In this document: positions 1-64,000 of the stretch, one piece after another
How the letters are laid out: every line of letters starts with the position of its first letter
Numbering within the stretch: the first letter of the stretch is position 1
Virus record (IMG/VR): IMGVR_UViG_3300024268_000040
Reading direction: 5' to 3' (one strand)
Source of the DNA: a virus
Lineage: Duplodnaviria; Heunggongvirae; Uroviricota; Caudoviricetes
Length of the DNA: 64,000 nt
Translations under genes and position numbers: made by a program
The notes under the pieces: model-generated
What the model saw: the letters and a program-made list of their open reading frames with translations, nothing else
Told to the model about the DNA's origin: nothing
Database searches by the model: none

Positions 1-392
1 AGAAGTACCAGTTCTATCTGAGTCATCATCCTACGATGACTTCCAACCTTGATAAGGCACCTTACCTCAAGATGCATCTTATCAACCTGTTCGGTCATAC
101 ACATCAGCAAAAGATGTTCTATGACGACACTCCTTTTATGTTCCATGTGGGACTTGATTCCAACGGCAATAAGCCAGTTCTTCTGGATGATGCCATTGAA
201 ATTATGAAGCAGGAAACAATTAAGTGCCTAGAGTTCCTTGATGAGGCTCCGGTCACTGTCGATCCCACTGCGTAGGAATAGAAAACCTGCCATCACTGCC
301 TCTATGAATTTACCTGCCACGATCGTCTATTTAGAGATAGACGATGTGAAAAATATAAAAGAGATCCGCCAGATGGCGGATACTACGGGTGA
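1..392 (+). CDS. Metallophosphoesterase-like protein, partial (5' end outside window). Reading through TAGs at 273 and 279 adds a Cys/His-rich tail that ends at TGA 390-392.
   Basis: The ORF is open from base 3. GHTH motif typical of calcineurin-like phosphoesterases. Continuation to TGA checked codon by codon in frame. Confidence 0.45.
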
Positions 393-406
393 AAGGAGGA
401 AGTAAA

Positions 407-676
407 ATGAGTCATTAGATTTAGTATATTGACTATCCCTGCCGAACTAGCGAACACGCAATTCAAAAAGATTTGAATCGTTTCGCTTATGACCCACAAG
501 AGTCAAGTGGCTATCACGGCAACTTGACATTCCACAAAGAGCCTGTGTATAAGAACCGGGCTGAAGCGCTGGCTGCGATTGAAAATATGGATCGCGGTTG
601 GTATGACGATCATGCGGTGAGATATCGTGATGGTCGTAAAATCAATTGGTTAGTTAAGTGCGAATGGCACTGCTAA
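407..676 (+). CDS. Hypothetical protein with TAG codons at positions 4 and 6.
   Basis: ATG 407 sits 7 nt after SD gaaaggagga. It is in frame with the listed ORF 473..676, and only TAGs (416, 422) intervene. Confidence 0.45.
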
Positions 677-721
677 AATATGTACCTTGAAAAAAACAAT
701 AATGAAAAAGGAGAACTGTAA

Positions 722-2242
722 ATGATTCCCACTATTATCACAGCCGGCATTGTGCTGGTCGCAGTCATTTTCGTCATCATCCTCATCAAGTCCTGCTGGA
801 AAGTTGCGGGCACCAACGAGGTTCTGATCGTATCCGGCCTGGGTAAGGTCAAGAAGAAGACCGGCGGCGGTATCTTCGTTATCCCCCTGGTGCAGAAGAC
901 GCAGAAGATGACCTTGGAAAATATCCAGGTTGACTTTACTTCCCGCAATGAAATTCCCACCAAGGACGCTATTCACGTGCTGGTTGACGCAGTTGCGAAC
1001 ATGGCTATCTCCAAGGACCCCGAACGCCAGGCAGTCGCTGCTTCCAAGTTTGCAGGTTACAGCATTCAGCAGATCCGTGACATTGTTATCCCCGTTTTGG
1101 AAGGTAACATCCGTGAAATCATTTCCCAGACCGAGTTCGAAGATCTGATTCGTGGCGATAAGAAAGCATTTGCGGAGAAGATCCAGGAGAACGTTACTCC
1201 CAACTTGGCTGACCTGGGTATCGACCTGACCACCTTCAACATTCAGAACTTCTCTGATAAGAATGGTGTAATTCGTGACCTGGGTATCGAGAACATCGAG
1301 AAGATCAAGAAGGAAGCTCAGATCGCTGCCGCCAAGGCTAAGGCTGAAGTTGCTATCGAGGCTGCAAAGGCTGACAAGGCTGCTAACGACGCCAAGGTTG
1401 AGGCTGCTACCGAGATCGCTCAGAAGCAGACTGAGTTCGCCGTAAAGAAGGCTGCTATGCAGGCCCAGGCTGACACCGAGCAGGCAAAGGCTGACGCTGC
1501 AAAGCAGATCGAGGCTGAGAACCAGCGTAAGGCTCGCGAAATCGCAGAAGCTGAGGCAAACCTGGCTCGTCAGGAGAAGGCAATTGAACTGCAGGAGCGT
1601 GAGGTTGCTATCCAGGAGCGTAAGCTGGAAGCAGAAGTGAAGAAGACTGCTGACGCTAAGAAGTATGCGGAAGCCCAGGCTGCTGATGCTAAGGCCTACG
1701 CCGCACAGAAGGCTGCGGAAGCCGAGCTGTATGAGCGTGAGCGCCAGGCTGAAGCTGCTCGTATCGAAGCTGAGAAGAAGGCTGCGGCCGACCTTGCTCT
1801 GGCAACTGCTGAGGCAGAGGCTCAGAAGCGCCTGGCTGAGGCTATCGAGGCCGAAGGTAAGGCTAAGGCTGCTGCCGCACAGGCCCAGGGTCTGGCAGAA
1901 GCAGAAGCTATCCGTGCTAAGGCTGAGGCTGAAGCAAAGGGTATGCTTGAGAAGGCTGAAGCTCTGAAGCAGTACGGCGACGCCGCTCGTCAGCAGATGG
2001 AGTTGGAAGCCACTAAGGTGTTGTACGAGCAGCTGCCTAAGATTGCTGAGGCAATCGGTCAGGGCTACAACGGCGCTAACATCCACCTGATTGGTAACGA
2101 TTCCGGTCAGCTGGCTGGCAACATGATGGCTAACATCACCCAGATCATCGAAGGCTTCAAGGGTTCCACCGGCATTGATCCCACTTCCGTAATTAGCGGT
2201 ATGTTGGGTGCAAAGTTGGCTGACAACTCTGATAACGTGTAA
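722..2242 (+). CDS. floT: Flotillin-like SPFH/band-7 membrane protein (FloT/YuaG-like), 506 aa.
   Basis: N-terminal membrane hairpin, an SPFH core, then a long Ala/Glu/Lys-rich EA-repeat coiled coil and a C-terminal tail, as in Bacillus FloT. GC ~55%, far above the flanking DNA. No TAG codons. Confidence 0.75.
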   Translation: MIPTIITAGIVLVAVIFVIILIKSCWKVAGTNEVLIVSGLGKVKKKTGGGIFVIPLVQKTQKMTLENIQVDFTSRNEIPTKDAIHVLVDAVANMAISKDPERQAVAASKFAGYSIQQIRDIVIPVLEGNIREIISQTEFEDLIRGDKKAFAEKIQENVTPNLADLGIDLTTFNIQNFSDKNGVIRDLGIENIEKIKKEAQIAAAKAKAEVAIEAAKADKAANDAKVEAATEIAQKQTEFAVKKAAMQAQADTEQAKADAAKQIEAENQRKAREIAEAEANLARQEKAIELQEREVAIQERKLEAEVKKTADAKKYAEAQAADAKAYAAQKAAEAELYERERQAEAARIEAEKKAAADLALATAEAEAQKRLAEAIEAEGKAKAAAAQAQGLAEAEAIRAKAEAEAKGMLEKAEALKQYGDAARQQMELEATKVLYEQLPKIAEAIGQGYNGANIHLIGNDSGQLAGNMMANITQIIEGFKGSTGIDPTSVISGMLGAKLADNSDNV

Positions 2243-2243
2243 T

Positions 2244-2333
2244 ATGATTAGTGCCCTCCATTTATTATGGATTATCCCGCTATCTGCGGGATTGGGCATG
2301 GCTATCATCGCCCTCGTGTCCGCTAACGACTAA
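2244..2333 (+). CDS. Possible 29-aa hydrophobic peptide immediately downstream of the flotillin gene.
   Basis: ATG 2 nt after the floT stop. Fully hydrophobic MISALHLLWIIPLSAGLGMAIIALVSAND. Very short, so speculative. Confidence 0.2.
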   Translation: MISALHLLWIIPLSAGLGMAIIALVSAND

Positions 2334-2351
2334 GTAAATATAGAATCCCAG

Positions 2352-2382
2352 CCCCAGGAAGAAATTCCTGGGGCTATTTGTC
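2352..2382 (+). terminator. Rho-independent terminator after the flotillin cassette.
   Basis: ccccagg-aagaaatt-cctgggg hairpin followed by a T-rich run. Confidence 0.5.
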
Positions 2383-2512
2383 GTTGGTTCTCGTTGTCGG
2401 TCGTTTCTGGGATTCCGATCGCCCATAGGAATTTTTTCTCCAAAATGCTCTAATTTGACTTTTCCTATTTTTTTGGGTATAATAATTATATCTTATAATA
2501 AAGGAGATTTAT

Positions 2513-2941
2513 ATGAAACACGAATATATTGAATTTGCTTTTGATGAAAAGTTGGGATATGCAAGATGTCTGATGATTTGTAATGGATAGGCATTTGAAG
2601 GTGGTGCTAAATGTCACCCCGATGATATGGATATGATTAGCGAGCGTACTGGTTGCTGCATTGCAGAGGCTCGCGCATATATCAAGGCATTGCGCTTCAA
2701 GCGCGACCATGAGATTCAACCTAAGCTCGATGTTTTGCGTCATTTATATAGTAATATGCAAACCAGTAAACATTTCAATCCAAAATCTTACGAAGCGAAA
2801 ATGTTGCGAAGTCAGATTGGGGCGATTGAAAAAGAATTAGCTACAATTAGCTAGGATTTAGCAGAAGAAAAGAAATATCTCAAAGAATATATCGACAAGA
2901 AAGATAAATTTTATCAAAGATTACGGGCCAGAAATCAATAA
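2513..2941 (+). CDS. Hypothetical coiled-coil protein; in-frame TAGs at 2588 and 2852, stop TAA 2939.
   Basis: SD aaggag 7 nt before ATG 2513. Same frame as listed ORF 2627..2854. The sequence past TAG 2852 still reads as protein (DLAEEKKYLKEYIDKKDKFYQRL). Confidence 0.5.
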
Positions 2942-2984
2942 TTATCAACCCCTAATACTCATATAACATAAGGGGGAGATATAT

Positions 2985-3236
2985 ATGGAGTTATTATATT
3001 TTATCCTTGGTATTTTATTTGTATCTTATGCGATACCACTTCTTGATGGGTTGAGCGGATTAGTACTTACCTGGATGGAAGCGAAAAAAGCCAAACAAAG
3101 CGAAATTATCAACCTAACCAATATCAAAATGCGTCAGGCGGCTGCCTCTGCCGAAGATGATACTCCCAAGAGACTGATCGGTTTCTGCCGCGAGGACGAC
3201 TACGAAGAAGAAGAGGACGATGATGATGAAGTATAA
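2985..3236 (+). CDS. Small membrane protein with an acidic C-terminus.
   Basis: 83-aa ORF with an N-terminal TM segment. Overlaps the start of the next gene. Preceded by a TGnTATAAT-type promoter near 2466. Confidence 0.35.
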   Translation: MELLYFILGILFVSYAIPLLDGLSGLVLTWMEAKKAKQSEIINLTNIKMRQAAASAEDDTPKRLIGFCREDDYEEEEDDDDEV

Positions 3237-4482
3237 GTTTTATGATACCTGCTCTTTGTTGATGAAGGCTAATCACTTATGGGACGATGATTCTGAAATA
3301 GTAATTTCTTCAATTACTTTAGAAGAATTAGAACATATTAAGACTTCTGCAAACAAAGATCCCGATGTAAAGTTTGCTGCTCGAAAAGTAGTACATGAAT
3401 TAGATGAACATTATAATAGTTATAAAGTTATGATTTGGAATAATACCCTTACTGATTTCATTGACGAATATCAATTACCCGTAAATGAAGACAGTAAAAT
3501 TCTCGCTTGCGCAGATGCCTTTATGGAGTCGCTAAAGCCAGAAGACGAAATCATATTTGTAACAAATGATTTATGTTGCAAACATTTAGCTCGTGTATGC
3601 TTAAATATGCCTGTTGAATCATATGAAGAAGAATCATATGATTATGATGGTTATAAAGAGGTTTATTTGGATACTGATAAAATGAGCGAGTTTTATTCTA
3701 ATATGGATAAAAATATGTTTGATTTACATATCAATGAATATTTACTCGTTTATAATGCAGATGCTCCAGAAGAACCCGCAGATAGACTATGTTGGACTGG
3801 TTCAGGCTATCGTCGTCTATCTTATGAAAACTTCAACTCCAATTATTTTGGAACTGTCAAACCAATGAAGGGCGATGTATATCAAGCGTTGGCATTTGAT
3901 AGTTTGAATAACAATAAAATCACAATGATAAAAGGTCCTGCGGGAACCGGTAAAACCTACATTAGTCTGGGCTTCCTGTTGCACAAACTCGAGCGCAACC
4001 GCATTGACCGTATTATTGTATTTTGCAACACTGTTGCAACTAAAAACTCTGCAAAACTGGGTTATTATCCTGGTACTCGCGATGAAAAATTACTTGACTC
4101 ACAGATCGGTAATTTGCTAATTAGTAAATTTGGCGGTCGTGTTGCGGTCGAGCAAATGATTGAATAGGAGAAATTAGTTTTATTACCTTTATCTGATATT
4201 CGAGGTTATGACACTTCTGGTATGAATGCTGGTATTTATATTTCAGAAGCTCAAAACTTAGATATTGAATTGATGAAACTAACACTACAACGAATTGGCG
4301 AAGATAGCGTATGCATCATTGATGGTGACTGTAAGGCACAGGTCGATGATATCCATTTCGCTGGTAGTAGTAATGGTATGAAACGAGCCTCTCAAGTATA
4401 TCGCGGAGAAGATGTATATGGTGAAATTACATTGAAAAACATTCACCGTTCTAAAATTGCAAAAATTGCAGAGAAAATGTAA
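3220..4482 (+). CDS. PIN-domain plus PhoH-like ATPase (YlaK-like). One in-frame TAG at 4165-4167.
   Basis: Walker A GPAGTGKT. After the TAG, ...LLPLSDIRGYD...AQNLDIELMKLTLQRIGEDSVCIIDGD aligns to the PhoH core VPLAFMRGRT...DEAQNTT..MKMFLTRIG. The two listed ORFs are in one frame. Confidence 0.8.
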
Positions 4483-4492
4483 TATATGTCAA

Positions 4493-4523
4493 CTAGGGTA
4501 GATTTTTCTACCCTAGTTTTTTC
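4493..4523 (+). terminator. Rho-independent terminator.
   Basis: ctagggtag-atttt-ctaccctag hairpin plus T6. Confidence 0.5.
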
Positions 4524-4553
4524 ATATCAATTTTGAGAGAAGGGAGAATATTT

Positions 4554-7079
4554 ATGGCTGTAAAAACTTACACAAAAGGAATTGCAACTAAATTAAGCAC
4601 AAATTTTAAGTCTACTGAATTTGACTGTCATGGATCTGGTTGCTGTTCTAAAACTTTAGTTGATGACAAATTAGTGGAATATTTACAAAAAATCAGAGAC
4701 CATTTTGGCAAGCCTGTAAATGTAAGTTCTGCTTATCGTTGTACTACACATAATAAAAATGTTGGTGGAGCAACTGGCTCTCGTCATATGAAAGGCCAAG
4801 CTGCAGATATTTATATTACAGGAGTAAAACCTGCCGAAATTGCCAAATATGCTGAATCTATTGGTATTTTAGGCATTGGTTTGTATGAAACTGATAAAGA
4901 TGGTCACTTCGTCCATGTGGATACTAGAACTACTAAATCTTTTTGGTATGGTCAAGCGCAAGCTAAACGCACTACTTTTGGAGGCGCAGTAACAACCGCT
5001 ACTCCTCAAAAAGAATTATACCGAGTAAGAAAAACTTGGGCTGATAGTAAATCTCAATTAGGTGCATATAGCATTTTAGATAATGCAAAGAAGACTTGTG
5101 ATAAAGCTGGTGTTGGTTATTATGTTTTTAATTCAAAGGGGGAAATTGTATATCCAGTAGCAAAAGAAGAGAAAGAAGAAAATGCTATAATCATTGATAC
5201 CTCTAAGGTTAATACAAATGCCATTGATGAAAAAGTAATGTGGAATTATTTTAAATCTAAAGGCTTAAATGATTATGGTATTGCTGGTTTAATGGGAAAT
5301 CTTTTTGCTGAATCTGGTTTACGTCCTTGCAATTTACAGCAGACCTATGAAAAATCTCTTGGTATGAGTGATGCTGAATATACTGCCGCAGTAGATGCAG
5401 GAATTTATACTAACTTTATTAATGATAAAGCTGGTTATGGTTTGGCTCAATGGACCTATTGGAGTTTGAAGCAAGAAATGCTCACTTATTTCCAAGCCAA
5501 TAAAAAATCTATTGGTGATGGTACTACTCAGATGGAATTCCTATGTCACCAATTGTCAACTAGCTACAAATCTGTATGGACTACTTTACAAACAGCAAAA
5601 TCTGTTTTAGAAGCTTCTAATGCAGTATTATTAAAATTTGAGCGTCCCGCCGATCAAAGCGAGGCCGCACAAAACAAGAGAGCAGGATATGGTCAAAAAT
5701 ATTATGACAAATATGCTGTTAAAGAAGAAGTTAAAATTGAAATCCCAAAAGAAGGAGGAAACGGAAAAATGAAGTATTCTGCTTCTAATAAACCCCTTGT
5801 ATGCATGCAAACTCAAAGCACTTGTTATAAAGGAACAAGTAAAATGACTGTTAAAGGCGTTTTATGGCATTCTACTGGTGCTAATAACCCTAATTTAAAG
5901 CGTTATGTGCAACCAAGTGACAATGCTTCTGATAAAGAGGAAATGTTAGCATTATTAGGTATAAATCAATATAAAAATGATTGGAATCATATTGAACGTC
6001 AAGCAGGATTAAATTGTTGGATCGGTAAATTAGCTGATGGAACTGTTGCTACTATATAGACAATGCCTTGGGATTATAAGCCTTGGGGTTGTGGTAGTGG
6101 TTCTAAAGGGTCTTGTAATAGTGGTTGGATTCAGTTTGAAATTTGTGAAGATGGATTAACTGATAAAACCTATTTTGATAAAGTCTATAAAGAGGCATGT
6201 GAAATTACTGCATATTTATGTGATATGTTTGATATTGATCCTTTTGGTACCGTCCGTGTTAATGGTATTGACGTTCCAACTATCTTATGTCATGCAGATT
6301 CTTATAAGTTAGGATTAGGCTCCAATCATGGTGATATTAATCATTGGTTCCCTAAATTTGGTAAATCAATGGAAACTGCTCGTCAAGATGTTGCTGATTT
6401 AATGGGAACTAAAGTATCTGTAATCGAACCAGCTGAGCCCGATAAAAAGGACGATGTACCTGCGGCCGCACCCTCTAATGAAATGTATCGTGTAAGAAAG
6501 TCATGGGAAGATTCAAAAAGTCAAATTGGAGCATATAGTCAATTACAAAATGCAAAAAATGCTTGTGATAAAGCTGGTATTGGATATTATGTCTTCAATT
6601 CCAAAGGAGAAGTTATTTATCCTGAACAGCCAAAGAAAAACGAAGTCATTGAGGCTGTAAATGATTTACAATTAGGTTAGGCAGTATCTTTAAAAAATGG
6701 AGCAAAATATTCTTCTGGTGCTTCCATTCCTTCTTGGTTATTTGGTAAGAAATTATATGTGCGTGAAATCCGTGATGACGGTAAAGTCGTATTTTCTACT
6801 TTAGCTTCTGGAGATATTACTGGTGTGACTTATGCTACTAATTTATTACCTTATAACGGAGATAGTATAGCAGCTCCAAAAGTACCGGAGTTTGAATCTT
6901 ATTTAGTTAAAATTGTTGCTGATGTATTAAATGTTCGTGCGGGAGCAGGCGTTTAGTATCGTATTAATACTCAGGTTAAAAAAGGTCAAGTTTATACTAT
7001 TGTAGGAGAATAGTCTGGTTGGGGCAAATTGAAATCTGGCGCCGGTTGGATTTCACTTAACTATACTAAGAAAATTTAA
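4554..7079 (+). CDS. Giant modular cell-wall hydrolase (endolysin), ~841 codons with 4 in-frame TAGs (6057, 6678, 6954, 7011).
   Basis: N-terminal M15-type peptidase motif (SAYRC..HN..VGGA..SRH..GQAADI), then an Amidase02_C-like wall-binding repeat (YRVRKTWADSKSQLGAYS) and a lysozyme-like domain (GIAGLMGNLFAESGL). After TAG 6057 comes an amidase-like domain with a second wall-binding repeat. After TAG 6678 come two SH3b-like repeats. Listed ORFs 4533, 6063 and 6759 share one frame. SD aagggag before ATG 4554. Confidence 0.7.
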
Positions 7080-7081
7080 TT

Positions 7082-7426
7082 ATGAATAAAAACAAAACTG
7101 CTCAAAAGCCCGCACCTAAAAAAGACACTGAATTCTCTAAAAGATTATTGATTCAAGAGTCACTTCTCTTATGGGTTGTGACTCTTGCATTTATTATACT
7201 CGCTTTTGTATGTATTTCAAATCAATATTTTGGTGAATTACCTTGGTTAACTGCAATGGCTATGGCTCCTTGGGGAGCATATGCTGTCGGCCAAGGCTTC
7301 TATTACCGAAAAGCAGAAAAAGAAAATACTCAAGGCGGTATAAAATATGAAACAGTTATGGCATAGTTGCAAACGAATGATGATGACCCATTAACTGAGT
7401 CATTTAGTGATAACGCTGCAGGATAA
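7082..7426 (+). CDS. Putative holin with two TM segments; in-frame TAG at 7364, stop TAA 7424.
   Basis: Starts 2 nt after the lysin stop. Two hydrophobic helices. Short charged tail after the TAG. Confidence 0.5.
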
Positions 7427-7441
7427 ATTAAACAACAAAAA

Positions 7442-7488
7442 GGCGAGATAGATGATTATTTTCATCTATCTCGCCTTATTTTTTTTTA
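7442..7488. terminator. Bidirectional rho-independent terminator between the convergent holin and tail-fiber genes.
   Basis: 14-bp stem ggcgagatagatga / tcatctatctcgcc, with a T-run on the + strand and an A-run upstream. Confidence 0.6.
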
Positions 7489-7491
7489 GTT

Positions 7492-8928
7492 TTAAGTTTT
7501 ATAAAATATCTCTCCAGTTGCACCAGAAGAAGGGAGAGAGCTACCATAGTTCTGAACAATAACTTTTTGACAATATAATGGAGCATAATTTCCACTCTAC
7601 CAACCACCTCGACTAGCTACTCGAAAAGGTAAAGGGGCATAAGCTGTACTATTACCACTTCTTGGAGTTTCAAAAACTAATCCCCCATTATCAACATACA
7701 TGCATCCCAAAGTAAATGTTTCAGTGCCGGCTCCATAAAAATAAAATGGATCAGTGGAAGTAAAACTGATTGAACCACTCATAGTACCGCCACTTAATGG
7801 TAATACTTGATCTAAATAAGCAATTTGATGATGATGGTTAAAAGTAGTACGATTTGAACCATTCGCAAAATATAATTTATCAAACTAATGACTATAATAA
7901 AAAGCACCAAAAGCAGCATCACTCTAATACCAAGCAATACCTGTCATCCAACCGCTAACATCAGCACCAGCATTAGTAATTTCAGGTAAATTTTTATTAC
8001 CATACAACATTCGCAAATGAAATTTTCCTTCAGCCATGTCATAAAAATTATTATAATCATTAATACTACGAATTTCAACTGTAGCTGTAGTAGCTGACTA
8101 GCCAGACACATTAATATTCCAAGTACCAGAAGCTCCTCCGCCTGTTAGAGTTGGAGAATATGAATTATAATTGCTACTATCTAATACTCTTTTCCAAGGC
8201 TTTCCCACGCAAGCGCTTGAGTTAGTTCTATACCATAATCCGTTACTATCCTATACTCCAAACGCTAATTGACTAATCCAATCAGTATTACTTCCTGCTC
8301 CCCAAGCCATACTTAACCCATGTATCCATCCTGCAGCTCCACGAGGATTATCTTCTGCTGCGTGAATCATAGCAGCAGCAAAACCTTGTTTAGCAAGGTC
8401 ATTAAAAGTTACAGTAGAAGAACCTCCCACATTATTTGAATTATATACTTTAATATAATTATTTGAACCAGATGCAGGACATGCCCAATTACTATAATTT
8501 GCAGAAGTTAAAATTGGTTTCCAATCATTCCATGTTGTAGTATTCTTTCTTGAGCGTACTGCCATTCCGCCACTACCAGCACCATCATCTATCCAAAGCT
8601 ATGCTCCCCATCCTGATCCTTGCCCAATAGAGAGTACGGCACCATCATTTTTAAGTCCAGTAATATCACTTCCAATCCAAGTTAATTGCATTCCATTATT
8701 TAAAAAAGCATCAATATCAGCATCAGTATTTAATTTTGTCGCATTTTTATTTAAAATAGAAGCTCGACCAACATTCATATTTGCTGGAGTAATATAATAT
8801 ATATAATTATCTGATCCAATACAAGCAATTTTATTTACACTTGTTTTTGCCGTTGCTGCTGAAGTATATAGCCATTCTGATTTTAAATATTTTCCTTCAA
8901 TATGGCCATCAACTTTTAACGTTCCCAT
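7492..8928 (-). CDS. Tail fiber paralog 1 (~478 codons, multiple in-frame TAGs).
   Basis: Listed minus-strand ORFs 8599..8928, 8251..8565 and 7597..7782 share one frame, separated by TAG (cta on +). The 3' end was traced to TAA at 7492-7494. N-terminus MGTLKVDG. LPLSGGT-type fiber motif. Region 8110-8190 is ~85% identical to 13455-13540 in paralog 3. Confidence 0.65.
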
Positions 8929-9098
8929 ATATAAAATCTCCTTTCTCTCAAAGAGTATAAATCTATTTCTATATTATATTATTTTTCCTAAAGCATTTTT
9001 TTTCTTCTGGCCAGAAGAAAAAAAAACTCATATATGATTTTTTATATATAATTAGAAATATAACTCTTTTTATTTTGAGAGAAAGGAGATTTTATATA
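8929..9098. promoter_or_regulatory. Divergent late-gene control region. Two copies of the conserved late leader flank a perfect 34-nt palindrome tttttttcttctggccagaagaaaaaaa.
   Basis: Both divergent genes have an identical SD context, gagagaaaggagattttatatATGGG. The same ~95-nt leader recurs at 14330-14440 and 52241-52345. Confidence 0.5.
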
Positions 9099-10886
9099 AT
9101 GGGAAAATTATAGATTAATGGGGATTTGCTTCTTGCAGCTGGTAATGAAGATCGCTTTTTAACATTTAATTACACTGGTGGAACTGGATATGATTGGCGC
9201 ATAGGTTATTTAGGATCTGGTGCAGGTAATGAAAACTTTTTAGTATTTTAGAGCGATAAAGAAGGTAGCACCTTTTATAATGCTTTAAAATTTGGCTTAA
9301 CTACATTAAATGCTGAGTTCGGTGGAACTGTAACTGCTTCATCATTTATTGGTAATTTAAGTGGTAATGCGTCTACTGCTTCCAAGCTATCTGCGGCACG
9401 CACTTTCACTATTGGAGATAGTAGTAAATCTTTTGATGGTAGCGGGAATGTGTCTTGGACATTAGCGGAGATAGGGGCTTCTGATAGGACTTTATTATTA
9501 GGTAATTCTAAAGCGATTTGGATTGATGGAAATGCAAACACTTATTATCCTGTTTATATTAATATGGGGCACGGTGGTATTTTATTTGGATGGGAGACTT
9601 TATCAATATCTCGCCGATATAATGACAGTGCGCCCAATAGCTGGAATACATCTACTCATAGGGGCGGTTTAACTTTTACACTGCGATGGAGTGGTGACTC
9701 AGGATGGGGCGGAAATGATCATAATATTATGGTTGAAGAATTTAGTGAAACTTATTCTACAATGGTTGGTGGTATGACATTATCCGTTGATGGACTAATA
9801 GTTTGGTTGCGCGGCGGCGGAGCAAGATATTACTTGAGTAGTCCATATGGCTTAGCTGCTTATGCAACTGTTTATTATGACGGATATACTGCTGGTGATG
9901 GGCGCACCTATTCTGCACGCAGTTATAATGCAGATACTGTAGCAAGTGAAATTCATTCAAAATGGCTTGTACGACCATGGGGAATATTTGCTGGAACCGC
10001 ATCTAATGCTGATACTATTGATGGACATCACTTTAACTGGGATGGCAAAGGTGGGCAGCCCACTTGGCTATGGGGCGCTAATGAATATGGTAATAGCTAT
10101 GTGTATAATCCAGCTAATTTTAGTGTAAATTATGCTAATAGTGCTGGAAGTGCAGGTAGCTCCACAACTACTTCTTATCCAGCGGGATTTGTTTAGAGGG
10201 CATCCACATCAGATTGGGGTACTGTGCGAACTGGCTTAATTACGGAGTGGGATGCTGGCCCAAACAGTAATAAAGGCGCAGTGGCTTTTATGGCATATCC
10301 GAGTGCGAATGAAGTTAGTGTTAAAATTGATGGTTATTTTTTCTAGAATGAAGGTAATAATAGGGTATTGGATATTGGAGATATTCCTGTTAACAGTGCT
10401 TCAGCATGGTTAAATACTTCTGGGTGGTATAAAATCGCTACAGTAACTAAATACAGCGGAAATACTGGCCCTTTATCTGTATTATTAATTATTGGAAAGA
10501 ACTATTCATATTCAACTAGTGATATGTTTACTATTTTAGTTCAAGGCGGTTATTATAATACATAGTTTATTCCTCTTGGACATTGTGATAATGGCCTTGA
10601 TTGCTTTACTTATATTCGTTCCACTGGAGATGGGGCCGCAACTGGATTTGACATTGAAGTATATTTAAATACTCCTTCTGGAGGTAATAATTTTTATGTT
10701 AAAGCTGTTGCGCTAATCGGTAATGTTTCTTGTCATGCATTTGCCTCACCATCTGGGTCAGTAATGAAAACTTATCAAATTCAAAATTGTACCCATAATG
10801 GAACTTTTGGTACTACTGATCCAGCTTCTAATCCCTCTGCGATTCCTGGCTATGGTGAAACTGGTGCAATTTATTATAAAATTTAA
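9099..10886 (+). CDS. Tail fiber paralog 2 (595 codons; TAGs at 9111, 9249, 10194, 10344, 10563; stop TAA 10884).
   Basis: SD gaaaggag before ATG 9099. Translated codon by codon: MGKL-Q-INGDLLLAAGNEDRF... continues in frame into listed ORFs 9450 and 10368 with no TAA/TGA. C-terminus ...GAIYYKI. Confidence 0.75.
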
Positions 10887-10904
10887 TTAAATAAAAAAAA
10901 TAAA

Positions 10905-10945
10905 GGCGAGATATTGATTAATTTCAATATCTCGCCTTTTTATTG
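10905..10945. terminator. Bidirectional terminator.
   Basis: ggcgagatattga / tcaatatctcgcc hairpin flanked by A- and T-runs. Confidence 0.55.
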
Positions 10946-10950
10946 TTTAA

Positions 10951-11361
10951 TTAACAAACAGGAGTGATTTTATTCAAACTAACTTCTGCTTCAATCTTAT
11001 TAGTGATATAAGCAGTTAAGTCGCCATAAATCTCACTTAAATATTTCTTTGCATCATCAGTTAATACTGTCATAACAGCATTAAATGTCAAATCAAAAGC
11101 TTCTTTTTGAGCTTCTTTAGTAAATGCATTTTCCTTCTTTAATGCGTCAACATATGTCTGAGTAGTAGCAATAACACAAGCACAAATAGTATCATCGAGC
11201 ATTGCGATGTATTTATCCGCAGTATCATTATCAACCTTGTTTTGAATTTCTGCACTTTTTGCATTAATAAACTTTACCACATAGGCAGTTAATACACCTA
11301 ATAGAGGAATAACACATACTTGTAAAATTTCATATAATAATGGTAACCATTCCATAATCAA
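10951..11361 (-). CDS. Membrane protein, possibly a second holin (LLH-like).
   Basis: 136 aa with an N-terminal TM helix (MIMEWLPLLYEILQVCVIPLLGVL) and a charged amphipathic remainder. Last gene of a minus-strand late operon. Confidence 0.35.
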   Translation of the reverse strand: MIMEWLPLLYEILQVCVIPLLGVLTAYVVKFINAKSAEIQNKVDNDTADKYIAMLDDTICACVIATTQTYVDALKKENAFTKEAQKEAFDLTFNAVMTVLTDDAKKYLSEIYGDLTAYITNKIEAEVSLNKITPVC

Positions 11362-11549
11362 TCTTCCTCTCCAGTATGATCAATGCCCATCAACTTATCT
11401 ACACATTCAGTAAGGCTATTAATCATTTCTTGTAACCAATGGTCGCTTAAATCAGACCATTCTTTTACTTTTTTAATATAGGCGTCTTGCTCTTTAATTT
11501 GGCGCTCAAGTACTTCAATACGAGCTAATAATTCTGCATTGGTAGGCAT
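11358..11549 (-). CDS. Small coiled-coil protein.
   Basis: 63 aa. SD (aaggag) upstream on the minus strand. ATGA overlap with the downstream gene. Confidence 0.35.
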   Translation of the reverse strand: MPTNAELLARIEVLERQIKEQDAYIKKVKEWSDLSDHWLQEMINSLTECVDKLMGIDHTGEED

Positions 11550-11646
11550 TTTTAATTCTCCTTTACTTCATTAAAATTCGGATTTTATTCCGTATTATTT
11601 ATAAAATTTTAATATTAAATAACAAATGAGGTTTGACCAATTTAAA

Positions 11647-12240
11647 TTATCCGCCACACTATTTCCAATTAGTACCATCAACGCATATCCAAGGAATGCA
11701 TTGTTTCCAATTAGTACCATCAACACAAATCCAAGGTAATGCTCGTTGCCAGTTTGTCCCATCTGTATTTATCCATACCGTATTACCATCATAAGTTGCA
11801 TAAATGCTACAGCTGGTCATAAGATAACAAGACCATACTGCATCTGGATACCAAATATAAAAATAATAAGTAGTATTAGGTGATAACGATAAATTCTAAA
11901 TATTAAAAGTTACTGTTGAAGTAGCCTAATATACGGTTCTTGGAACAACTACTGTAGTTGTGCGAGTCTATTTTTTTAAAGTGTCAAAACTTGTAATTTT
12001 TGTAGATGTAATAAGTACATTATAAGTTTTCTAAGAAGTTGCTGAGCCGCTATATTTATCATAAGCATCAAAAGTAATGCTTAAGCTTGTTGTTTTGCCA
12101 CTAGACGGAGTTACAAACGGAATACCGCAAGCATAAAAAACAGAGTATTCAGTTTCATATCCGAACCATCGCCGGTCATCTCTGCCATTAGAGTGACATG
12201 GAACATAATTATCTTGTTGTGCTATATTTCCACTTTGCAT
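11647..12240 (-). CDS. Fiber-associated protein with a C-terminal tandem 12-aa repeat (L/I)PWICVDGTNW(K/Q) x3; several in-frame TAGs.
   Basis: Traced in frame from ATG at c(12238..12240) to TAA at c(11647..11649). SD aagggag 8 nt upstream. Starts 13 nt after the fiber-3 stop. The N-terminal ~35 aa of listed ORF 12031..12342 is antisense overlap and was ignored. Confidence 0.45.
11650..11765. repeat. Direct tandem DNA repeat of ~39 nt, about 2.5 copies.
   Basis: tttccaattagtaccatcaacgcatatccaaggaatgca, then ttgtttccaattagtaccatcaacacaaatccaaggtaatgct. Confidence 0.6.
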
Positions 12241-12253
12241 AATATTTACTCCC

Positions 12254-14329
12254 TTATCCAATAGTCTAATAATAAAGCGTGCCAACTCGAGCATTACCAC
12301 TAGGTTGATTTGCACCAAAATTGTGACAAGTATCTCCAGCATTAACTTTAATACCTATTTCGTATCCAACATCAGAAGGAATAGTATCCCAAAATCCATA
12401 ATTCTAAATAGAAGAATACCATTGATAAGATTCTAAAACAGTAATGTTTGCCTAAGAATAATTAACGTATTTCATCCACATGGTAAAATTACCAGTACTC
12501 TCATTATAATAGGCTTTAAAATCATCAATTCCATAAGGGCAAGAGCCATTATAGTTTAAACTTCCAACAAGAGGGGCCAAACCAGCGCTATTAACATCTA
12601 AAGTTAGACTAAAAATTCCAGTGCCCTAATATCTAGATGAAATTGCTAATACTAACCGAGCATTTCGCCATCCCCCAAGAGTCTCTTGGCAAATTTTTAC
12701 CCATTTTCCATTGTGAGTGCCAGGTTCGCCCCACATCGCAGTGGTTGATGTAAGTCTATTAGCTGTAGAAGCCTATCCTGCCGTGGTAGCATAATTTGCG
12801 GTACCTGTAAAATAATTAGCATGAATAGTCGCATCACCATTTGGTCCTCCAAAAACAAATTTAGTTGGAATAGGTCTAGCATCTGTTGCACGATATCCCA
12901 TATAAATTGTTGAATCTATATAGTTATTAGTGCCACCGAAATTAATTTCATTATTTTTCTCTGCTACAATACTCATAGTTCCATCACCTATGTTAATATG
13001 ACTATGAGATTGTGGTTTAAAAGATTCTTCACTTATTTCAGTTGAATCACTTGGTAAAATTGTATTAAATTGTGCAGTATGAACCCAATTATTTACATAT
13101 CTACCATTTAATAAAGAAACATCCCAATAACCATAACTATTTCCACCATATACTGCAACATATAAATATAATCTATTATTTGTAGCATCTTTATATAAAT
13201 AAAATGTTCGTTTTATTTTTCCTCCTATTTGCACTCTAGAAGTAGAATAACCAAAACCACCATTAGTATCACTCTATACTGTAATTAAATCAGATGAAGA
13301 ATGCTAATTTCCCCAAAAAGAACTGCTAACGCATAACACCCAACTCTAAAATTCAGAACCAACTTGAAAATATCCAAGTTCTAAAATATGTGTATCAGCA
13401 TCTGCGTAAAATCCTCCCCATGCTGTTCCATTATAAATAAGAGCTGATGCACCAGTAATGTTAATACCCCAAGTGCCAGAAGCTCCTCCGCCTGTTAAAG
13501 TTGGAGAGTATAAATTATAATTGGCAGAAGTTAGTAAAGTATGCCATGGAATATCAGTTAAAGTAGCATTAGGTTTTTGTATTCCTCTAATTGCAAATCC
13601 GTACTAACTACTTCCTGCAATTTGCATTTTACACACACCATCATGAAAATTTACACATCCGTAATATCCATCCCAGGGTTTTGCACCAGAAACTGTCACT
13701 TCATTTGATGCACGTACTTCAAAAAATCCGTTAAAAGTCAAATTATCAATATTATAAGAATTTCCAACATCTTCCCGAGTGAGTGTGTAGAAACCTCCAT
13801 TATTAGGTGTTAAAATTTTATAATTAGTACCATTTTTACGATGATATATATCAGTGTTATAGGTCTCAAGATAAATACTTTTTCCACTATTACCAGACCC
13901 GTAAACTGCCAAAAACAATCCATCTGATGAATTAGCAGCTAAATATGCATCTGTATTAATGTTTGTAAATCTTAAAGCATATTCAGCTTTTAATATAGCA
14001 GAATCTCCATGAAAATTAATACCATAAACATCAGCCCATCTAACAGTTGGTCCACCTAAATTATAAATGGCATCTCCTATTGGATAAAAAGTATTACTAT
14101 TCATGCGAAAACGAGGTTCTGCCTAAGTGTAAAATACTAAATCATTATTATTCGCATAACCGCTGCTAGCCATTCCACCAATACCAGCCCATTTAACTGA
14201 ACTATCACTAGCATTTAAAAATTTTATGCCTGGACCCCATCCAGTCGAATTGTAATTTAATGTTTGATGAAGTACCAAAGGCCAACTCTAACCATCGAGG
14301 TTAGATACATTAATTTTTAAAGCACCCAT
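12254..14329 (-). CDS. Tail fiber paralog 3 (~691 codons, many TAGs).
   Basis: Start MGALKINVSNLDG-Q-... behind the conserved leader. The frame was followed through listed ORFs 13604..14104 and 12773..13234 and the gaps between them, which contain only TAG. TAA at 12254-12256. Confidence 0.65.
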
Positions 14330-14440
14330 ATAAAATCTTCCTTTCTCTCAAAAATAAAAAGAGTTAAATTCTATTTCTAATAAAATATGAAAAATCTCAT
14401 GTATGTTTTTTTTTTTCTTTGGGCCAAATAAATTTAATTA
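14330..14440 (-). promoter_or_regulatory. Conserved late leader, copy 3.
   Basis: The reverse complement aligns with 9003-9098: ggcccaaagaaaaaaa...attagaaatagaatttaactctttttatttttgagagaaaggaagatttt. Confidence 0.5.
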
Positions 14441-14460
14441 TTCCGATCAGAGAAATTTGA

Positions 14461-14489
14461 GTTGATTTTTCAAAAAAATAATGGTATAA
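14461..14489 (+). promoter_or_regulatory. Sigma-70/sigma-A-type promoter, TTGATT-17-TATAAT with TG extension.
   Basis: ttgatt tttcaaaaaaataatgg tataat. Confidence 0.5.
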
Positions 14490-14533
14490 TATAACTACAA
14501 GAAAAATCTCAAGAAATTTGAAAGGAGAACGAT

Positions 14534-14866
14534 ATGTCAGATTATGGCGTAAAAGACATAAAGACGCTTGAAGGCATCGAAGCGATTAGACTTCGTCCTG
14601 GTATGATAGATTATTGTATTGAGCATCAGTATGAACTTCCACGAAGATTACAATATTATGCTAAATATTATCCAAATGTATCATTTTCCCAAGCATTGGA
14701 GTTATATTCTTTGTCTGTTCGAGAGGTTATTGTTCTTTTCCAAGCCAAACATTTATTTGACGCTTCTTTAAGTTTTGGTCGTGGTCTTATTTATGCAAGA
14801 GACAAATGGCTTGAAAAAATGTCCCAAGCAGAAAAAATTGCGGCCGCATACCTACTGGCGGAATAA
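14534..14866 (+). CDS. Small protein whose first ~25 aa duplicate the N-terminal arm of the topoisomerase B subunit.
   Basis: MSDYGVKDIKTLEGIEAIRLRPGMI matches AEYGVNQIKTLEGIEAIRLRAGMYI at the start of the 15695 gene. The DNA differs almost entirely at synonymous sites. The rest is unrelated sequence. Confidence 0.5.
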   Translation: MSDYGVKDIKTLEGIEAIRLRPGMIDYCIEHQYELPRRLQYYAKYYPNVSFSQALELYSLSVREVIVLFQAKHLFDASLSFGRGLIYARDKWLEKMSQAEKIAAAYLLAE

Positions 14867-14963
14867 GGGTCAGTTTCACCGATTTCGTCCCGGCATTGGT
14901 CCGGAATGGAAAATTGACTTTTATCAATTTTTATGATATAATAGAAAGGTAAGGTGAATTTCT

Positions 14964-15716
14964 ATGTATCAAATTTATAAAATAACTAATCAAAAAAATG
15001 GAATGGTCTATATTGGTTCATCAATTGAAGTTGAACGCAGATGGAGACAACATAAAGAAGCTTCCATTAATGAGAAAGACCATCATTATAATTATCCTTT
15101 AATGATTGCTTTTAGAGAGTTCGGTATTGATAATTTTACTTTTGAGATTATTGAAACTCTACCTTCTTGGGAAGAGATGATTGAAGCCGAACATAATTGG
15201 ATTGTAAAAGAAGATTGTGTAAAACCAAAAGGCTACAATCAGACTGATAAAACTGATAGCCCAATGTTTGATCCCTCTATCGCAAAAAAAATGAGTGATA
15301 CTAAACGAGTTAAATATGGTAAAAAAGTTTGTGAAATCTCTTCTAATAAAGAAATTGTCGGAGCATGGAATTCGTTAGCAGAAGCTGGTGAAAACACGGG
15401 TCTTGACCGATTTAAGATTAGTGATGTGTGCAATGGCCGACGTTTAACCACCGGAGGTAGAGTGTTTAGATTTACTGATGAAGAAGGTAATTTAATTGAA
15501 CCTGAAATAAAAGTAAATAAAACTCAAACCAGTAGAATTACAAAATCCAGTAGGAAAGTTGTAAAAATGAATGATAATAATGAAGAATTACAAGTTTATG
15601 ATAGCGTAGCACGTGCGGCCGCAGATAATAATTGCGACGCAAGTGCCATATCAAAAGTTTGTAACGGTTCAAGAAATAAATGTGGAGGTTTTAAATGGAA
15701 ATACCTAACAATGTAA
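14964..15716 (+). CDS. GIY-YIG homing endonuclease, free-standing, standard alphabet (no TAG).
   Basis: IYKITNQKNGMVYIGSS...RRWRQH motif set, with a C-terminal DNA-binding region. Inserted between the gyrB-arm ORF and the full topoisomerase gene. Confidence 0.85.
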   Translation: MYQIYKITNQKNGMVYIGSSIEVERRWRQHKEASINEKDHHYNYPLMIAFREFGIDNFTFEIIETLPSWEEMIEAEHNWIVKEDCVKPKGYNQTDKTDSPMFDPSIAKKMSDTKRVKYGKKVCEISSNKEIVGAWNSLAEAGENTGLDRFKISDVCNGRRLTTGGRVFRFTDEEGNLIEPEIKVNKTQTSRITKSSRKVVKMNDNNEELQVYDSVARAAADNNCDASAISKVCNGSRNKCGGFKWKYLTM

Positions 15717-17614
15717 ATAATGCTGAATATGGCGTTAATCAAATTAAAACCTTGGAAGGAATTGAAGCAATTCGTCTTCGTGCGGGAATGTATATCGGAA
15801 GTGTTGGACCCGAAGGTGTCAGACACATCACACTCGAAATCATTTCTAATGCAGTTGATGAATATTTAAATGGACATTGTACTCATTGCACCATTGACGT
15901 TGGAGAAGATGGCGTAATTTGTATTCATGACAATGGTCGTGGCGTTCCTTTTGGCAAGGCTGAGGATGGTAGTGAAGTTTTAGTTAATGTTTATACCAAG
16001 CTTCATACTGGTGCAAAGTTTGATAGCTCTGGCAAGACTGGCTATAATACCTCCGGTGGTATGAATGGTGTCGGTGCTAAAGCAACAAATGCATTGTCTG
16101 AAATTTTTACTGTTGTATCTTATCGTGACGGTAAAAAGGCTACAGCCGAATTTGCTCGTGGCGAGTTATTAAAATATAATGAAGTACAAGATCCCAATCA
16201 AAAAGTTACCGGCACAGCTATTATGTTTAAACCAGATGCCACCATTTTTAAAGAAGGCATTATGCTTGAATACGCTCCTCTCAAGAAGCAAATCCAAGAG
16301 TTAGCTTACTTATCTCCTGGCTTAGTATTTGAACTAAACTATAAAGACACTAAAGAAACTATTACTTCTCAAAACGGTATTCGTGATTACATTAATGACC
16401 TAAACGATGGTAAAAATAAAGTAACTTCTGTATTCTATACTGAAAGTATGGAAGATAGAATTGGTGTAAAAATTGCTATGCAATATAATGATACTTATAC
16501 TGATATGTATCGCTTATATACCAACTCCATTCCCAATAGTGCGGGAACCCACTTGACCGGTTTCAGAACCGCGCTCACTTCTACAATCAACGAGTATGCT
16601 CGTGAAAAAAAGCTACTCAAAGAAAAAGATGCCAATATTACTGGTGAAGAATTGAAGGAAGGTTTAGTTCTTGTCCTGTCCTTCATTATGCCTGACCCTG
16701 TTTTCTCCGGTCAGACAAAGGATGTTCTCTCCAGTAGTGAGGCTCGTACCGCAGTACAACGATTGACCGCAAGAGAAATTAAAGTTTGGCTTGATGCAAA
16801 TCCAAAAGATGCCAAAGCAATCGTAGATAAGGCTCTTCTGGCTCGTGCGGCCCGTGAAAAGGCAAAGAAAGCCAAGGAAACCGTGCGGAAGGTCGATAAT
16901 AAGCGGCGTGTACTCTTACCTGATGTATTGAGTGATGCCAACTCTAAGGATCGTCACCTCTGTGAAGTATTCCTCGTTGAGGGTAAATCCGCTGCCGGTA
17001 CTACAATCGAAGCTCGTGACCGCAATACCCAGGCTGTTTTCCAGCTTCGTGGTAAGATTTTGAATGTTTTGAAAACTGATTTACATAAGGCTCTTCAGAA
17101 TAAGGAAATTAGCGGTATGATTGACGCCTTCGGTTTGGAAGTTAAAGATGGTAAGGTTATCGTTGATGAATCTAAGCTGAGATATGGCAAGATTATTATC
17201 ACCGCGGATGCTGATGTCGACGGAAGCCACATTCGAGTCCTGTTCCTTACATTCATTTGGAAATTCTGTCCCGAGCTTATTGAAAAGGGATATATTTATG
17301 CAGCAGTACCTCCTCTATATAAAGCAACATATGGTACCAATATCAAGTATCTCGTAAATGATGCTGCGCTCAATGAATTTAGAGCTGGTATGAAGAGATC
17401 TTTTGAGCTGGGTCGTATGAAAGGCTTAGGTGAGATGGACCCAGATGAAATGGCTGAAACTGTTATGAATGCTAAGACTCGTATTCTTAAACAGATTACT
17501 ATGGAAGACGCAGCAGCAGTCGCGCAGACATTTATGAGTTTAATGGGAGAGTCGGTTACGCCCAGAAAGAAGTTCATTGAAGAGAACTCTTGGAGGGCTA
17601 ATATTGATGTCTGA
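15695..17614 (+). CDS. Type IIA DNA topoisomerase ATPase/TOPRIM subunit (GyrB/ParE/T4 gp39-like), 639 aa, TAG-free.
   Basis: GHKL motifs (EIISNAVDE, DNGRGVP, GG.NGVG). TOPRIM motifs (LVEGKSAAG, ADADVDGSHI). Confidence 0.9.
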   Translation: MEIPNNVNNAEYGVNQIKTLEGIEAIRLRAGMYIGSVGPEGVRHITLEIISNAVDEYLNGHCTHCTIDVGEDGVICIHDNGRGVPFGKAEDGSEVLVNVYTKLHTGAKFDSSGKTGYNTSGGMNGVGAKATNALSEIFTVVSYRDGKKATAEFARGELLKYNEVQDPNQKVTGTAIMFKPDATIFKEGIMLEYAPLKKQIQELAYLSPGLVFELNYKDTKETITSQNGIRDYINDLNDGKNKVTSVFYTESMEDRIGVKIAMQYNDTYTDMYRLYTNSIPNSAGTHLTGFRTALTSTINEYAREKKLLKEKDANITGEELKEGLVLVLSFIMPDPVFSGQTKDVLSSSEARTAVQRLTAREIKVWLDANPKDAKAIVDKALLARAAREKAKKAKETVRKVDNKRRVLLPDVLSDANSKDRHLCEVFLVEGKSAAGTTIEARDRNTQAVFQLRGKILNVLKTDLHKALQNKEISGMIDAFGLEVKDGKVIVDESKLRYGKIIITADADVDGSHIRVLFLTFIWKFCPELIEKGYIYAAVPPLYKATYGTNIKYLVNDAALNEFRAGMKRSFELGRMKGLGEMDPDEMAETVMNAKTRILKQITMEDAAAVAQTFMSLMGESVTPRKKFIEENSWRANIDV

Positions 17615-17837
17615 GTATCATGGATACTGGTTTTATGGGTTGAGAAATGATGAAATTATCCAAGCAAAAGATTTAGCTGAAGAGTATTGTCTTTTGAATT
17701 GTCCCCAGGAATATGATGGGCCATTCACATATGAAGCATAGGTGATTCGTTATCGCCTTGCCAATCCAACCCTAAGTCGCGATTTCAATCAAATGCTAAA
17801 AGATATGGAGAAATTTTATTATGGCGAATGTAATTAA
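17607..17837 (+). CDS. Small hypothetical protein with one TAG (17739).
   Basis: ATG overlaps the topoB stop. 76 codons ending at TAA. Confidence 0.3.
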
Positions 17838-18055
17838 GATCGCACCTTGCGATACAGTTCTCGTCACTATTGGCAATGATGTTGATCTTGATGAATATAG
17901 AGCTATTGCCGATCGCTTCATCGAGAATCTTCACACATAGAATGTAATTCTAATGCCAGAATATGCAGTAAAAGATATTACAGTATTCAAGCGTGAGCTT
18001 ACTGGCACGAGTAATATGTTTTTGAATGGAGGATGCCTATATGAGTAGTCTTACT
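17821..18055 (+). CDS. Small hypothetical protein with internal TAG(s).
   Basis: MANVIKIAPCDTVLVTIGNDVDLDEY... open frame ending at TAA ~18053. Confidence 0.25.
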
Positions 18056-18445
18056 AATGGCGAGTGGTATCCCGACGATCAAATTTATTACTTACCTACA
18101 AATAAAATTGGTATTGGTACAGTAGACTCTACCAAGGCTGTAATTGAACCATTTAAAGGATATGATATTCAAACCATTGAAGTCAAACCCAATGATGTAC
18201 TTTTACTTCGCATTTCTGATAATTTAGATTTGCATACCTGTGAAGAAATCCAGAGAGAGATGAATGAAACATTTCCCAATAATGTAACTTTATTGTGTAA
18301 CGACCACATTTTCAAAGGTTTGACGATTTTGCGAGGCAACACTGCTAAGCGCATTGATGATACTGTGGATATTTACTCTGGAATCAATGTAGATAAATTA
18401 TTTGACCATATAATGAAAGGACACCCCAATGATTTTCTATACTGA
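18041..18445 (+). CDS. Hypothetical protein.
   Basis: SD ggagga 7 nt before ATG 18041 inside listed ORF 18026..18445. Confidence 0.45.
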   Translation: MSSLTNGEWYPDDQIYYLPTNKIGIGTVDSTKAVIEPFKGYDIQTIEVKPNDVLLLRISDNLDLHTCEEIQREMNETFPNNVTLLCNDHIFKGLTILRGNTAKRIDDTVDIYSGINVDKLFDHIMKGHPNDFLY

Positions 18446-18914
18446 TGGAAGTTGTCTTGGAAATGGAAAAGCAAATGCGACTGGTGGATATGGTATTGTT
18501 GGCATTGACGACCAGGGTCAAGTTGCATTTGTCAGATCCAAGAGATCAAATGACACAACCAATAATCGCGAAGAACTCAAAGCAATTTTATATGTAATGC
18601 TCAACTATGGCGAGAAGTGCGATGATTGGGGTCAGCCTCCGATCGTATATAGCGATTCCGCATACTGCGTCAATACATTTAACGAATGGATGTTCGGTTG
18701 GGCGAGAAAAGGCTGGATCAAAAGTGACAAGAAAACCCCTGAGAATTTGGATTTGATTCAGGCTTATTACGATTGGTACAAACAGGGCTATCGTATTGAT
18801 TTGAGAAAAATCAAAGGTCATGCAGGACATGAGTGGAACGAATTGGCAGACCAGTTAGCTACTGGATATATTTCGGAGGAAGAGGCTTATGCCACGTATA
18901 GCAACTTGGGATGA
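18429..18914 (+). CDS. rnhA: Ribonuclease H (RNase HI family).
   Basis: IFYTDGSC...NNREELKA...YSDSAY...KGHAGHEWNELADQLA catalytic motifs. Confidence 0.85.
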   Translation: MIFYTDGSCLGNGKANATGGYGIVGIDDQGQVAFVRSKRSNDTTNNREELKAILYVMLNYGEKCDDWGQPPIVYSDSAYCVNTFNEWMFGWARKGWIKSDKKTPENLDLIQAYYDWYKQGYRIDLRKIKGHAGHEWNELADQLATGYISEEEAYATYSNLG

Positions 18915-19128
18915 GAAACTGCAATATGTCCGTCCCACCTATGATAAACATTTCAATTTTTTGACGCCAGAAGGAATCGAATATGTCGAAACTTCTGGCA
19001 TCGATGCAGAAGAAATGGAAGTTAAAATTGATATTTTGGCTTCAGAATTATGGTTTTGTCAGCATATGACTGACTATATTTCAAATCTTATAAAAGTACA
19101 ACTAGAAGATGTAAAGGAGGATCCCTAA
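18889..19128 (+). CDS. Hypothetical protein.
   Basis: 79-aa ORF bridging rnhA and the topoA gene. Confidence 0.3.
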   Translation: MPRIATWDEKLQYVRPTYDKHFNFLTPEGIEYVETSGIDAEEMEVKIDILASELWFCQHMTDYISNLIKVQLEDVKEDP

Positions 19129-21503
19129 TGGGAGATATACTTCAAACACCTATTATCGAAGAAGTGGAACAAAGCTTCATTGATTATAGTATGAGCGTTA
19201 TTACCGATCGTGCGATCCCCTCCGCAGAAGACGGTTTGAAACCTGTTGCTCGTCGTATCCTTTGGGATATGTTCGACAAAGGTTATATGAATAATAAAAA
19301 GTTTGTCAAGTGCGCGCAGCCGGTTGGCGATACGATGGGTCGCTTTCATCCGCACGGCGATAGCTCCATTTATGGCGCACTTGTATGGTTATCTCAACCT
19401 TGGAATATGAGATATCCTCTCATTACATTCCACGGTAATAATGGTAGCCGAGATGGATATGAGCCTGCTGCATATCGTTATACAGAGTGTAAGTTATCCA
19501 AAGCTGGTGAAGAAATGCTTGCTGACATCAAAAAGAACACTGTTGATTGGCGGTTAGCATATACTGATGTTGAGGACGAGCCTACATATCTCCCTGGTCG
19601 CATCCCCAATTTGATTGTCAATGGTACTTCCGGTATTGCCGTTGCAATGGCTTGTAGCTTTGCACCGCACAATATGAATGAGGTTATGGATGCAGCTTGC
19701 CATGTTTTGAATAACCCTAATTGCGATGTAAAAGACATTTTGAACTTCATCGCAGGACCCGATTTCCCAACCGGTGGCACAATCATTAACAAGGATGAGT
19801 TGCCCGCTGCATATCTGACTGGTAAGGGTCGTGCTCGTATTAGGGGTGAATATGTAGTCGAGTCTTTTAAATCTGGCGACCGTATTGTTTTCACCTCAAT
19901 TCCTTATAAGGTTTCCAAAAAAGACCTAATTGAGGATATTGACAAACTCTGTGAAGAAGGTAAAATTGAAGGTATTGTATCTATTCGTGATGAGAGTAAT
20001 AAAGATGGTGTGCGTTTTGTAATCGAATGCGCCAAAGGTGTATCTACTGAGCCCATTATCGCAAAACTCTTTAAACTCTCTCGCTTAGAGGACACATATA
20101 GCTTCAACCAGGTTGCTCTAGTAGATAAGAAGCCTCGTCTATTGAATATGAAGCAACTTTTGGAAATCTATATTGACCACCAGAAGGATGTTCTGTTGAG
20201 AAAAACTAAATATGAGGCTGATAAGATTGCCGACCGCATTCATATCTTAGAAGGCTTATTGAAGGCTTTAGAAGATATTGATAATGTGATTGCACTTATC
20301 AAGGGTTCAGAGAATGCGGCAGCCGCTAAGGTGGTACTCATGGCTAAGTACGGCCTGTCTGAGGCCCAGGCTAAGGCGATCTTAGACATGAAATTAGCTA
20401 AATTAGCTAAGTTAGAAAAAATTGAGATTGAGAATGAGAAAGCTGAATTAGAAATTGAATTAGCCAGATTGAATACTATCTTGGCTAATCCTGTACCAGA
20501 GCTGGAAAATATTTTCAAATCTCTGAAAAAGACATATGGTGATGCTCGTCGTTCAACCATCACTCAAGTCGCAACCACCAAGGAAGAAAAAGAAATTGAG
20601 TTTGTTGAGCCGGAGAAGTGCGTTGTCATTATGACAGAAGGCGGTCTCGTCAAGAGAATCTCTGCAACGAGCTTCCGCACCCAGAAGAGAAATGGAAAGG
20701 GCGTAAAAACCCAGGATGATATTACTCATGCAGTAATTCGTACCAATACTATTGACTCTCTGATGATTTTCTCTGACAAGGGTAAGATGTATCGTCTACT
20801 TGTCAATGATGTTCCAGTAGGAACAAATGTAAGCAAGGGTACTTCCATCAAGTCACTTATCAATATGGATATGGACGAACAACCTGCGGTCATGTACTCT
20901 ATCTATCGTGATACTGATGCCGCATATGTTTTATTCGTAACTAAAAATGGATTAGTCAAGAAAACTTTTTTGGAAGAGTATATCAAGACTAAGAAAAAGA
21001 CTGGAATTGCAGCTATTACTATCAAAGATGGAGATGAGCTGGCCGCAGTTTCTCTCGTCAAAGACGAACAATTGATTTTGGTTACCAAGAATGGTATGGC
21101 TATTCGTTTCGATTCTAAGGAAGTAAGTCCTACCTCTCGTGCGACTTCTGGTGTAAAGGGTATTAATCTTGCTGAGGATGATACCATCGTAGCCGCATTG
21201 CCCGTACGCAACCAAGAGGACAAGTTGGCAATTTTCGCTTATGGTGGAATGGCAAAGAAAATTCCTCTTAGTGAGCTGCCTCTCCAAAAGAGAGCAGGTA
21301 AGGGCCTAATGTGCTATAAGCCTACTGATTCTACAGGTGATGTGAGTGCGGCCACCCTAGTTGAAGATACTGATAGTGTCTTAATTTTGGGTGATAAGAG
21401 CAGCATCTGTATTGAAGCTGCTGAAATCCCGCTATTAAGTCGTCCTTCTGTGGGTAATTTAGTTATTAAAAATAGTAAAATCTTATCTGTAAGCAAGGTA
21501 TGA
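19128..21503 (+). CDS. Type IIA DNA topoisomerase DNA-cleavage subunit (GyrA/ParC/T4 gp52-like), 791 aa, TAG-free.
   Basis: AIPSAEDGLKPVARRILW and the active-site region AAYRYTECKLS. Confidence 0.9.
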   Translation: MGDILQTPIIEEVEQSFIDYSMSVITDRAIPSAEDGLKPVARRILWDMFDKGYMNNKKFVKCAQPVGDTMGRFHPHGDSSIYGALVWLSQPWNMRYPLITFHGNNGSRDGYEPAAYRYTECKLSKAGEEMLADIKKNTVDWRLAYTDVEDEPTYLPGRIPNLIVNGTSGIAVAMACSFAPHNMNEVMDAACHVLNNPNCDVKDILNFIAGPDFPTGGTIINKDELPAAYLTGKGRARIRGEYVVESFKSGDRIVFTSIPYKVSKKDLIEDIDKLCEEGKIEGIVSIRDESNKDGVRFVIECAKGVSTEPIIAKLFKLSRLEDTYSFNQVALVDKKPRLLNMKQLLEIYIDHQKDVLLRKTKYEADKIADRIHILEGLLKALEDIDNVIALIKGSENAAAAKVVLMAKYGLSEAQAKAILDMKLAKLAKLEKIEIENEKAELEIELARLNTILANPVPELENIFKSLKKTYGDARRSTITQVATTKEEKEIEFVEPEKCVVIMTEGGLVKRISATSFRTQKRNGKGVKTQDDITHAVIRTNTIDSLMIFSDKGKMYRLLVNDVPVGTNVSKGTSIKSLINMDMDEQPAVMYSIYRDTDAAYVLFVTKNGLVKKTFLEEYIKTKKKTGIAAITIKDGDELAAVSLVKDEQLILVTKNGMAIRFDSKEVSPTSRATSGVKGINLAEDDTIVAALPVRNQEDKLAIFAYGGMAKKIPLSELPLQKRAGKGLMCYKPTDSTGDVSAATLVEDTDSVLILGDKSSICIEAAEIPLLSRPSVGNLVIKNSKILSVSKV

Positions 21504-21688
21504 AAACTATTTATTTGAGATTCAATATGCCTAAAGTAGAGTCGGGACTAGAAATGTCTCGACTCTATGAGTGGTTTGGCGAACAGAATGATTGTATTCT
21601 AAAAATGAGCCACACTACTTTCAATTATTTACTGAAAAGACTCAATATCAATCCAGATAGCCGAATACTAACTTTTGATGAACCATAG
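21500..21688 (+). CDS. Hypothetical small protein.
   Basis: 62-aa ORF with ATGA overlap to topoA. Confidence 0.25.
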   Translation: MKTIYLRFNMPKVESGLEMSRLYEWFGEQNDCILKMSHTTFNYLLKRLNINPDSRILTFDEP

Positions 21689-21768
21689 TTCGTGTTTGGG
21701 TATAGAGTAATTATAGACGAAGACATAAGATTTCTATATATTGACGTCTATGATTTCTATGAGTTGAC

Positions 21769-21797
21769 AAAATGAAAAAAATTTTCTATAATATATA
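21769..21797 (+). promoter_or_regulatory. Promoter TTGACA-17-TATAAT.
   Basis: ttgaca aaatgaaaaaaattttc tataat upstream of ligA. Confidence 0.5.
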
Positions 21798-21816
21798 TGT
21801 AATTGAGGAGAAATAA

Positions 21817-23808
21817 ATGGATTGTATTTATGATAAAATTCGTTTTTTAGTACGATATTTAAATGATTGTACTAAAGCCTACGATGAAGGAAATCCAAAA
21901 ATTACAGACGAAGAATGGGATAATAAATATTTTGAGTTGAAATCTTTAGAAGAAGAAACAGGATTAGTTTTATCTAATTCTCCTACTCAAACTATTACTT
22001 ATGAAGTTGTAAATGCTTTATCCAAAAGCGAACATAATCATAAGATGTTATCTCTTGATAAAACCAAATCTCTTGATGAAGTTGCTTCCTTTGTTGGAAA
22101 CAAAGAAATCTTGGCGATGCTAAAAATGGATGGTTTGACCTGTTCCTTGATGTATCGTGATGGAGAATTGGTGTCTGCGGAAACCCGAGGTAACGGTCTT
22201 GTAGGCGAGAACATTCTGCATAATGCACGAGTGCTTCCGTCCGTTCCGTCAAGAATCCCCTATAAGGGCGATTTAGTCATTGATGGCGAGATTATTTGCA
22301 CCTATACTAATTTCGAGCAATTCAGTAATGACTATAAAAATCCTCGAAATTTTGCCGCAGGAAGTATTCGTCTTTTGGACGCTAAGGAGTGCGCCCGCCG
22401 CAATCTAACTTTTGTTGTATGGGATATTATTACCCCTATGTATTTCGACAATGGAAATGAGTACAAACTAAATCAAAAACTTGATTATGTTGGTGCTTTT
22501 GGATTTACTCCAGTTCCATATGTCGGATTACCGGCAAAAGACGCAGATGGTTTTGCTATTTCACTTGATGATGTAGTAGACCATTTGACCGAACAAGCCA
22601 AACAGCTCGGTTATCCGATCGATGGTGCGGTGTTTAAGTTCAATGATTGTGAATATGGTCGCTCTCTTGGTGAAACCGGGCATCATTTCAAAAATGCATT
22701 AGCATACAAATTCTACGATGAAACCTATACTACACGACTTTTGGATATTGAATGGACTATGGGTAGGACCGGAGTCCTTACGCCTGTCGCTGTCTTTGAG
22801 CCAATCGACGTAGATGGCTCTACCGTAGAAAGAGCAAGCCTACACAATATTAATATTATGGATGAAATTTTCGGACCAATGGGAGCATTTAGGTTCCAAG
22901 AGATCGAAGTTTTCAAGGCGAATATGATTATTCCGCAGGTTAAATCTGCTAATCTAAATTGTTGTAGATATGAAGAATATTTACTTCGCATTCCAAAAGT
23001 ATGTCCTGTGTGCGGTGGTGAGGTAAGAGCAAGAGTTACTCTTGATTCTATAATGCTCATATGTGCTAATCCAAGCTGTGATGGTAAACTAATCAATCGT
23101 CTTGATCATTTCTGCGGTAAAAAAGGTCTTGACATTAAGGGTATTTCTAAAGCTACTTTAGAAAAACTGATTGATTGGGGTTGGTTAGATAGTAATGCTG
23201 GTATTTTTGAATTAGCTCAATACAAGGATGAATGGGTCAAAAAGCCTGGATTTGGTATCAAATCCGTCGAGAAGGTTTTGGATGCTATTAGTGCCAGTAG
23301 TGAATGTGAGTTACGTCAATTCATCGCTGCTCTCGGCATTCCGCTGATTGGATCAACGGCATCTAAAGATTTAGCTAAACACTTCAAGGATTGGCAGAGT
23401 TTCATGCAGGCTGTGGAGAGTAAGTTCCCGTTCTATGAACTGCCTAACTTTGGAGCTGAGATGCATTCCAGTATTCTCCATTTCGATTATAGTGAAGCAA
23501 TATTTATTGCTAATAACTATATTCATTTCAAATCAATTGCGGAAGTCGCAGATCCGTCCGCTGGAGCGGATCTAACTGGTAAAGTTTTTGTAATTACTGG
23601 AAAACTCACTCATTTCAAGAATCGTGATGAAATCAAGGCACGAATTGAGGCTCTTGGGGGAAAAGTGACTGGATCTGTTTCCAAGAACACTAATTACCTC
23701 ATCAATAATGATGTGAATTCAACTTCCTCCAAGAACACGACCGCCAAGTCGTTGGGGATTCCAATCCTGTCCGAAGATGACTTCATTCAGACTTTTGGAA
23801 TCATGTAA
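21817..23808 (+). CDS. ligA: NAD-dependent DNA ligase.
   Basis: KxDG adenylation motif (LKMDGLTCSL). Cys4 zinc finger (CPVCGGEV...CANPSC). HhH region and a C-terminal BRCT domain. Confidence 0.9.
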   Translation: MDCIYDKIRFLVRYLNDCTKAYDEGNPKITDEEWDNKYFELKSLEEETGLVLSNSPTQTITYEVVNALSKSEHNHKMLSLDKTKSLDEVASFVGNKEILAMLKMDGLTCSLMYRDGELVSAETRGNGLVGENILHNARVLPSVPSRIPYKGDLVIDGEIICTYTNFEQFSNDYKNPRNFAAGSIRLLDAKECARRNLTFVVWDIITPMYFDNGNEYKLNQKLDYVGAFGFTPVPYVGLPAKDADGFAISLDDVVDHLTEQAKQLGYPIDGAVFKFNDCEYGRSLGETGHHFKNALAYKFYDETYTTRLLDIEWTMGRTGVLTPVAVFEPIDVDGSTVERASLHNINIMDEIFGPMGAFRFQEIEVFKANMIIPQVKSANLNCCRYEEYLLRIPKVCPVCGGEVRARVTLDSIMLICANPSCDGKLINRLDHFCGKKGLDIKGISKATLEKLIDWGWLDSNAGIFELAQYKDEWVKKPGFGIKSVEKVLDAISASSECELRQFIAALGIPLIGSTASKDLAKHFKDWQSFMQAVESKFPFYELPNFGAEMHSSILHFDYSEAIFIANNYIHFKSIAEVADPSAGADLTGKVFVITGKLTHFKNRDEIKARIEALGGKVTGSVSKNTNYLINNDVNSTSSKNTTAKSLGIPILSEDDFIQTFGIM

Positions 23809-23811
23809 TTG

Positions 23812-23840
23812 ACAAAAAGAAAAAAATTTTGTATAATAAA
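23812..23840 (+). promoter_or_regulatory. Promoter TTGACA-17-TATAAT.
   Basis: ttgaca aaaagaaaaaaattttg tataat. Confidence 0.5.
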
Positions 23841-23870
23841 ATCGTAAAGATTAAGGATGAAAATTTTCTG

Positions 23871-24062
23871 ATGAAACAAAAGGAAATCAAGAACCTCGCT
23901 CAGAAGATCGCTAAGTATGAGCGTATCATCCAAACCAGCGATGATAAAAAATAGGTTCGACAAGCAGAAGAAGAAATTATGAAGTTGTCTAGTAGTGTTA
24001 GTAGTCTGGAAGACATGGTCGCTATTGACGAACTCGTAATGGAAATGCTTGAAAAAAATTGA
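23871..24062 (+). CDS. Small coiled-coil protein with one TAG (23952), stop TGA.
   Basis: 63 codons, frame checked base by base. Confidence 0.35.
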
Positions 24063-24071
24063 AAAAATTTC

Positions 24072-24100
24072 TTGACAAAAGAAAAATTTTTTGATATAAT
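24072..24100 (+). promoter_or_regulatory. Promoter TTGACA-17-TATAAT.
   Basis: ttgaca aaagaaaaattttttga tataat. Confidence 0.5.
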
Positions 24101-24167
24101 ATTTACATAACCGAAGAGGTTAGAAAAAAATCCAAACAAAAAAATTTTTAGAAAGAGGTATTTTATT

Positions 24168-24443
24168 ATGGCTATGAAGGAAAATTCTAAGAGAGTTCTG
24201 AATTATTTGAAGGAGATCAACGGCGAGAATGTTACCGCTGCTGACGTTGCTGCTACCCTGGGTCTGGAGAAGCGTTCTGTTGACGGTATCTTCACCAGCG
24301 CTATTCAGCGCAAGGGCTTGGGTGTTCGTACCCCCGCTGAGATCGAGCTGGAGGATGGCACTCACAAGCAGGTCAAGTTCCTGTCTCTGACTCCTGCAGG
24401 CATGGCTTTCGATCCTGACGCAACTGAAGAAGCTGCTGAGTAA
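24168..24443 (+). CDS. Small GC-rich hypothetical protein, possibly a winged-helix DNA binder.
   Basis: 91 aa, no TAG, followed by a strong terminator. Codon usage differs from neighbours. Confidence 0.45.
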   Translation: MAMKENSKRVLNYLKEINGENVTAADVAATLGLEKRSVDGIFTSAIQRKGLGVRTPAEIELEDGTHKQVKFLSLTPAGMAFDPDATEEAAE

Positions 24444-24458
24444 TTTTGACATATACTA

Positions 24459-24497
24459 AGGGGTAAGATTGAAATATATCTTACCCCATTTTTTCCA
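24459..24497 (+). terminator. Rho-independent terminator.
   Basis: ggggtaagat-tgaaat-atcttacccc hairpin plus T6. Confidence 0.6.
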
Positions 24498-24502
24498 TCA
24501 TT

Positions 24503-25492
24503 ATGGAATGGTTGATTTTACTCGCCTCTGTGCTCGTTGCTGCCGGATTAGGCGGCTTTATCACATATCGACTGTTTAGATAGCGGCTATTTGCCGTCCA
24601 GGAGTTCGACAAGTCGATTGCTATGAAAAACGAGCAATTAAGAGAAGAAAATAAGATTTTAGAAGAGAATAATCAAGATTTATTCAATCAAAATGATTAT
24701 CTAAAATCTGAAAAAATCAAGCTGGATATTCAAAACCAATCTGCTAAAGAGTAGTTGGAGAGCCTCAATGGCAGTATCTCAGCTATGGAAAAGTAGGCTC
24801 AAGAGGCCGCTGAACTATTCTATGCGTCTCGTATGTAGGCTGCATAGGAGAAACTCGCGCAATCACTTCAAGAAGAAAACCAAAAATATCAAGATAATAT
24901 AATTGGTTTTTAGACTGAATATGATAAAACTGTTGCTGATATGTTAGAAGCTTTTCAAGAGTTATCTGATAATGTAGCTGTTATGCGAGCTACAAATGAC
25001 GCCGCAGTTGCCGCAGCCAAGAGAGCCGCTGAAATGAAAGATTAGTAGGCTTTTTATCGCATTTAGTTATCTGACGCAGATATTCACGAAATTGAATTAT
25101 TGCGATAGGTTGAACCCTATTTGCGAGATAAGGAGCCTTTGAATAAAGTCATATGGAAATGCTATTACGAAAAACCAACCACCGACCTTATTGGTCGAGT
25201 AATTGGTACAGGAGTAAAAACTGGAATTTATAAAATTACAGAAATTGAAACTGGTAAATGCTATGTTGGTTAGGCTGCTAATTTAGCAGACCGTTGGAAA
25301 TAGCATATTAAGCGTGGTGTAGGCGCAGAAACGCCAACCCGCAACAAACTCTATCCTGCAATGATTGCGGCCGGCCCAGAGAATTTCACTTTTGAGGTCG
25401 TCGAAATCTGCGATCGCTCTGCGCTCGATGCGCGTGAGGACTACTGGCAGGATTATTTCAAGGCGAAAGAATTTGGATACAGTATAAAGTAA
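24503..25492 (+). CDS. Membrane-anchored coiled-coil protein with a C-terminal GIY-YIG nuclease domain; 12 in-frame TAG codons in 330.
   Basis: N-terminal TM MEWLILLASVLVAAGLGGFI, then a long coiled coil, then GIYKITEIETGKCYVG-Q-AANLADRWK-Q-HIKRG...ENFTFEVVEICD...ARE.YW. The TAGs fall where the two other phage GIY-YIG proteins have Gln (YIGQS, RWRQH). Ends at TAA 25490. Confidence 0.7.
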
Positions 25493-25503
25493 GGAGAATA
25501 ATT

Positions 25504-25782
25504 ATGTATAGAATTATTGATAGTCGTGGCTCCGGTAAGACCAGTAGATTGATGCTCTTGGCAAAAGAAACTGGTGCGAAAATCGCTTGTAGTAATCCTT
25601 CTGCTATGCGTCAAAAAGCATATGCATATGGCATTACTGGAATTGATTTTATTCCATATAGCGACCTCTTCAATGGTGCTATCGACCCCGAAGATAAGGT
25701 TATGATTGACGAGATTGAAATTTTCGTTAGAGAATATATTGACGGACGCCTTACTGGATATACTCTGTCAGAGGATGATTGA
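25504..25782 (+). CDS. Small P-loop protein (GSGKTS), function unknown.
   Basis: 92-aa ORF with a Walker-A-like motif. Confidence 0.4.
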   Translation: MYRIIDSRGSGKTSRLMLLAKETGAKIACSNPSAMRQKAYAYGITGIDFIPYSDLFNGAIDPEDKVMIDEIEIFVREYIDGRLTGYTLSEDD

Positions 25783-25783
25783 T

Positions 25784-26674
25784 ATGACAAAAGCAGATAA
25801 ATATATGTATCATATGATTGTAGAAATTATGCGTTATGGATATAAGGATATTAATCCTCGTCCTAAGTACGCAGACGGCACTCCCGCGCATACAATTTCT
25901 GTCAATCACACTTTTCGTAAATACGATTTGAGTAACGGAGAATTTCCGATCTGTACCCTCCGTCCGCAGGCTTGGAAAACTGGTATCAAAGAAATTTTTA
26001 CCATTTACTAGAAGCCAACCAATGATATCGCAACTATGCACGAAATGGGTGTGACTTGGTGGGATGAGTGGGACATCGGCGACGGCACTATCGGTCAGCG
26101 CTATGGTGCTACTGTAAGTCGTTATGACCTTATTAATAATCTTATCAAAGATATTGAGAAAGACCCATATGGTCGTCGCAAAATTGTAAGCCTATGGCAG
26201 GAACAGGATTTACATGAGACTCCTGGCCTCGCCCCATGTGCCTTCCTTACCATTTGGAATGTGCGTGGCGAATATCTTGATATGATGCTGGTTCAGCGTA
26301 GTGGTGATATGCTTACTGCTTCTGGTCCAGGAGGTATCAACGAAATTCAGTATGCGGCATTGCTGATGATGATTGCGCGACACACAGGTTATAAGCCCGG
26401 TGTATTTAGCCATGTCGTTGCAAACGAGCAGATTTACGATCGTCATATGGATGCCGCTAAAGAGATGATGGCGCGTTACAGCGCTCGTGATCTCGAAGAA
26501 CAATATGCTTGGGATGAAGGTTATCAAGATAATACTAATGCTGAAATTTTCCAGCGTCCACGCATGGACCTCAATCCCGCAAAAACCAATTTCTACGATA
26601 TGACTATCGAAGATTTTGAATTGACTGGTTATCATCCCACCAAACCTCAACTGAAACTGGAGCTGGGTATATGA
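25784..26674 (+). CDS. thyA: Thymidylate synthase ThyA with one in-frame TAG (26009).
   Basis: SD gagga before ATG 25784. Listed ORFs 25706 and 26036 share a frame. EIFTIY-Q-KPTNDI aligns with E. coli ELLWFL-Q-GDTNIA. Catalytic LAPCAF (PCHA-like) motif. Confidence 0.9.
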
Positions 26675-27165
26675 TTTCAGCAATTGTTGCAGTTGATAAT
26701 AATTGGGGGATTGGATATAAAGGGGAACTCTTGGAGCATTTACCTCCCGATATGAAGTATTTCAAAGAGCTTACTACTAGCCATGTTGTAGTAATGGGCC
26801 GTAAAACCTGGGATTCCCTACCCAATAAACCACTCAAAGATAGACTCAATCTTGTTATTACTTCTGGTGAGCGCCAATATGCAGAAATGACTTGTTTTAT
26901 TGGAATGGCTGAAGCAATGGCTCGTCTCGCTCATGTTGAAGATGATGAAGAATGGTTTATCATTGGTGGTGGCTCTATTTACGAGCAACTACTTCCTTTG
27001 TGTGACCGTGTTTATGTAACAAAAATTCTAAAAGACCATAAAGATGTAGATACCTATTTCCCAAATTTGGATAAAGATCCTAAATGGGAGGTCAGCACTT
27101 GTACTGAACTAAGAGAATACAAGGATATTTACTATGCATTTCTGACTTATGACAGAATTAGTTGA
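26671..27165 (+). CDS. folA: Dihydrofolate reductase.
   Basis: ISAIVAVDNNWGIG...VVMGRKTW...LVITS motifs. ATGA overlap with thyA. Confidence 0.9.
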   Translation: MISAIVAVDNNWGIGYKGELLEHLPPDMKYFKELTTSHVVVMGRKTWDSLPNKPLKDRLNLVITSGERQYAEMTCFIGMAEAMARLAHVEDDEEWFIIGGGSIYEQLLPLCDRVYVTKILKDHKDVDTYFPNLDKDPKWEVSTCTELREYKDIYYAFLTYDRIS

Positions 27166-27166
27166 T

Positions 27167-27195
27167 TTTTTGAAATAAATTTGTTATAATATATA
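27167..27195 (+). promoter_or_regulatory. Promoter TTGATT-17-TATAAT.
   Basis: ttgatt ttttgaaataaatttgt tataat. Confidence 0.45.
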
Positions 27196-27233
27196 TACAA
27201 GGTAAAAATAAAGAAAGTGAGTTATGAAAAATA

Positions 27234-27596
27234 ATGAGCAAGAAACAAGAATTTATTAAATATGTCAATGAGTTGATGTACTATACGCGCAAGATGGATG
27301 CGCCCGTTATGAATGAAGAAGCAGAACTCTATTGGAATGCCTTCTGCGGCCTGGGCGAAGATGGCGAGAAGCCTATGTTTACCGATAATGGTAAGCTGAT
27401 TATGGTATTCTTGCAGGAGCACCAGGACACTCCTATGTGGAAAGCAAGAGATATTGCCGAAGGACTGTTTATTAGTTCTCGTGCAGTATCCGGTGCGATG
27501 CGTAAACTGGTTACTGATGGCTTCGTTGAGAAGGTCGGCCAGGACCCGGTCATTTATTCACTGACTGAAAATGGAAAGAATATTACTATTGAATAA
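27234..27596 (+). CDS. Winged-helix (MarR-like) DNA-binding protein.
   Basis: C-terminal ARDIAEGLFISSRAVSGAMRKLVTDGFVEK...YSLTENG reads as an HTH followed by a wing. Confidence 0.5.
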   Translation: MSKKQEFIKYVNELMYYTRKMDAPVMNEEAELYWNAFCGLGEDGEKPMFTDNGKLIMVFLQEHQDTPMWKARDIAEGLFISSRAVSGAMRKLVTDGFVEKVGQDPVIYSLTENGKNITIE

Positions 27597-27611
27597 GGAG
27601 ATTTTTGTATA

Positions 27612-28553
27612 ATGAAAAAGACTATGATCAATCAATCCCACATTGAAGGAATTTTATACGAGCACAGCCTGGAGGCCAAGGTTTCTGGCGATACTTCCAA
27701 GAACCCCGGCACTCCCTTCATCACTGGTACTATCAGCATCGCAACTGATGATGCTATGACTAACATTGTGCCCGTTCATTTCACTTATGTGACTGCTACT
27801 TTTGGCTCTGGTAAGCCTAACGATACTTACACCACTCTGAATAACATCGTGAATGGTACTTTCGGTACTTACATGAAGGATGGCGCCGATAAGGCTGTCA
27901 AGCTTCGTGTTGACTCTGCTTTGGGTCTGAACGAGTTCTATACTGACCGCAACGGTAAGGAAGAGCTGGTTTCCGCTAAGCGCAACGAGGGTGGTTTCGT
28001 TCATAAGGTTGATACTTTGGACGAAGACGAGAAGGTTCGTAACACCTTCAAGGCTGATATGGTTATCACCACTGCTACTTTGGTAGAGGGCGATCCCGAG
28101 AAGAATACTGTTGACAAGGTAATTGTCAAGGGTGCTATTTTCGACTTCCGTAAGAGCCTGCTTCCCGTTGAGTTCAGCGCTACTAATAAGAACGCTATGA
28201 ACTACTTCCTTGGTCTGGGAGCTTCCATTAAGAACCCTGTTTTCACCTGCGTATGGGGTCGTCAGGTATCTGAGACCATCGTTCGCCAGATCGTAACTGA
28301 GTCTGCTTTCGGTGAGGACGAAGTTCGTGAAGTAAAGAACACTCGTCGTGATTTCGTTATCACTGGCGCCGCTAAGGAGCCTTATGTATGGGATGACGAG
28401 GGCTCTATCACTGCTGCTGAGCTGAATGAAGCTATCCAGAAGCGTGAGGTTGATTTGGCTGCAATGAAGCAGCGTCAGGATGAGTACCGTGCTTCTAAGA
28501 ACCGTATCACTCCTGCCAATGCAGCTCCCGCACAGGGCGGATTCAATTTCTAA
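27612..28553 (+). CDS. Hypothetical protein, possibly the ssDNA-binding partner of the Sak4-like ATPase.
   Basis: 313 aa. GC-rich, TAG-free. The N-terminal beta-rich region has an OB-fold-like pattern. Sits directly upstream of the Sak4-like gene. No strong motif. Confidence 0.3.
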   Translation: MKKTMINQSHIEGILYEHSLEAKVSGDTSKNPGTPFITGTISIATDDAMTNIVPVHFTYVTATFGSGKPNDTYTTLNNIVNGTFGTYMKDGADKAVKLRVDSALGLNEFYTDRNGKEELVSAKRNEGGFVHKVDTLDEDEKVRNTFKADMVITTATLVEGDPEKNTVDKVIVKGAIFDFRKSLLPVEFSATNKNAMNYFLGLGASIKNPVFTCVWGRQVSETIVRQIVTESAFGEDEVREVKNTRRDFVITGAAKEPYVWDDEGSITAAELNEAIQKREVDLAAMKQRQDEYRASKNRITPANAAPAQGGFNF

Positions 28554-28579
28554 TTTGAATCCAAGAGGAGGACATAAAC

Positions 28580-29551
28580 ATGGCAATTGATTTGTTGGCT
28601 TTACAGCCTCATAAAGTTTCTCGTGACCTTAGTGGTTACATCACATATATCTACGGCGCTCCTAAGTGCGGCAAGACCACTCTTGCCGCCCAGATGGAGA
28701 AGCCTTTGCTTCTCGCCTTCGAGCCTGGTTACCACGCTCTGCCTGGCGTAATGGCACAGGATGTTACTTCCTGGGCTGAAATGAAGCAGGTTTATCGTCA
28801 GTTGAAAATGCCTGAGGTCCAGGCTATGTATCGTTGTGTTATTATCGACACTATCGACATCGCTGCTGACCGTTGCAAGAAGTATATCTGCAATCAGAAT
28901 GGTATCGAGGACTTGGGCGATCTGGGTTATGGTAAGGGTTGGACCAAGTTTAAAGAAGAGTTCAACGAAGTCTTCCGTGGTTTGACTCAGCTCGGCTATG
29001 CTGTGTTCTTTATCGGGCACGAAAAGCTGGAAGTTGTCGACAATCCCGATGGCACTAAGACTACTAAGATTCGTCCTCAGTTGAGCAACTCCACCAAGAC
29101 TGTTATCGCTGGTATGGCTGACATTTATGGTTATGCCCACCAGAAGGCAGCTGGTGAGATGTCTGTTCTGACTCTGCGTGATGGTTCCGGTATCATTGAG
29201 TGCGGCTGCCGCTTCAAGTATATGCCCGTTGAAATTGTTATGAGTTACAAGAACCTCGTCAATGCTTTGAATGAAGCTATTGATAAGGAAGCTGAGGAGA
29301 CTAATAATATGTTCGTTACTAACGAGCGCATTGTGGCTCCTACTGAGATATCTTATGACTATGATGCTCTGATGGCTGAATTCCAGGATCTGGTAGGCCA
29401 GTTGATGAGCCGTGGCACTACCAACGGCCCCAAGATTACTGCTATTGTTGAGAAGTATCTGGGTAAGGGCAAGAAGGTTAGCGACACCATTCCTGAGCAG
29501 GCTGAATTCGTAAGTCTGATCGTAAGCGACATCAAAGCTGACCTCATGTAA
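28580..29551 (+). CDS. Sak4-like RecA-fold ATPase (AAA_24 family), putative recombination/annealing protein.
   Basis: YITYIYGAPKCGKTTLA Walker A, ...CVIIDTID Walker B, FFIGHEK. Confidence 0.7.
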   Translation: MAIDLLALQPHKVSRDLSGYITYIYGAPKCGKTTLAAQMEKPLLLAFEPGYHALPGVMAQDVTSWAEMKQVYRQLKMPEVQAMYRCVIIDTIDIAADRCKKYICNQNGIEDLGDLGYGKGWTKFKEEFNEVFRGLTQLGYAVFFIGHEKLEVVDNPDGTKTTKIRPQLSNSTKTVIAGMADIYGYAHQKAAGEMSVLTLRDGSGIIECGCRFKYMPVEIVMSYKNLVNALNEAIDKEAEETNNMFVTNERIVAPTEISYDYDALMAEFQDLVGQLMSRGTTNGPKITAIVEKYLGKGKKVSDTIPEQAEFVSLIVSDIKADLM

Positions 29552-29560
29552 GAATTTGTA

Positions 29561-29598
29561 TCAGGTCGGGGCGTTCCGCTCCGACTTGATTTTTTTAT
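29561..29598 (+). terminator. Rho-independent terminator.
   Basis: Imperfect GC hairpin gtcggggcg-ttc-cgctccgac followed by T7. Confidence 0.5.
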
Positions 29599-29632
29599 AA
29601 TTTTTTGGTATAATATAGTATAAGAAAATTGA
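29597..29632 (+). promoter_or_regulatory. Promoter with extended -10 and a conserved downstream box tggtataatatagtataagaaa.
   Basis: The same 22-nt box recurs at 39843-39864 upstream of the Pol III gene. Confidence 0.45.
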
Positions 29633-29647
29633 GAAAGGAGCATCATA

Positions 29648-30310
29648 GTGGCACACATAGTAACTTGCCCGTATTGTAAAATAAGATTCGATCGTGATAA
29701 GGAAGAATATGCCCTTGTCTCTGCGCGTCGATACGCCCACGCCGCATGTATGCTTCGTGAAGCAGAAAAAGACCCGAATTATGTAAAGAAAGAAATTATT
29801 GATCCAAACGATAATGTAGTTTGTGCTTATTGTAAAAAGCCAATGTCTAAAAAAGACGAAGATTGTGTTATGGTTGGCAATAATAAGTACGTGCATAAAG
29901 CGTGTCAAGAGTTGGAAGAGCATCGAGAAAAAACAGATAGAGAAAAACTGGAAGAATATATCAAAGAATTATTCCAAGTTTCATATATCGAGCCTCGTGT
30001 CAAAGCACAAATCAAGAAGTATGTAGAAGAATATAATTACACATATTCTGGTATGCAAAAAGCCTTATATTATCACTATGAAATAAAAGGTGGGGATAAA
30101 TCCAAAGCCAATGGTGGCATTGGTATTGTTCCATATGTATATCAAAATGCTTATAACTATTTCTATGAATTGTGGTTAGCTCAACAGAAGAATAAAGATG
30201 TGCAAATTGAATTATATCAGCCGAGAGTCAAGGAAATTGTCATTCCTCGACCCGAGCGTAAAGTAAAAAAACGTCCATTATTTACATTTTTGGACGAGGA
30301 AGGGGAATGA
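29648..30310 (+). CDS. Zinc-finger protein (two CxxC...H..AC/HKAC units), GTG start.
   Basis: SD aaaggag 8 nt before GTG 29648. TGA stop overlaps the dnaB start. Confidence 0.45.
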   Translation: MAHIVTCPYCKIRFDRDKEEYALVSARRYAHAACMLREAEKDPNYVKKEIIDPNDNVVCAYCKKPMSKKDEDCVMVGNNKYVHKACQELEEHREKTDREKLEEYIKELFQVSYIEPRVKAQIKKYVEEYNYTYSGMQKALYYHYEIKGGDKSKANGGIGIVPYVYQNAYNYFYELWLAQQKNKDVQIELYQPRVKEIVIPRPERKVKKRPLFTFLDEEGE

Positions 30311-30313
30311 TGA

Positions 30314-31362
30314 ATGGCGTCTAAATACGTCGATACAACAGCTATAATGTAGGTTATTGGCTGTGTTTTCAATACTCCTCAACTTTTGGAAATTACTGAT
30401 AGGTATTCAATCGTTGATGAAGATTTCGCCGATCCGTTTCACAAAACGATTTTCGGTGCAATTTATAAAATCCATGAGTTAGGTGCGAATAAAATTACAT
30501 TAGAAAGCATTTCTGATTTCTTCGCATCTCGACCCAAGAGCGCGGCTGTATATAAGCAAGGGAAGGGCGAAGAATGGCTACTCAAGGTATCTGAGAGTAG
30601 TATTCCATCAGCCTTCGATTATTATTACGGTCGTTTGAAAAAATTCTCTCTATTGAGAGCATTTGATAACTGCGGCATTGATGTTACTGACATTTATGAC
30701 CCAGATAATATTTTGGATGTAAAGAAGAAACAACTTCAAGAGGATCAATTAGATAATTCTTCACTGGAACAGATTGCTGATATTGTCGATGCGAAGATTG
30801 ATAATATTAGATTGCAATATGTTGATGATGCTTTTGGTGAAGCTCAACAAGCCGGTGAAGGTATTTTTGATTTGATTGAGAAATTCAAACAGCATCCAGA
30901 AGTCGGTGTACCTCTATATGGTCCGCTAATCAATACAGTTACTCGAGGCGCAAGACTGAAGAAATTTTACTTGCGGTCTGCGGCTACTGGTATCGGTAAG
31001 ACCCGTTCAATGATTGCGGATTGCTGCTACATCGGCTGCAATAAGATATATGATGAAACATTTGGTTGGATTGGCAGCGGTCCTGCAGAGCCAGTCTTAT
31101 TTATCACGACCGAGCAGGAGCTTGAAGAAATCCAAACTATGATGTTGGCATTTTTATCAAATGTAAATGAGGAACATATTCTAAATGGTGAGTATGGTGA
31201 GGGTGAGGAAGAGCGTGTTATGCAGGCTGCTAAACTCTTGAAAGAAAGTCCTATTTATGTTGAAGAATTACCAGATTTCTCATTGAAAGATGTAGAAGAT
31301 AAGATAAAGAAAAATATTCGTGAGCACGATGTAAAATATGTGTTCAACCCTATTAAAAGGGT
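30314..31362 (+). CDS. dnaB: DnaB-family replicative helicase, exon 1 (3' boundary approximate, 31347-31362). TAG at codon 13.
   Basis: SD gaggaagggga before ATG 30314. The N-terminal domain, Walker A SAATGIGKT and H1a region run into ...HDVKYVF. The read-through ORF hits TGA at 31373 inside intron sequence. Confidence 0.7.
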
Positions 31363-32435
31363 GTTGGGACAATGAAACACTTTTCCGCTAATCAGCGGGG
31401 TACCTGCGGCGGGCCCGGTCAAAGACCGGCGAACCGAGCAACCGCAAGTGCTAACGGGGAACCCTAAACAGTAATGCATGGGAATCCCGTGGGAAACTTT
31501 GGACGGAACTAGTCAATTGAGCTTTGACTTCTTTCATACTATAATGAAAGGAGTGGTTCTATGGGAATTATTTATTGTTTTACAAATAATGTAAATGGTA
31601 AAAAATATATCGGACAATCCATTAGCAAAGGTAATGCTCGATATAATAATCATAAAAGCAGTTATAAAAATCCAGATGATTGTGAATATGAATCTCCACT
31701 TCATCGAGCATTCCGCAAACACGGATTTGAAAATTTTACTTATGAAGTATTAGCACAAGATGTTGAAAATATTGATTTATTAAATCAATTAGAAATTCAA
31801 TATATTCAACAATATAATTGTCAAATACCAAATGGTTATAATATTGAACCCGGCGGTAAAAATTGTGCTAAACCCAAAACAATAGAGCATAGAAAGAAAG
31901 AAATTTGGGCTCAAGCGAAATTGACAGAAGAAGAAGTTATTGAATTAAGAAAGGCATATCAAAGAAAAGAAAGTCCTACTAAAATATATAAAGAAAAGTA
32001 TGAAGATATAATGCATTATAATTCTTTTCTAAATATTTGGTCTGGACGAAGATATGCTCTTATTATGCCAGAAGTATTTGAAAATGGACGTCATACAAAA
32101 CTCAATGCTGAAACTGTAAAACTTATTAGAAAGGATAGAGAAGAAACAAATCTTTCTTATGATAAGTTAGCAGAGAAGTATGGCATTTCAAAAGGCACTA
32201 TTGCTGACATAATCAAAAAACGAACTTGGAAAGATGTCTAAAGAACCTGTATCGACTATCCCCCAGGCCTTCTGGGCGGGGGAGTAGGGGTGCTATTGAT
32301 ACGCACTTGGATTTTAGGAAACGAAGTCCATTAAATGCCGAAACGGTGTCCTGCGGGACCCGGTCAGCCGTTCGCTGAACCGGGGCGACCGCAGTAAAAG
32401 ATAGTCAGCGCTTATAGAAATATAAGAGTCCGTTG
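31363..32435 (+). mobile_element. Group I intron (td-like core) carrying a GIY-YIG homing endonuclease gene; boundaries approximate.
   Basis: IGS candidate aacac (31376) complements exon gtgtt. aacggggaacc...ggaatcccgtgg resembles the td-intron P4-P6 core. R-like ggtcaaagaccgg and S-like aagatagtcagc elements are present. P9 hairpin cttata-gaaa-tataag before a terminal G. Coding resumes in frame ...DYIHTSLKILEE. Confidence 0.55.
31561..32241 (+). CDS. Intron-encoded GIY-YIG homing endonuclease.
   Basis: GIIYCFTNNVNGKKYIGQS...R..NH motifs. C-terminal HTH-like DNA-binding region. Its own SD aaaggag. Confidence 0.85.
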   Translation: MGIIYCFTNNVNGKKYIGQSISKGNARYNNHKSSYKNPDDCEYESPLHRAFRKHGFENFTYEVLAQDVENIDLLNQLEIQYIQQYNCQIPNGYNIEPGGKNCAKPKTIEHRKKEIWAQAKLTEEEVIELRKAYQRKESPTKIYKEKYEDIMHYNSFLNIWSGRRYALIMPEVFENGRHTKLNAETVKLIRKDREETNLSYDKLAEKYGISKGTIADIIKKRTWKDV

Positions 32436-32946
32436 CCACGATTATATTCATACGAGTTTGAAAATTTTGGAAGAAATCACTAAGCGTTCTGGTGGTGTCA
32501 AACTGAGAGAAGATAATATCTTGTTTATGTTATCTACTCGATTGAAAGATATCTGCAACCAACATGGTGTGTTTATCATGTCAGCCACTCAGTTGAACGG
32601 TGATTACCAGGATAGTAAAACTCCAGACCAGAACTTACTGCGTGGTGCGAAAGCTATCGCAGATAAGATTGACTATGGCTCCATTCTTCTTTCTGTAAAA
32701 GATGATGATTTGGTAGCCTTAGAAAATATATTATCCTCTAATATTTTTGAAAGACCTACAATTAAGATGTCAATTTACAAAAATAGACGAGGTAGATATA
32801 AGGGCGTAATTTTATGGTGTAAGGCAGATTTGGGCGTGTGTCGTATTAAACCAATGTTCTGCACTACCTATGATTATGAAATGGTGAGTATTGACGATGT
32901 TCGTATTAGAATTGACGAAGAATCAGCCTTCGAGTGCGAAGAGTAA
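32436..32946 (+). CDS. dnaB: DnaB-family helicase, exon 2 (5' boundary approximate).
   Basis: NILFMLSTRLKDICNQHGVFIMSATQLN matches the DnaB H3/H4 region EISRSLKALAKELNVPVVALSQLNR. Stop TAA 32944. Confidence 0.7.
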
Positions 32947-33022
32947 TCGAGGGCTGAGAGCAAAAGCTAATTTGTTACATGATTCCGATTTTGGAATTGT
33001 AAATAAGAAGGAGATAAATGAA

Positions 33023-33340
33023 ATGGCTGATTTTGTAAAAAACGATAAGAGAAATAACAACAACGGTAAGAAGAACTTCAATCGCAACAACAACCGCCCC
33101 AATAACAAGCCTAACAATGGTTTTACCGGCAAGAAGCGTGACACTGTGCCCGCTCCCGATGTTTGCGCCGGCACCGTCGAGTACAAGATGGGTAAGCTGA
33201 TGGCTGATGAAATCCTCAAGGCTGCCAAGGGTAAGAGTGGCAAGTTACCCAAGCCCGCACATGAGATTCTGTGCGATTATGTAAATACTCAGATGGGTCT
33301 GAAAGGATACTGCGTCAAGGTTCTTGTTGATATCAACTAA
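33023..33340 (+). CDS. Small basic Asn-rich protein, possibly nucleic-acid binding.
   Basis: SD aaggag before ATG 33023 within listed ORF 32891..33340. Confidence 0.35.
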   Translation: MADFVKNDKRNNNNGKKNFNRNNNRPNNKPNNGFTGKKRDTVPAPDVCAGTVEYKMGKLMADEILKAAKGKSGKLPKPAHEILCDYVNTQMGLKGYCVKVLVDIN

Positions 33341-34443
33341 TGTTGGTATTTGATAAAACCAAAATCCGTGAGGCTCTCACCGACGAAAATGTATTCGATT
33401 TACTTCAAGAATGGGGCGGAGATCCGAGTCGAGACACATTCGGCTTCGTCTCCGCTACCATCTGTCACAACCCTCCTGGTGAAGGTAGTAGAAAGCTATA
33501 TTACTATGAAAACACCGGCTTGTTCCGCTGCTACACTGGCTGCGATAGTTATTTCGATATTTTCGAGTTGACAGCCAAGGTCGCTCAGATTCAATGGCAT
33601 AGAGAGTTCGACCTAAATGACGCAGTAAGGTGGATCGCTCAAAGATTTGGATTTTCTGGCGACCATGAAAATAGACCAGAAGATGAAGATTTAGACGATT
33701 GGAAATACCTAGCTAACTACGAGCGAATTCAAGATATTGAGGTGAAGGATAACTCGGTTATCCTAAAAGAATATGAAAATGGTATATTGGAACGCTTCAA
33801 CTACTCGCTGAAGATAGGTCCCTGGTTGCGAGAGGGTATTACTCAGGCCGCATTAGACCAAGCAAAAATTGGTTTTTATCCAGGAGGCGACCAAATCACA
33901 ATTCCGCATTTCGATAAAGATGGTCGATTTGTGGGACTGCGCGGACGCACCCTGTGTGCGGAAGAGGGCGAGCGTTTTGGTAAGTATAGACCGATGCGTA
34001 TAAACGGACAATTATATAATCATCCTCTTGGAATGAACTTATATAACTTTAATAACAGTCGTAAGAATATTGGTGTTATGAAAAAAGCGATTATTTTTGA
34101 AGGAGAAAAATCTTGTCTGTTATATCAATCATATTTCGGATTAGAAAATGATATATCGGTTGCGTGTTGCGGTTCAAGCGTATCGGCTTGTCAGATTCAA
34201 ATGCTCTTAGACGCTGGCGCAGAAGAGATTATAATTGCGTTTGATCGCCAGTTCCAAGAAATTGGTGATGAAGAATTCAAGCATTTGAAAATGAATTTAT
34301 TGCGATTAAGAACAAAATATAAGAACTATGCAACAATATCTTTTATATTCGATAAAAATAAAATTACAGGATACAAGGACTCGCCGATCGACTGCGGGCC
34401 GCAAGTATTCCTGCAACTATTCAAAGAGAGGATAGTGTTGTAA
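33340..34443 (+). CDS. dnaG: DnaG-like DNA primase (CHC2 zinc finger plus TOPRIM).
   Basis: CHNPPGEGSRKLYYYENTGLFRCYTGC zinc-binding motif. IIFEGEKSCLL and IIAFDRQ TOPRIM motifs. Confidence 0.8.
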   Translation: MLVFDKTKIREALTDENVFDLLQEWGGDPSRDTFGFVSATICHNPPGEGSRKLYYYENTGLFRCYTGCDSYFDIFELTAKVAQIQWHREFDLNDAVRWIAQRFGFSGDHENRPEDEDLDDWKYLANYERIQDIEVKDNSVILKEYENGILERFNYSLKIGPWLREGITQAALDQAKIGFYPGGDQITIPHFDKDGRFVGLRGRTLCAEEGERFGKYRPMRINGQLYNHPLGMNLYNFNNSRKNIGVMKKAIIFEGEKSCLLYQSYFGLENDISVACCGSSVSACQIQMLLDAGAEEIIIAFDRQFQEIGDEEFKHLKMNLLRLRTKYKNYATISFIFDKNKITGYKDSPIDCGPQVFLQLFKERIVL

Positions 34444-34496
34444 TGTACGACCTAAATGAAGTATTCAAAAATGGTCCATAGGACATTCAAGAGCGC

Positions 34497-34763
34497 ATGG
34501 ATGTAATTGCTAATACCATTGACGGTATTATGAAATTGCAAAGTGAGCTTCAAGCGCTAGGCTATTGGTGTCCTCACTGTCAGAGATGGTATTATCAAGA
34601 TGATTGTGGACTTCGAGAAAAAACATATACTAAACTCATTTGTACTAATCCCTTCCAAGGATATTTAGATCCTTATGAGTATGAAGAGCGTACAGTTCAC
34701 GACTGGTATGATATTTGCCCCGAAGGCCATGAAATTAGTAGTAAACCGAGGTTCCAGCTATGA
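34497..34763 (+). CDS. Small zinc-ribbon protein.
   Basis: CPHCQ...C motif in an 88-aa ORF. Confidence 0.35.
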   Translation: MDVIANTIDGIMKLQSELQALGYWCPHCQRWYYQDDCGLREKTYTKLICTNPFQGYLDPYEYEERTVHDWYDICPEGHEISSKPRFQL

Positions 34764-35116
34764 GAGGAATTATTTGGGCCTATGAAAGTGATGGGGCGAA
34801 TGAAAAATTACTTGAAATTGAAGAGCAGTATGCTCGAATGGATATTAAACCAATAAGACGAGTAATTAGTAAATCTGCAGGCTCTTGGATTTTATTCGAT
34901 AATGATGATATTTGGAGAGTTGTGCGCGCCTCGGATAGCGGACGAGGTCACTCGGCAAATGTGTCTTATATCGACCGCCGCATTTCTCAAGAAGCAATCA
35001 ACACCATTATTAAGCCAGCAACTAAGGCTATGCCTTATCAATCATTTCGTTTTTATCTTCCTTCCTCTTATGACTGGACGAGAGAGGATGAAGAAATTGA
35101 AGCAAAATTCATATAA
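34760..35116 (+). CDS. Hypothetical protein.
   Basis: 118-aa ORF with ATGA overlap. Confidence 0.35.
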   Translation: MRGIIWAYESDGANEKLLEIEEQYARMDIKPIRRVISKSAGSWILFDNDDIWRVVRASDSGRGHSANVSYIDRRISQEAINTIIKPATKAMPYQSFRFYLPSSYDWTREDEEIEAKFI

Positions 35117-35157
35117 TAAGTTAGTGGTGATCTACATGAAAGGAGGTTGAATACTTT

Positions 35158-36897
35158 ATGGAGTATCAACTTATTGTACCTAATATCCCGCTGGAGAAAT
35201 AGCTAACAGCGGTCGAATAGGTACTTGCCAACCGGGGCATTGTACCGGCGAATGTAGAACACTATCTACATACTACTGATGCAGATATTTTAGACCCAAA
35301 AATTCTTATGAATATCCAAGAGGGTGTAAAACTTCTCATCAAACATATCGCACAAAATGACAAAGTTCTAATTCAGATTGATAGCGACTGTGATGGTTAT
35401 ACAAGTGCGGCCGCCCTTATCAACTATCTGAATTGTCTATTCCCCGGTTTTGTGTAGAACAATGTATATTATCGTATCCATACGGGGAAACAGCACGGCA
35501 TTATTCTTGATACTGTTCCCGCAGATGTCAAGTTAGTGATTGCGCCCGACTCAAGTTCCAATGATTATGAAGAGCATAAGACATTGGCTGAAAAAGGCGT
35601 GGATGTGCTGGTAATTGACCACCACGAAGCAGATAGTATCTCAGAACACGCCTGTATTATCAACAATCAGCTGTGTGATTATCCCACTAAGTCTTTGTCT
35701 GGTGTCGGAATGGTATATAAATTCTGTTCCTATATCGACGAGCTTATGAATGTTGATTATGCAGATCAGTTTTTAGATTTGGTCGCACTCGGAATGGTGG
35801 CCGACATGATGGATCTACGCGATTTTGAAACGAGACACCTTATCACGCGAGGACTCGAGAATATTCGCAATCCATACTTCAAGGGAATGGTAGACAAACA
35901 AGCATATTCGTTGAAAGACGGTATCAGTCCTATTGGAGTAGCTTTTTATATTGCTCCCTATGTAAATGCCACGATAAGAATGGGAACGCAGGAAGAAAAG
36001 CTCATGCTATTCGAGTCTATGCTTGACTATCGGGGATATGAACTAGTCCCATCAACCAAGAGAGGATGTAAGGGTCAGCAGGAGACGAGAGTAGAACAGG
36101 CTTGTCGTAATTGCACTAACATCAAAAATAGGCAAACAAAAGCAAGAGACGCAGCCTTGGAGACAATTGAACGCATAATCAAAGAGAAAAATCTGTTAGA
36201 GAATAAGATTTTGGCTATCAAATTAGATACTTTTGCGGCCGATAAAAACCTTACTGGTTTGATTGCAAACCAGCTAATGGCGAAATATCAACGCCCAGTA
36301 CTTCTACTTAATAAGACAGAAGATGGCTGGGAGGGTTCAGGAAGAGGATACGATAAATCGAAATTTGATAACCTCCGTGAGTTTTTGAAAGATAGTGAAT
36401 TGGTAATGTATGCAGAAGGTCACGCCAACGCATTGGGTGTTGGTATCACTGATGCAAACTTTACTCAATTTGTAAATTACTCCAATCACGCTTTGGCAGA
36501 TTTTGACTTTACCCCTTGTTATAAGGTTGATTTCATTTTCCACGGTGATGATTTCAGAGGAAAAGACATTGTGGAAATTGCTGAACTCAAATCTTTATGG
36601 GGCCAAGGAGTAGATGAACCTCTGGTTGCCATCGAACATATCAATCTACATAAAGATAATATTGTTCTTATGTCACCAGACAAGAGTCCTACTCTAAAGA
36701 TAACCTTACCAAATGGTACGAGTTTAATCAAATTCAAGTCGTCACAAGAGGAGTATGAAAAATTACACTCTGAAACTGGTTGTATAACCATCAATGTTGT
36801 GGGCAAGTGTGAACGCAACATATGGAATGGTATTGTAAGTCCACAAATTATTATTGAAGATTACGAAATTGTAGGAGAACAGAAATACTATTTCTAA
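35158..36897 (+). CDS. recJ: RecJ-like DHH-family ssDNA exonuclease; three in-frame TAGs in the first 93 codons.
   Basis: SD aaaggagg before ATG 35158. IDSDCDGYTSAAALINYL (DHH motif I) is upstream of the listed ORF. VIDHHE motif III. DHHA1-like C-terminal region. Confidence 0.75.
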
Positions 36898-36930
36898 TTG
36901 ACGGCCTGATAGTAATATTAGGAGGAAATT

Positions 36931-37821
36931 ATGAAACAGAAAATTATCGGTGTATTGTTGATTATAGCCATGTTTATTAGCACTCTAAGTGTTATTGCAT
37001 ATGCAGCAGGTACTGTGGTCGCAGACACCAATCCAGTTGCTACTTTTTCGGAAGATTACATCCCTTCTGAGACTACCACCTTTCCAGTAGATACTGAGTC
37101 TACTGAACCAGAAGAGGTAGTTATTGTATTAGATACCGTGGAGTTCAAGCGTGTTGAACCTACTACATATGATGAAGCTACTTCTCTATTGGAAGAAGCT
37201 ATTGCTCGCCAGGAGCTTACTGAAACCATCTATCAAGGTTTCCTAACTCTCGGTTATGCGGACGACCATCCCGCAGTAGTATTAGCTAAAACCGATATTG
37301 AAAATGCAACAATTGAAGTTGAGTATTACCAAGAGCAATTCTCAATTTGGGAAGAGAAACTCAAATGGGAGAAGCGTGCGGCCGAGTATCCAGTTGCTAC
37401 TCAAGTCTGGCTCTATATGAAGAATGAGCTGGGTTATAGTGATACTGTGTGCGCCGGTATTATGGGTAATATGATGGCTGAGTGCGGCGGTTGCTGGACT
37501 TCCGATCTCGATTGGGACGTACATAGCTCAAGTGGTTTCGGTATGATTCAGTGGCTAGGCGGCCGCAAGCGTCAACTATTTTCAATTTACGGAGAAAATC
37601 CAAGTATTGAAGATCAGCTCAATTTTATGCACGATGAGTTGCACGGCACTGATGGAGTTACCAAACAAGTTACAAATTGGCAACTCGAGCAAATCATGGA
37701 AGCCGACACTCCGGAAGAATGTGCCTACGCCTTCGCTTGTTATTTCGAGCGTTGTGGTGAAGGACATAGAGCGCCTCGTAGAGGATACGCAAGACGAGCT
37801 TACGAGTATTTCGTAGGGTAA
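36931..37821 (+). CDS. Signal-anchored protein with a C-terminal lysozyme-like (tail-lysozyme/ORF14-type) domain.
   Basis: N-terminal signal/TM segment. GIMGNMMAECGG...GFGMIQW is similar to the GLMGNLFAESGL domain of the 4554 lysin. Confidence 0.55.
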   Translation: MKQKIIGVLLIIAMFISTLSVIAYAAGTVVADTNPVATFSEDYIPSETTTFPVDTESTEPEEVVIVLDTVEFKRVEPTTYDEATSLLEEAIARQELTETIYQGFLTLGYADDHPAVVLAKTDIENATIEVEYYQEQFSIWEEKLKWEKRAAEYPVATQVWLYMKNELGYSDTVCAGIMGNMMAECGGCWTSDLDWDVHSSSGFGMIQWLGGRKRQLFSIYGENPSIEDQLNFMHDELHGTDGVTKQVTNWQLEQIMEADTPEECAYAFACYFERCGEGHRAPRRGYARRAYEYFVG

Positions 37822-37828
37822 GTAAATA

Positions 37829-37871
37829 GGTTATATAGGGGTTCGCCCCTATATAACCCTTATTTTTGTTT
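37829..37871 (+). terminator. Strong rho-independent terminator.
   Basis: 13-bp perfect stem ggttatatagggg-ttcg-cccctatataacc plus a T-run. Confidence 0.65.
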
Positions 37872-37886
37872 ATAGGAGATGGAAAG

Positions 37887-38330
37887 ATGGCAGTTTTGAA
37901 ATAGATACAAAATGATATTATGCTAAACTTACCAAGCGTATCAGACGCTACAATAAGTTTGAGTTCAGTGGTGGCCCAAGTCGGCTGTACCACATAGCAA
38001 ATGACAGAAGCTCTGCGTAAGTTATCAGAGTTGATGCAACAGATGGATTGGGCGACTACTGAAATCACTGCCATAAAGGATTCAATGAGTGATTTGAGGT
38101 ATGATGTGGATTGTGCGGATGCCGCTAATAGCGCTCGGACAGACTTGGTAGAAATGCAAATAGACGAGCTCCGATCGGCATTGGACGCCAAGACCGAAAA
38201 CTCAAATCAAAAAGGCGGTTTAGAAATTTCAAATCGAATTGTTCCCAGTGAGGATTTTCTTATTTTGGGAGATATTGGTTGGTCTGATGATATTATAAAC
38301 TTAGACAAGACCAATATGTTTTTGAATTGA
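37887..38330 (+). CDS. Hypothetical protein with TAGs at codons 6 and 37.
   Basis: SD aggag before ATG 37887. In frame with listed ORF 38001..38330. Confidence 0.4.
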
Positions 38331-38378
38331 TTTATATAAAATATTTTGGTATAATAAAAATAAAAAGGTGAGAATAAA

Positions 38379-38666
38379 ATGACGGATTACGCAAAAAGTC
38401 TGAAAGAAAAATTGGATATTGTAAGATTACCAAGAGAAGATTTCGATGAATTGGTAAAAGACCGTTTAGATTTTGGATTTGATAGTATCTATTTTAGATA
38501 TGCCGAAGTCTGTGATGAATTGGCTGCGTATATGTCTAGAGCCGATCATATTGACCCCGTTGACGCGCGTCGGCGTATGAATGGTCGTAAGCAGCATTTT
38601 TATATGACATTAGAACAGCTGGTTCACGCCCATCCAAAGGAGGATGAAAATGGTACTTACTGCTAA
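38379..38666 (+). CDS. Hypothetical protein.
   Basis: 95-aa ORF preceded by a TTGATT-17-TATAAT promoter at 38331-38360. Confidence 0.4.
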   Translation: MTDYAKSLKEKLDIVRLPREDFDELVKDRLDFGFDSIYFRYAEVCDELAAYMSRADHIDPVDARRRMNGRKQHFYMTLEQLVHAHPKEDENGTYC

Positions 38667-39825
38667 ATAGGAAGAGGGATTAAAGATTGCGGTCGCCCGC
38701 TATAAGAACAATGAACCCTGGACCTGTATCGCCGGTTACGCTGGTACTGGTAAGAGTACACTTGTGAAGTTTATCGTTGCAGCGCTGGGTCTATATCCCG
38801 CAGAGGTTTGTTATATCGCATTCACAGGCAAGGCCGCAAAGGTTTTGCGTGAAAAAGGATGCGAGAATGCCATGACCGCACACAGACTGTTATATCAGTC
38901 CTATCCTCGCAATGATGGAACATTCTATCACAAACCTCGTAGACCTCTGGACTATCCATATAAGTTGATTGTTGTCGATGAAATTTCAATGCTTCCAAAA
39001 GAGATTTGGGATTTGTTGACTTCACATCGTATTCATGTTATTGCTCTTGGCGACCCCGGCCAGCTTCCTCCTATTGGTGAGTCTAATGGAGTGCTCGACC
39101 ATCCGCACATTTTCTTGGATGAGATTATGCGCCAAGCCCAGGAGAGTGAAATCATTCGTTTGACTATGGATATTCGAGACGGCAAACCTCTCGAACTCTT
39201 CCGAGGAAACGAAGTGCAAATCATTGATAAGAAAGATGTTGTGTCTGGTATGTATACTTGGGCCGACCAGATCCTTGTAGCAAAGAATGAGACACGCCGT
39301 ACGGTAAATCATCTTATGCGTAAGTATTTACATGACATTGACGATCCGACTCCAATAGTAGGAGATAAGGTTATTTGTTTGCGGAATGACTGGGATCATC
39401 CGAGTGAAGCGGGCGATGTAATGGTGAATGGCACTATTGGCACACTTACTAAGATTGATTTGTTGAATAACAATCCTTATTTGCGGCCGATGATGGTTTG
39501 CGATTTTTGGTCTGATGATTATTCAGACGATGATGTTGAAAACTCTCCACAGGATTTGATTTTCCGTGGTGTAAATATGGATTACAGATTACTCACTACT
39601 GGTGAGCCGACCGTAACCGCGCAGAACTGGAAGCGCTTCCCTAAGATTTGGCGCCCCCGTGAATTCGACTATGGTTATTGTATTACTACCCATAAGGCGC
39701 AGGGTAGTGAATATGATAAAGTTCTTGTTTTTGAAGAATTTTTGCGTGGTGGACACCATGCAGAGTGGCTATATACAGCTGCTACGCGCGCCAAAGAAAA
39801 GCTCGTTATCGTGCGAGATAGTTGA
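38650..39825 (+). CDS. RecD/Dda-like SF1 helicase with TAG at codon 7.
   Basis: SD aaggagg before ATG 38650. Walker A GYAGTGKST lies upstream of listed ORF 38764. VVDEISM Walker B. C-terminal helicase motifs (ITTHKAQGSEYD). Confidence 0.75.
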
Positions 39826-39829
39826 CAAT

Positions 39830-39864
39830 AGAGAAAAAAATTGGTATAATATAGTATAAGAAAT
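39830..39864 (+). promoter_or_regulatory. Promoter TTGACA-17-TATAAT plus the conserved tggtataatatagtataagaaa box.
   Basis: ttgaca atagagaaaaaaattgg tataat. Confidence 0.5.
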
Positions 39865-39885
39865 CAAATTGAAAGGGATAATCGA

Positions 39886-42800
39886 ATGGGAACATATTTC
39901 AATATTCACAACCATACAATGTATTCGAATATCCGCTTACTCGATTGTATCAATAGACCTAAGGACCTCATTGACAAAGCAATTGAATTGGGTCTTTCCG
40001 GCATTGCGATTACAGACCACGAATGTCTATCCGGACATATGGAAGTCAATCAGTATGCTTAGAAGATAAAGGAGAAGTATCCCGATTTTGTAATTGTTTT
40101 AGGCAATGAGGTTTATTTAGTAGATAAACGAGAGAGTGGTATCAAATATTATCACTTTATTCTAACTGCCAAGGATGAAATCGGACACAAGGCTCTGCGT
40201 GAATTGAGCTCAACTGCTTGGTATCATTCCTATGTCGATCGAGGTATGGAGCGCGTGCCCATTACCAAAGACGAATTGGCAACCATTATGGCGAAGTATA
40301 AGGGGCATGTAATTGCTTCAACCGCCTGTATGGGTGGCGAGTTATCCACCGCCGCATACAACATGGCCTGCGCTGAAAATGTCAATGATAAGATTTCCGC
40401 AGGAGTGTTTTATAATCAAATTTGCGATTTCATCAAGTATTGTCTTGATGTGTTCGGTAATGATTTCTATATTGAATGTGCGCCTTCAACCGCTGAGGAT
40501 CAATGTATCACCAACCGCAAGTTATATCGTATTGCAAAAGCATATGATATTCCTTTGATTGTTGGTACTGACTCTCACTATCTCACCAAGGAAGATAGAT
40601 ACGTCCATAAGTCTTATCTAAATTCTAAGGGCGGCGAGCGTGAGGTTGATAGTTTCTATGAGTTTGCTCATTTGATGTCATATGATGAAGTTTATAAACT
40701 ATTGCATCATTGCTTTGGAAATGATTATATTGTCACTGAAATCTTAGAAAACTCTCGTAAATTGGGTGAACAATATACTTCATACTCTTTAGAGCGTAAA
40801 CAGATGATTCCTAAGATTCCTCTGCCAACTCATTCTGAACGAGAAATTCAAGAGTACATTCCATATGAAATCGATTGGAACCTAAATAAGTTCTATCCAT
40901 GTTTAGCGCATTTGTTAGTTGATGGTAACGTCCAAGAGAGATATTGGCTATATGAGTGCGCGAAGAGCCTAAATGAAAAAGGCTTACAAGATAAAGTTGA
41001 ATATTGGCAGAGATTAGAAACCGAAGCTGATGTTATTTTAGATATTGGAGAGAAATTAGATGACTGTCTATTCGCCTATTTCAACACCTTCAAGCATTAC
41101 ATCGACCTATTCTGGGAGTGTGGCTCAATTGTTGGCCCAGGTCGAGGCTCGGCCACAGGATTTTTGTCTAACTACCTCTTGGGCATCACGCAGCTCGACC
41201 CCATCAGATGGAATCTACCTTACTGGCGTTTCCTTAATAAGGAGAGAGCCGAGTTGCCCGATATTGACATTGACCTCGCTCCATCAAAACGACCCGCAAT
41301 TTTTGAAGCAATTCGTAAAGAGCGTGGAGAGTTGGGACTTATCCAGGTCGCAACCTTCGGAACAGAAGGAACGAAATCAGCTGTACTCACGGCTTGCCGC
41401 GGTTATCGAAGCGAGGATTTCCCAGATGGAATCGATGTCGATCAAGCCCAGTACATGTCTTCTCTAATCCCCCAAGAGCGTGGATTCTTATGGCCGATTA
41501 GTGATGTTATCAACGGCAATGAGGAGAAAGATAGAAAACCCGTTGCTCCATTCATTCGAGAAGTAAATAACTATCCTGGTCTATTGGCTATTATTCAGTC
41601 AATTGAAGGACTAGTAAATAAGCGTTCTTCTCACGCTTCGGGTGTTATCTTATATGGTAGTGACCCGTTTGAAACTGCGGCATTTATGAGAACTCCAAGT
41701 GGAGATTTGATTACCTGCTATGACCTGCATAAAGCAGAGGCCGCAGGTGATACCAAGTATGACTTCTTGGTAACTGAAATTTCAGATAAGATTATCAAAT
41801 GTTTTGAATTACTTACCGCAGATAAAGTAATTGAAGATATTGGTTTGCGTAATCTATATAATAAGTATATTCATCCAGAAGTGATTGATACAACTGATCC
41901 CCGCATTTGGGAGCATCTTGCGGCCGGTGATGTTCTGGATGTGTTCCAGTTCAGCACTGGCGTTGGATTAGCTATTGCAAAAAAGTTGAAACCAAAGAAT
42001 CCTATGGAGATGACTGCGGCGAACGCAATGATGAGACTTATGTCTGAAAAAGGCAAGGAATCTCAGCAAGATAGATATGTTCGTATCCAAAAGCGAGGAT
42101 TGGAAGAATTTGATCGAGAAATGCACGAAGCTGGTCTGGATCAAAATATGATTGCGCTAATGCATAAGCATTGTGACCAATACTGGGGTTGTTGTGCTAT
42201 CCAGGAGCAGATGATGGAATTACTTATGGATGTTGCAAATTTCACATTAGGTGAAGCCAATAATGCGAGAAAGATTGTTGGTAAGAAGCAAATGAGTAAG
42301 ATTCCGGAATTGCGCGAACAGGTCTATAGTAAATTTGACCGGGTTCAGTCGGCAAATTATTTCTGGGAAAATGCAATTGCACCCCAGTTAGGATATGCAT
42401 TTAGTCTGAACCACTCTCTGCCTTATTCTTTTGTTGGTATTCAATCAATTTACTTTGTTATGAATTTCAATCCAATTTATTGGAATACTGCTTGTTTGAT
42501 TGTAAACAGTGGTGCAACTGATGAAGAAGCAGGAGGTTCAACTGATTATGGAAAAATTGCCAAAGCAATCGGTGATATCACTGGTGCAGGAATTAAAGTT
42601 AGCTTGGCAAACATTAATAAATCAGATTTTGGATTTGCTCCAGATGTAGAAAATAATCGAATTCTTTTTGGATTGAAAGGTATGTTGAATGTGGGCGATG
42701 ATTTGATTGCCAGCATTATTGAAAACAGACCTTATAGCTCTCCAAAAGATTTCTTGAATAGAGTTAGACCCAGTAAGCAAGCTATGATTGCCCTTATCAA

Positions 42801-43779
42801 GGGTGGCGCATTTGACGATATGGAAGAGCGTCAATTTGTAATGGCTTGGTATATCTGGGAGACTTGTGATAAGAAGAGTCGTATCACCTTACAAAATATG
42901 GGTGGACTTATCAAGCACGGATTATTGCCTGAAAAAACTGAAGAGCAAATTCTCGCTCGTCGAGTATATGAGTTCAATAGATATTTGAAGGCAATTACTA
43001 AGGCTGATAAGTATGCTTATAAGGATATGTATAGTCTTGATACGAGAGCAATCGCTTTCTTGCAGGAGATTGATTGCGAAAATCTTATGACAACAGATAA
43101 TGTGTCTTGGTATATAAAAACTAAGGCTTGGGATAATGTATACCAGAAGCATATGGATGTATTCAGAAAGTGGATCGCCGCAGAAAAAGATACAATCTTA
43201 AATGCGCTGAATACAGAAATCTTCATGGAAGATTGGAATAAATATGCGAAGGGTACTATCTCTGCGTGGGAGATGGAAGTCTTGTGCTTCTATTATCATG
43301 ACCACGAATTGCAAAATGTCAATAATGATAAATATGGCTTTGTTGATTTCAACCTATTGCCAGAAGATCCGATCATTGAAAAGACATTCCATAAGGGAGG
43401 CAAAGACATTCATATCTTTCATTTGAATCGTATTTGCGGAACTTGTATTGCAAAGAATAAGACTAAGAGTACAGTTACCATTTTGACAACAACAGGTGTT
43501 GTAAATGTCAAATTCAGAAAAGAATATTTTGCGATGTTCGATAAGCAGATCTCCGAGCGTGGCGCAGATGGCGTCAAGCACGTCGTTGAGAAGAGTTGGT
43601 TCAACCGCGGTAATATGATCGTCGTAACGGGAATCCGCAGCGGTGATGATTTTGTTTCTAAGAAGTATGCTTCTACTGGCGGACATCAGCTATATCGTAT
43701 CAATGAGATCTTGGATAATGGTGACTTAGTATTACAAGATAGTCGTTATCAAGGAGGCACTGCAGAAGATGTTGACTAA
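39886..43779 (+). CDS. DNA polymerase III alpha subunit (PHP-domain family C polymerase), ~1297 codons with a single TAG at 40060.
   Basis: The N-terminal PHP motif (FNIHNHTMYSN...ITDHE) lies upstream of listed ORF 40204 in the same frame. Polymerase core motifs follow. Confidence 0.8.
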
Positions 43780-43990
43780 GAGATATGTAAAAAAAGCATA
43801 TGTATTAGAAGCGTTCTGCGATAAGTGTGGTAGTAAAATGGTGAGCACGGGGATGGTATATTCTACCTACCCCGAGCAATACCCATTCCGTTGCAGTAAC
43901 CCCGACTGCGATGGTCGTGCTACCTTCTGGGCGCATGAAGTCCCCGGAAAAATTCAATATGAGTTTGAGGAGGACAATGAAAATGTATAA
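43769..43990 (+). CDS. Small zinc-ribbon protein.
   Basis: CDKCG...CSNPDC in a 73-aa ORF. Confidence 0.35.
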   Translation: MLTKRYVKKAYVLEAFCDKCGSKMVSTGMVYSTYPEQYPFRCSNPDCDGRATFWAHEVPGKIQYEFEEDNENV

Positions 43991-44570
43991 AATAGTTCTT
44001 TTTATGGGTAAAGGCGGCGCTGGTAAAGACTCATTGATGAAATAGGTATTAAAATTACTCGCTGAAAAGAAAATTATTTCTGAGGTCCACGAGATCGTAA
44101 GCTGTACCAGTAGACCAATGCGAGAGGGCGAAGCTCACGGCATCAATTACTATTACTATCATCCCGATGATTTTGCAATGAAAATTATGAATGATGAAAT
44201 GTTGGAATTTACTAATTTCAACAATTGGTGGTATGGTACTAGTTATGAGTCTGTACGCAGCGATGGCATTATCAATATCGGTGTTTTCAATCCTGCGGGT
44301 GTGCGGCAGTTGCTTGACCGGCCGGATTGTGAAGTCACTGTTTATTGGGTAACTGTTTCTGATAAACAGCGCTTATATCGTCAGCTTAGTCGAGAGGAAA
44401 ATCCCGACGTTAAAGAGATTGTTCGTCGCTTCAATGCTGATGAAGAAGATTTTGCTGATATTGATTTTGACTACACCGAAGTTGTCAACGAGACTTTTGA
44501 CGATTTCTATGCGAACGCCGAGCAGATTGCAGGCCAGATCGAGGACATGCTCGCGCAAGGACGACATTGA
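43983..44570 (+). CDS. Guanylate/nucleoside-monophosphate kinase-like protein with TAG at codon 21.
   Basis: P-loop GKGGAGKDS lies upstream of listed ORF 44118 in frame. STTR-like CTSRPMREGE. YYY..P..F motif. Confidence 0.65.
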
Positions 44571-44657
44571 TTAATAGATCAAGATAAAACGCTATATTTT
44601 GTAGAGAGTTTTTACGCTCTCCACAAGATATAGTATTTTATAATGGAGGTAATTAGT

Positions 44658-46862
44658 ATGCATGTAATTAAAAGAGATGGTACAAGAGTTCTATTCAATC
44701 CCGATAAGATTGTAAATGCCATCAATAAGGCTATGATTAGCGCATACGGCTCCGTGTATGAATCCGATACTGCTGAAGAAATCGCAGATCTAATTGGTAG
44801 TCGCGGTGTCGATATGTCCGTCGAACAAATTCAAGACTTGGTTGAAGGATATTTGATGAAGAGTGAATATCCAGAAGTTGCCAAGGCTTACATTTTATAT
44901 CGTGACGAGCGCAGTAAGGCTCGTATGCGTCAAAGTAAATTATTAAAGGCAGTTATGCGTAGAACTGAAGCTACTGCTGTTGAAAATTCCAATGCGAATG
45001 TTGATGAGAAGAGCTTCTCCGGTCGTGAGAAGGAAGCTTCCGCAGACATTTAGAAGATAATTGCGTTGGATTATACTCTATCCCCCGAAGTAGCGCAAGC
45101 TCATAAGGATATGTTGTTATATCAACACGATAATGAGAAAACAAATATTGGCGAACATAACTGCTTGTTCGTTGATTTCAAAAAGATTTTTACTGATGGT
45201 TTCGTAACTCGCAACGGCGATGTGCGTCCACCATCAAAATATGATACTGCTTGTCAGCAATATGCAGTTATTTTCCAATGCCAGTCCCAGGTTCAATTTG
45301 GTGGCGTTGGTACAGTCCATGCTGACTATGACTTGGCTCCATATGTTGCCAAGAGCTTCTACAAGCATATGCGTAACTACTTCACTGATGTTGAAGGCTT
45401 GTCTAAGGAAGATGCTGAAATTGTATTAAAGGCTAAGTATGAGCCTTGCGTAATTGACAATGAAGCAATTAAGGATACTCCTGCTTATAAGTTTGCTATG
45501 CGTCAGCTAGAGCGTGAAGGTATCCAGGCAAGTGAAGCTTTGTATCATAACTTAAATACTCTGGAGTCTCGTGCGGGTAGCCAGGTTCCTTTCACTTCTA
45601 TCAACTTCGGTCGTGACACTTCTACCGAGGGTCGTTTTGTAAGTGAGAAGATGTTAAGAGCTTCTTTATCTGGCGTTGGTAAGCACCATTTAACTCCTAT
45701 CTTCCCAATTAGTATTTTCCAGTATAAACAAGGATGTAATGCTAATCCAGAAGATCCAAACTACGATTTGAAGCAATTAGCTATCGAATCTTTGAGTAAG
45801 AGAATTTATCCTAACTTCGTCAACTGCGATTTTTCACAGGCGCACGAAGATCCTAATGATCCCGACACATACTTCGCCACAATGGGCTGCCGCACAATGT
45901 TAGGTTATGACCGTCATACTGATTCCTACAACCGCGTTGGTCGTGGTAACCTGTGCCCCAATACTATGATTTTACCAAAGTTAGGTATCGAATATGGTAT
46001 CTGTTTAGGTAAGCGTGAGACCCCGGATTTAGATGGCTTCTGGTCTGCATTCGAGGATTTATTGATGTTATGCGAACAGGGTCTTTTGGAGCGTTTTGAT
46101 ATTATGGTAAATCAGCCTCCTGAGGCTGGTCCTTTCATGTATCAAAATGGTACTATGAAAGACGCCCAGAAATGCCGAGTATCTAACTACGAAGCATTGA
46201 AGCACGGAACTTTGGCTATGGGTTACATTGGTATTGCCGAAATGTGTCAAGCATTGTTTGGTAAGAATCATGCCGAAGATCCAAAAGTACACGAGTTCGC
46301 TTTGAAGGTTGTAAAGCGTATCAATGAATATGCTAAGGAAGCTTCTGAGCGTCATGATTTGAACTTCTCTTGCTACGCTACCCCCGCGGAAGGTCTATGC
46401 CACACCGCTGCAAAGGCTCTGCGTAAGCAATATGGAGTTATTCCTAATGTTACCGACCATGAGTTCTTAACCAATAGCCACCATGTACCCGTATGGCATG
46501 AGATTAGTATCTTCGATAAGCTTGCGGTTGAGGCTCCATTCTGTAAGTATCCTACTGGTGGATGTATTACTTATGTCGAGCTTGATAGCACTTTCGTAAA
46601 GAATACCAAGGCTATCGAACAGATTATTGATTATGCTTTCAAGGAGTTAGATATTCCTTATTTAGCATTCAATTTCCCCATTGACTCCTGCTTAGATTGC
46701 GGCTTCTAGGGTGAGTTCAATGATGCTTGTCCCGAGTGTGGCAGCCACAATATTCAGCAGTTGCGTCGTGTAACTGGTTATTTGACTACTGACTATCGCC
46801 ATTTCAACAAGGGAAAACAGTCAGAGGTCGAACATAGAGTCAAACATTCACAATTTTCCTAA
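44658..46862 (+). CDS. nrdD: Anaerobic (class III) ribonucleotide reductase NrdD with ATP-cone; TAGs at 45051 and 46707.
   Basis: VIKRDGTRVLFNPDKI ATP-cone. Listed ORFs 44643 and 45066 share a frame. After TAG 46707, CPECG...RRVTGYL is the glycyl-radical motif. Stop TAA 46860. Confidence 0.9.
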
Positions 46863-46911
46863 TTGTAGCTAACTACGAATTAGCTACGCTATTAGAAAGG
46901 AGTAAGTTCGT

Positions 46912-47394
46912 ATGAATTACAGTGGTCTCATTTTGAATGATATTACTGCGGCCCCCGGTCTTTGTGTGAGCTTTTTCGTACAGGGATGTCCCCACAGATG
47001 TAAGGGTTGTCACAACCCAGAGACTTGGGAGTTTGGTCGAGGCAAAGAATTTACTTCTGACACCCTAAATCAAATTATTACCGGCCTCACCGCCCAAGGT
47101 ATCCAGCGTGATCTGTGTATCATGGGCGGCGAGCCTCTTTGTGACGAAAACGCCTTTCTTACCTATTTAGTCATCAAAGAGGTCAAAGATAAGGTGCCAG
47201 GAGTCAAGGTGTATATATGGAGCGGATATACCTATGAAGAATTACAACATCGCAACCATCCGCAAGTGCGCGGAGCGTTAGAATTAGCTGATGTTTTAAT
47301 TGATGGTCCATATATTGAAGAAGAGCGAGATATTACACTGAATATGAGAGGCTCACGAAATCAGCGTATTATTGACTTATCCGAAAAAAAATGA
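46912..47394 (+). CDS. nrdG: Anaerobic RNR activating enzyme (radical SAM).
   Basis: GCPHRCKGCHNPETW CxxxCxxC cluster. Confidence 0.9.
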   Translation: MNYSGLILNDITAAPGLCVSFFVQGCPHRCKGCHNPETWEFGRGKEFTSDTLNQIITGLTAQGIQRDLCIMGGEPLCDENAFLTYLVIKEVKDKVPGVKVYIWSGYTYEELQHRNHPQVRGALELADVLIDGPYIEEERDITLNMRGSRNQRIIDLSEKK

Positions 47395-47433
47395 TATAAT
47401 ATTTATATAAATGAGATAAAGGAGGGTTATAAT

Positions 47434-47928
47434 TTGGGTAAACAAAAAATCAAAAAGATGGATTTGTCTCAAGTGAATTTTATTCCCATTGAAGGTGAAA
47501 TTATGCAAAATGCTACTGATGGCAAATATTACATCTGGCATAATGATAATTGGCATGAATTCAAAATGGAAAGTTCTGGTGTAGAAATGGGACTTTACGA
47601 TATGAATAAGCAAATTATTGCACAGCTACCCGATTTGACCGACTGGGATCGAGTGTCTGAAACTTTGACAAAGTTTGACACTGATTGGCATAATGATTAT
47701 TATATGCTTTACGGTAAGGAGATTTCTTATTTCACTGTATTTAAGATTAAAGAGCATATCGCATTTGCTCGTGAAGTAGTTGATGTAATTCAAAATATTG
47801 GTATAGTGAAAGCGATCGATTTAACTGAAGCTACTGATGCTATTGAAGTTTGGGTTATATATGAGAATGAACCCACTTGCTTATACCTATTCCCCTATGA
47901 CATGGGAATTGTACAGGTTGGTGAGTGA
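47434..47928 (+). CDS. Hypothetical protein (TTG start, or ATG at 47459).
   Basis: SD aaggaggg 7 nt upstream. TGnTATAAT promoter at ~47386. Confidence 0.35.
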   Translation: MGKQKIKKMDLSQVNFIPIEGEIMQNATDGKYYIWHNDNWHEFKMESSGVEMGLYDMNKQIIAQLPDLTDWDRVSETLTKFDTDWHNDYYMLYGKEISYFTVFKIKEHIAFAREVVDVIQNIGIVKAIDLTEATDAIEVWVIYENEPTCLYLFPYDMGIVQVGE

Positions 47929-47930
47929 TT

Positions 47931-48389
47931 GTGGCTGAAACAAAAACAATTACAACTTACGATGGTGTTAAGTATTAGAAAGTAACTCTTGAAGAAATTG
48001 GCAATACTGGACACTATAAAGAAATTAATCGTTCTACTAGTTCAATTTTAGGTCTCTTAGATGATATAAAAGAATTAGAATAGGCAAAGATTAATATTAA
48101 TAATTTTAAAGTTCGAAATGGTACCATATACATTTTAACTGATTCTATTATGACCGGTTTAAATGCAAAATATTATTATATATTTACTTCTATTGCAATA
48201 CATTATCCGAAAGACTATAATACTCTCGCAGATGGTGTTATTAAAGCATTAGAAGAATTAGGATATGTTCGTGAAATTATATATAATAACGAAGAAATTA
48301 TATTTACATTAATTTCTAAACAAGATGAAAAAGAGTTGGTACTTTATTTACGTCCCATTGCAAATGATGTAAAAGTTGTTGGAGGATAA
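47931..48389 (+). CDS. Hypothetical protein with TAGs at codons 16 and 48; GTG start.
   Basis: In frame with listed ORF 48150..48389. Start assignment uncertain. Confidence 0.3.
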
Positions 48390-48660
48390 GATGAAAAAAA
48401 TATATTGTGATTTACATATTTTTGACTTAAGTCAAAAAATTTATGTATATGATACTGAAACTGGTAGTTTAGAATGTGTTGCTATTGCTACTATTGAAGA
48501 GTTACCAGAAGTAATCAATGCGGTATGTGCGGAAACCGGTATTCCGAATGTACATCTAGGCGGCAATCTATCTTACGCTCACATGGTGTCAGAAGACATT
48601 TTGGCGTATTCTAAAATGAATTATAGTCATAAAAATAATATTGTGATTGAGGTAAAATAA
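48376..48660 (+). CDS. Hypothetical protein.
   Basis: 94-aa ORF. Confidence 0.3.
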   Translation: MLEDKMKKIYCDLHIFDLSQKIYVYDTETGSLECVAIATIEELPEVINAVCAETGIPNVHLGGNLSYAHMVSEDILAYSKMNYSHKNNIVIEVK

Positions 48661-48661
48661 T

Positions 48662-48904
48662 ATGAGATATTTATTGAAAGCTGTTGATACTTACAGAGTA
48701 CCCGATGAGGCAGCTGTAGAAGTCCTGCATGAAGAGCTTCTAAACGATCCCGCATTTGATCTTGTTGGCTTCAGTTATAAAGTGAAGTAGATCAAAGCTA
48801 AGGGTGAAGTTATTGAGGAATATATGGTCGTGCAAGCCACCAAGGTTTTTACGGCAGAGAAAGACCCTGAAGATGTCTTCACTGTGAGTTACGAGAGGGG
48901 CTAA
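48662..48904 (+). CDS. Hypothetical protein with one TAG.
   Basis: 81 codons to TAA, read in frame. Confidence 0.3.
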
Positions 48905-48908
48905 GAAT

Positions 48909-49448
48909 ATGGCAAAGTTCGAGAAAGTATCCCGTTATGCAGACAAAGAAATCGTAATGCCCGTGCGCAAGACCAGTCAATCCGCAGGATATGACATGGT
49001 CGCCGCAGAGGATTATATTATTCCTTCCGTATTTCAACTTGCTGGAGAAGCTGAGGAAGTATGGACTGTCGGGGAAGAAGAGTATGTTACTCTCGATCAA
49101 ATGGCTGAGTTTACTAAGTTGACTAAGTATAGACCCACTTTAGTTTCTACTGGAATGAAGTGTAAGCTCGATCCTGGCACCTTCTTGCAGTTGAGTGTAC
49201 GCAGTTCTTCTCCTTTGAAATACTGGCTTATGCTTGCTAATGGAGTTGGCATTATTGATGCTGACTATTATAACAATCCCGATAATGAGGGTGAAATTTT
49301 CTTACAGATTTATAATCTATCTCCCTTCAATATTCAAATCCATGAAGGCGAAGCAATTGGACAGGGTATTATCTTACCCTATGGCGTAACTGAAGACGAT
49401 GTGTCTTCTGGTGAACGCGTCGGCGGCTTCGGATCTACCAATGGCTAA
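48909..49448 (+). CDS. dut: dUTPase.
   Basis: SAGYDM, GIIDADYYN and C-terminal GGFGSTNG motifs. Confidence 0.85.
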   Translation: MAKFEKVSRYADKEIVMPVRKTSQSAGYDMVAAEDYIIPSVFQLAGEAEEVWTVGEEEYVTLDQMAEFTKLTKYRPTLVSTGMKCKLDPGTFLQLSVRSSSPLKYWLMLANGVGIIDADYYNNPDNEGEIFLQIYNLSPFNIQIHEGEAIGQGIILPYGVTEDDVSSGERVGGFGSTNG

Positions 49449-49935
49449 AATTTTAGCATTAGATCAATCTTCCCGCACTACTGGATATACCGTTCTTGAT
49501 GACGGAAAAATTGTAAAGGTTAGTCATTTTGAATGTATCGGTGACGACCTTGGTGATAGATTATTACAGCTAAGAAAAAAAGTGCTTGAATTAATTGATA
49601 CATATGACATTGATGAAGTTGTATTTGAAGATATTCAATTGCAAGATGTAAATGGCAGTAAAGAAAAAGGTGTTAAAACATTTAAAATTTTAGCAGAAGC
49701 TTTCGGAGTAGTTCACGAGACATTAACAGAAATTAAAATGCCATATAGTATCGCTATGCCAATTCAATGGAAGGCTCATTTCAAGATTGCTGGAAAAGGC
49801 CGTCCGCAAGAAAAGAAAATGGCACAAGCATATGTTTTAAAAGAATACGGAATTAAATGCACCGAAGACGAGGCTGACTCACTTTGTATTGCGTTGTATT
49901 ACTATGACATAAGTAATGTCTTCGATTGGTCCTAA
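49441..49935 (+). CDS. RuvC-like Holliday junction resolvase.
   Basis: MAKILALDQSSRTTGYTVLDDGKI. ATG overlaps the dut stop (AATGGCTAA). Confidence 0.75.
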   Translation: MAKILALDQSSRTTGYTVLDDGKIVKVSHFECIGDDLGDRLLQLRKKVLELIDTYDIDEVVFEDIQLQDVNGSKEKGVKTFKILAEAFGVVHETLTEIKMPYSIAMPIQWKAHFKIAGKGRPQEKKMAQAYVLKEYGIKCTEDEADSLCIALYYYDISNVFDWS

Positions 49936-49941
49936 TGAGAT

Positions 49942-50001
49942 AATCCCCCTATCTGCTTCTTTAGTATCGTTAGAGAAGTAGAAAGGGGGATAAAGTTTTT
50001 T
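49942..50001 (+). terminator. Long imperfect hairpin terminator whose 3' arm contains the SD of the next gene.
   Basis: atccccctatctgcttct ... agaagtagaaagggggat, then aaagtttttt. Confidence 0.45.
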
Positions 50002-50442
50002 ATGGAAGCTTTATTAGCAGAATGGGGTTTAGAGATCTTATTTGCTTTGATTAGTGCAGCCGTTATGGGCTGGGCCAAGTGGCATGGTGATAAACTGAAA
50101 AAAGAATTACAAAGTGCCAAAGATTTGGCTGCTGAAAAAGAAAAGAAAGAGATTGAAAACTCTATTGAAATCAAATTAGAACCAATTTATGAAGAGCTGG
50201 AAGAAATCAGAAAGCATATTCGAGATGCAAAGAATATTGAGCAATCTCATATGAATCTAATTATTGCCTCTTATCGTTTCCGTTTAGTTCAGTTATGTAA
50301 AGGATTCTTGGCTCAAGGATATATTACAATGGAGCAAAGAACTCAATTAGATGAATTCTATAAATTATATACCGGATTAGGTGGCAACGGATAGGCAAAG
50401 ATTTATTATGAACAATGTATTCAATTACCTCCCAGACCCTAA
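50002..50442 (+). CDS. Membrane-anchored coiled-coil protein (TAG at 50392).
   Basis: N-terminal TM MEALLAEWGLEILFALISAAVMGW. 16-codon extension after the TAG to TAA 50440. Confidence 0.4.
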
Positions 50443-50452
50443 AATAGCAAAA

Positions 50453-50500
50453 AGGGCGAGACATTGAAATTAATCAATGTCTCGCCCTTATTTTTTTTTA
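50453..50500. terminator. Bidirectional terminator.
   Basis: agggcgagacattga / tcaatgtctcgccct hairpin plus T-run. Confidence 0.55.
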
Positions 50501-50503
50501 TAA

Positions 50504-52240
50504 TTAAATTTTATAATAAATAGTACCGACAGGTAAAGAAGTTGATGTTGGAGCACTAGTACCATAATTTGTTGTAACAACATAGTTAAAATAACCGTAT
50601 GTAGCGAACATCTTCCAAAATAAATAGTCAGAAGCTCCAATTTGATCATAATTACTTTTAGGTGGTCGAATAACAGAACTATCATTACCAGGGGTAATAA
50701 TAGTTCCACTCATTGTACCACCACTCAGCGGAAGATATGAATGAGAATGAGAAGCTAATGCAAAAGCAGAAGCATGGTTTCCATCCAAGGTATCAGCATT
50801 ACCTGCGCCTGAAGCATAATCAACATTACAATACAAATGAGACTTAGATCCGCTATGGAATACAGAAGTGCTCGTTGTAGGTGCCACTGTCTATCCATTA
50901 TAATCTGTTGATGACGTTCTCAACGATATAGATGCATCTGCCCAGTCACAAATAAATCTATAAGATCCTCCACCCCGTACATAAAAAACAGCTAAACTTG
51001 CATTACTTAATTGTCCCGCAAAATAAGCAGGTTTCACATTAGCAAAGCTATAATCATCTTGACGAAGTAAATATCTAAATGGACTAACTGTTCCCCATCC
51101 TGCCTAAATAATTTCTACATCAATATTAGAAGTAAATCCTCTATTGTGCGTACTCCAAGAAGGTCTTGTACTACTATTTAATTGTACTGCCAATTTAATT
51201 CTATTTAAACCATTTGCTGGTAAAGAAATTACTACTGGATAATAAGTATTTACATCCAAACTAGCTGCACTAATCCACATGTCTGTCTACCGAGCCAAAG
51301 AACTTGAAGATGGAAAATTACCGGTGGTTAAAACAGTAGATCCCTACCAAGTAAGGCTAGAAGAGCCGATAGCCAAACCATCACTATTAGAAGAACTTAA
51401 TCCCTTTCCCGCAGTAATGACGACATATTCATCTCCACTATTATCAGTATTTGCGTTAATATATAAAGTACCATAACAAGCTAATCTTCCGTAAGATAAA
51501 GACATTGGAGTGCTTGCGGAAACAGATACTGACCCCGCTGGAAAATTAATCGCTGCAGCTCCAGTTAATGTACCTCCGCTTAATGGTAAATAGCTATGTG
51601 TATGTGATGCAGGGGCGCACCAAGACGCATAATTAGAGCTAGTTAATATAGTCTATTGTTCATAATTACCATACTAGATACCAACATAATAAGGAGTATT
51701 ATAATGAGCTACATAAAAGCCTCCATACGGAGTGGAATCATATCCGCTAATAAAATATCCCATATACATACTACCATTATTATAAGCTGAAGAATAATAT
51801 GTTAAGAACTCATCTTTTGGGGTTGAATTTTTATAAGTATCAAATGCGGCTTTTAAGGCTAAGCTATGGCTATCACCACTAATATTGTATTTATTAAGCA
51901 ATCTGCTTGCAGTATCAGCATTACCACTTAAATTTCCATGAAATGTAGTTGCATATATACTAGACCACTTATGCGTTGAATCACCTAATGTAACGGTGTT
52001 ATTTTTTGTAGGAATTAACGATGTAGTAGAAAGTTCAATGCCATCAGAATAGCCTAAAGTTCCATTGTTTGGTCTAAAATAAATTTTATTACTGGAATAA
52101 ATACCAAAATTTTTTGAACCACAACCAATTCGTACATCAGTTCCAAAAGCAATAGAAGGTGTGGTGTAAGCATCTGTGCCACTTTTTAAAGTAAGTAAAT
52201 CCTAAATATTTACACTACCATTAACTTTCAAAGTTCCCAT
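50504..52240 (-). CDS. Tail fiber paralog 4 (~578 codons, TAG-rich).
   Basis: Start MGTLKVNGSVNI-Q-... behind leader copy 4. Listed ORFs 51674..51901 and 50504..50887 share its frame. LPLSGGT motif. C-terminus ...GTIYYKI, identical in style to paralog 2. Stop TAA 50504. Confidence 0.65.
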
Positions 52241-52345
52241 ATATTAAAATCTCCTTTCTCTCAAAATAAAAAGAGTTATATTTCTATATAATATTAAATT
52301 TTTTATTATTATTCTTTCTTATTTTAGGCCAAAATATAATAATAA
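52241..52345 (-). promoter_or_regulatory. Conserved late leader, copy 4.
   Basis: The reverse complement reads ttttggcctaaaat...atagaaatataactctttttattttgagagaaaggagatttta. Confidence 0.5.
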
Positions 52346-52403
52346 TTTATTTAGATTTTTTATATCTATATAGATAAAATGAGAAAAAGGAGGAAAGATA
52401 TCT

Positions 52404-52985
52404 ATGGGATGGTCTATTGTAAGCACCGAAGGTCACGGTTGTAATTTTAGTTATTGGGTTCCCGCAGCCGGTTCTACCACTCGTGGACAAATGATTGTCT
52501 ATTACAATGACACTGGCAAGCCAGTAAAAATTAATAGTTGTTTTATGTATTTTAGTACTGGTAGCGGCACATATGGAGGTATGACAGGTAATGGTAATAC
52601 ATATTATATCACAGCTTCCATTACGGATAGTACAGGTAAAACTGTTAGCTCTAGTGAAATTACAATAAATAATATTAGTTATAATTCCACTTATGACAAT
52701 ATGAAAAAATGTGAATGGACTTTTAATGATATTGTTTTAGTTAATCCAGGAGCAACTGTATATGTACAAATGACATTTAGAATACCCAATTGGAGTACTG
52801 CTGTTTTGTGCGCCGGTACTTGGGGAACTTCATATTATGGAGGATCAGTGAGCGACGCAGGAGCTGTACGTATTTGGAATGGTTCTTCTTGGGTTAGTGC
52901 AATTCCCTATATTTGGAATGGTTCATCATGGATATAGGCAATGCCCTATGTTTGGAATGGCTCATCGTGGGTGCCTTCATCATAA
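52404..52985 (+). CDS. Structural or fiber-associated protein with C-terminal WNGSSW repeats (TAG at 52935).
   Basis: SD aaggagg. IPYIWNGSSWI-Q-AMPYVWNGSSWV repeats. Confidence 0.45.
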
Positions 52986-52994
52986 AAAAAATAA

Positions 52995-53034
52995 AGGCTA
53001 GTTATGAAATTAATCATAACTAGCCTTTTTTTAT
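52995..53034. terminator. Bidirectional terminator.
   Basis: aggctagttatga / tcataactagcct hairpin plus T-run. Confidence 0.55.
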
Positions 53035-53342
53035 TTCATTTTGATTCCATTATAAATTGCATTCGTTTCTAACAATATATCCTCTCCATACTATGACATC
53101 AATTCTGCCACTAACTCTTCCTCGCTATAGGACAAGTCAATCATGTAACTATACATAAATGCGTGTACGATTTCGTGACATAAGACCTCTTTTAAAAGTT
53201 GAGGGGAAAGGGTCTTATCAACGCAAATAGTCTGAGTGACTTTATCACAGACTCCAAGAGCATGAGTTTTCCACGGAGTTAGTAACAAAGGATGTGCTGG
53301 CGAGACCAATCGGACTCGCCAGACAACTCCATTGATAATCAT
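53031..53342 (-). CDS. SprT-like zinc metallopeptidase-domain protein (HExxH); TAG at 53091.
   Basis: WRVRLVSP...LGVCD...VLCHEIVHA. Continues 19 codons past the TAG to TAA. Confidence 0.45.
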
Positions 53343-53977
53343 TTCATCTGACCGATCTTAGAAGCCAGTGCGGTAATTTTCTTCTCAAGATACTGCTTTT
53401 CTTCTGGAGAGGCATCTGCAATCATTTCAGTAATGTCTTGAGACAACTCCTGCATATACTTCTCCAATTCACGTAATTGAGAAGCTTTATCTCGTTTCAT
53501 TTCCTTGGCTTCCATATACATTCTGCGACTATTGTAACTGCGGCCTTCGCGCTCGTCGCGCCACATAGGCCCGTCATAGTAGTTACGACCATTGGAACTA
53601 TTAGTACCACTCATGTCGCCAGAATCAGCGTAATTCTGGGTACCACCCATATGATTCTGACCACCATCGGCATAGAAAGTGCCATCTGCGCGACGATTAC
53701 GACCGCCATCCGCATACATTGCAGGATAGCCACCACTATAATACATGCGATCATCCTCAGGCTTCTGATGATGGTCGCCATTTTTCATTTTCATTTCTTT
53801 GCCTTGATGATTCATCGCTTCAGTAACAGTGCAATAGTAGATAGCTTCTTCCAAATCCTTAATCATATCAATAGCTTCTCCAAGCTCTTCGGTATCTACT
53901 TCGCTAAGGTTACATAATTGATTTTCAACTACACAAATTAATGAATCTTTCATCCATTTTAATTTTTCATGGCTCAT
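53339..53977 (-). CDS. Hypothetical protein with an acidic coiled coil and a Gly/Tyr/Asp/Arg low-complexity core.
   Basis: 212 aa. SD aaggagg upstream on the minus strand. Confidence 0.4.
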   Translation of the reverse strand: MSHEKLKWMKDSLICVVENQLCNLSEVDTEELGEAIDMIKDLEEAIYYCTVTEAMNHQGKEMKMKNGDHHQKPEDDRMYYSGGYPAMYADGGRNRRADGTFYADGGQNHMGGTQNYADSGDMSGTNSSNGRNYYDGPMWRDEREGRSYNSRRMYMEAKEMKRDKASQLRELEKYMQELSQDITEMIADASPEEKQYLEKKITALASKIGQMK

Positions 53978-53991
53978 ACAGTCACCCCTCC

Positions 53992-54414
53992 TTATGCTTC
54001 ACGAGTAACAATTAAGTTCGCATTTTGAACAACTACTGCGTCAGTAGATGTATTCTTCACGCTAACACTAACGCAACATCCGCGAGGAACGTCAATAAAT
54101 ACACTTGACTTCACATTGAAGAACTGTTCAACTGCGGCGGGGGTAATAATCATAGTAGTAGCAGGAACGGGCTCACCATCAATAGCAATAGCCAAAGAGA
54201 TTGGGCCGACAGTTCCATCTGTGGGAACAGCAATATTGCCGCCAAAAGTCACCATAAAACGAGCGCGGCACTGGGAGTTGGTGACTCCGCGAAGAGTCAC
54301 CAAACCAGAATCGTCTCTATGACCTATGGACATATTGCCACAAATAACGGTGTCTGTGAAATAAACATTTTGATTTGCTGGGACAGTCTATACAGCATTA
54401 GCAATAATTTCCAT
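53992..54414 (-). CDS. Beta-rich hypothetical protein (TAG at codon 9).
   Basis: Extends listed ORF 53992..54333 upstream to the ATG at c(54412..54414), which has SD aaggagg. Confidence 0.4.
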
Positions 54415-54430
54415 AAATCAGACCTCCTTA

Positions 54431-55138
54431 TCAGAATGCGCCGCAGCCACCATAATAGGTATTGCAGCAGTAGGGATTAGGTACAGTATAGGCGGGAACG
54501 GGGCATGGACGCAATTCGTTTACTAAGTAAGCGTTCTGTGCGGCCTGAGATGCGGCAAAGCGCAAGCCCTGATTCTCTGCCTGCAAGGTAGCGATCTTAT
54601 CATTAGTCAAGAAGTCTAAGATAGAGCGTACGCCTGCATTGTTGGCATCAATAATATCACGAGTGCTATCAGCAATAGCGCGACGAGTGTCGCAAGCTTG
54701 AGTTGCTAAATTGTAATTGGTGTCTGCGAAGCCACGCTCAATTGCGCGACCGGTCTCGCAGCAACAATCACTAATCTGATGAGCAATAGTATTGAAACCA
54801 TTCTGCATATTATAGCCAAGAGTGCAAACAGCAGTATCTACGCCATGGAAGCCACTCATAATAGAGTTATTCAAAGCGTAAGTGCTATCTGCCAAGCCAT
54901 AAGTCTGATTATCCAATTTGGAAATCAAAGTCTGCTGATCGACAGCTGCTCTTACATCAGCCTGGGTTGCGGGAACGCCTTCTACGCCTCCGCCAAAGCC
55001 GCCGAATCCACCGCGGCCCCAACCAGCAAATAAGAACAATAAAATGATCCACCAGCCATTATCACCGAACATACCGTCACCATTGCGGCCAGTTACAGCG
55101 GCGATGTCAGATAAATTGTAACCTTTTCCATTAAACAT
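54431..55138 (-). CDS. Gly-rich membrane protein with Cys clusters; GC ~50%.
   Basis: TM WWIILLFLFAGW. GGFGGFGGG. Motifs CCCETG and CPVPAY...YCCNTYYGGCGAF. SD aaggagg. Confidence 0.45.
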   Translation of the reverse strand: MFNGKGYNLSDIAAVTGRNGDGMFGDNGWWIILLFLFAGWGRGGFGGFGGGVEGVPATQADVRAAVDQQTLISKLDNQTYGLADSTYALNNSIMSGFHGVDTAVCTLGYNMQNGFNTIAHQISDCCCETGRAIERGFADTNYNLATQACDTRRAIADSTRDIIDANNAGVRSILDFLTNDKIATLQAENQGLRFAASQAAQNAYLVNELRPCPVPAYTVPNPYCCNTYYGGCGAF

Positions 55139-55158
55139 AATTTTTTCCTCCTTAAATT

Positions 55159-55413
55159 TTAGTTGTTGTAGCCTAATGCACGTTTGAAGGCTTCAAATTC
55201 AGAGTCGAAATCCTAACCGCCCTATTGAGCGTAAATATTGCGAACTACTTTCTCTAGTTCCGCAGTGCGACCCTGTTGAGCTAAACTCAGGAGATTTCTT
55301 CCGAGGGGATTATTGTAGGCCTGACCCTAAAGCACGGATAACATTAACTATTGAGGGTTTTTACCAGACCTAATCATTGAAATTAAAACATTGGGATCTA
55401 CTGGATACATCAT
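55159..55413 (-). CDS. Small protein with 4 in-frame TAGs in 84 codons.
   Basis: SD ctaaggaggtatga-ATG on the minus strand. Read to TAA. Confidence 0.35.
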
Positions 55414-55423
55414 TCATACCTCC

Positions 55424-55867
55424 TTAGAATGATAAAAGTTCTACTTTCTCTTTTTGCGGGGCGGGTGCGGCCGGCTCGGTTGGCTTCTGGGGCAATAATT
55501 GCGCCAGGACCCGCTCAAACTCTTCTCGCGTAACAAATTTCTCAACGGATGGAACTAAGCTGCTTTTTTCTTCTTCAACGGGCATTTCCCTTAATTCATA
55601 TACATATAGTGAAGCAGTGCCATCCATATTTATTTGTTTTGTGTAGATTCGTTTGTTCGCCAAATCTGGGAAGTAGAATACAGAACCATCGAAATCAATA
55701 GAGGTTGCACGGGCCTCTTCCAATGAGCTAACTAATCTACCTTTTAAATTTACTTGCGGCGGCGCCTGCCGTAAGTAATTCGGTACTTGGTACATTGGTT
55801 GCTATTGGGTGATTTGCTGGGTCTGTTGCACGGGTTGCTGTGGATAATAATTATAGTTTGAATACAT
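55424..55867 (-). CDS. Hypothetical protein with a Gln/Tyr-rich N-terminus (one TAG).
   Basis: Listed ORF 55424..55795 extends upstream through TAG 55802 to an ATG with SD ggagaggag. Confidence 0.4.
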
Positions 55868-56032
55868 ATGTAAGGTCTCCTCTCCATACAAAAAATTTTC
55901 TTATCCATCCCCTCATAGTATTATGAAAATTAGGATGGGAAAATTACCCTCTTTTGTCCAAACGTCCACCACTTCGGGACCTTAAGAGGTTTTTTAGGAA
56001 ACCTAAAAAATATGTTTTTAGGTATTTTTAAT

Positions 56033-56073
56033 TAAAACAAAAAAAGCGAGATAGATAAAATATCTATCTCGCT
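56033..56073 (-). terminator. Terminator for the minus-strand fiber gene.
   Basis: agcgagatagata / tatctatctcgct hairpin, with a T-run on the minus strand. Confidence 0.5.
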
Positions 56074-58287
56074 TTAAAAATTATATTAAGGGAAACTAAT
56101 AGTTAAAGTATCTGTACTTGCATCATAAGTAAATGTCGCACAGTCAGTAGTAGAACCAGCAGCAGAAACTTTCATACCATCACCAAAAGTTTTTACACCT
56201 TTAAATGTCTATGTACTTGTAGTTACTGCACCGGAATAACTATAAGAAGCATTTGGAATCTACGCTGCAGTACCAGTAATACCATTAACGGTAGTGCTTA
56301 AAGTGGGACCATTTGTAGTGCCATTTGTCCAAGTATTAGACACTCCGCCAATGATAGTGGCCGTATCTGTGGTACCACCCACAGTAATAGACATTGTATT
56401 ATCACTTGCACTATCAGCACCACTGAATGCGGTCAATAGAGACGAGTAAGCGCCAGCCGCAGTTACCACACCATCAAGTAAATAAACAGGTTGTGTTGCG
56501 CTACCGACATTAGCAGTAGATGGAGTAAGAGTACCATTACTCATATACATTAATTGAGTACTGGTGGCAACACTACTAGTAGAAGCAGTAATAACACCAT
56601 CTAATAAATAAACAGGTCTTGTTCCATTACCCTCATTTGCATCAGAAGCAGTTAATTTACCACTAGCTAAATACATTAGTTGCTTTGAACCAGCAACTCC
56701 TGAAGTAGATTTGGTTAATGTACCACTAGCTAAATATATCAGTTCAGTGCCTGAGGCGACATCAGAAGTTGATTCAGTAATCGCACCGCTAGACAAATGT
56801 ATTAATTTAACGCCAGAACCTTTGGTTGCGGCAGAGGCAGTTAATAAACCATCTTTCAAATACATTAACTTAATATCGCTAGCGATATCAGTTGTAGTAT
56901 CTGCAACAACTTGACCAGCCGCAGATACAGAAATTAGTCGACCAGAACCACCTTGTGCGGAATTTTCAGTATGATAAACTAATTCACCAGAAGCTGCTGG
57001 TAAAGATACGGTGTATGTTGAAGTGCTATTGGACTAATTTGGACGAATAGTAGTTGATCCAGTATTATCTCCGTATAATAAAATACGACCTTCCTTATTC
57101 CCTGCAAGACCGACTTTAGTGCTATTACCTAAATATAAATAAGATTTTCCCGCAGTCGTCGAGGTAGTACCATTCTAATGATATAATCTAAATCCATCAT
57201 TGTAGCCATAAGCCGCGTCAAATACCGACATAGAGGTCTAAAATGGAATATACCAAGTTTGAGCAGTTGTATTATTGACTTCACCGGTTCGTACCATAAT
57301 CATACCACCGCTACTTGGCAATGTATACGTACCAGTGCCAACAGCAGATAATGAAGCATAGCCTGTTCCATATGCTAATCTTAGCATACCATCCTTATCA
57401 CCTAGAGAAGTTCCATCTCCAGTATTACCAATAGTTAGAATAGCGTTTCCTTTATCTTCATAGCTGATATTTGTTTCAGTTTCACTAGACTATATAATTA
57501 ATTTATTTTCTGCCCCATAGACATTTAAATGCTAAACATGAATCTAATTCCAAAGCTTATAATCACTAGAGCTAGTATAATAACCTAAGCTATAACTACC
57601 GCTTGTTCTAGGATAAATGCTAGAAGCATATGTTGTGCTCATAAATGTTTTTTCGCCGGTAAATGTTTGTCCATCAGTAGTAACAATACCAGAAATAGAA
57701 TCACTAGCTTTTGGAATTGCAACGCCAGCAAATTTTACTTCAGCACCTTCTTTAGTATTAAATGTAAAATTAAAAATAGGTCCTGCAGTAGAACCATTAG
57801 TCCAACTCATTGTTGGTTTTACATAAGCTGGAGCTTTATTTGCGCCAGTAGATACAAGAATATAACCATTGGTAGTCGGAGATAATGTAGAAATTGCTCC
57901 TGTCGTACTAGAAACATTACCATATAGAATTGCACCTTTAGGAATAGATGTTACGCCACTACCACCCTAAGCGACGGGTAATATACCAAATTTTGGCTTA
58001 TTGCTTGTAGAATCAGTATAAAATGCACCAGAAGTGGGAGCTGCATAAGTAGTATCGTAACTACCATTACCGCGCAGAAGAACTGAATAAGCCGCGGCAT
58101 TTGTTAAATCAACACCCAATCCACCATTGCGAAGATCAGCTAACTTTGGCACAATATTATTTCCATTTAAATATATATAAGCACGACCATCAGTGTCAGT
58201 CGCAAAATAAATGGTACCATCTTCTTTTGTAGTAATATTATTATAATTACTAATGGTACCAGTTTTTAATTTTAAATCTGTAGCCAT
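56074..58287 (-). CDS. Tail fiber paralog 5 (~737 codons, TAG-rich). The N-terminus MATDLKLKTG differs from paralogs 1-4.
   Basis: Listed ORFs 57967..58287, 57544..57810 and 56260..56865 share a frame. The 679-nt gap 56866-57543 was translated and contains only TAG. Traced to TAA at 56074. Repeated YL(A/L)SG.LT.S units. Confidence 0.6.
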
Positions 58288-58372
58288 TTAAAAATGTTCT
58301 CCTTTCCTCATATATTTTTTTCATCTATACATTATGAAAAACTTCATAGAACATTTATATTATTTTGGCCTC

Positions 58373-58417
58373 AATAAAAAAAATGGAGGATATAATTTTT
58401 ACAATTACATCCTCCAT
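58373..58417 (-). terminator. Terminator (minus strand).
   Basis: atggaggat ... atcctccat stem, with a T8 run on the minus strand. Confidence 0.45.
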
Positions 58418-58422
58418 GTAAA

Positions 58423-59040
58423 TTAATCAAGAATAGTCCAATAGACAGCCTTAACAGGATCTTCTAATCTTTTTAAACGATCATCTAAATCTTGATATTG
58501 ACTAGCATTTAATAAATAGCTACTATCCATTTTTTTAACTTCCATACCTGCTAATATTTCACTACGTGCGGGAATGGTATTTAAACTATAAGTTAAAACT
58601 TTTTTAGTTCCACCATTTTCTTCATCAGGAACTTCTCCAACTTTATAAAATTGAATTGCAAATTCAACTTTACCTTTTTTTACTGCTACATTAGCATCTA
58701 AACACCAAGGAAGTAACATTTTTTGTTCATTGGCATATGTATAGATATCATAAAAAGGTACATGATAAATACGAGAAATCCCTGCTGTAAGATTAGTATA
58801 TGTTACTACACAGCATGTAGTAGCTAAGTCCATATAATCAACAAATCTATCAACAATAAAATATATAGTTTCAGATTTATGGTCTTTTTCTACAGATAAG
58901 AATTTTGGTGCGTCCACCTCACGAGTGGACGCATCAATATTATAAATATTTTCTGCAGAGGGTAGCATGGCATAGATTGGAGGATTAGCATTATTTACTA
59001 AATGAAGATTGCTATTGTACTCTTCATAGGTAGTAATCAT
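58423..59040 (-). CDS. Baseplate/tail structural protein, paralogous to the N-terminal domain of the 59062..60972 gene.
   Basis: Shared blocks PIYAMLP, IYFIVDRFVDYMDLA and VEFAIQFYKVGE, matching PMYMLLP, TFVIDRYFDYKDLA and IKFAIRFFVPSE. TAG-free. SD aggggg. Confidence 0.5.
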   Translation of the reverse strand: MITTYEEYNSNLHLVNNANPPIYAMLPSAENIYNIDASTREVDAPKFLSVEKDHKSETIYFIVDRFVDYMDLATTCCVVTYTNLTAGISRIYHVPFYDIYTYANEQKMLLPWCLDANVAVKKGKVEFAIQFYKVGEVPDEENGGTKKVLTYSLNTIPARSEILAGMEVKKMDSSYLLNASQYQDLDDRLKRLEDPVKAVYWTILD

Positions 59041-59061
59041 ATGATATTACCCCCTATCTTA

Positions 59062-60972
59062 TTAAGCAATAGTAAATGTATTATAAGAAGAACTCTTTAC
59101 TTTGGCAGTTGCTCCCTGAATAGTATTAATAATATCGCAAAAATAAGTATATTTAGCACCATCAGCAACGCATCGAACTTTAATTTCGCCACTATTTAAA
59201 TTAGTTCCAACTTCTAATAAAGTATTAGAGCCAATATCTTTGGCAGTTAATTGACGAGGGTTGGTATCAGGTTCTTGAACATACCAAACATAAGTTAAAC
59301 CTTCAGATAAAAGTCCTAATTCAGCAGCGTTATCTAAATCAGTTTCAACTTTTAAATTAATAATGTTACCGAACTTATATACATCAAACATAGTACCGCC
59401 ATCCGCCAATGATGGTAATTCTGTATAATCAGTTGCAGTTTCTAATTTATAAGACATTTTCTGAATAACGGGTTCAGCAGGCAGCATAGTAACTTTACAA
59501 ATATTACTTTCTTCACTTTCAATCTTACGATTTAAACGAGCAACGGGAACAACTTTATACCAGCCTGCCTCAGCAGCACTATAAGTGGCGCTTTCTGCTC
59601 CAGGGATAGCTTCACCGAAATCGCCATCTGCACCAGCAGTGCTCTTATACCAGGCGTAGGTGATAGTAGGATTATTACCATCTGCTTTTAATTCAATTGC
59701 TAAATCTGCCTTAGGAGCTTGGCCTGCGGCAGGGGCTACTGCGAACTCATGAGCTTTTAAATCTTTTGTATAAACCATAGCATTTGGAGCAGGAACGATA
59801 CAATGAGTGCTGGGAACAGGATTTACAGAGTTAGTACCAATGGTATTTACCGCTTCAACCCAATACTCACCAACTACATCAACTTCGCTATCTTCAAAAG
59901 ATAAAGACGTGACAATTTCATATAGTTCTGCATCTGCGGCAGGTGGCCAATCACCAGTATATAGAGTATAACTTGCAGCTTCATCACTACCAGTTTTTAC
60001 CCAATACTTATCTAAACCTTTTTTGTTAGTAACTACACCGTTTTCATCGGTGATTAAATCAACTTTAACATAGTCAGTTAATTTCACTTCATAAACTCCG
60101 TCTCCACCAACAACCTCTCGCTTTTCAGTAGAGCCAGAAGGAATGTAGAACCACTTATAAGTAATATCGCCTAAATCAGAAGTTACGGCCTAAGCTTCAA
60201 ATTTAAGTTCATTTGTGTCAAGATCAATAGCAGCATATTTATCCAAATCAATGCCACCATTTACTTCTGTAAAAAATGGGGATACAGGAGTAATATAAGC
60301 AGGATTTTGACTGTTTTTAACAAAAGACTTAAATTCATTATAATCATTCTCATGAATATGCTTAGGATTAATAACATTTAAGCCATCCTTAACTGTTAAA
60401 GTAGCTGGTAAAGTGTTTAACAAATAATCAAATTTATTAGCTTCCGTTTCACTTGGAACAAAGAAACGAATAGCGAATTTAATTGGGCCAGGATATTTAG
60501 TAATATTCTCAACTAAAGGCCAACCGAAACGGATTTTACCTTCTTCACTTTCTAAATCAATTAATTGGATATGAGAAATACCTTCTTCATTGTTGGCATT
60601 CACCCATTGAATAGCAATATTAGCTTCTGCCAAATCCTTATAATCAAAATATCTGTCAATTACAAAAGTAGCAATCTCGCAATAATTATCTCCTTTAACG
60701 GCGCCACATTTAGCGAACTCAGCAGGAATAGTAACAGATCTTGCATTTGCATTAACAGCGAAAGGTGCTTCATCCAAAGGTAACAACATATACATTGGCT
60801 TATTAGTTTCTAATAAATCACCCATATGGGCAAAATATTGATCCAAACTGGTAAAACGACCGCCCGCCTCGACCTTGCCTAATTTTACTAAATCATCATA
60901 AGCCTTAGAAAATAACTTGGCATATTTTTCCCATAGTTCAACGGATGAATTTTTATTCAAAATAGTAACCAC
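59062..60972 (-). CDS. Structural protein: the same baseplate-like N-domain fused to C-terminal Ig-like beta domains (one TAG at 60190).
   Basis: Listed ORFs 60190..60972 and 59062..60087 share one frame. The 100-nt gap 60088-60189 was translated with no TAA/TGA. Confidence 0.55.
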
Positions 60973-61000
60973 GTTATATACCTTCCTTTCTATAAATGAA

Positions 61001-61045
61001 ATCCAAGAGGAAGTTTCCTTCCTCTTGGATTATAAAAAATTTTCA
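61001..61045 (-). terminator. Possible terminator hairpin.
   Basis: atccaagaggaag-tttc-cttcctcttggat. The flanking T-run is weak. Confidence 0.3.
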
Positions 61046-61052
61046 AATAAGA

Positions 61053-61265
61053 TTAGTCAACAATACCCCGAACTTCTTCGGTCCAATTATCGACTTCATC
61101 GGCAGGAACAACAATGGAAGACACTTTACGCTCTCCATCTGTTAAATATTTATCGCCATCAGCTCGAAGCTCAATTAATTCCAAATGATCAATTCCAGGC
61201 AATAAGACTGGTGAAGTAATAGTTCCATTATAGCCGATATATTTATATAATTTCTATTTTGTCAT
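61053..61265 (-). CDS. Small protein (TAG at codon 4).
   Basis: SD ggaggtataatct-ATG. Read MTK-Q-KLYKYIGYNGTITSPV...VRGIVD to TAA. Confidence 0.35.
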
Positions 61266-61268
61266 AGA

Positions 61269-64000
61269 TTATACCTCCCCAGTATAATTATACTCAATAT
61301 TAGCCAATCCAAGAGCAGAGGGGCCGTTAATTGCAACATCTGTCCATCCAGTAGGAGCTTCTGCAAATGAAGTATAGGCAGTTATATTAGATCCATAAGA
61401 CATAAAAGCATTTGCTTCAATGGATGTAACAGTATCCCAAATAAAGATACTCTTAATAGAAGAATGAGCACCAGTTAAACCCGCATTAGCGAAAGCATAA
61501 GTACCAATATAACTTAATCCAGAAGAGGATCCAATTTCATTAGCTTGCTTACCAAAATTCGTAATTTGAATATTAGGACATTGCATGAATGCTGCCATTT
61601 CTATTTTTGTAATATTATCTGGTAAGGCAGATAATGTTACATTCTTTCCTGCTCCATAGAAGCTACTATCTTTTACAATAGTCAATTTAGAAGGTAAATT
61701 GGCAACATATAGAGCCTTAGTGTTATAGAAAGCACGCGTTCCAATATACACAAGATTATCACTCAAATGTCCTACGATACCATCTTTCGCATATTGCTCA
61801 CTTACATGTTCCAATCCTTGAACACCATTAAAAGCACTGTCTCTAATATACATAACTGACTCTGGTAAATATACACCTTTTAATTTAATATCAGCGCTAT
61901 GCATATCAGTTTTAAATGCCTCAGTACCAACTTCATAGAAGAAAATGTTATCCATAAAGAAAATACCAGTAGCTCTTAAAGCGCTAGTAAAATATCCCAT
62001 AGAAACAATAGGTAAGCCATTATGGGTTGCAGGAATAGTAATTTTACCCTTTAAATCATAGGCACTACTTGTTCTAATCTAATAACCTTCTACGTTATTT
62101 ACAGTAACAGGTCCAATAAATTCAAAATATTTTTCATCAGTTGCTTTACTATAAACATTCTCTTGAACAAAGACAGCATAGAAGTTTCTATTTTCAATGG
62201 CTTTTACTGCCGTTACATCAATTACCAACTTGGCGGCCGCCTCCTCAGAAGGCGCCACAGGGTTAGTTTGATATTTATCAGACCAGCCATAGAATGCCAA
62301 ACGCTCTGTTAATGGCAATGATTCTTCATCCGCCTCTCTACTTGGTACTTCAGCAGGCTCATAGAAATATTGACCATAAATGACTGTTGGCTTTTCTCCC
62401 AATTCAACATCACCATTATAGAATGTTGCAGTGTAGCTATCCCAATCAAATACTGCATATAAAATATGAGTCATTTTAGAGGTGCTAAATGTTAAAGCTT
62501 CAATTTCTTCATTACTTAAAACTTCTCCATCTTCAGTTAGGCTCCAACCCTTAAAGTAGTGATGTAGTCTAGACGGATTTGCTTTAATATCTGTCACTTT
62601 AATAGGAGTAGTTGAACTCTTATCATACTTTACAGATTGCAATTCAATAGTTTGTTTTGTACCTGCCTCTGCATCAGTAACAATTTCAACCATTTTTAGA
62701 GTATATGCAGGATCAACATTCGCAACAAAAATATTTAAATCGGGATAATAAGTATCCATAATCTATTTAATTTCAAATTCAGAAATTTTTGAAGTACTTG
62801 GGTTATTAATAAAAATATCACCAGATAAATATGGATAAGTTGGACGGTCATCACCATATTCAGTAATATCTCTAAAATAGTTAGTATCACGATTTGCCAA
62901 ATTCTCTTCGCCAATAAATAAGTTAATTAAACTTAAATCAGTTAAGCAATCTTGATCATTTAAAGCATCAGGCAATACTTCATATACCAAAGCATTTAAT
63001 GTATTTTGATCCCAATCAGCATCTGTGGGAGTATAAGGAACAAATGTAGAATTCTCAGTTTTTAAAACATAAGATTTCTCATTATTTTTAGCTACTCCAG
63101 ATTCAACTAATTTATAAGGAGACCATAAAACTTTTTCTAATGCTATAGAAATATTCTTTTGAGCATTGGTAAATTCAGCAGAGGTCTGCATAGTTTTCTT
63201 AATATCAACTAAATTTTTCATTAATTGATAAGAACTATATCCCATATTGCCGCCAACAACTTGCAATTTTTCAATACCAGTAGAAGCATTTAAATTACCT
63301 GTGGAAGTGATACCAGGAATATAAAGACCAGGTACAAAATTACCCTTAGCATCTTTCCAATCGCTCTCACCTTGAATTAAACCTTTTAATTTAATTGGCT
63401 CAATAAATGTCAAGTGTGCGATTGTATTAGGCAAGTGTACAATCTCCATTTGACCACCGTCCGCAAATGATACACCAGTAATAGTTGTTCCAAGAGCACG
63501 GAACTCTTTTAATTTTTCTGCACCAGTAACATCAATAGCGCCAGTTAAAGATTGAACATTGGTTAAAATTACTTGCTCAAGTAGAGCTTTTGTATTCTCG
63601 TTAGGAGTACCATCTGGATTTAAAGCACTAGCACCTAAAGTAAAGACTTTTAAAATACCATTATAAAAACCAGGAGTATCATTACCCACGCGTACGTCTC
63701 TTAAGCGCTTTAAAGCAGTTAAATACAATTCATCAGGATACTTTAAACTCAAATCTCCAAGAGAAGAAATGTATTCGCCACCGCCAATATAGAATAACTG
63801 TTGAGTTAAACCTTTATAAGTTTCAACAGCAGTTTGTTTTTCCGCAGTTAGTTGTAATTTATTTGGATTTTTTCCATCCCACTTCTGTGGGAATGTCATC
63901 ATAGTTTTATCAAACCATAAAGAATTGTACTATTGTAAATATGGAGTAACTTCAAAAGTTAAATCCGCATCAAGTGGATGTGGATAAGTATATTGTTCAA
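61269..64000 (-). CDS. Very large structural protein, partial (5' end beyond the window), with a C-terminal BspA-type leucine-rich-repeat domain.
   Basis: Listed ORFs 62763..63902, 62079..62759 and 61269..62000 share one frame. They are separated only by TAG at 62763 and 62079. The frame stays open to position 64000. The LRR block (IGTRAFYNTKALYV..LPSKLTIVKDSSF...ITKIEMAAF) lies at the C-terminus. Confidence 0.55.

Follow-up and report, generated by a model that had tools for sequence, protein, structure and literature searches.

The locus raises two questions: how the most GC-rich gene of an otherwise AT-rich, recoded phage came to be there, and what a phage would do with its product, a flotillin. 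The first-pass annotation of this DNA (a stretch of 64,000 nucleotides, here called the window) had seen in its composition and its lack of TAG codons a recent capture from a standard-code bacterium. The present analysis gives a different answer. We are confident that the gene has long resided in phages and was not recently imported from a bacterium, and we think it reasonably probable that two things hold jointly, namely that the gene is a long-standing resident and that its product is a membrane-bound oligomeric scaffold made at a high level. The gene and the parts of its product are as follows.

722–2242, + strand: flotillin gene of the phage, full-length, 506 aa, ATG start, TAA stop
flotillin residues 2–25: predicted transmembrane (TM) helix
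flotillin residues 26–208: SPFH/Band_7 domain
flotillin residues 183–282 and 307–450: long Ala/Glu-rich helices
flotillin residues 461–501: C-terminal helical domain

The product of 722–2242 is a true flotillin-class SPFH protein. Pfam Band_7 (PF01145) matches residues 28–208 at E 1.2e-21 with full coverage of the profile (2–176 of 176), and phmmer aligns the protein over nearly its whole length with human flotillin-1 (9BQ2_B, E 1e-40) and flotillin-2 (E 8e-34), residues 29–334 and 375–485 pairing with flotillin-1 residues 5–311 and 305–414, which bears out the first-pass description of a full-length SPFH/flotillin. At E ≤ 0.01 the window protein yields no match to the Pfam family Flot (PF15975); such matches, mostly weak, are on record for the relatives P0122, P0129 and P0134. 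Ala makes up 32% and Glu 17% of residues 209–440, a stretch that contains 38 EA/AE dipeptides and in which A, E, K and Q together account for 70%. An AlphaFold2 monomer model shows the TM helix, the SPFH domain and the long helices, with a pLDDT of 75.8 overall and ∼90 in the SPFH domain; confidence in the coiled coil is modest, and pLDDT falls below 50 at residues 284–307. Foldseek matches this model best to the flotillin complexes 9L3G and 9BQ2 (E 1e-20, 25–26% identity over 440–490 columns), followed by HflK/C, stomatin, prohibitin, erlin, QmcA and MVP. The N-terminal anchor, residues 2–25 (IPTIITAGIVLVAVIFVIILIKSC), is hydrophobic and modelled as a single helix, and the lysines that follow it suggest, by the positive-inside rule, that the C-terminus is cytoplasmic. 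An antisense ORF (650–2308, 552 aa, Ser/Leu-rich and of low complexity) is not taken for a gene: this open frame lies opposite the GCN/GAR-rich coiled-coil region, and it recurs (cluster 'c571') only where the flotillin gene is GC-rich.

The compositional contrast that the first reading had noticed (∼55% GC, far above the flanks) is real. The GC content is 0.538 for the gene and 0.552 for positions 1001–2000, all other 1-kb bins lying between 0.31 and 0.48, and both the GC (0.54) and the GC3 (0.61) of the gene are the highest among the 55 window genes. The Ala/Glu-rich sequence is not the main cause of the excess. Encoded with the average synonymous usage of the window, the protein would reach a GC of 0.424 against a coding-sequence mean of 0.386, so amino acid composition gives +0.04 of the +0.15; because GC3 is raised in each segment of the gene (0.57–0.70), the EA region alone is insufficient to explain it and would contribute only the smaller share. 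The remainder lies in synonymous codons, and here the gene does not look foreign: the correlation of its relative synonymous codon usage (RSCU) is 0.80 with an SSB-like gene and 0.71 with the Sak4 gene, both located 25 kb away in the same phage genome, compared with 0.02 for the remaining genes and −0.26 for tail-fibre-like genes. Favoured codons are GCT, CGT, GGT, CTG, AAG, CAG and ATC, and NCG and A-ending codons are avoided; in the flotillins of close relatives, AAG makes up 0.7–1.0 of the Lys codons. This bias looks like translational optimisation (GCT/CGT/GGT) rather than the signature of a high-GC donor (GCC/GCG/CGG), and such codon usage suggests high expression. Thus, the gene may look foreign because its synonymous codons, like those of the SSB-like and Sak4 genes, are adapted to efficient translation. 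Viral flotillin genes were richer in GC than their flanks in all 80 loci examined, by +0.092 on average. In some lineages flotillin GC3 is low (0.26 in L006, 0.18 in L040), hence strong codon optimisation is not universal among phage flotillins.

The elements around the gene outline a transcription unit and its downstream boundary.

707–713, + strand: ribosome-binding site AAAGGAG, read from the sequence, with GGAG at 710–713, 8 nt 5′ of the flotillin ATG
2244–2333, + strand: gene of a hydrophobic 29-aa single-TM peptide (MISALHLLWIIPLSAGLGMAIIALVSAND), with a TAAtATG junction to flotillin
2350–2375, + strand: intrinsic-terminator-like hairpin (AGCCCCAGGAA-GAAA-TTCCTGGGGCT), with a T-rich tail to 2385
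2455–2483, + strand: sigma-70/SigA-type promoter TTGACT-17-TATAAT (11/12) from a promoter scan

The ORF upstream of flotillin ends at 676, and the promoter scan found no promoter-like site on the + strand in 1–2200, the gap between that ORF and flotillin included; flotillin is therefore probably co-transcribed with the upstream genes. The 29-aa ORF and the terminator that had been reported after the gene are both found there. By its TAAtATG junction the ORF is positioned for translational coupling to flotillin. Its counterpart in L025 (MISALHLLWIVPLSAILGMLVIALVSAND) differs by 8 synonymous and 4 conservative non-synonymous codon changes, that in L026 has 34 aa, and in L006 a 29-aa hydrophobic ORF, possibly related, overlaps the flotillin stop; it is missing from the loci L001, L004, L015, L016, L019–L022 and L024, which were inspected. 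Judged from this pattern, the peptide is an accessory gene of some lineages only. The hairpin, with an 11-bp stem, 7 GC pairs and a dG of −22.5 kcal/mol (z −4.95), is a predicted element that closes the flotillin transcription unit, and its sequence is kept 3′ of flotillin in L001, L004, L025 and L026, with a compensated variant in L006. The promoter, predicted to serve the next operon (p142, TM83 and PIN/PhoH), marks the downstream boundary of the unit; its TTGACT...TATAAT is kept in L001, L004, L006, L025 and L026.

The window is TAG-recoded (code-15-like), as supported by several observations. Greedy ORF coverage rises from 80% in the standard code to 94% with TAG as sense, and the 55 window genes stop at TAA (38) or TGA (17) and never at TAG. 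In alignments with relatives, window TAGs stand mostly opposite Gln, Glu, Asn and Asp (∼56% of aligned residues). The one well-conserved site has Q in 22 of 22 aligned residues; the other sites are variable, and there Gln, Glu, Asn, Asp and Lys prevail, although the p95 gene has two whose counterparts are Ala/Leu and Arg/Gly. In the family scans of window proteins TAG was read as Gln. ARAGORN found no tRNA gene, and hence no suppressor tRNA(CUA), in the 64-kb window. For the short loci of distant relatives, differences in coding density are too small to decide on recoding.

A direct codon count confirmed that flotillin has no in-frame TAG in its 506 codons. As a per-codon anomaly this is weak, with a probability of 0.10 at the pooled window frequency and of 0.34 when 7 TAG-rich genes are left out, and 27 of the 55 window genes contain no TAG, among them ones of 639, 663 and 791 aa. 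Other measures are sharper: flotillin encodes Gln by 33 CAG and no CAA, and since TAG supplies 14% of the Gln codons in other genes, a TAG-free flotillin has P = 0.006; measured by the 7 TAGs found in ∼860 codons of its operon neighbours, P is ∼0.016. The stronger evidence is conservation, the flotillin of every relative examined being open in the standard code without a TAG (17 loci; 80 loci). Exclusion of TAG may let the standard-code machinery of the host make much flotillin independently of stop-codon suppression. Because the neighbours with which it is probably co-transcribed bear in-frame TAGs, 'early' expression of flotillin is not established.

A compositional outlier without TAG, of a family common in bacteria, is what one would expect if a host FloT-like flotillin had recently been captured from a standard-code, higher-GC bacterium and the GC and the lack of TAG were unameliorated marks of the donor; we now regard this as very improbable. 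IMG/VR contains at least 304 stretches with a gene for a relative of the protein, and the best 120 database matches are 88–99% identical, metagenomic, and lie on contigs of up to 221 kb. The best matches in the homology search for a donor lineage were proteins of phage contigs with similarly raised GC. No named close bacterial relative was found in the whole-database search, the 50%-representative search, the cluster names or a scan of GTDB genomes. The GTDB scan returned relatives only on MAG contigs with phage synteny (Acutalibacteraceae, Nanosyncoccus and Bacteroidales MAGs), which look like binned phage contigs rather than donors and give at most a weak hint of the host. The nearest clusters outside the clade (40–57% identity) come from metagenomes only, and outgroup flotillins at 57%, 44% and 42% identity also have phage-like contexts. 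The closest homologue in a bacterial-looking context (L014, ∼45% identity, 65% GC context) could be cited in favour of capture, but its GC3 of 0.95 is quite unlike that of the window gene. The GCT/CGT/GGT bias shared with the SSB-like and Sak4 genes and a FloT equivalog score of 204 bits against a cutoff of 700 also speak against capture. The phage itself is not a deposited isolate: in INPHARED, a protein search (tblastn) with flotillin reached at most 39% identity, and 7.9 kb of window DNA matched only Clostridium phage c-st, over 92 bp of a ligase.

Moreover, flotillin belongs to a conserved gene block, Metallophos_2, p95, flotillin, p142, TM83, PIN-PhoH and endolysin, found in about 35 of the 86 relatives' loci examined; in the clustering of these loci, the recurrent block reads Metallophos, AAA_33, Metallophos_2, flotillin, p142, TM83 and PhoH. 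The ENA contigs L001, L025 and L026 share a gene order with NAD-salvage genes 5′ and PIN-PhoH and endolysin 3′, and the flotillin gene order is also seen in ten IMG/VR contigs of 45–194 kb. Every syntenic relative examined has flotillin in this position, and the synteny persists down to 40–46% flotillin identity, which again argues against recent capture. With phage matches, conserved synteny and raised GC in these relatives, the claim of a recent import falls by the refuting outcome that the first-pass annotation had itself named. The preferred reading is that flotillin has been resident and vertically inherited in a clade of large (∼120–220 kb) TAG-recoded gut phages, with some recombination.

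The extent of that recombination bears on a second alternative, in which the gene is old in phages and its GC-rich allele was recently recombined from a GC-richer phage of the same clade, so that its composition is that of the donor phage. Flotillin is under strong constraint (dN/dS 0.035 with the closest relative L001 and 0.02–0.16 with most others), and comparison with L001 shows a mosaic: the protein is 98.8% identical and neighbouring genes 51–92%, the flotillin DNA is 94% identical and the flanks 72–83%, and the dS of flotillin (0.24) is ∼7-fold below that of the neighbouring PhoH gene (1.7). In L021 and L022 the discordance is reversed, the flanks being 73–80% identical in amino acids and flotillin only 63–64%. 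The low dS relative to PhoH and the L021/L022 discordance indicate that recombination between phages contributes, and that descent is not purely vertical. Some relatives also combine a similar GC3 with GC-richer flanks, as L032 does (GC3 0.61, flanks 0.43). Nevertheless, strong codon bias itself depresses dS (0.73–0.78 with L021 and L022 despite a dN of 0.28), the codon usage agrees with that of the SSB-like and Sak4 genes 25 kb off in the same genome, and GC stands above the flanks in every one of the 80 viral loci. We therefore give recombination a small probability as the source of the composition, and keep to long residence with translational tuning of codons.

As to function, homology and the monomer model, with codon usage for the level of production, make a membrane-bound oligomeric scaffold, produced in quantity, the moderately probable form of the product. 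Held in the cytoplasmic membrane of the host by its N-terminal helix, flotillin would expose the SPFH domain and the coiled coil to the cytoplasm. The protein would then oligomerise into a ring or cage around a membrane patch, as in the solved flotillin, HflK/C, stomatin and prohibitin complexes. In the lineage of the window the co-translated 29-aa TM peptide may join it, and while taking over the cell the phage probably relies on the scaffold to stabilise the host membrane or to reorganise it. The remodelling of membrane microdomains proposed in the first-pass annotation is a plausible candidate. Any particular physiological role is speculative and, taken singly, quite doubtful. In the literature we found no paper that addresses what a phage flotillin does, and overviews of jumbo phages and the paper on NAD in jumbo phages are silent on flotillin.

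One candidate for a specific role is suggested by the lysis region that lies downstream.

4533–7079: multi-domain endolysin, window lysis region
7082–7426: TM protein, window lysis region
10951–11361: holin (phrog_13712, E 1e-37)

Flotillin might time lysis, by restraining the holin or endolysin-associated membrane proteins or by regulating an FtsH-like protease as HflK/C does, without acting as a general scaffold. It lies 1–3 genes 5′ of the lysis region in about 35 of the 86 clustered loci, in 25 loci it is followed by TM83, a conserved TM protein of 83 aa whose tail is acidic, and FtsH is enclosed by solved HflK/C cages, of which 7WI3 and 9CZ2 are among the fold matches. TM83 itself (2985–3236) is not supported as the holin, having no PHROG match, and the bona fide holin is at 10951–11361. 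However, a conserved terminator and promoter stand between flotillin and the downstream genes, in other lineages the genes beside flotillin are MVP-like, LemA, PARG or NAD-synthase and the vicinity contains no lysis genes, and the protein is nearer to flotillin-1/2 than to HflK/C. We consider control of lysis timing improbable, and a general scaffold the better reading.

The same neighbourhoods suggest counter-defence, in which a flotillin cage shields the membrane from pore-forming or depolarising abortive-infection effectors and forms a module with NAD+ salvage, ADP-ribose and RNA-repair genes. NAMPT, NAD synthase, NADAR, SIR2, NMNAT-like, Metallophos and AAA_33 genes occur near flotillin (L001, L025, L026), PARG in L008 and L010, and NAD synthase with a PolyA_pol-family (PF01743) nucleotidyltransferase in L012; RlaP and Thg1 are also among the recurrent neighbours in distant lineages. 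NAD+ synthesis by phages has been proposed as counter-defence (PMC11662467). Yet this is guilt by association with no known anti-defence homologue, and large phages group many unrelated non-structural genes. PADLOC gave no match, so flotillin is not a known defence component. Counter-defence is in our judgement distinctly unlikely as the role. A broader idea, which we hold as unlikely though slightly less so, is that large gut phages own a membrane-cage toolkit, in which a highly expressed standard-code flotillin, present in hundreds of them, builds virus-made microdomains that shield against abortive-infection pores or premature holin lesions, or that scaffold replication or assembly. The neighbours of flotillin include a gene for an 835-aa major-vault-protein-like product in some lineages and LemA pairs in others.

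These observations indicate that a GC-rich, TAG-free gene in an AT-rich recoded phage may be an old, optimised resident and not a fresh import, and that codon-level analysis separates the two. Full-length flotillins appear as a widespread and strongly constrained gene of large gut phages, standing in a conserved block. If cages form as in the solved homologues, phages may take an active part in organising or protecting the host membrane, and the avoidance of TAG in flotillin against its TAG-bearing operon mates bears on the partition of genes into suppressor-dependent and suppressor-independent sets in recoded phages. Were the toolkit idea true, bacteria would have in flotillin a membrane organiser encoded by a virus, and a phage SPFH protein would for the first time have a role assigned to it.

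Among known systems, the SPFH proteins already annotated in phages are PHROG 200 ('lipoprotein'), the 'flotillin family protein' of phage csAssE-Sib and a protein of Gibbsiella phage GIB1, whose authors describe the role of its SPFH gene as unclear (PMC13239085). They are distant from the window protein (28–39% identity with partial coverage; phrog_200 matches weakly, E 6.5e-7), being short SPFH lipoproteins or unannotated records outside the full-length flotillin clade. Bacillus subtilis FloT (YuaG) is of the same architecture class, with an N-terminal anchor, an SPFH domain and an EA-rich coiled coil in ∼500 aa. To this extent the earlier label 'FloT-type' stands; it does not hold at the equivalog level, where NCBIfam NF058507 (FloT) gives a partial match (residues 10–386, E 4e-60) of 204.3 bits against the cutoff of 700, so that by this score the phage flotillin is not a FloT orthologue. 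No NfeD-type (yuaF-like) partner was found among the flanking window proteins or in the precomputed Pfam matches of the L001, L025 and L026 neighbours; unlike the bacterial SPFH-NfeD operon, the phage flotillin has phage-specific neighbours and, in some lineages, the 29-aa TM peptide. The cages of HflK/C, QmcA-YbbJ, stomatin, prohibitin and erlin have the SPFH fold and a helical wall in common with the phage protein (fold matches at E 1e-12 to 1e-8), which is the ground for expecting a ring or cage; their sequence similarity to it is much weaker (QmcA E 2e-5), their coiled coils are shorter, and some have another topology or other partners (FtsH, NfeD). Eukaryotic flotillin-1 and flotillin-2 are generally attached to the membrane via a hydrophobic hairpin and acylation, whereas a single N-terminal TM helix is predicted for the phage protein. 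Otherwise it is collinear with them nearly throughout (PDB 9BQ2, 9L3G), in the SPFH domain, the Ala/Glu-rich helices and the C-terminal domain. In contrast to the Flot1/Flot2 heteromer, the phage has one such gene, so any assembly would be a homo-oligomer, and one encoded by a virus.

The flotillin gene runs from an ATG start, with a GGAG read eight nt 5′ of it, to a TAA stop and encodes 506 aa:

722–2242, + strand, flotillin ORF

Residues 28–208 match SPFH/Band_7 in Pfam (E 1.2e-21), and among all PDB sequences the top match is human flotillin-1 (E 1e-40, in two stretches, aa 29–334 and 375–485), with human flotillin-2 at E 8e-34 and QmcA much weaker at E 2e-5. An AlphaFold2 model, computed from an alignment of 50 sequences, reaches a mean pLDDT of 75.8 (about 90 across the SPFH part); it has an N-terminal helix at aa 2–25 and a mixed α/β SPFH domain that extends to aa 180, after which come very long helices at aa 183–282, 307–418, 420–450 and 461–501. 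The first Foldseek matches are the two solved flotillin complexes (E about 1e-20), followed by HflK/C, stomatin, prohibitin, erlin, QmcA and major vault protein, and aa 209–440 consist of 32% Ala and 17% Glu. Therefore the gene encodes a genuine full-length flotillin-class protein, as the first-pass annotation had claimed, but it is not an orthologue of Bacillus FloT, to whose type that annotation had assigned it, scoring 204 bits against an NCBIfam equivalog cutoff of 700. No NfeD-type partner gene was found near flotillin in the window flanks or among its neighbours in the ENA contigs L001, L025 and L026.

An antisense ORF overlapping flotillin (650–2308, − strand; 552 aa, or 597 aa with TAG read through) was rejected as spurious: it is of Ser/Leu/Cys-rich low complexity, is a by-product of the GCN/GAR-rich flotillin coding strand, and has counterparts in relatives only where flotillin is GC-rich. 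Naive gene callers could favour this ORF over flotillin.

A whole-database search with the flotillin gave 5209 significant matches, the best 120 of which are 88–99% identical, all metagenomic, and lie on contigs of up to 221 kb. The contexts of three of these matches (L001, L025 and L026) are unmistakably those of a large phage, with the order Metallophos_2, a gene of 89 aa, flotillin, a gene of 141 aa, a TM protein of 83 aa, PIN-PhoH and a multi-domain endolysin ahead of gyrase B and gyrase A; this order is repeated in the window, which also encodes a DnaE-type polymerase (phrog_405), a Sak4-like protein, a dUTPase and a holin. In a GTDB scan the gene appeared solely on contigs of MAGs that have the same phage synteny, and ten close relatives in IMG/VR lie on 45–194 kb viral contigs, all ten syntenic. 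By a profile-guided scan at least 304 viral stretches encode flotillin relatives, the best 80 of them at 39–87% identity and mostly on 90–424 kb contigs. Neighbour clustering over 86 loci found the block Metallophos / AAA_33 / Metallophos_2 / (p95) / flotillin / p142 / TM83 / PIN-PhoH in about 35, persisting down to 40–46% flotillin identity, and this conservation of order argues against a recent import. The 50%-identity clusters that come next, beyond the clade, stand at 57%, 49%, 45% and lower, all metagenomic, and three of the four loci inspected there (L008, L010 and L012) have phage-like contexts. The homologue in L014 has a bacterial-looking context of 65% GC and adjoins GH43/GH172 genes, yet it is only about 45% identical, and the search for a donor lineage led to phage contigs instead. 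The recent capture from a bacterium proposed in the first-pass annotation is refuted, since the best matches are phage genes with similarly raised GC; the window flotillin is a resident phage gene.

The unusual GC-richness that had been read as a trace of capture is real. Flotillin GC is 0.538 against a window CDS mean of 0.386, and the gene ranks first among the 55 delimited window genes for GC and for GC3 (0.61), the latter being high in all its segments. With window-average synonymous codons its GC would be 0.424, therefore amino-acid composition accounts for roughly one quarter of the excess and codon choice for the remainder. Flotillin also exceeds its flanks in GC in 80 of 80 IMG/VR loci (mean +0.092, range 0.034–0.151). 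The gene favours GCT (58 of 101 Ala codons), CGT, GGT/GGC, CTG, AAG, CAG, ATC, TCC and CCC and shuns A-ending and NCG codons, a pattern which we take to be one of translationally optimal codons and not of a high-GC donor; the strong AAG preference is kept in close relatives. Codon usage was compared with the following genes of the window:

27612–28553, + strand, SSB-like gene (phrog_2367, C-terminal GGFNF)
28580–29551, + strand, Sak4-like AAA_24 annealing protein

Flotillin RSCU correlates at 0.80 with the SSB-like gene and 0.71 with the Sak4-like gene, against 0.02 with the pooled remaining genes and −0.26 with the TAG-rich tail-fibre-like genes; the bias is shared with the phage's own genes. 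The L014 homologue, the one with a bacterial-looking context, has a GC3 of 0.95, unlike the window flotillin, and flotillin GC3 drops with genome GC in lower-GC relatives (0.26 in L006). The simplest account would be an abundantly expressed resident gene selected for efficient, suppressor-independent translation. The flotillin type of codon bias (GC3 0.51–0.53, AAG 84–96% of Lys codons, TAG-free) occurs in the SSB-like and Sak4-like genes and in one further gene:

32891–33340, + strand, Asn/Lys-rich basic protein of 149 aa

The window is TAG-recoded: greedy ORF coverage rises from 80% with the standard code to 94% with TAG as sense, and none of the 55 genes ends in TAG. In relatives, its TAG codons correspond mostly to Gln, Glu, Asn or Asp; the single well-conserved site has Q in all 22 aligned residues, and two sites in the p95 gene, directly upstream of flotillin, correspond to Ala/Leu and Arg/Gly. 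No tRNA genes were found within the 64-kb window. Seven genes hold 54 of the 84 in-frame TAGs:

4533–7079, + strand, endolysin of 848 aa, 4 in-frame TAGs
7492–8928, − strand, tail-fibre-like gene
9075–10886, + strand, tail-fibre-like gene
12254–14329, − strand, tail-fibre-like gene
24503–25492, + strand, ORF with N-terminal TM helix, Gln-rich coiled coil and C-terminal GIY-YIG-like module; 12 in-frame TAGs in 329 codons, the top TAG density of the window
50504–52240, − strand, tail-fibre-like gene
56086–58287, − strand, tail-fibre-like gene

Flotillin has no in-frame TAG, as had been noted. Per codon this is unremarkable (P 0.10 pooled, 0.34 minus the TAG-rich genes), and 27 of the 55 genes are TAG-free; P is 0.006 against Gln-codon usage (CAG 33, CAA 0) and about 0.016 against the operon neighbours, which have 7 TAGs over about 860 codons. 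The decisive point for TAG-freeness beyond chance is that flotillin is open in the standard code in every relative examined. Stop-codon recoding with standard-code-compatible genes has been described in gut phages (bioRxiv 10.1101/2021.08.26.457843).

Flotillin identity between the window and L001 is 98.8% at the protein level and 94% at the DNA level, compared with 51–92% and 72–83% for the flanks. Its dN/dS is 0.035 against L001 and 0.02–0.16 against most other relatives, therefore it is under strong purifying selection. The dS against L001 is about seven-fold lower in flotillin (0.24) than in the adjacent PhoH (1.7), and the loci L021 and L022 show the opposite of L001, with closer flanks (73–80% aa) and more distant flotillin (63–64%). 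Such mosaic relatedness over window positions 1–12000 suggests that allele exchange between phages, strong synonymous constraint, or both, are also acting.

The hydrophobic ORF and terminator that had been noted after flotillin are both present, followed by a promoter and small genes:

2244–2333, + strand, 29-aa ORF starting one base past the flotillin stop (TAAtATG)
2350–2375, + strand, terminator-like hairpin (dG −22.5 kcal/mol, z −4.95), kept in relatives
2455–2483, + strand, promoter TTGACT-17-TATAAT, kept in relatives
2513–2941, + strand, p142, conserved CHPDD.D..SER.G motif, in 35 loci
2985–3236, + strand, TM83, 83-aa TM protein with poly-acidic tail, in 25 loci
4491–4518, second terminator-like site, preceding the endolysin

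The hairpin and promoter are conserved, thus flotillin is the last gene of its transcription unit and the p142–TM83–PhoH operon forms the next. p142 and TM83 always come after the flotillin unit, with the conserved consensus promoter predicted to drive them. The 29-aa ORF was not found in L001, L004 and most other relatives examined; in L025 eight of its codons differ by synonymous changes and four by conservative replacements (two sequences compared), the L026 counterpart is a 34-aa version, and in L006 a hydrophobic ORF of 29 aa overlaps the flotillin stop. From this occurrence and these changes we consider it a real, accessory, translationally coupled TM peptide.

In L001 and L025 the endolysin orthologues carry Peptidase_M15, Phage_lysozyme2, Amidase_2 and SH3_3 domains, and two further window genes belong with the endolysin:

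7082–7426, + strand, TM protein of 114 aa, following the endolysin
10951–11361, − strand, holin, TAG-free (phrog_13712, E 1e-37)

The lysis genes are split, the holin lying 3.5 kb off on the opposite strand with two tail-fibre-like genes between; in L001 the holin comes directly after the endolysin block. Four of the large tail-fibre-like genes (starting at 7492, 9075, 12254 and 50504) are paralogues that share an N-terminal MG(T/A)LK(V/I)(N/D), extended in one, and a C-terminal YY(K/Q)(T/I), have very low GC3 (0.16–0.23) and use both strands. A PHROG search of 7492–8928 and 12254–14329 matched neither, and the four may be a diversified receptor-binding set.

Neighbouring genes in related phages offer only hints of flotillin's role:

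L001 1–9800, L025 1–9950 and L026 1–9950, same-strand NAD+ salvage/ADP-ribose array upstream of flotillin, beyond the window start
L008 5178–7691, also in L040, L042, L065, L066, L070 and L072, approximately 835-aa protein after flotillin
L097, L098, L100, L104, L085 and L086, about 2000–4000 per locus, one or two LemA-family genes directly upstream of flotillin (E 9e-28)

The array comprises Pribosyltran, YqeY, SIR2, NAMPT/NAPRTase, NAD synthase, NADAR and NMNAT-like genes plus Metallophos and AAA_33, and across several distant lineages flotillin lies near genes for NAD+, ADP-ribose and RNA repair; PADLOC gave no match. In other lineages it adjoins an MVP_shoulder/Vault_3 protein or follows tandem LemA genes, which are other membrane- or cage-associated folds. 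The 835-aa protein, from sister phages with flotillins 45–57% identical, combines a Major Vault Protein shoulder (E 1e-20), Vault_3 repeats and an EA-rich C-terminal coiled coil, and is a phage-encoded vault-like protein. The LemA group covers IMG/VR contigs of 27 to 411 kb; most of its loci add a 259-aa two-TM protein, and L100 has the LemA pair without it.

The phage flotillin is a flotillin-class protein with a predicted membrane anchor; it is codon-optimised and TAG-free, under strong constraint, and keeps its position across a large phage clade. The lysines that follow the N-terminal helix suggest an N-out/C-in topology. Like the solved SPFH assemblies, the protein would form a ring or cage at the cytoplasmic face, as a homo-oligomer, and it is probably highly expressed. 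Its physiological role could, speculatively, be general membrane stabilisation or organisation during takeover, lysis-timing control, or protection from abortive-infection effectors that act on the membrane.

Phage SPFH genes have been annotated earlier in PHROG 200, as a 'flotillin family protein' in csAssE-Sib, and in phage GIB1, whose authors found the reason for its presence unclear (PMC13239085). A literature search found neither functional work on phage flotillins nor any account of the present clade of full-length flotillins. The window flotillin belongs to a known family, the new facts being the breadth of the phage clade and the optimisation pattern, and the NAD+ salvage array of L001, L025 and L026 resembles the published 'NAD-jumbo phages'.

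Follow-up and report, generated by a model that had tools for sequence, protein, structure and literature searches.

In P2, Mu, P1, lambda and T-even phages the tail-fiber genes are mosaic, and there is ample documentation that their segments are exchanged horizontally at short conserved motifs. Several fibers or spikes per virion are found in phages with multiple receptor-binding proteins (RBPs), such as CBA120 (TSP1-4), G7C, SP6/K1-5 and the Klebsiella phage PhiK64-1, whose RBPs dock via defined adaptor domains and are usually encoded in one cluster. Invertible fiber systems are known as well, namely Mu Gin, P1 Cin and the R64 shufflons. In code-15 gut phages, which read TAG as Gln, late structural and lysis modules are scattered over the genome (bioRxiv 10.1101/2021.08.26.457843; PMC9523058; PMC10607447), and distinct combinations of tail fiber and lysin genes occur among close relatives in a Bacillus phage subcluster, as described in part of one report (PMC10674732).

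The DNA analysed here (the window, 64,000 nucleotides) belongs to a large (~181 kb) uncultured phage from gut/metagenome samples, for whose lineage no close described relative was found (GyrA at most 41% identical in INPHARED, and no megablast match). It carries five fiber genes, F1-F3 in an island, F4 at locus B and F5 at locus A, which are probably late-expressed, mosaic tail-fiber/receptor-binding cassettes, co-expressed and diversified by homologous recombination. An earlier note had placed five paralogs at 7492-14329; only three lie in this span, together with a holin, a 63-aa gene and gene D, and its "paralog 4" is the gene at 50504-52240. It had also set the end of F5 at 56074 instead of 56086. 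The genes, and one block shared by two of them, are:

7492..8928, minus strand: F1, fiber-like gene, 478 aa, 6 in-frame TAG; starts MGTLKVDG, ends GEIFYKT
8092..8173, minus strand: internal junction block of F1 (…YSPTLTGGGASGTWNINVSG…), DNA 83% identical to F3 13442-13523
9099..10886, plus strand: F2, fiber gene, 595 aa, 5 in-frame TAG; starts MGKL(TAG=Q)ING, ends GAIYYKI
10951..11355, minus strand: holin, 134 aa, no TAG; matches PHROG 13712 (holin), 1e-37
11358..11549, minus strand: 63-aa coiled-coil gene (g63), upstream of the holin
11647..12240, minus strand: gene D, 197 aa, 6 in-frame TAG; 13 nt downstream of F3
12254..14329, minus strand: F3, fiber-like gene, 691 aa, 11 in-frame TAG; starts MGALKINV, ends GTLYYQTIG
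50504..52240, minus strand: F4, fiber gene at locus B, 578 aa, 7 in-frame TAG; starts MGTLKVNG, ends GTIYYKI
52404..52985, plus strand: D2, 193 aa; variable jelly-roll domain and three (K/R)(I/V)WNGSSWV·A·PY repeats
56086..58287, minus strand: F5, fiber of a different class at locus A, 733 aa, 9 in-frame TAG; starts MATDLKLK, ends TLTISFP

Similar to these classical mosaic fibers (P2, Mu, P1, lambda, T-even), the genes have a conserved N-terminus as the presumed attachment end, a variable, shuffled, putatively receptor-binding part with junction motifs at the module boundaries, and a small accessory gene behind a fiber (here D after F3). They differ in having no detectable sequence relationship to those proteins, in that both conserved termini are very short tags (N-terminal, ~8 aa; C-terminal, ~6-20 aa), and in being TAG-recoded and organized as one transcription unit per gene, with a dedicated predicted promoter and terminator. 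As in the multi-RBP phages, several putative receptor-binding genes are found in one genome, their products presumably displayed together, at loci that are hypervariable between close relatives; unlike in those phages, four of the fibers have the same 8-residue N-terminus and the genes are spread over three loci. No adaptor domain was detected in the fibers.

The features described in the earlier note are all present, provided that TAG is read as Gln. Translation with table 11 splits the region into ORFs of at most 166 aa, and with TAG=Q it yields long frames holding 5-11 in-frame TAGs per fiber gene and no TAA or TGA interruptions; independent gene callers had arrived at identical 691-, 595- and 478-aa genes (F3, F2 and F1) in ENA assemblies. 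At conserved positions, TAGs of the window align with Gln of relatives in NrdD (positions 161 and 713), PhoH (330) and the endolysin (535), and the TAG in the start of F2 corresponds to Gln in homologs beginning MGKLQVNG or MGNLQING. The codon counts (CAA 32, CAG 2 and TAG 38 in the fibers; CAA 55, CAG 46 and TAG 1 in early genes) indicate that it is specifically CAG that TAG has replaced in the fibers. To judge by these alignments and counts, TAG encodes glutamine in this phage. The opposite reading, of TAG as a true stop and the region as a graveyard of decayed fiber pseudogenes, would account for the broken-up table 11 ORFs and for the lack of a suppressor tRNA in the 64-kb window and the fetched loci; it is nevertheless scarcely credible, given the frames held through every TAG, the specific substitution for CAG, the Gln found opposite TAG in the essential, conserved NrdD, PhoH and endolysin, and the same pattern established for code-15 gut phages (bioRxiv 10.1101/2021.08.26.457843; PMC9523058; PMC10607447). 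As in those phages, in-frame TAG is found mainly in genes for structure and lysis, with replication genes mostly in standard code, recoded modules lie in several places, and GIY-YIG endonucleases are recoded; unlike there, the holin lacks TAG and the window a suppressor tRNA. The fibers of phAss-1 are of the pectate-lyase type, unlike the ones found here.

With TAG read as glutamine, F1-F4 share the start consensus MG(T/K/A)L(K/Q)(V/I)(D/N)(G/V), with which exactly four ORFs of the window begin, and the end consensus G·(I/L)(Y/F)Y(K/Q)…. The N-terminal anchor proposed for paralogs 1-4 was found at all four starts, except that F2 has TAG (Gln) at position 5 and F3 has Val at position 8, and the C-termini given for F1, F2 and F4, as well as the deviating N-terminus of F5, were confirmed. 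The block shared by F1 and F3 is likewise real, extending over 82 nt and coding for ...YSPTLTGGGASGTW.IN.... At the protein level F1 and F3 are 27% identical over 245 aa (E=4e-14) and F2 and F4 24% identical over 367 aa (E=5e-11), so that the similarity runs deep into the genes and is not limited to the leader or Shine-Dalgarno region, which the earlier note had named as the outcome that would speak against it. Its "common scaffold" holds for the short shared ends and junction motifs and is otherwise overstated, pairwise identity among F1-F4 being only 21-27% and their common parts amounting to ~8 N-terminal residues, ~6-20 C-terminal residues and the junction motifs. Since the closest relatives of each of these four genes sit in other phages (74-91% identity over segments), they are not recent in-genome duplicates.

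The same organization recurs in metagenomic homologs. The C-terminal motif occurs in 48 of the 54 metagenomic family members that carry the N-terminal motif and in 37 of the 183 others (Fisher p=2.5e-20), and its core is hardly ever seen away from the C-terminus (11 matches in 73,139 internal positions). In hundreds of metagenomic proteins the end motifs are maintained at the amino-acid level, with conservative replacements. The junction motif P[TSV][LF][TS]G.G[AS][STY]G.W was found in 77 of 237 homologs, at varying positions. Segments of F4 are 64-87% identical to different proteins at different positions, and segments of F1 and F3 recur in the fibers of relatives, bearing out the mosaic interiors noted earlier. 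These patterns suggest a single large and highly mosaic fiber family for F1-F4 and a second class with a repeat shaft for F5, which has about seven shaft-like repeats of 21 aa and a C-terminal end that is kept in the locus-A genes of four relatives (L009, L010, L017 and L019). The tail-fiber or receptor-binding assignment is backed by the match of F2 (aa 130-297) to PHROG 23676 "tail fiber protein" (6e-46), by that of F4 to PHROG 10903 (3e-11) together with weak matches to tail-fiber PHROGs, and by the Peptidase_S74, PTR, Phage_fiber_rpt, Mtd_N, Gp53-like_C, T4 gp36 and BppL_N domains of segment-sharing homologs. No direct match to a curated family was found for F1, F3 or F5, and no sequence relative in the PDB; an AF2 model of an F4 proxy was mostly of low confidence (pLDDT 56), and its single confident domain, a generic beta-sandwich, gave no significant fold match.

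The similarity of the fiber genes continues outside their coding sequences, where the following signals were located:

7437..7480, no strand: bidirectional hairpin terminator (AAGGCGAGATAGATGA...TCATCTATCTCGCCTT), end of F1 and left edge of the island
8929..9098, no strand: divergent F1/F2 promoter-leader region, with a palindrome at 8995-9026 centred on TTCTGGCCAGAA
10900..10941, no strand: bidirectional hairpin terminator common to F2 and the holin operon
14330..14452, minus strand: F3 promoter-leader, right edge of the island, GGCC at 14422
50449..50492, no strand: bidirectional hairpin terminator, end of F4
52241..52403, no strand: divergent F4/D2 promoter-leader region, GGCC at 52327; architecture shared by L009 and L010
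56042..56076, no strand: hairpin terminator after F5 (AAGCGAGATAGATA...)
58288..58370, minus strand: F5 promoter-leader, GGCC at 58367, TATAGATGA

Fiber leaders and Shine-Dalgarno sequences are near-identical, and 7 copies of the leader core TTGAGAGAAAGGAG are present at up to 2 mismatches (0.49 expected). Within the window the GGCC/TATAG architecture is confined to the fiber and D2 genes, and it is found in L009 and L010 too. A sigma-70 scan of the predicted promoters gave background level only. We take the conserved GGCC-centred upstream region as a predicted promoter, and each fiber gene as a putative autonomous cassette with its own promoter, leader/Shine-Dalgarno and GC-hairpin bidirectional terminator.

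Between related genomes, whole cassettes have been replaced or moved among the three loci, fiber genes have become chimeras and the F3-D-holin block has been inverted, in line with the earlier proposal that these genes are a recombination substrate. In close relatives the flanking genes are 84-100% identical and the fibers at the same locus only 15-25% (21-25% between locus-B fibers, 15-21% between F5 and other locus-A fibers). The island fiber of L018 is a chimera, matching F3 (residues 1-177, 86%) and F1 (residues 124-258, 84%) in protein, and its F1-like DNA segment is 91% identical, as against 74-82% for core genes; the locus-B fiber of L019 is 88% identical to residues 1-155 of F1. The whole island (7.36-14.45 kb) is missing in L001 and L004 and inverted relative to L018: homology to these three stops at ~7360-7362, its left edge, and homology to the relatives' gyrB promoter restarts at 14442-14452, its right edge. 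At locus B, homology to L019 restarts at 50521, within the last codons of F4. The stretch 10860-11472, comprising the last 27 nt of F2, the terminator, the holin and part of the 63-aa gene, is 82% identical to L009 16740-17349, at locus B; in relatives the holin, which here closes the F3-D-g63-holin transcription unit, is 78-92% identical and adjoins either gyrB or the locus-B fiber. As far as the Bacillus subcluster is described in the part of the report used here (PMC10674732), it is similar in that relatives differ mainly in fiber and lysis genes, the holin travelling with the fiber cassettes in our case. The exchange is a clear but ordinary example of phages varying their host-recognition proteins.

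How the fibers are deployed, and whether they are tail fibers at all, can be read in other ways. The earlier note had suggested a switchable host range. A programmed switch would alternate which fiber is expressed, with leaders or terminators that are inverted to each other as the sites of a specific inversion or recombination; candidate repeats are the 25-nt perfect inverted copies of the F1/F2 leaders (8928-8952 and 9074-9098) and the ends of F2 and F4, which are likewise inverted to each other. The F3-D-holin block is oriented opposite to that of L018 and L001, and a few family members contain a Shufflon_N-like segment; the inverted repeats beside oppositely oriented fiber genes, and this segment, recall Mu Gin, P1 Cin and R64. 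We nonetheless regard a switch as very unlikely. Because each fiber gene is complete with its own predicted promoter, start codon and terminator, inversion would leave the choice of expressed fiber unchanged, and the 121 nt that separate the perfect repeats form a palindrome of their own, which contains both mirrored promoters. Unlike in the known invertible systems, there is no shared constant N-terminal exon, no promoter-less alternative C-terminal segment and no orientation polymorphism, the inversion being a fixed difference that separates diverged genomes. Neither invertase/recombinase nor reverse-transcriptase domains were found in the ORFs scanned or the Pfam gene tables, and in four copies from independent assemblies (L012-L015) the sequence agrees with the window over 8.9-20.4 kb, with no rearrangement and no more than 1 mismatch each (the exact holin is on 23 contigs; 4 further places, mostly with the same neighbouring proteins, were merged). 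Switchability is for these reasons unsupported, whereas it is reasonable to infer a broad host range from the multiple fibers.

That the proteins are instead other virion-surface or cell-wall-binding proteins with fiber-like modules (head/neck fibers, decoration proteins or depolymerase-type spikes), anchored off the baseplate, is unlikely, if less so than a switch. F1-F3 do adjoin lysis genes (endolysin and holin) and not recognisable tail genes, the late-gene neighbours at loci A and B are of unknown function, and the missing family matches of F1, F3 and F5 and the generic predicted fold fit this reading; against it stand the strong tail-fiber PHROG match of F2, the tail-fiber-specific domains of segment-sharing homologs (T4 gp36, BppL_N, Gp53-like_C and the endosialidase chaperone), the fiber replacement between near-identical genomes that is the usual signature of host-recognition proteins, and a D2-like gene following a DUF859 siphovirus tail protein in L016. 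It is highly improbable that the shared ends are purely regulatory (promoter, leader and initiation at the 5' end, terminator at the 3' end) and the paralogs an artefact of otherwise unrelated genes. DNA similarity among the window's fibers is indeed concentrated in the leader and first codons and in the last codons and terminator, but the protein similarity across 245-367 residues, the internal modules 64-91% identical to fibers elsewhere, the end motifs conserved as amino acids and the co-occurrence of the two tags refute this reading.

Under the favoured reading, of co-expressed and recombining fiber cassettes, each cassette would begin with a fiber-specific late promoter (a palindromic GGCC ~80 nt upstream, then T(A/T)TAGA(A/T)A), followed by the near-identical leader/Shine-Dalgarno, the 8-residue N-terminal tag, a variable body of shuffled modules linked by short conserved junction motifs, the short C-terminal tag and the GC-hairpin bidirectional terminator. 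The cassettes may be transcribed together late, dependent on TAG suppression, and several different fibers could be present on one virion at once, which would amount to multivalent host recognition and not to switching. Ordinary homologous recombination in co-infection may use the junction motifs and the recurring promoter and terminator sequences as homology arms, and the N-terminal tag might dock the fibers onto a common tail site. Eight residues are very short for a docking domain, which counts against such a role of the tag.

Gene D, a distant paralog of D2, combines a variable beta domain with C-terminal W·(V/T)DGTNW repeats (a 42-nt tandem at 11657-11740), and is 90% identical to the gene that follows the island fiber of L018.

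Under the standard bacterial code the region 7.4-14.4 kb yields short ORFs only; with TAG read as a sense codon, long frames appear there and in the right arm of the window. Gene calling with TAG translated as glutamine, each frame being trimmed to its first ATG, gave the following fiber genes, shown with their neighbors:

7492-8928, minus strand: F1, fiber-like, 478 aa, start MGTLKVDG, end GEIFYKT
9099-10886, plus strand: F2, fiber-like, 595 aa, start MGKL(TAG)ING, end GAIYYKI
10951-11355: holin gene (PHROG holin match, 1e-37)
11647-12240, minus strand: D, the gene after F3, 197 aa
12254-14329, minus strand: F3, fiber-like, 691 aa, start MGALKINV, end GTLYYQTIG
50504-52240, minus strand: F4, fiber-like, 578 aa, start MGTLKVNG, end GTIYYKI
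52404-52985, plus strand: D2, divergent from F4
56086-58287, minus strand: F5, a different fiber class, 733 aa, start MATDLKLK, end TLTISFP

The earlier note had listed five tail-fiber paralogs under the span 7492-14329; all five genes are present, only three of them inside that span, which also holds the holin gene, a 63-aa gene and D. The internal block it had described in F1 and F3 was recovered at 8092-8173 and 13442-13523 (83% identical), and so, with this block and the TAG-as-glutamine gene set, its observation stands with small corrections. On identical ENA contigs, genes called independently encode 691, 197, 63, 134, 595 and 478 aa.

Where the window's NrdD, PhoH and endolysin genes have TAG at conserved positions, the aligned residue in relatives is Gln, and many fiber homologs start with MGKLQVNG or MGNLQING, placing Gln exactly at F2's TAG position; the genes are intact, with in-frame TAGs aligned to homologs' Gln, as in genetic code 15. 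Glutamine is encoded by 32 CAA, 2 CAG and 38 TAG codons in the five fiber genes, and by 55 CAA, 46 CAG and 1 TAG in five replication genes. ARAGORN detected no tRNA, suppressor tRNA(CUA) included, in the window and seven related loci; published surveys detected suppressor tRNAs in only ~40% of TAG-recoded phages. The replication genes at 14.9-50.4 kb (gyrase B and A, NAD ligase, ThyA/DHFR, a DnaB-like helicase, primase, Pol III alpha, NrdD/NrdG, dUTPase and RuvC) use almost entirely the standard code, and the window thereby agrees with the published picture of large gut phages, in which recoded late modules are scattered along the genome. Occasional in-frame TAGs occur in "early" genes, namely NrdD (2), Pol III alpha (1), ThyA (1) and a RecJ-like gene (3), at 44571-46862, 39850-43779, 25706-26674 and 35140-36897, respectively, which indicates that recoding is genome-wide, though strongly enriched in late genes. 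The holin and 63-aa genes have zero in-frame TAGs. Inside the otherwise standard-code early region sits one TAG-rich gene (24473-25492, 12 in-frame TAGs; 10 in its homolog at the related locus L001), whose product has, besides a TM segment and a coiled coil, a GIY-YIG domain (Pfam, 4e-9) at its C-terminus.

F1-F5 are putative tail fiber or receptor-binding proteins, judging by their homologies. Residues 130-297 of F2 match PHROG 23676, "tail fiber protein", at 5.6e-46, and F4 matches PHROG 10903 at 3e-11 together with weak tail-fiber PHROG matches; F1, F3 and F5 had no direct match in the curated families searched (Pfam, PHROG). Proteins containing F1 or F4 segments carry domains of established tail-fiber families: Peptidase_S74 (endosialidase chaperone), PTR, Phage_fiber_rpt, Mtd_N, Gp53-like_C, Phage_T4_gp36 and BppL_N. 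F5 contains about seven tandem 21-aa repeats, shaft-like in appearance. An AF2 monomer model of the F4 homolog P0001 (74% identical to F4 residues 210-578) reached a pLDDT of 55.8, its sole confident part being a beta-sandwich at 270-415 and its C-terminal tag region scoring <50; the best Foldseek match of this model in the PDB had an E-value of 0.02, which is not significant, and searching the PDB by sequence with F2 and F4 returned nothing meaningful.

Each fiber gene has its own promoter region, Shine-Dalgarno, ATG and terminator. F1-F4 share a leader running up to the start codon (...AACTCTTTTTATTTTGAGAGAAAGGAGATTTTATAT-ATG), whose core 14-mer occurs 7 times versus 0.49 expected, and all five upstream regions contain a GGCC-centred element ~80 nt upstream and a T(A/T)TAGA(A/T)A box, an architecture found within the window at fiber and D2 genes only. 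An exact search of IMG/VR for the leader gave 0 matches. At its 3' end each cassette carries a bidirectional terminator, a hairpin of 14-18 bp whose stem contains (G)GCGAGA(T/C)A and which has A- and T-runs on either side. Quite unlike these upstream regions, at least 10 near-consensus extended -10 promoters (TTGACA-N17-TGnTATAAT) precede early genes, at 14460-14493, 14911-14943, 21764-21802, 23809-23847, 24072-24110, 27159-27200, 29583-29617, 38324-38358, 39820-39853 and 47370-47410, which suggests that host sigma-70/sigma-A is used early in infection.

The resemblance that the earlier note had reported among the fibers does not stop at the leader or Shine-Dalgarno region and extends well into the proteins, F1 and F3 being similar over 245 aa (E=4e-14) and F2 and F4 over 367 aa (E=5e-11). 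At the very ends lie two short motifs, an N-terminal MG(T/K)L(K/Q)(V/I)NG and a C-terminal ...SLPSSG··G·(I/V)(Y/F/W)(F/Y)(K/Q)(I/T)*. Among 237 homologs of F4 and F1, the N motif stands at the start of 54 and the C motif at the end of 85; the latter is present in 48 of the 54 N-motif homologs versus 37 of the 183 others (Fisher p=2.5e-20). The C-motif core hardly ever occurs internally, with 11 matches in 73,139 internal positions. At the amino-acid level the terminal motifs are conserved throughout a large metagenomic family. Pfam searches, even at E<=10, detected no domain either in the first 58-71 residues of F1, F4 and F5 or in the last 44-52 residues of F1-F4, and a suspected likeness of the C motif to an N-terminal Mtd_N-type motif was dropped on this ground. 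In branched multi-receptor-binding systems of the CBA120/G7C type, recognisable adaptor or docking domains join the receptor-binding proteins, whereas none were found in these end regions; the fibers here may dock by an undescribed mode.

Between these ends the fiber bodies are mosaic. F4 is a patchwork: its residues 1-113, 94-234, 193-311, 210-485 and 312-470 each resemble different proteins (64-87% identity), and the matching segment often lies elsewhere in the partner. As a general junction motif, the F1/F3 block, PTLTGGGASGTW, recurs in 77/237 homologs, and other junction motifs are common to F2 and F4. Since F1-F4 are far closer to segments in other phages than to one another, they are members of a family that were acquired and reshuffled separately, and did not arise as recent tandem duplicates. 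A search for fiber relatives in IMG/VR returned one weak locus for F4 and none for F2.

The earlier note had also seen in these genes a substrate for recombination, and comparison with related genomes revealed whole-cassette swaps, chimeras and relocation. The exact holin protein occurs on 23 contigs (4 loci returned, 4 similar places collapsed). Near-identical copies from four samples (L012-L015) run collinear with the window for 8.9-20.4 kb and differ from it by one mismatch at most; the same phage recurs across samples and its island is stable. Four further relatives (L009, L010, L017 and L019) have flanking genes 84-100% identical to the window's, and yet their fibers at the F4 site (locus B) are 21-25% identical and those at the F5 site (locus A) 15-21% identical to F5, with end tags or termini kept, so that close genomes differ hypervariably behind a conserved attachment end. 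At locus B, homology to L019 breaks at 52872, in the D2 repeats, and resumes at 50521, in the fiber's last codons and terminator; the L019 locus B carries F1's N-terminal module.

In L018, the island between endolysin and gyrB reads, all on the plus strand, 567-aa fiber, D homolog (90%), holin (85%), 264-aa fiber, gyrB. Its 567-aa fiber is a chimera, 86% identical to F3 over residues 1-177 and 84% identical to F1 over 161-291, and in DNA the F1-like part is 91% identical versus 74-82% for neighboring core genes, which points to recent exchange. In L001 and L004 the holin gene stands alone between endolysin and gyrB. The window's 7.36-14.45 kb island is a lineage-specific expansion to three fibers, and its F3-D-holin block is inverted relative to the other genomes. 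The holin gene travels with the fiber cassettes: L009, L010 and L017 have it at locus B, and the window, L018 and L001 at the gyrB locus. Together, the sequence and the comparisons demonstrate the anatomy of these cassettes and their history of recombination. As to the lineage itself, INPHARED megablast with 6-15 kb and 15-40 kb gave no match and INPHARED tblastn with GyrA gave at most 41% identity, to unannotated records only; by these searches it has no close described relative, and neither the phAss-1 nor the GuFi paper describes it.

Directly 3' of the gene at the F5 position, relatives carry a second fiber gene (L009 10001-11308, L010 5129-6073, L017 9584-10234), whose product ends ...SSTAGEIWIVA and starts MGNL(TAG)ING or MANLVLK, and which is absent from the window. 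Two genes of the window, at 58423-59040 (205 aa) and 59062-60825 (587 aa), encode a common N-terminal domain and co-vary with the F5-type fiber: the L019 counterparts are 92% and 67% identical, respectively; the 205-aa product has 39% identity to the 199-aa counterparts of L009, L010 and L017, and for the 587-aa product identity to those of L009 and L010 is ~28-30% (BLAST). The two products may be attachment partners of the locus-A fiber.

D and D2 are distant paralogs in a small unnamed family, which had no counterpart among curated families. Its members join a very variable ~150-aa domain to three tandem (K/R)(I/V)WNGSSWV·A·PY repeats, usually C-terminal and sometimes N-terminal, and are always fiber-adjacent (in the window, L009, L010, L017 and L019), even in the distant standard-code contig L016. 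The D2 model is a jelly-roll (pLDDT 76) whose fold matches are all weak (E ~1e-3, TM <=0.37) and fall on domains of receptor-binding type, in the phi812 baseplate, lambda J, the influenza HA head and a tailspike C-domain. We considered D2 as a fiber-specific chaperone co-varying with the locus-B fiber. The D2 proteins of L017 and L019 are both 184 aa and identical in their first and last 24 residues, while the fibers beside them, of 457 aa and 396 aa, have different termini; the variable domain therefore does not strictly co-vary with the neighboring fiber, and a dedicated chaperone role is unsupported and doubtful. D and D2 are possibly an extra binding module on a conserved handle.

The suggestion in the earlier note that host range might be switchable found no footing. 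An invertible promoter between F1 and F2, which their 25-nt perfect inverted repeat might indicate, was rejected: the repeat reflects mirrored promoters around a palindrome that makes up the spacer, orientation does not vary between samples, and the upstream region recurs at F3 and F4, where it lacks an inverted partner. In the 64 kb covered of a ~181-kb genome, neither Pfam scans nor the gene tables of identical contigs contained a site-specific recombinase, and neither did 28 ORF translations (>=150 aa, 14.9-50.5 kb) that we read. Each fiber gene is complete, promoter-less alternative C-terminal segments on one constant N-terminal part being absent, and both orientations were not seen in L012-L015, which are consensus assemblies that minor variants could escape. 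A diversity-generating retroelement (DGR) fares no better, with no reverse transcriptase domain in the Pfam scans or the identical contigs' gene tables, no TR/VR-like repeat pair in or near the fibers, and no sequence variation between samples. The defining features of invertible switches and DGRs having been looked for without success, the locus belongs to neither family.

What the evidence favors is a set of complete cassettes. These would be co-expressed late in infection, given a promoter architecture limited, within the window, to fiber and D2 genes and the dependence on TAG suppression, and several different fibers would be mounted together on one virion for multivalent recognition, docking through the common N-terminal octapeptide. 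Homology for general recombination in co-infection would come from the junction motifs and from the repeated promoter regions (~100-120 nt, 72-88% identical) and terminators (~60-80 nt, 80-89% identical). A bolder proposal, which we think improbable, is that the N- and C-terminal motifs serve as assembly tags through which any fiber body becomes "plug-and-play". The N-tag would then dock by strand addition at one common tail site, as the adenovirus fiber does at the penton base with its short N-terminal tail, and a partner would recognise the C-tag. The fiber-adjacent D/D2 are one candidate partner: their three WNGSSW repeats could match the trimer's three chains, and their variable jelly-roll could bring another binding domain to the fiber tip. 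If true, tags and dedicated promoter and terminator would constitute standardised exchange cassettes for host-recognition modules in a large gut Firmicutes-type phage group.

Mosaic fibers with conserved attachment ends, accessory genes beside fibers, phages with multiple receptor-binding proteins, hypervariable fiber loci and TAG-recoded late genes are all established already. The cassettes described here are a well-resolved addition to the known mosaic and multi-fiber phages, in a lineage lacking a described close relative; less usual are the very short, strictly terminal, co-occurring end tags, the standardised promoter and terminator of each cassette, and the repeat handle of the D/D2 proteins. 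In this uncultured recoded gut phage, host recognition is organised as several autonomous fiber cassettes at three hot spots, and its close relatives record exchanges of whole cassettes, chimeras within genes and the joint relocation of cassettes and holin gene. Promoter, leader, N-tag, C-tag and terminator offer boundaries for finding or engineering receptor-binding modules in the lineage, and with the terminal motifs as key, hundreds of metagenomic fibers that lack annotation can be searched for in a simple way.

Several other genes in the window deserve mention. On either side of a homing-endonuclease gene lies a copy of the gyrB 5' end (14534-17614): an ORF at 14534-14866 begins with the N-terminus of gyrB (24 aa, 96% identical to that of L018), diverges thereafter, and is followed by a GIY-YIG gene (14964-15716) and the functional gyrB (15695-17614); gyrB is uninterrupted in L001, L004 and L018. 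The DnaB-like helicase gene is apparently split (30386-31375, 32458-32946) by a second GIY-YIG endonuclease gene (31561-32241), with no group I intron above the Rfam threshold at 30386-32946. A flotillin/Band_7 (SPFH) gene at 722-2242, encoding an Ala/Glu-rich coiled coil, has 50% GC versus ~35% around it, suggesting acquisition from a host; it was found in L001, L004 and L012 and is absent at that position in L018. Finally, a standard-code gene amid the replication module (36931-37821) encodes a secreted or membrane-anchored protein with a "Phage tail lysozyme" domain (Pfam Phage_lysozyme2, 8e-22), separate from the 841-aa multidomain endolysin at 4554-7079.

Follow-up and report, generated by a model that had tools for sequence, protein, structure and literature searches.

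The question raised by this locus is whether TAG, in a phage that uses it for glutamine (code 15), separates genes that could be translated in a naive host from genes that would need a suppressor. The phage is uncultured and its genome measures ~181 kb, of which the 64,000-nucleotide stretch analysed here, referred to as the window, is a part. An initial annotation of positions 14964-34443 had proposed two such expression regimes among the replication genes, a TAG-free set interleaved with a TAG-containing set, and had offered recent import of the TAG-free genes from standard-code genomes as an alternative. As described below, TAG use in the family is strongly gene-specific yet continuous, and the split proposed for the replication module can for the most part be put down to sampling noise about a low rate.

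Genetic code of the window

Genes were called with TAG as a sense codon, starts being picked by Shine-Dalgarno support, and gene names were checked against Pfam and PHROGs. TAA or TGA closes every gene called in the window, and TAG is never a terminator. The TAGs of the window align to CAA or CAG of relatives, which makes TAG a sense codon for glutamine. The relatives have CAA 32, CAG 18 and TAG 5 at DnaB codon 13, CAA 21 and CAG 3 at RecD codon 7, and CAG 7 and CAA 5 at ThyA codon 76, all three being TAG in the window; glutamine of the window stands opposite TAG codons of relatives in 433 of 990 aligned cases. A suppressor tRNA was looked for in the window and its flanks (~80 kb together) and in 60 related loci, and none was found; neither it nor a release factor was seen in the examined part of the genome, so that both the code-switch machinery and the time at which it acts are out of view. 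One gene stands apart in composition, the SPFH gene at 722-2242, with a GC content of 54% and CAG at 33/33 Gln codons.

Distribution of TAG within the window

TAG makes up 0.44% of the codons of the window (83/18,994). A two-component mixture fitted to TAG/Gln gave p = 0.053 and 0.508 (BIC 416.5 vs 490.3 for one class), most genes using TAG for ~5% of their Gln codons and a small high-TAG set for ~51%. Bimodality is thus present in the window, but it sets the fibre-like genes, one GIY-YIG gene and a few tiny ORFs apart from the rest and does not follow the split proposed, and an extra zero-TAG class received a weight of zero. The high-TAG set consists of a GIY-YIG nuclease gene (24503-25492), a few tiny ORFs and five genes of putative fibre function:

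7492-8928, minus strand: fibre-like paralogue A, high-TAG class, 6 TAG
9099-10886, plus strand: fibre-like paralogue B, high-TAG class, 5 TAG
12254-14329, minus strand: fibre-like paralogue C, high-TAG class, 11 TAG
50504-52240, minus strand: fibre-like paralogue D, TAG at 7/12 Gln codons
56086-58287, minus strand: fibre-like gene E, TAG at 9/16 Gln codons

Paralogues A, B and C are clustered at 7492-14329, with a high-TAG mixture posterior of 1.0; a family search with the fibre-like genes returned no family match. Three further genes belong to the low-TAG class:

3220-7426, plus strand: PIN-PhoH, multi-domain lysin and small membrane protein, with 1, 4 and 1 TAG

A separate leader motif (7 matches vs 0.16 expected) is common to the lysin and to fibre-like A-D, four of the five fibre-like genes.

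The ~1% background assumed in the initial annotation is confined to the five fibre-like genes and gene 24503-25492. In the module at 14534-50442 the TAG rate is 0.27%, or 0.13% when that gene is left out together with three tiny ORFs. Without these four outliers, 26 genes are TAG-free where 26.0 are expected (P = 0.64, conditioned on gene sizes), and TAG-free genes hold 6,215 codons against 5,874 expected (P = 0.30). The TAG-free block, held to be very unlikely by chance, is therefore what chance predicts, and the original argument was circular because the classes had been defined by their outcome. Since most genes use TAG for only ~5% of their Gln codons, its absence from short or Gln-poor genes is chance.

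The tallies themselves fared better. The TAG-free set, counted as GyrB, GyrA, LigA, two GIY-YIG genes, RNase H, DHFR, the 27612 protein, Sak4/AAA_24, primase, NrdG, dUTPase and RuvC, does carry zero TAG (0 among 121 Gln codons), but it comprises 4,400 rather than ~3500 codons. The one to four TAGs per gene reported for the other set were also recovered (PolIII alpha, DnaB, RecD-like, Gmk, ThyA and PIN-PhoH 1 each, NrdD 2, RecJ 3, lysin 4). The TAG-free genes contain 53 CAG codons, each one transition away from TAG, so their low TAG reflects selection rather than missing opportunity.

The membrane-anchored GIY-YIG gene

24460-24487, plus strand: intrinsic-terminator-like hairpin (10-bp stem, then a T run), directly 5′ of the 12-TAG gene
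24503-25492, plus strand: membrane-anchored GIY-YIG nuclease gene (Pfam GIY-YIG 4e-9), 12 TAG in 329 codons

This gene is the real TAG outlier within 14964-34443. Its product has a hydrophobic N-terminal helix, a long helix (residues 2-184 form a helix in the AF2 model) and a GIY-YIG nuclease at the C-terminus, and no Shine-Dalgarno site lies upstream of the gene. It carries 12 of the 17 TAGs between those positions and had gone unlisted.

Gene-specific TAG use across related loci

The remaining genes of the module under discussion are the following:

14534-14605, inside ORF 14534-14866, plus strand: displaced native 5′ end of gyrB (ORF calls, Pfam)
14964-15716, plus strand: GIY-YIG homing-endonuclease ORF (GIY-YIG 1), 0 TAG, but region 14534-15716 has just 11 Gln codons
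15695-17614, plus strand: GyrB-type topoisomerase subunit (Pfam DNA_gyraseB, Toprim, HATPase_c), 0 TAG
19128-21503, plus strand: GyrA-type topoisomerase subunit (Pfam DNA_topoisoIV 1.9e-139), 0 TAG
21817-23808, plus strand: NAD-dependent DNA ligase, LigA (Pfam), 0 TAG
25784-26674, plus strand: thymidylate synthase, ThyA (Pfam 2.4e-57), 1 TAG, codon 76
27612-28553, plus strand: YorF-like protein, 0 TAG
28580-29551, plus strand: Sak4/AAA_24, 0 TAG
30314-32946, plus strand: dnaB (Pfam DnaB, DnaB_C), 1 TAG, codon 13
33340-34443, plus strand: primase (PHROG 47, 3e-33), 0 TAG
35158-36897, plus strand: RecJ-like exonuclease (Pfam DHH, RecJ_OB), 3 TAG
38650-39825, plus strand: RecD-like helicase (Pfam AAA_30, UvrD_C_2), 1 TAG, codon 7
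39886-43779, plus strand: PolIII alpha, 1 TAG, codon 59
43983-47394, plus strand: Gmk, NrdD and NrdG (Pfam/PHROGs), 1, 2 and 0 TAG
48909-49935, plus strand: dUTPase and RuvC (PHROGs), 0 TAG each

The dnaB gene is split by a 1.09-kb insertion (~31346-32436) containing a GIY-YIG ORF (31561-32241), while DnaB of relatives is a single contiguous 514-aa ORF.

Among 83 related loci examined, 34 form a non-redundant TAG-recoded set, in which TAG was compared with other Gln codons per gene by a CMH test stratified by locus, whose P values ignore residual relatedness of the 34 loci. TAG is avoided in GyrA (0/408 Gln codons, 19 loci, q = 1e-9), GyrB (1/267, 19 loci, OR 0.03, q = 5e-7), LigA (0/195, q = 4e-4), DnaB (OR 0.2, q = 3e-5), NrdD (OR 0.38) and PolIII alpha, one of the strongest avoiders (5/555, OR 0.06, q = 8e-16). 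A weaker or non-significant trend is seen for the YorF-like protein (OR 0.26), RNase H and ThyA (0/42, CAG or CAA at the codon-76 site); Sak4 is also TAG-poor (OR 0.40), and RecD has an OR of 0.57. Primase (30/204, OR 1.29, not significant) and dUTPase are neutral. Enrichment is found in the 24503-25492 GIY-YIG family (CMH OR 9.3, q = 6e-63), Gmk (OR 6.2), RuvC (41/104, OR 5.7, q = 5e-19), RecJ (79/321, OR 3.05, q = 2e-13) and NrdG (OR 2.3). By lineage, TAG occurs in 18/18 for the GIY-YIG nuclease, 14/14 for RecJ and 11/12 for RuvC, against 1/18 for GyrA, 1/19 for GyrB, 0/15 for LigA and 4/13 for PolIII alpha. In weakly recoded lineages nearly all module TAGs are confined to the same few genes; in one of them (L013), the sole TAG among 6,391 aligned codons lies in the GIY-YIG gene. 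Classes built from relatives alone predicted TAG use in the window, where TAG accounts for 3/158, 9/159 and 18/102 of their Gln codons.

Judged by these relatives, the proposed membership is wrong for about half of the genes: PolIII alpha, DnaB and NrdD, placed in the TAG-containing class, are significant avoiders (ThyA points the same way, not significantly), and of the TAG-free class RuvC and NrdG show enrichment, with primase and dUTPase neutral. Family TAG/Gln forms a continuum, a beta-binomial distribution beating two to five discrete classes (BIC 3075 vs 3191 for two). Of the two regimes, gene-specific TAG tolerance stands, every recoded relative having a near-TAG-free replication core; the discrete classes do not.

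Promoters and probable shared operons

Perfect TTGACA-17-TATAAT promoters number 4 vs 0.09 expected, all on the plus strand of the module, and include:

21764-21792, plus strand: perfect sigma-A-type promoter, 5′ of LigA
39822-39850, plus strand: perfect sigma-A-type promoter, 5′ of PolIII alpha

Promoters and ribosome-binding sites look like the Firmicutes type. TAG/Gln shows no correlation with distance from a promoter. Operons with host-type promoters appear common to TAG-rich and TAG-free genes, and any such control would therefore be translational.

Comparison with known recoded phages

Borges et al. (bioRxiv 10.1101/2021.08.26.457843) described gut phages of the Lak, crAss-like, Jade, Sapphire, Agate, Garnet, Amethyst and Topaz clades, partly TAG-to-Gln (code 15), with early genes in standard code, late structural and lysis genes in alternative code and 'variable' replication machinery. 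The present phage shares with them in-frame TAG at Gln sites, recoding of only part of the genes and close relatives that differ in code, and the same sort of test was applied there, TAG vs CAA plus CAG by gene family. It differs in that the strongest TAG bias of the examined region belongs not to lysis-cassette genes but to the membrane-anchored GIY-YIG nuclease of the replication module, with RuvC, Gmk and RecJ next, and in that suppressor tRNA and release factor are unseen in the available genome part. Code 15 has been confirmed experimentally in crAss-like phages (Peters et al., Nat Commun 2022, PMC9523058), which likewise use TAG as Gln in a presumed standard-code host; they represent another lineage and presumed host phylum, and here recoding is read from sequence, and sigma-A promoters and strong Shine-Dalgarno sites are found. 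The large gut phage phAss-1, of the proposed Phassvirus, has TAG aligned to Gln of homologues in 28% of ORFs and three tRNA-Sup(CTA) genes (Babkin et al. 2023, PMC10607447), whereas no tRNA-Sup was found in the ~80 kb examined here; no sequence relationship to phAss-1 is shown, the best GyrA match in the phage collection being 41% identical. SNIPE is a bacterial membrane-bound GIY-YIG nuclease that requires DUF4041 for function (Nature 2026, PMC13190303). The predicted 24503-25492 protein resembles it in its N-terminal transmembrane helix, elongated middle and C-terminal GIY-YIG nuclease, but is phage-borne, has no DUF4041 detected by Pfam, and PF01541 is the sole domain of its listed homologues.

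Graded TAG use as a probable translational gate

Recent import from standard-code genomes, which would leave the TAG-free genes too young for TAG, is very improbable. The SPFH gene is a compositional outlier, and GIY-YIG 1 lies in a mobile cassette and has copies in only 4 related loci; against this, the two classes do not differ in GC3 (0.358 vs 0.359, P = 0.49) or codon usage (RSCU correlation 0.92, mean 0.91 for random splits), and most related loci carry the TAG-free core genes, GyrA, GyrB, LigA, Sak4 and YorF-like orthologues occurring in 30-56 of them at 46-88% identity. The discrete two-class model with its listed membership is improbable as well. Its counts were right, and in the family TAG is scarce in GyrA, GyrB, LigA, Sak4 and the 27612 protein and abundant in RecJ and Gmk, but the chance-level number of zero-TAG genes, the weightless zero class, the misassigned avoiders and enriched genes and the continuous family distribution all oppose it. 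We infer that the listed split is impossible as a functional partition of the replisome, because DnaB and PolIII alpha, which the replisome requires, carry TAG here, so that replication cannot precede suppression.

A stronger rival, though still unlikely, gives TAG no regulatory role: once the code had changed, TAG would drift in as a synonym of CAA/CAG that imperfect suppression makes slightly costly, and would be purged in proportion to general constraint, length or required yield, leaving the gradient as a side effect of mutation, selection and drift and not a timing device. The continuous distribution agrees with this, as does the fall of TAG/Gln with conservation (rho = -0.39) and gene length (rho = -0.43), and general constraint rather than timing may lie behind part of the gradient. 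The TAGs of PolIII alpha, RecD and ThyA and that at NrdD codon 132 are unique to the present genome, those of DnaB and NrdD together nearly so, and the N-terminal clustering of TAG in the window is absent in relatives. However, genes of similar conservation show opposite TAG use: LigA (52% median identity) has 0/195 and RecJ (59%) 79/321, and RuvC (42%) has 41/104 and NrdD (47%) 25/415. A costly TAG is also hard to reconcile with its ~50% share of Gln codons in fibre-like and GIY-YIG genes, and nearly unrecoded lineages hold the region's TAGs mainly in the GIY-YIG gene.

We consider it probable that graded, gene-specific TAG use, with TAG read as Gln and no two-class split inside the replication module, acts as a translational gate; the underlying pattern has already been published (Borges et al.). 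The labels early and late follow from function and promoters, and since DnaB and PolIII alpha of the present genome contain TAG, suppression would already be active at the start of replication, which weakens a strict early/late reading. Before a phage suppressor tRNA-Gln(CUA) is on hand, UAG would act as a stop. Selection would purge TAG from proteins needed first or at full yield, and a near-TAG-free replication core would fit translation without the suppressor, while in late-acting or early-harmful proteins TAG would be tolerated or even favoured.

Gene content and genetic code

Reading TAG as a sense codon merges many fragmented ORFs of the window (GC 38.5%) into long ones, and the resulting table of 61 genes, with starts chosen by AGGAGG-type ribosome-binding sites, comprises 18,994 codons, 83 of them in-frame TAG. 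The gene names proposed in the initial annotation agree with Pfam and PHROGs. Megablast returned no close annotated phage relative of the window, and the best protein match of GyrA in the phage collection reaches 41% identity. A 181-kb ENA contig carries an identical LigA, whose neighbours there have SPbeta YorF and YorH domains. The host may be Firmicutes-like, given the sigma-A-type promoters and the AGGAGG sites. An SPFH/Band_7 (flotillin-like) gene at 722-2242 is a compositional outlier (GC 54%, GC3 0.61, 33/33 Gln codons being CAG) and yet 10 related loci have it. Left of the window, 10 kb of flank (L084, 1-10000) carry an NAD-related set, namely a phosphoribosyltransferase, YqeY, SIR2, NAPRTase, NAD synthase, NADAR and an NMNAT-like protein; 16 consecutive TAG-free genes there (73 Gln codons) are followed by two genes with two TAG each.

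For comparison, 80 related loci from viral contigs, 46-88% identical, were gathered with GyrA and PolIII alpha queries; their ORFs were translated with TAG as sense and matched to the window proteins, and TAG was counted inside the aligned regions. In-frame TAG falls at glutamine sites of homologues, as in code 15, and encodes glutamine in this phage. DnaB codon 13, a TAG in the window, is CAA in 32, CAG in 18 and TAG in 5 relatives; RecD codon 7 and ThyA codon 76, both TAG in the window, are CAA in 21 and CAG in 3, and CAG in 7 and CAA in 5, respectively. In the GIY-YIG nuclease gene at 24503-25492 (+), hereafter the 24503 gene, codon 257 is CAA in 24, TAG in 12 and CAG in one, and codon 267 likewise aligns with CAA or CAG. 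Conversely, 433 of the 990 TAG codons of the relatives align to Q of the window protein. Terminators are TAA or TGA in 61/61 window genes and 21/21 flank genes, a check that is partly circular since the window genes were called with TAA and TGA as sole stops; TAGs near gene ends align to CAA of relatives and give no sign of TAG as a terminator.

ARAGORN detected no tRNA in the window, no suppressor tRNA(CUA) in the window and its left and right flanks L084 and L087 (~80 kb of the 181-kb genome), and none in 60 related loci. SIR2 and NAPRTase queries, two steps leftward of the window, matched no relatives, and an Rfam search of the whole window gave no match.

Distribution of TAG in the window

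Binomial mixture modelling of the TAG share of Gln codons separates two classes of window genes (p = 0.053 and 0.508; BIC 416.5 vs 490.3 for one class), the high-TAG class consisting of five fibre-like genes, the 24503 gene with its 12 TAG and a few tiny ORFs.

Fibre-like genes of the high-TAG class (mixture model)
7492-8928, fibre-like gene
9099-10886, fibre-like gene
12254-14329, fibre-like gene
50504-52240, fibre-like gene
56086-58287, fibre-like gene E

Pfam, PHROGs and PDB sequence searches returned no match for the fibre-like genes, whose function is inferred to be structural. In these putative structural genes, TAG makes up ~50% of Gln codons, vs ~10% in other late genes, and has almost displaced CAG (CAA 32, CAG 2, TAG 38); the lysin and a small membrane protein of the window also bear TAG. 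Paralogues A-D share the N-terminus MGxLK(V/I)NG. Downstream of fibre-like gene C, a small ORF outside the gene table (11647-12243, -) includes 5 TAG among its 198 codons. Its C-terminal motif, WICVDGTNWKQC, is repeated, with Q encoded by CAA or CAG in one repeat and by TAG in the other. At the right edge, the partial ORF 61269-63998 belongs to an LRR_5 protein of 2,225 aa (L087, 1095-7772) with 14 in-frame TAG.

Within the replication module, the initial annotation had drawn the line elsewhere, between TAG-free and TAG-containing replication genes. The former do lack TAG altogether, over 4,400 codons with 121 Gln codons rather than the ~3,500 codons estimated, and still hold 53 CAG codons; the latter carry 1-4 TAG each as described, 15 in all in 5,106 codons. 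The assumed background of ~1% of codons is too high. TAG accounts for 0.44% of codons over the whole window, 0.27% in the module (14534-50442) and 0.13% there once the 24503 gene and three tiny ORFs (17821, 47925, 48662) are set aside; only the fibre-like genes, at 0.8-1.6%, and the 24503 gene, at 3.6%, attain ~1%. When the 13 remaining TAGs were redistributed over the 36 remaining module genes by Gln codons or by length, 26.0 TAG-free genes were expected and 26 observed (P = 0.64), so that the TAG-free block, held to be very unlikely by chance, is no surprise: zero TAG is the expected outcome in most module genes because each has 2-15 Gln codons. Nor is the module bimodal, there being no excess of zero-TAG genes, and a third, exactly-zero class receives a weight of 0.00-0.08 with a worse BIC. 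For annotation, zero TAG in one gene of a recoded genome says little alone, and should be weighed against Gln content and local rate.

Gene-specific TAG use across relatives

The phage family is a mix of standard-code and TAG-recoded lineages. Standard-code relatives (L044/L055, L061, L067, L076, L078 and L079) show 0 TAG in 3,700-5,600 aligned codons each, even in orthologues of TAG-rich genes. Among 34 non-redundant recoded loci, a Cochran-Mantel-Haenszel (CMH) test stratified by locus separated genes that avoid TAG from genes enriched in it; the P values are optimistic as the loci are related, but effects are large as well as consistent.

TAG use by gene in 34 recoded loci (CMH; TAG/Gln codons or odds ratio, OR)
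GyrA: avoider, 0/408
PolIII alpha: avoider, 5/555, OR 0.06
GyrB: avoider, 1/267
DnaB: avoider, 7/322
LigA: avoider, 0/195
NrdD: avoider, OR 0.38
Sak4: avoider, OR 0.40
SPFH: avoider
RecD-like: borderline, OR 0.57
Primase, dUTPase, PIN-PhoH: neutral
NrdG: enriched, OR 2.3
RecJ: enriched, 79/321, OR 3.05
RuvC: enriched, 41/104, OR 5.7
GIY-YIG-2-like genes: enriched, OR 6.1
Gmk: enriched, OR 6.2
24503-type GIY-YIG gene: enriched, 113/356, OR 9.3

Counted by lineage, TAG occurs in the GIY-YIG gene in 18/18, in RecJ in 14/14 and in RuvC in 11/12, vs 1/18 for GyrA, 1/19 for GyrB and 0/15 for LigA. In weakly recoded relatives, the module's few TAGs fall in the same genes, and the single TAG in 6,391 aligned codons of one such locus (L013) lies in the GIY-YIG gene. 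Classes set from relatives alone predict TAG use in the window, at 3/158, 9/159 and 18/102 Gln codons; once the 24503 gene is left out, avoiders and rich genes differ at only P = 0.06. Across the family, genes form a continuum of TAG use, for which a beta-binomial (BIC 3075) is a better fit than two to five discrete classes.

About half of the class assignments made from the window are reversed or neutral in relatives. PolIII alpha, DnaB and NrdD, listed as TAG-containing, are significant avoiders, and RuvC and NrdG, listed as TAG-free, are enriched; ThyA has 0/42 Gln codons as TAG, which is not significant. What survives of the proposed two expression regimes is a gene-specific tolerance of TAG with a clean core replication set, while two discrete classes with that membership do not. 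The TAGs of PolIII alpha, RecD, ThyA and NrdD codon 132 are found at the same site in no relative, and only a few relatives have TAG at NrdD codon 684 or DnaB codon 13; in these genes, which normally exclude TAG, the codons look like recent arrivals. As DnaB and PolIII alpha carry one TAG each in the window genome, we infer that replication cannot precede suppression.

TAGs at 30350, 38668, 35200, 35218, 40060 and 44043 lie in the first 7-59 codons of DnaB, RecD, RecJ, PolIII alpha and Gmk, and TAGs of the window replication genes have a mean relative position of 0.25 (KS P = 0.001). Distinct TAG sites of relatives show no such N-terminal clustering, which is taken as a post hoc oddity of the window; restart codons were looked for after these N-terminal TAGs, and none follow.

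ALTERNATIVES

Recent import of the TAG-free genes from standard-code genomes, offered in the initial annotation as the alternative to two regimes, would fit the SPFH gene and the GIY-YIG cassettes, the only ones that look foreign or mobile. It is rejected for the set as a whole, as the two classes do not differ in GC3 (0.358 vs 0.359) and their codon usage is as similar as that of random splits (RSCU correlation 0.92), and as most related loci contain the TAG-free core genes. Purely neutral change or general constraint may explain part of the gradient: TAG per Gln codon drops as conservation (rho = -0.39) and gene length (rho = -0.43) increase, but LigA, with a median identity of 52% and 0/195 TAG, behaves in the opposite way to RecJ, with 59% and 79/321.

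Promoters, leaders and operons

Perfect TTGACA-17-TATAAT promoters number four in the window vs 0.09 expected. Each lies on the + strand in the replication module, and their A-rich spacers are similar.

Perfect promoters
21764-21792 (+), upstream of LigA
23809-23837 (+), upstream of 23871
24072-24100 (+), upstream of 24168
39822-39850 (+), upstream of PolIII alpha

Near-consensus promoters with an extended -10 precede gyrB, 27234, 29651, 38379 and 47434, and the module has 10 strong sigma-A-type promoters in all. Promoter class, suggested as a correlate of the two gene sets, does not separate them (TAG/Gln vs promoter proximity, rho = 0.23, P = 0.22). TAG-rich and TAG-free genes, e.g. PolIII alpha, Gmk, NrdD and NrdG, appear to lie in common operons, so any control by TAG would be translational. 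A separate leader, TGAGAGAARGGAG, has seven matches vs 0.16 expected, before the lysin, fibre-like A-D, g52404 and g47434.

Sites of leader TGAGAGAARGGAG
4534-4546
8938-8950
9076-9088
14338-14350
47412-47424
52251-52263
52380-52392

Two other candidate motifs showed no excess over chance, the late -10-like TAGAAATAKA (25 matches vs 23 expected) and a GGCC palindrome (3 vs 1.3).

Endonuclease insertions in dnaB and gyrB

The dnaB gene (30314-32946) is interrupted by a 1.09-kb insertion at ~31346-32436 with a GIY-YIG/HTH ORF (31561-32241). Relatives have a single 514-aa ORF across the junction ...DVKYVFH|DYIHTSLK; a conserved ORF, contiguous in relatives, is here broken by an endonuclease-bearing insert, as would be expected for a group I intron with a homing endonuclease. 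No Rfam match for a group I ribozyme core was found in the insertion at gathering score or E <= 1, and the interruption is either an intron or a truly split gene. At gyrB (14534-15790), a 1.16-kb cassette parts the native 5′ end (RBS and first 24 codons, identical to relatives) from its gene. Besides the GIY-YIG endonuclease ORF at 14964-15716, the cassette supplies a substitute in-frame 5′ end (MEIPNNVNNAEYGVNQ...). The substitute N-terminus also occurs in L037, a related locus, and the endonuclease apparently carries along a replacement for the start of the gene.

The 24503 GIY-YIG nuclease

The most TAG-enriched gene lies downstream of a terminator (24460-24487), without an SD. Its protein combines a hydrophobic N-terminal helix (residues 2-21, hydrophobic by sequence and a candidate transmembrane segment), a ~180-residue helix and a C-terminal GIY-YIG domain (PF01541, residues 240-321, 4e-9); in the AF2 model, which is of poor quality (pLDDT 62, pTM 0.22) and from which the long helix is taken, residues 2-21 lie inside it. 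It has >5,000 homologues, the best 120 mostly of 325-331 aa, and PADLOC UzuA is a further match to its C-terminus. In architecture the protein resembles SNIPE, a bacterial membrane nuclease, but SNIPE has a central DUF4041, for which the 24503 protein gives no Pfam match at E <= 0.01; among the homologues listed, PF01541 is the only domain. Membership in SNIPE was rejected as DUF4041 was not detected.

A speculative and rather unlikely reading is that amber recoding is first a translational safety lock on DNA-cutting enzymes, mainly the putatively membrane-anchored GIY-YIG nuclease of SNIPE-like architecture and then RuvC and RecJ, within otherwise standard-code, host-transcribed operons. The GIY-YIG gene, which has TAG in all recoded lineages and alone has it in the least recoded lineage, might then be where recoding began, in place of lysis or structural genes.

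Significance for recoded phages

In phages of standard-code hosts, recoding is known to be partial, early genes remaining standard, structural and lysis genes being recoded and replication machinery being variable, with codes that differ between close relatives (Borges et al., bioRxiv 10.1101/2021.08.26.457843). As exactly the same pattern is described there, the window is a new instance of a known phenomenon; similar recoded genomes have been described (PMC10607447), and code 15 in crAss-like phages has protein-level support (PMC9523058). What is possibly new is which genes are most biased, namely the putatively membrane-anchored GIY-YIG nuclease, RuvC and RecJ. Borges et al. propose that partial stop-codon recoding serves as a post-transcriptional timer for the expression of phage genes. 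This phage family offers a natural series of standard-code, weakly and strongly recoded relatives with the same replication module, in which the order of TAG acceptance among genes is reproducible.

Follow-up and report, generated by a model that had tools for sequence, protein, structure and literature searches.

A TAG-rich gene in the replication module of a gut-phage lineage encodes a predicted membrane-anchored GIY-YIG nuclease

One gene in the window (the whole stretch of 64,000 nucleotides of phage DNA analysed here) encodes a nuclease that begins with a transmembrane (TM) helix, continues in a helical stalk of ~160 residues and ends in a GIY-YIG domain of the I-TevI type. Its closest characterised analogue, and the only characterised protein with such a layout, is the E. 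coli nuclease SNIPE. From this likeness we propose, with a probability of roughly 0.4, that the phage protein may be a low-level, suppressor-dependent membrane nuclease that most likely serves superinfection exclusion. The features of the gene and its upstream region are collected in Table 1.

Table 1. Features of the nuclease gene, its product and the adjoining upstream region
Feature	Coordinates	Strand	Details
Sigma-70 consensus promoter of orf91	24072..24100	+	TTGACA-17-TATAAT, TG extension, 12/12 match
orf91	24168..24443	+	small acidic protein, pI 5.0, winged-helix-like
Intrinsic terminator	24460..24497	+	10-bp stem GGGGTAAGAT/ATCTTACCCC, 8-nt loop, T-run
Nuclease CDS	24503..25492	+	329 aa (code 15), ATG start, TAA stop
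Transmembrane helix, residues 3-21	24509..24565	+	Kyte-Doolittle 19-residue mean 2.16
Cytoplasmic alpha-helical stalk (predicted), residues 22-181	24566..25045	+	
Family-specific head extension, residues 185-239	25055..25219	+	
GIY-YIG catalytic core, residues 240-329	25220..25489	+	
TAG-encoded-Gln peptides of the nuclease			...CYVGQAANLADR, WKQHIK

TAG codons of the nuclease gene

The reading frame comprises 329 sense codons, the ATG included, and contains 12 in-frame TAG codons (codons 27, 84, 98, 112, 115, 137, 181, 182, 188, 202, 257 and 267), the count given in the initial annotation. Two of these lie within the GIY-YIG core, where 45 distinct homologues carry CAA/CAG (35) or TAG (10) at codon 257, and CAA/CAG (33), TAG (8) or a Thr codon (4) at codon 267. 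Because the homologues show CAA/CAG or TAG at these positions, the phage is predicted to read TAG as Gln in this gene; as in code 15, TAG falls where homologues have Gln and the frame is otherwise intact. Database homologues are called as proteins of 325-331 aa, while gene calling under the standard code splits the gene into fragments, as in the JGI record and the GenBank record of phage phAss-1.

The gene had been singled out as having the highest TAG density in the window, which holds for ORFs of at least 100 aa, but a probable 84-aa gene (55159-55413, minus strand) with an 8-base Shine-Dalgarno site is denser (4 TAG, 4.8%). Part of the high per-codon density of the nuclease gene comes from the abundance of Gln in the stalk. 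Of the Gln codons, TAG accounts for 12 of 25 (0.48) in the nuclease gene versus 3 of 117 in 14 neighbouring replication-module genes (Fisher p=2e-8), and for 0.43-0.58 in the tail-fibre-like genes. Across ~68 loci of the lineage TAG makes up 27% of the Gln codons of the nuclease gene and 0.5-4% of those in gyrA, ligase, thyA, YorF, AAA_24 and DnaB, so that, judged from codon counts, the excess forms a lineage-wide, conserved island. The first TAG occurs at a median position of codon 34 among relatives, and three homologues (L015, L017 and L043) have no TAG in the gene. An origin of the TAG richness as a by-product of AT-rich 'late-gene' codon usage was considered and rejected, since GC3 of the nuclease gene (0.37) is replication-like whereas that of the fibre genes is 0.16-0.22.

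No tRNA was found in the 64-kb window (of a genome of ~181 kb), nor within 8 kb on either side of the nuclease gene in 26 related loci. Two tRNA(CTA) genes lie ~400 bp downstream of the nuclease homologue in phAss-1, a relative filed by NCBI under 'Caudoviricetes code 15 clade'.

Protein architecture and relation to homing endonucleases

The N-terminal helix looked for on the strength of the initial annotation is recovered by hydropathy (Table 1), and 116 of 122 full-length representatives of the family likewise have a predicted TM helix at the N-terminus. The residues preceding it (M-E) carry no positive charge while those following it read YRLFRQR, and by the positive-inside rule an N-out/C-in topology is predicted. 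The stalk contains no Pro and only 2 Gly, is rich in A, Q, E, L and K, holds 7 of the 12 TAG codons and is presumably a coiled coil. In an AlphaFold2 model (mean pLDDT 93.5) calculated with 116 diverse family members as input, residues 2-181 form a single unbroken helix, from which the cytoplasmic stalk comes to ~160 residues; the previously suggested layout of TM helix, coiled coil and GIY-YIG domain is thus retained with a stalk shorter than the ~200 residues first estimated. The stalk evolves fast, and its membrane-proximal part shows the lowest conservation within the family. Weak profile matches of the nuclease to ATP synthase subunit b and ZapG-like proteins (ZapG/YhcB) reflect no homology beyond low-complexity helix. 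Proteins with a bitopic TM segment, a cytoplasmic helix or coiled coil and an effector include phi29 p16.7 and RNase Y, which have the N-terminal anchor and long helical spacer in common with the phage nuclease but differ in their effector domains.

Between stalk and core lies a head extension with two helices (191-201 and 211-233) and motifs including EPLNKVIWKxYYEKP, for which there is no Pfam match. In the core Y243, Y254, R264, H268 and E312 correspond to I-TevI Y6, Y17, R27, H31 and E75, while I-TevI N90 is replaced by S327; Gln257 and Gln267 are TAG-encoded. The initial annotation had let its assignment stand or fall with a PF01541 match once TAG is translated as Gln, and this match is significant (E=4e-9, above the gathering score, residues 240-321), with a further match to TIGR01453 (E=2e-18). 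All 116 family members match PF01541; among them G241, I242, Y243, Y254, G256, R264 and E312 are invariant and H268 is present in at least 90%. With the superfamily motifs and the catalytic Arg, His/Tyr and Glu all in place, the protein is predicted to be an active GIY-YIG DNA endonuclease with intact catalytic residues.

The architecture is unlike that of a homing endonuclease, as had been remarked: the nuclease domain is C-terminal, the protein ends 1 residue past the core, and no DNA-binding module is found in Pfam, PHROGs or the AlphaFold2 model. In I-TevI and related enzymes (TIGR01453; PDB 1LN0/1MK0) the catalytic Tyr, Tyr, Arg, His and Glu are the same but the domain order is reversed, and the linker and the zinc finger, NUMOD or HTH DNA-binding module of such enzymes have no counterpart in the phage nuclease, which is also immobile, membrane-anchored and has Ser in place of I-TevI N90. 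The genes at 14964 and 31561 (HEG1 and HEG2) do encode GIY-YIG homing endonucleases and contain no TAG, as described, and their products carry the C-terminal DNA-binding tails that the nuclease is without. Both are sporadic among relatives, whereas the nuclease gene is fixed and so shows no sign of homing mobility. The two homing genes look foreign in composition (GC3 0.14-0.21), while the nuclease gene (0.37) resembles its replication neighbours (0.32-0.38) except in TAG use. The suggestion that its different alphabet reflects a different origin or timing from the homing genes therefore agrees with composition, but the alphabet is not unique, being that of the window's TAG-rich fibre genes. 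On the evidence of its domains, the nuclease appears to have lost the sequence-reading DNA-binding tail of homing enzymes and to carry an anchor and helix instead.

At 40% identity (E=3e-10) the head matches the GIY-YIG domain of HEG1, which raises the question of whether the protein is what remains of a homing endonuclease, decaying or domesticated and without a nuclease role today, or instead an accessory in membrane or lysis functions that uses GIY-YIG only as a scaffold, its TAG richness then reflecting relaxed selection. The fast-evolving stalk and a weak, non-significant similarity to spanin-like PHROGs fit this explanation. However, the catalytic residues are invariant (the His nearly so) across 116 members that share only 28-67% identity, the ORF is intact at every locus, TAG occupies near-invariant functional Gln positions and the family spans 693 clusters at E<=1e-30. 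Together these point to strong purifying selection on an active enzyme, making the remnant explanation very improbable.

Genomic setting and expression signals

The nuclease family is unnamed. A search with a database homologue (P0001) and a family alignment (A1) recovers 693 clusters (50% identity) at E<=1e-30, and the full-length matches inspected are uncultivated gut phages. A megablast search with the surrounding 12 kb gives no match among 50,697 phage records, and tblastn finds only phAss-1 beyond the bare GIY-YIG domain, phAss-1 (code 15) being an example of the homologues in other recoded phages whose existence the initial annotation had left to be looked for. In a contig scan every full-length match falls in a MAG contig labelled Clostridia, Bacilli, Mollicutes or otherwise; these contigs reach 176 kb, the majority being 120-176 kb long, and look like mis-binned phage genomes, and the host assignment is correspondingly loose.

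Directly upstream of the nuclease gene there is always orf91, which is rich in GC and CAG and shares 82-97% identity throughout the lineage. The nuclease gene occupies an identical slot behind orf91 in 80 loci retrieved by a nuclease-baited search and in 80 of 80 retrieved by an orf91-baited one, which supports a fixed, vertically inherited core gene of the replication module, as far as synteny can tell. Conservation within the family is highest in the nuclease domain and lowest in the N-terminal region, the head showing 56-89% identity over 145 aa. Downstream in the window follow orf92, thyA and folA, as had been reported for thyA-folA, although thyA-folA is an optional cassette in the lineage rather than a fixed partner, and many relatives that retain the nuclease lack it. 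The neighbours of the phAss-1 homologue are nrdD, nrdG and thyX.

This setting gives weight to the idea that the protein acts at the membrane in the DNA metabolism of the phage itself, as a delayed nicking or structure-specific endonuclease that might trigger the switch to rolling-circle or recombination-dependent replication, or trim branched concatemers before packaging. The anchor would then place the nuclease at a membrane-associated replication or packaging site, comparable to phi29 p16.7 (TM, coiled coil and DNA-binding domain), which organises replication at the membrane. The gene holds a fixed position between ligase/orf91 and YorF/AAA_24/YorH/DnaB in all relatives and is universal in the lineage, its head is as conserved as replication proteins, and structure-specific activity is known from other GIY-YIG enzymes, Slx1 among them. 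Delayed expression would also match a mid-to-late step of replication or packaging. Against this, the module's essential replication genes avoid TAG while the nuclease gene accumulates it, the terminator and missing Shine-Dalgarno site argue for a trace-amount protein, and we know of no phage resolvase or replication nuclease with a membrane anchor on a 160-residue stalk. We regard such a role as rather unlikely.

Upstream of the nuclease gene no promoter is recognisable except that of orf91. The terminator said to precede the gene is borne out by a hairpin and T-run: the stem-loop (24460-24487, 5 GC pairs) lies 15 nt before the ATG and the T-run ends 6 nt before it. A terminator hairpin is found 8-20 nt before the ATG in essentially all of ~40 distinct homologues, its structure kept by compensatory changes in the stem. 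No Shine-Dalgarno site is present upstream of the nuclease ATG in the window, where most genes have one (AAGGAGG), and all but one of the ~40 distinct homologues likewise lack it. A promoter between terminator and ATG was considered and rejected, as the TTGACA at 24446 is neither conserved nor followed by an acceptable -10 box. As conserved features, the TAG island, the upstream terminator and the lack of a Shine-Dalgarno site went unnoticed in the initial annotation. The phAss-1 homologue has a good Shine-Dalgarno site and no adjacent terminator, and two of these three brakes are thus specific to the window's lineage.

Acting together, the terminator, the missing Shine-Dalgarno site and the TAG codons would throttle expression. 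Since the ATG stands directly behind the terminator of orf91, a strongly promoted early gene, the mRNA probably arises mainly by read-through. Between roughly one quarter and one half of the Gln codons are TAG, with the first usually just behind the TM helix (codon 27 in the window), and full-length protein would consequently be made only once the phage amber-suppressor tRNA is active. The expected outcome is little nuclease, delayed and confined to the membrane.

Comparison with SNIPE and the proposed role

SNIPE, first found as PD-lambda-1 (Vassallo et al. 2022, PMC9519451), is a GIY-YIG nuclease anchored in the membrane, which cleaves phage DNA during injection and spares the chromosome (Saxton et al., bioRxiv 10.1101/2025.11.03.685801). 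Its TM anchor is oriented N-out, its body lies in the cytoplasm and GIY-YIG forms the C-terminal domain; without the TM helix SNIPE is toxic and goes to the nucleoid, and among its homologues the nuclease is most and the N-terminus least conserved (bioRxiv 10.1101/2025.11.03.685801). Its central DUF4041 domain is needed for defence and binds DNA and probably the tape-measure protein (bioRxiv 10.1101/2025.11.03.685801). The phage nuclease shares with SNIPE an elongated helical body ending in GIY-YIG, the same conservation gradient and, by analogy, a potentially toxic nuclease held back by a membrane tether; as in SNIPE, one TM helix is predicted at its N-terminus, and only a very short end is predicted to lie outside, the remainder being cytoplasmic. 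Where SNIPE has DUF4041, the phage protein has a simple helix of 160 residues and the two-helix extension of 55 residues. Since DUF4041 is found in none of the 116 family members (Pfam, E<=0.01), the phage nuclease is not a SNIPE member; the PADLOC PD-Lambda-1 model gives no match to the window protein at E<=1 and is not among the 25 families most often hit by the 116 members. SNIPE is also longer (>414 aa, the catalytic Glu being E414, versus ~330 aa) and resides in bacteria and mobile defence islands, whereas the phage nuclease is a fixed phage core gene whose expression depends on TAG suppression.

Uzume (UzuA; PADLOC PDLC03973), a defence system consisting of one gene, and phrog_26160 likewise carry GIY-YIG at the C-terminus, of a ~280-aa protein. 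The UzuA model is matched by 90 of the 116 family members, but membership was rejected as unproven: the match to the window protein covers profile positions 184-275 of 278 only, the nuclease part, against residues 240-326 (E=2.6e-9), and E-values are no better than those of generic HEase models, the likeness being judged by profile alone.

In the phage protein, the positive-inside rule would place stalk and nuclease head in the cytoplasm, with the head lying as much as ~25 nm from the membrane's inner face. The stalk is probably a coiled-coil dimer or oligomer, which would set two single-active-site heads side by side and make double-strand cuts possible. By analogy with SNIPE, the anchor may keep the nuclease off resident DNA (host and replicating phage), leaving only DNA that appears at the membrane to be cut, the likeliest target being the genome of a superinfecting phage during injection.

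Of the roles guessed in the initial annotation, exclusion is accordingly the one we favour and bulk degradation of host DNA is disfavoured, because SNIPE's anchor keeps its nuclease off the chromosome and only the anchor-less form attacks the nucleoid. Degradation of the host chromosome or of unpackaged DNA for nucleotide salvage would make the protein an analogue of T4 endonuclease II (DenA), a GIY-YIG enzyme encoded beside nucleotide-metabolism genes, and the adjoining thyA-folA here and nrdD, nrdG and thyX in phAss-1 agree with this. DenA (PDB 2WSH) is small, soluble and made early, lacks both anchor and stalk, and tells self from non-self by modified phage DNA. There is no DNA-modification gene to shield phage DNA in the window or related loci. 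Many nuclease-bearing relatives are without thyA-folA, and bulk degradation calls for the opposite of three expression brakes, so that we judge salvage quite improbable.

Several points weigh against superinfection exclusion. The nuclease has no DUF4041, through which SNIPE contacts DNA and probably the tape-measure protein. Genes for exclusion and defence tend to belong to the variable accessory set, while this is a universal replication-module gene whose head is very highly conserved, a pattern that fits involvement in the DNA metabolism of the phage itself no less well. Exclusion usually operates early, and the nuclease protein is predicted to be delayed. A broader and more doubtful proposal is that the family may be an unrecognised, phage-owned class of membrane-tethered nucleases, a homing-endonuclease-derived head on a coiled-coil stalk, convergent with SNIPE, that serves superinfection exclusion in a large lineage of 130-200-kb gut phages by cutting rival genomes on entry and whose production is licensed by the code switch.

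The nuclease gene offers a natural test of stop-codon recoding acting gene by gene in phages, being one gene that stays TAG-rich in hundreds of divergent relatives among TAG-poor replication genes and that a terminator and a missing Shine-Dalgarno site would independently throttle as well. Its recognition bears on annotation, as an unnamed family of 693 clusters at 50% identity is fragmented under the standard code, and the compact 145-aa head on a rigid stalk could become a spatially restricted nuclease tool. If superinfection exclusion is its role, TAG recoding would act as a safety lock on a toxic enzyme within an otherwise unrecoded early/replication module, and the discrimination of self from non-self by location seen in SNIPE may also serve phage-phage conflict, built independently from a homing-endonuclease domain.

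TAG codons and the reading of the nuclease gene

With TAA and TGA as the only stops many long ORFs of the window (38% GC) are restored, indicating that the source phage uses TAG as a sense codon; a tRNA search found no tRNA genes in the 64 kb. The 12 TAG codons first counted in the nuclease gene were recovered on recounting (codons 27, 84, 98, 112, 115, 137, 181, 182, 188, 202, 257 and 267; feature coordinates are tabulated below). Codons 257 and 267 lie within the catalytic core, and among 45 distinct homologues the former is CAA/CAG in 35 and TAG in 10, with nothing else, while the latter is CAA/CAG in 33, TAG in 8 and Thr in 4, a pattern indicating that TAG encodes Gln and that the ORF is read through.

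Within the replication module TAG accounts for 12/25 Gln codons of the nuclease gene versus 3/117 in 14 neighbouring genes (Fisher p=2e-8, which overstates independence since the loci are related), and the excess is not chance. The initial annotation had ranked the gene as the TAG-densest of the window, which holds for ORFs of 100 aa or more, a probable 84-aa gene being denser per codon. As a fraction of Gln codons, TAG in the nuclease gene (0.48) equals that in five tail-fibre-like genes (0.43-0.58), its high per-codon figure owing partly to the Gln-rich stalk. The 84-aa gene has a perfect 8-base Shine-Dalgarno site (AAGGAGGT) and no match in PHROG. Several tail-fibre-like genes are headed by a 21-nt leader (chance expectation 0.01 copies) and share N-termini (MGxLK[VI]NG...), C-termini (...G[TE]I[FY]YK[TI]), TAG at about half of their Gln codons and a very low GC3 (0.16-0.22).

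Across ~68 distinct, related loci the TAG share of Gln codons is 27% (377/1417) in the nuclease gene, compared with 1.3% in gyrA, 0.5% in ligase, 1.6% in thyA, 2.4% in YorF, 3.3% in AAA_24 and 3.9% in DnaB; orf63 is the only neighbour to approach it (19%). TAG positions turn over among relatives and the richness persists, the first TAG falling at median codon 34, just beyond the anchor. Three IMG/VR loci (L015, L017, L043) have zero TAG in the nuclease gene and its neighbours, so these relatives may use the standard code; in L022 the nuclease frame runs on to 611 codons under code 15, and there a TAG may be a genuine stop.

The same TM-stalk-GIY-YIG architecture, with a TAG-rich stalk and 40% identity, occurs in phAss-1 (136 kb), from a second, unrelated code-15 lineage, where the gene adjoins nrdD and two tRNA(CTA) genes ~400 bp downstream. 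In GenBank this gene appears as a pair of short CDS, 5473-5613 and 6019-6453, each labelled 'hypothetical protein', because in-frame TAG was taken as stop. Similarly, of two records of one phage region (L124/L125), the ENA assembly has an intact 329-aa nuclease, whereas the JGI record breaks it into 34-43-aa ORFs and splits thyA too. Standard-code gene calling thus hides the family.

Coordinates of features (window positions except for the phAss-1 homologue)
Feature	Position	Strand	Remarks
Leader TTTGAGAGAAAGGAGATTTTA	8932-8952, 9074-9094, 52245-52265	-, +, -	21 nt, identical copies
Near-copy of leader	before 12254-14329	-	tail-fibre-like gene
HEG1	14964-15716	+	3' end 22 nt into gyrB start
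gyrB	15695-17614	+	start overlapped by HEG1
Ligase sigma-70 promoter	21764-21792	+	12/12 consensus, TTGACA-17-TATAAT
orf63 sigma-70 promoter	23809-23837	+	12/12 consensus, TTGACA-17-TATAAT
orf63	23871-24062	+	63 aa, acidic, helical; orthologues in related loci L006-L085
orf91 sigma-70 promoter	24072-24100	+	perfect match; drives orf91
Terminator after orf91	24460-24487	+	10-bp GC-rich hairpin and T-run; ends 6 nt before nuclease ATG
Nuclease ORF	24503-25492	+	ATG...TAA, 329 sense codons, 12 in-frame TAG
thyA-folA pair	25784-27165		optional cassette, ~1/4 of related loci
HEG2	31561-32241	+	directly after DnaB
Probable 84-aa gene	55159-55413	-	4 TAG (4.8%), densest in window
phAss-1 homologue (L005)	OQ749652.1, 5474-6453		TM-stalk-GIY-YIG gene

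Architecture of the nuclease and its likeness to SNIPE

In the TAG=Gln translation Pfam GIY-YIG matches residues 240-321 above the gathering score (E=4e-9), as the initial annotation had anticipated, and TIGR01453 ('group I intron endonuclease') scores E=2e-18. Among solved structures the family profile has a single significant match, the I-TevI catalytic domain (E=3.6e-13). An AlphaFold2 model built from 116 diverse homologues (mean pLDDT 93.5) has one unbroken helix (residues 2-181), a softer hinge (~170-185) and a globular head of 145 residues, in which helices 191-201 and 211-233 precede a canonical GIY-YIG core. Of the proposed architecture the N-terminal TM helix and C-terminal GIY-YIG domain stand, while the helical stalk between them (residues 22-181; 0 Pro, 2 Gly, rich in A/Q/E/L/K) is only assumed to be a coiled coil. 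The TM helix (residues 3-21) is strongly hydrophobic (Kyte-Doolittle 2.16) and retained in 116 of 122 full-length representatives; because its flanks (no positive charge before, YRLFRQR after) obey the positive-inside rule, stalk and head are probably cytoplasmic.

Seven head residues (G241, I242, Y243, Y254, G256, R264 and E312) are invariant and H268 nearly so in 116 members sharing 28-67% identity. The catalytic residues align with I-TevI Y6, Y17, R27, H31 and E75, whereas the position of I-TevI N90 holds an invariant Ser. Conservation of this kind is what purifying selection on an active enzyme leaves behind, and it makes it highly improbable that the nuclease is a decayed remnant.

E. coli SNIPE (PD-lambda-1, first noted in PMC9519451) alone among characterised proteins has this layout: an N-out TM anchor is followed by cytoplasmic DUF4041 and a C-terminal GIY-YIG domain. 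SNIPE cuts phage DNA during injection (bioRxiv 10.1101/2025.11.03.685801). The anchor protects the chromosome, TM-less SNIPE being toxic and decorating the nucleoid, and among homologues the nuclease is most and the N-terminus least conserved (bioRxiv 10.1101/2025.11.03.685801). The phage family shares the topology prediction and this conservation gradient. Nevertheless membership of SNIPE was rejected: a Pfam search found DUF4041 in none of 116 members, the modelled stalk being a bare helix instead, and no PADLOC PD-Lambda-1 model matched the window protein. UzuA (Uzume) membership was likewise rejected, the matches being limited to the nuclease part of its profile. The nuclease may thus work like SNIPE without belonging to it, and on this analogy we tentatively favour (probability about 0.4) superinfection exclusion, one of the two roles initially guessed: the tether would keep the enzyme off resident DNA, and DNA arriving at the membrane would be cut, excluding rival phages.

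A fixed gene of the replication module

Full-length homologues number >100 (325-331 aa, 66-97% identical, on contigs up to ~200 kb), and an exhaustive profile search gave 693 clusters (50% identity) at E<=1e-30. Full-length matches in 'genomes' all lie on MAG contigs no longer than 176 kb, mostly 120-176 kb, labelled Clostridia, Bacilli, Mollicutes and others, which look like mis-binned phages. In 80 IMG/VR loci plus ENA contigs the order gyrA - ligase - orf63 - orf91 - nuclease - (orf92) - (thyA-folA) - orf120 - YorF - AAA_24 - YorH - DnaB is invariable, save that ligase, orf63 or orf92 is missing from a few. Retrieved independently by orf91, 80/80 loci have the nuclease head downstream, at constant distance except in two with insertions; L155 and L196 carry 0.8-1.5 kb between the two genes. 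The nuclease is thus a fixed core gene of the lineage. It does precede thyA-folA in the window, with orf92 intervening, but the pair is optional; in loci lacking it orf92/orf120 directly follow the nuclease gene. Universality within the replication module and the very strong conservation of the head speak against exclusion and for work at the membrane when the phage replicates or packages its own DNA, a role we consider unlikely and about half as probable as exclusion.

This fixed position also agrees with the view that the protein is not a homing endonuclease. It stops 1 residue past the GIY-YIG core, with no NUMOD, zinc-finger or HTH tail, whereas the free-standing homing endonucleases HEG1 and HEG2 carry such DNA-binding tails. 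Both HEGs are TAG-free, as initially described, and occur in a minority of related loci at varying positions; their GC3 is 0.14-0.21, compared with 0.37 for the nuclease gene and 0.32-0.38 for gyrB, gyrA and ligase. Such sparsity, varying place, zero TAG and low GC3 are as expected of mobile genes inserted recently. The 40% identity between the head and the nuclease domain of HEG1 (E=3e-10) makes old domestication of a homing-endonuclease domain plausible.

Expression and significance

The gene was correctly described as following a strong terminator: a hairpin lies 8-20 nt before the ATG in essentially all of ~40 distinct homologues, its stem varying in sequence and keeping complementarity. 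No conserved promoter was found between terminator and ATG in the window or homologues, and none of the three window copies of the fibre-gene leader lies at the nuclease gene. A Shine-Dalgarno site is absent in all but one of the ~40 homologues; window genes, including orf92 directly downstream, mostly have AAGGAGG-type sites. Three TAG-free relatives still have the terminator and lack the site; the phAss-1 homologue has TAG codons and a normal site. We infer that expression in this lineage is braked three ways, by terminator, missing Shine-Dalgarno site and TAG codons: mRNA would come mainly from read-through and be poorly translated, and full-length protein would appear only after an amber-suppressor tRNA is active, leaving the nuclease delayed and of low abundance. 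Such delay would also count against exclusion and suit the replication or packaging role. The other initial guess, wholesale degradation of host DNA as by T4 EndoII, is disfavoured by the anchor, the three brakes and the optional status of thyA-folA, and we judge it improbable.

Upstream, ligase, orf63 and orf91 have 12/12 sigma-70 promoters within 2.4 kb. The organisation of orf91 as a promoter-gene-terminator unit, its unusually high GC (0.51) and its CAG/AAG/CTG-biased codons suggest very high early expression. orf63, two genes upstream of the nuclease and the only other TAG-enriched replication-module gene across the lineage, could be its partner or regulator.

There is precedent for the GIY-YIG fold, for TAG recoding and for the principle of a nuclease held at the membrane. 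New are a large unnamed, apparently phage-restricted family with an I-TevI-type head on a TM-plus-stalk, the presence of such a nuclease as a fixed core gene, and a conserved 'TAG island' with terminator and no Shine-Dalgarno site within a TAG-poor replication module. With this gene one can test concretely whether recoding acts as a safety lock on single genes, and whether phages turn spatial self/non-self discrimination against one another.
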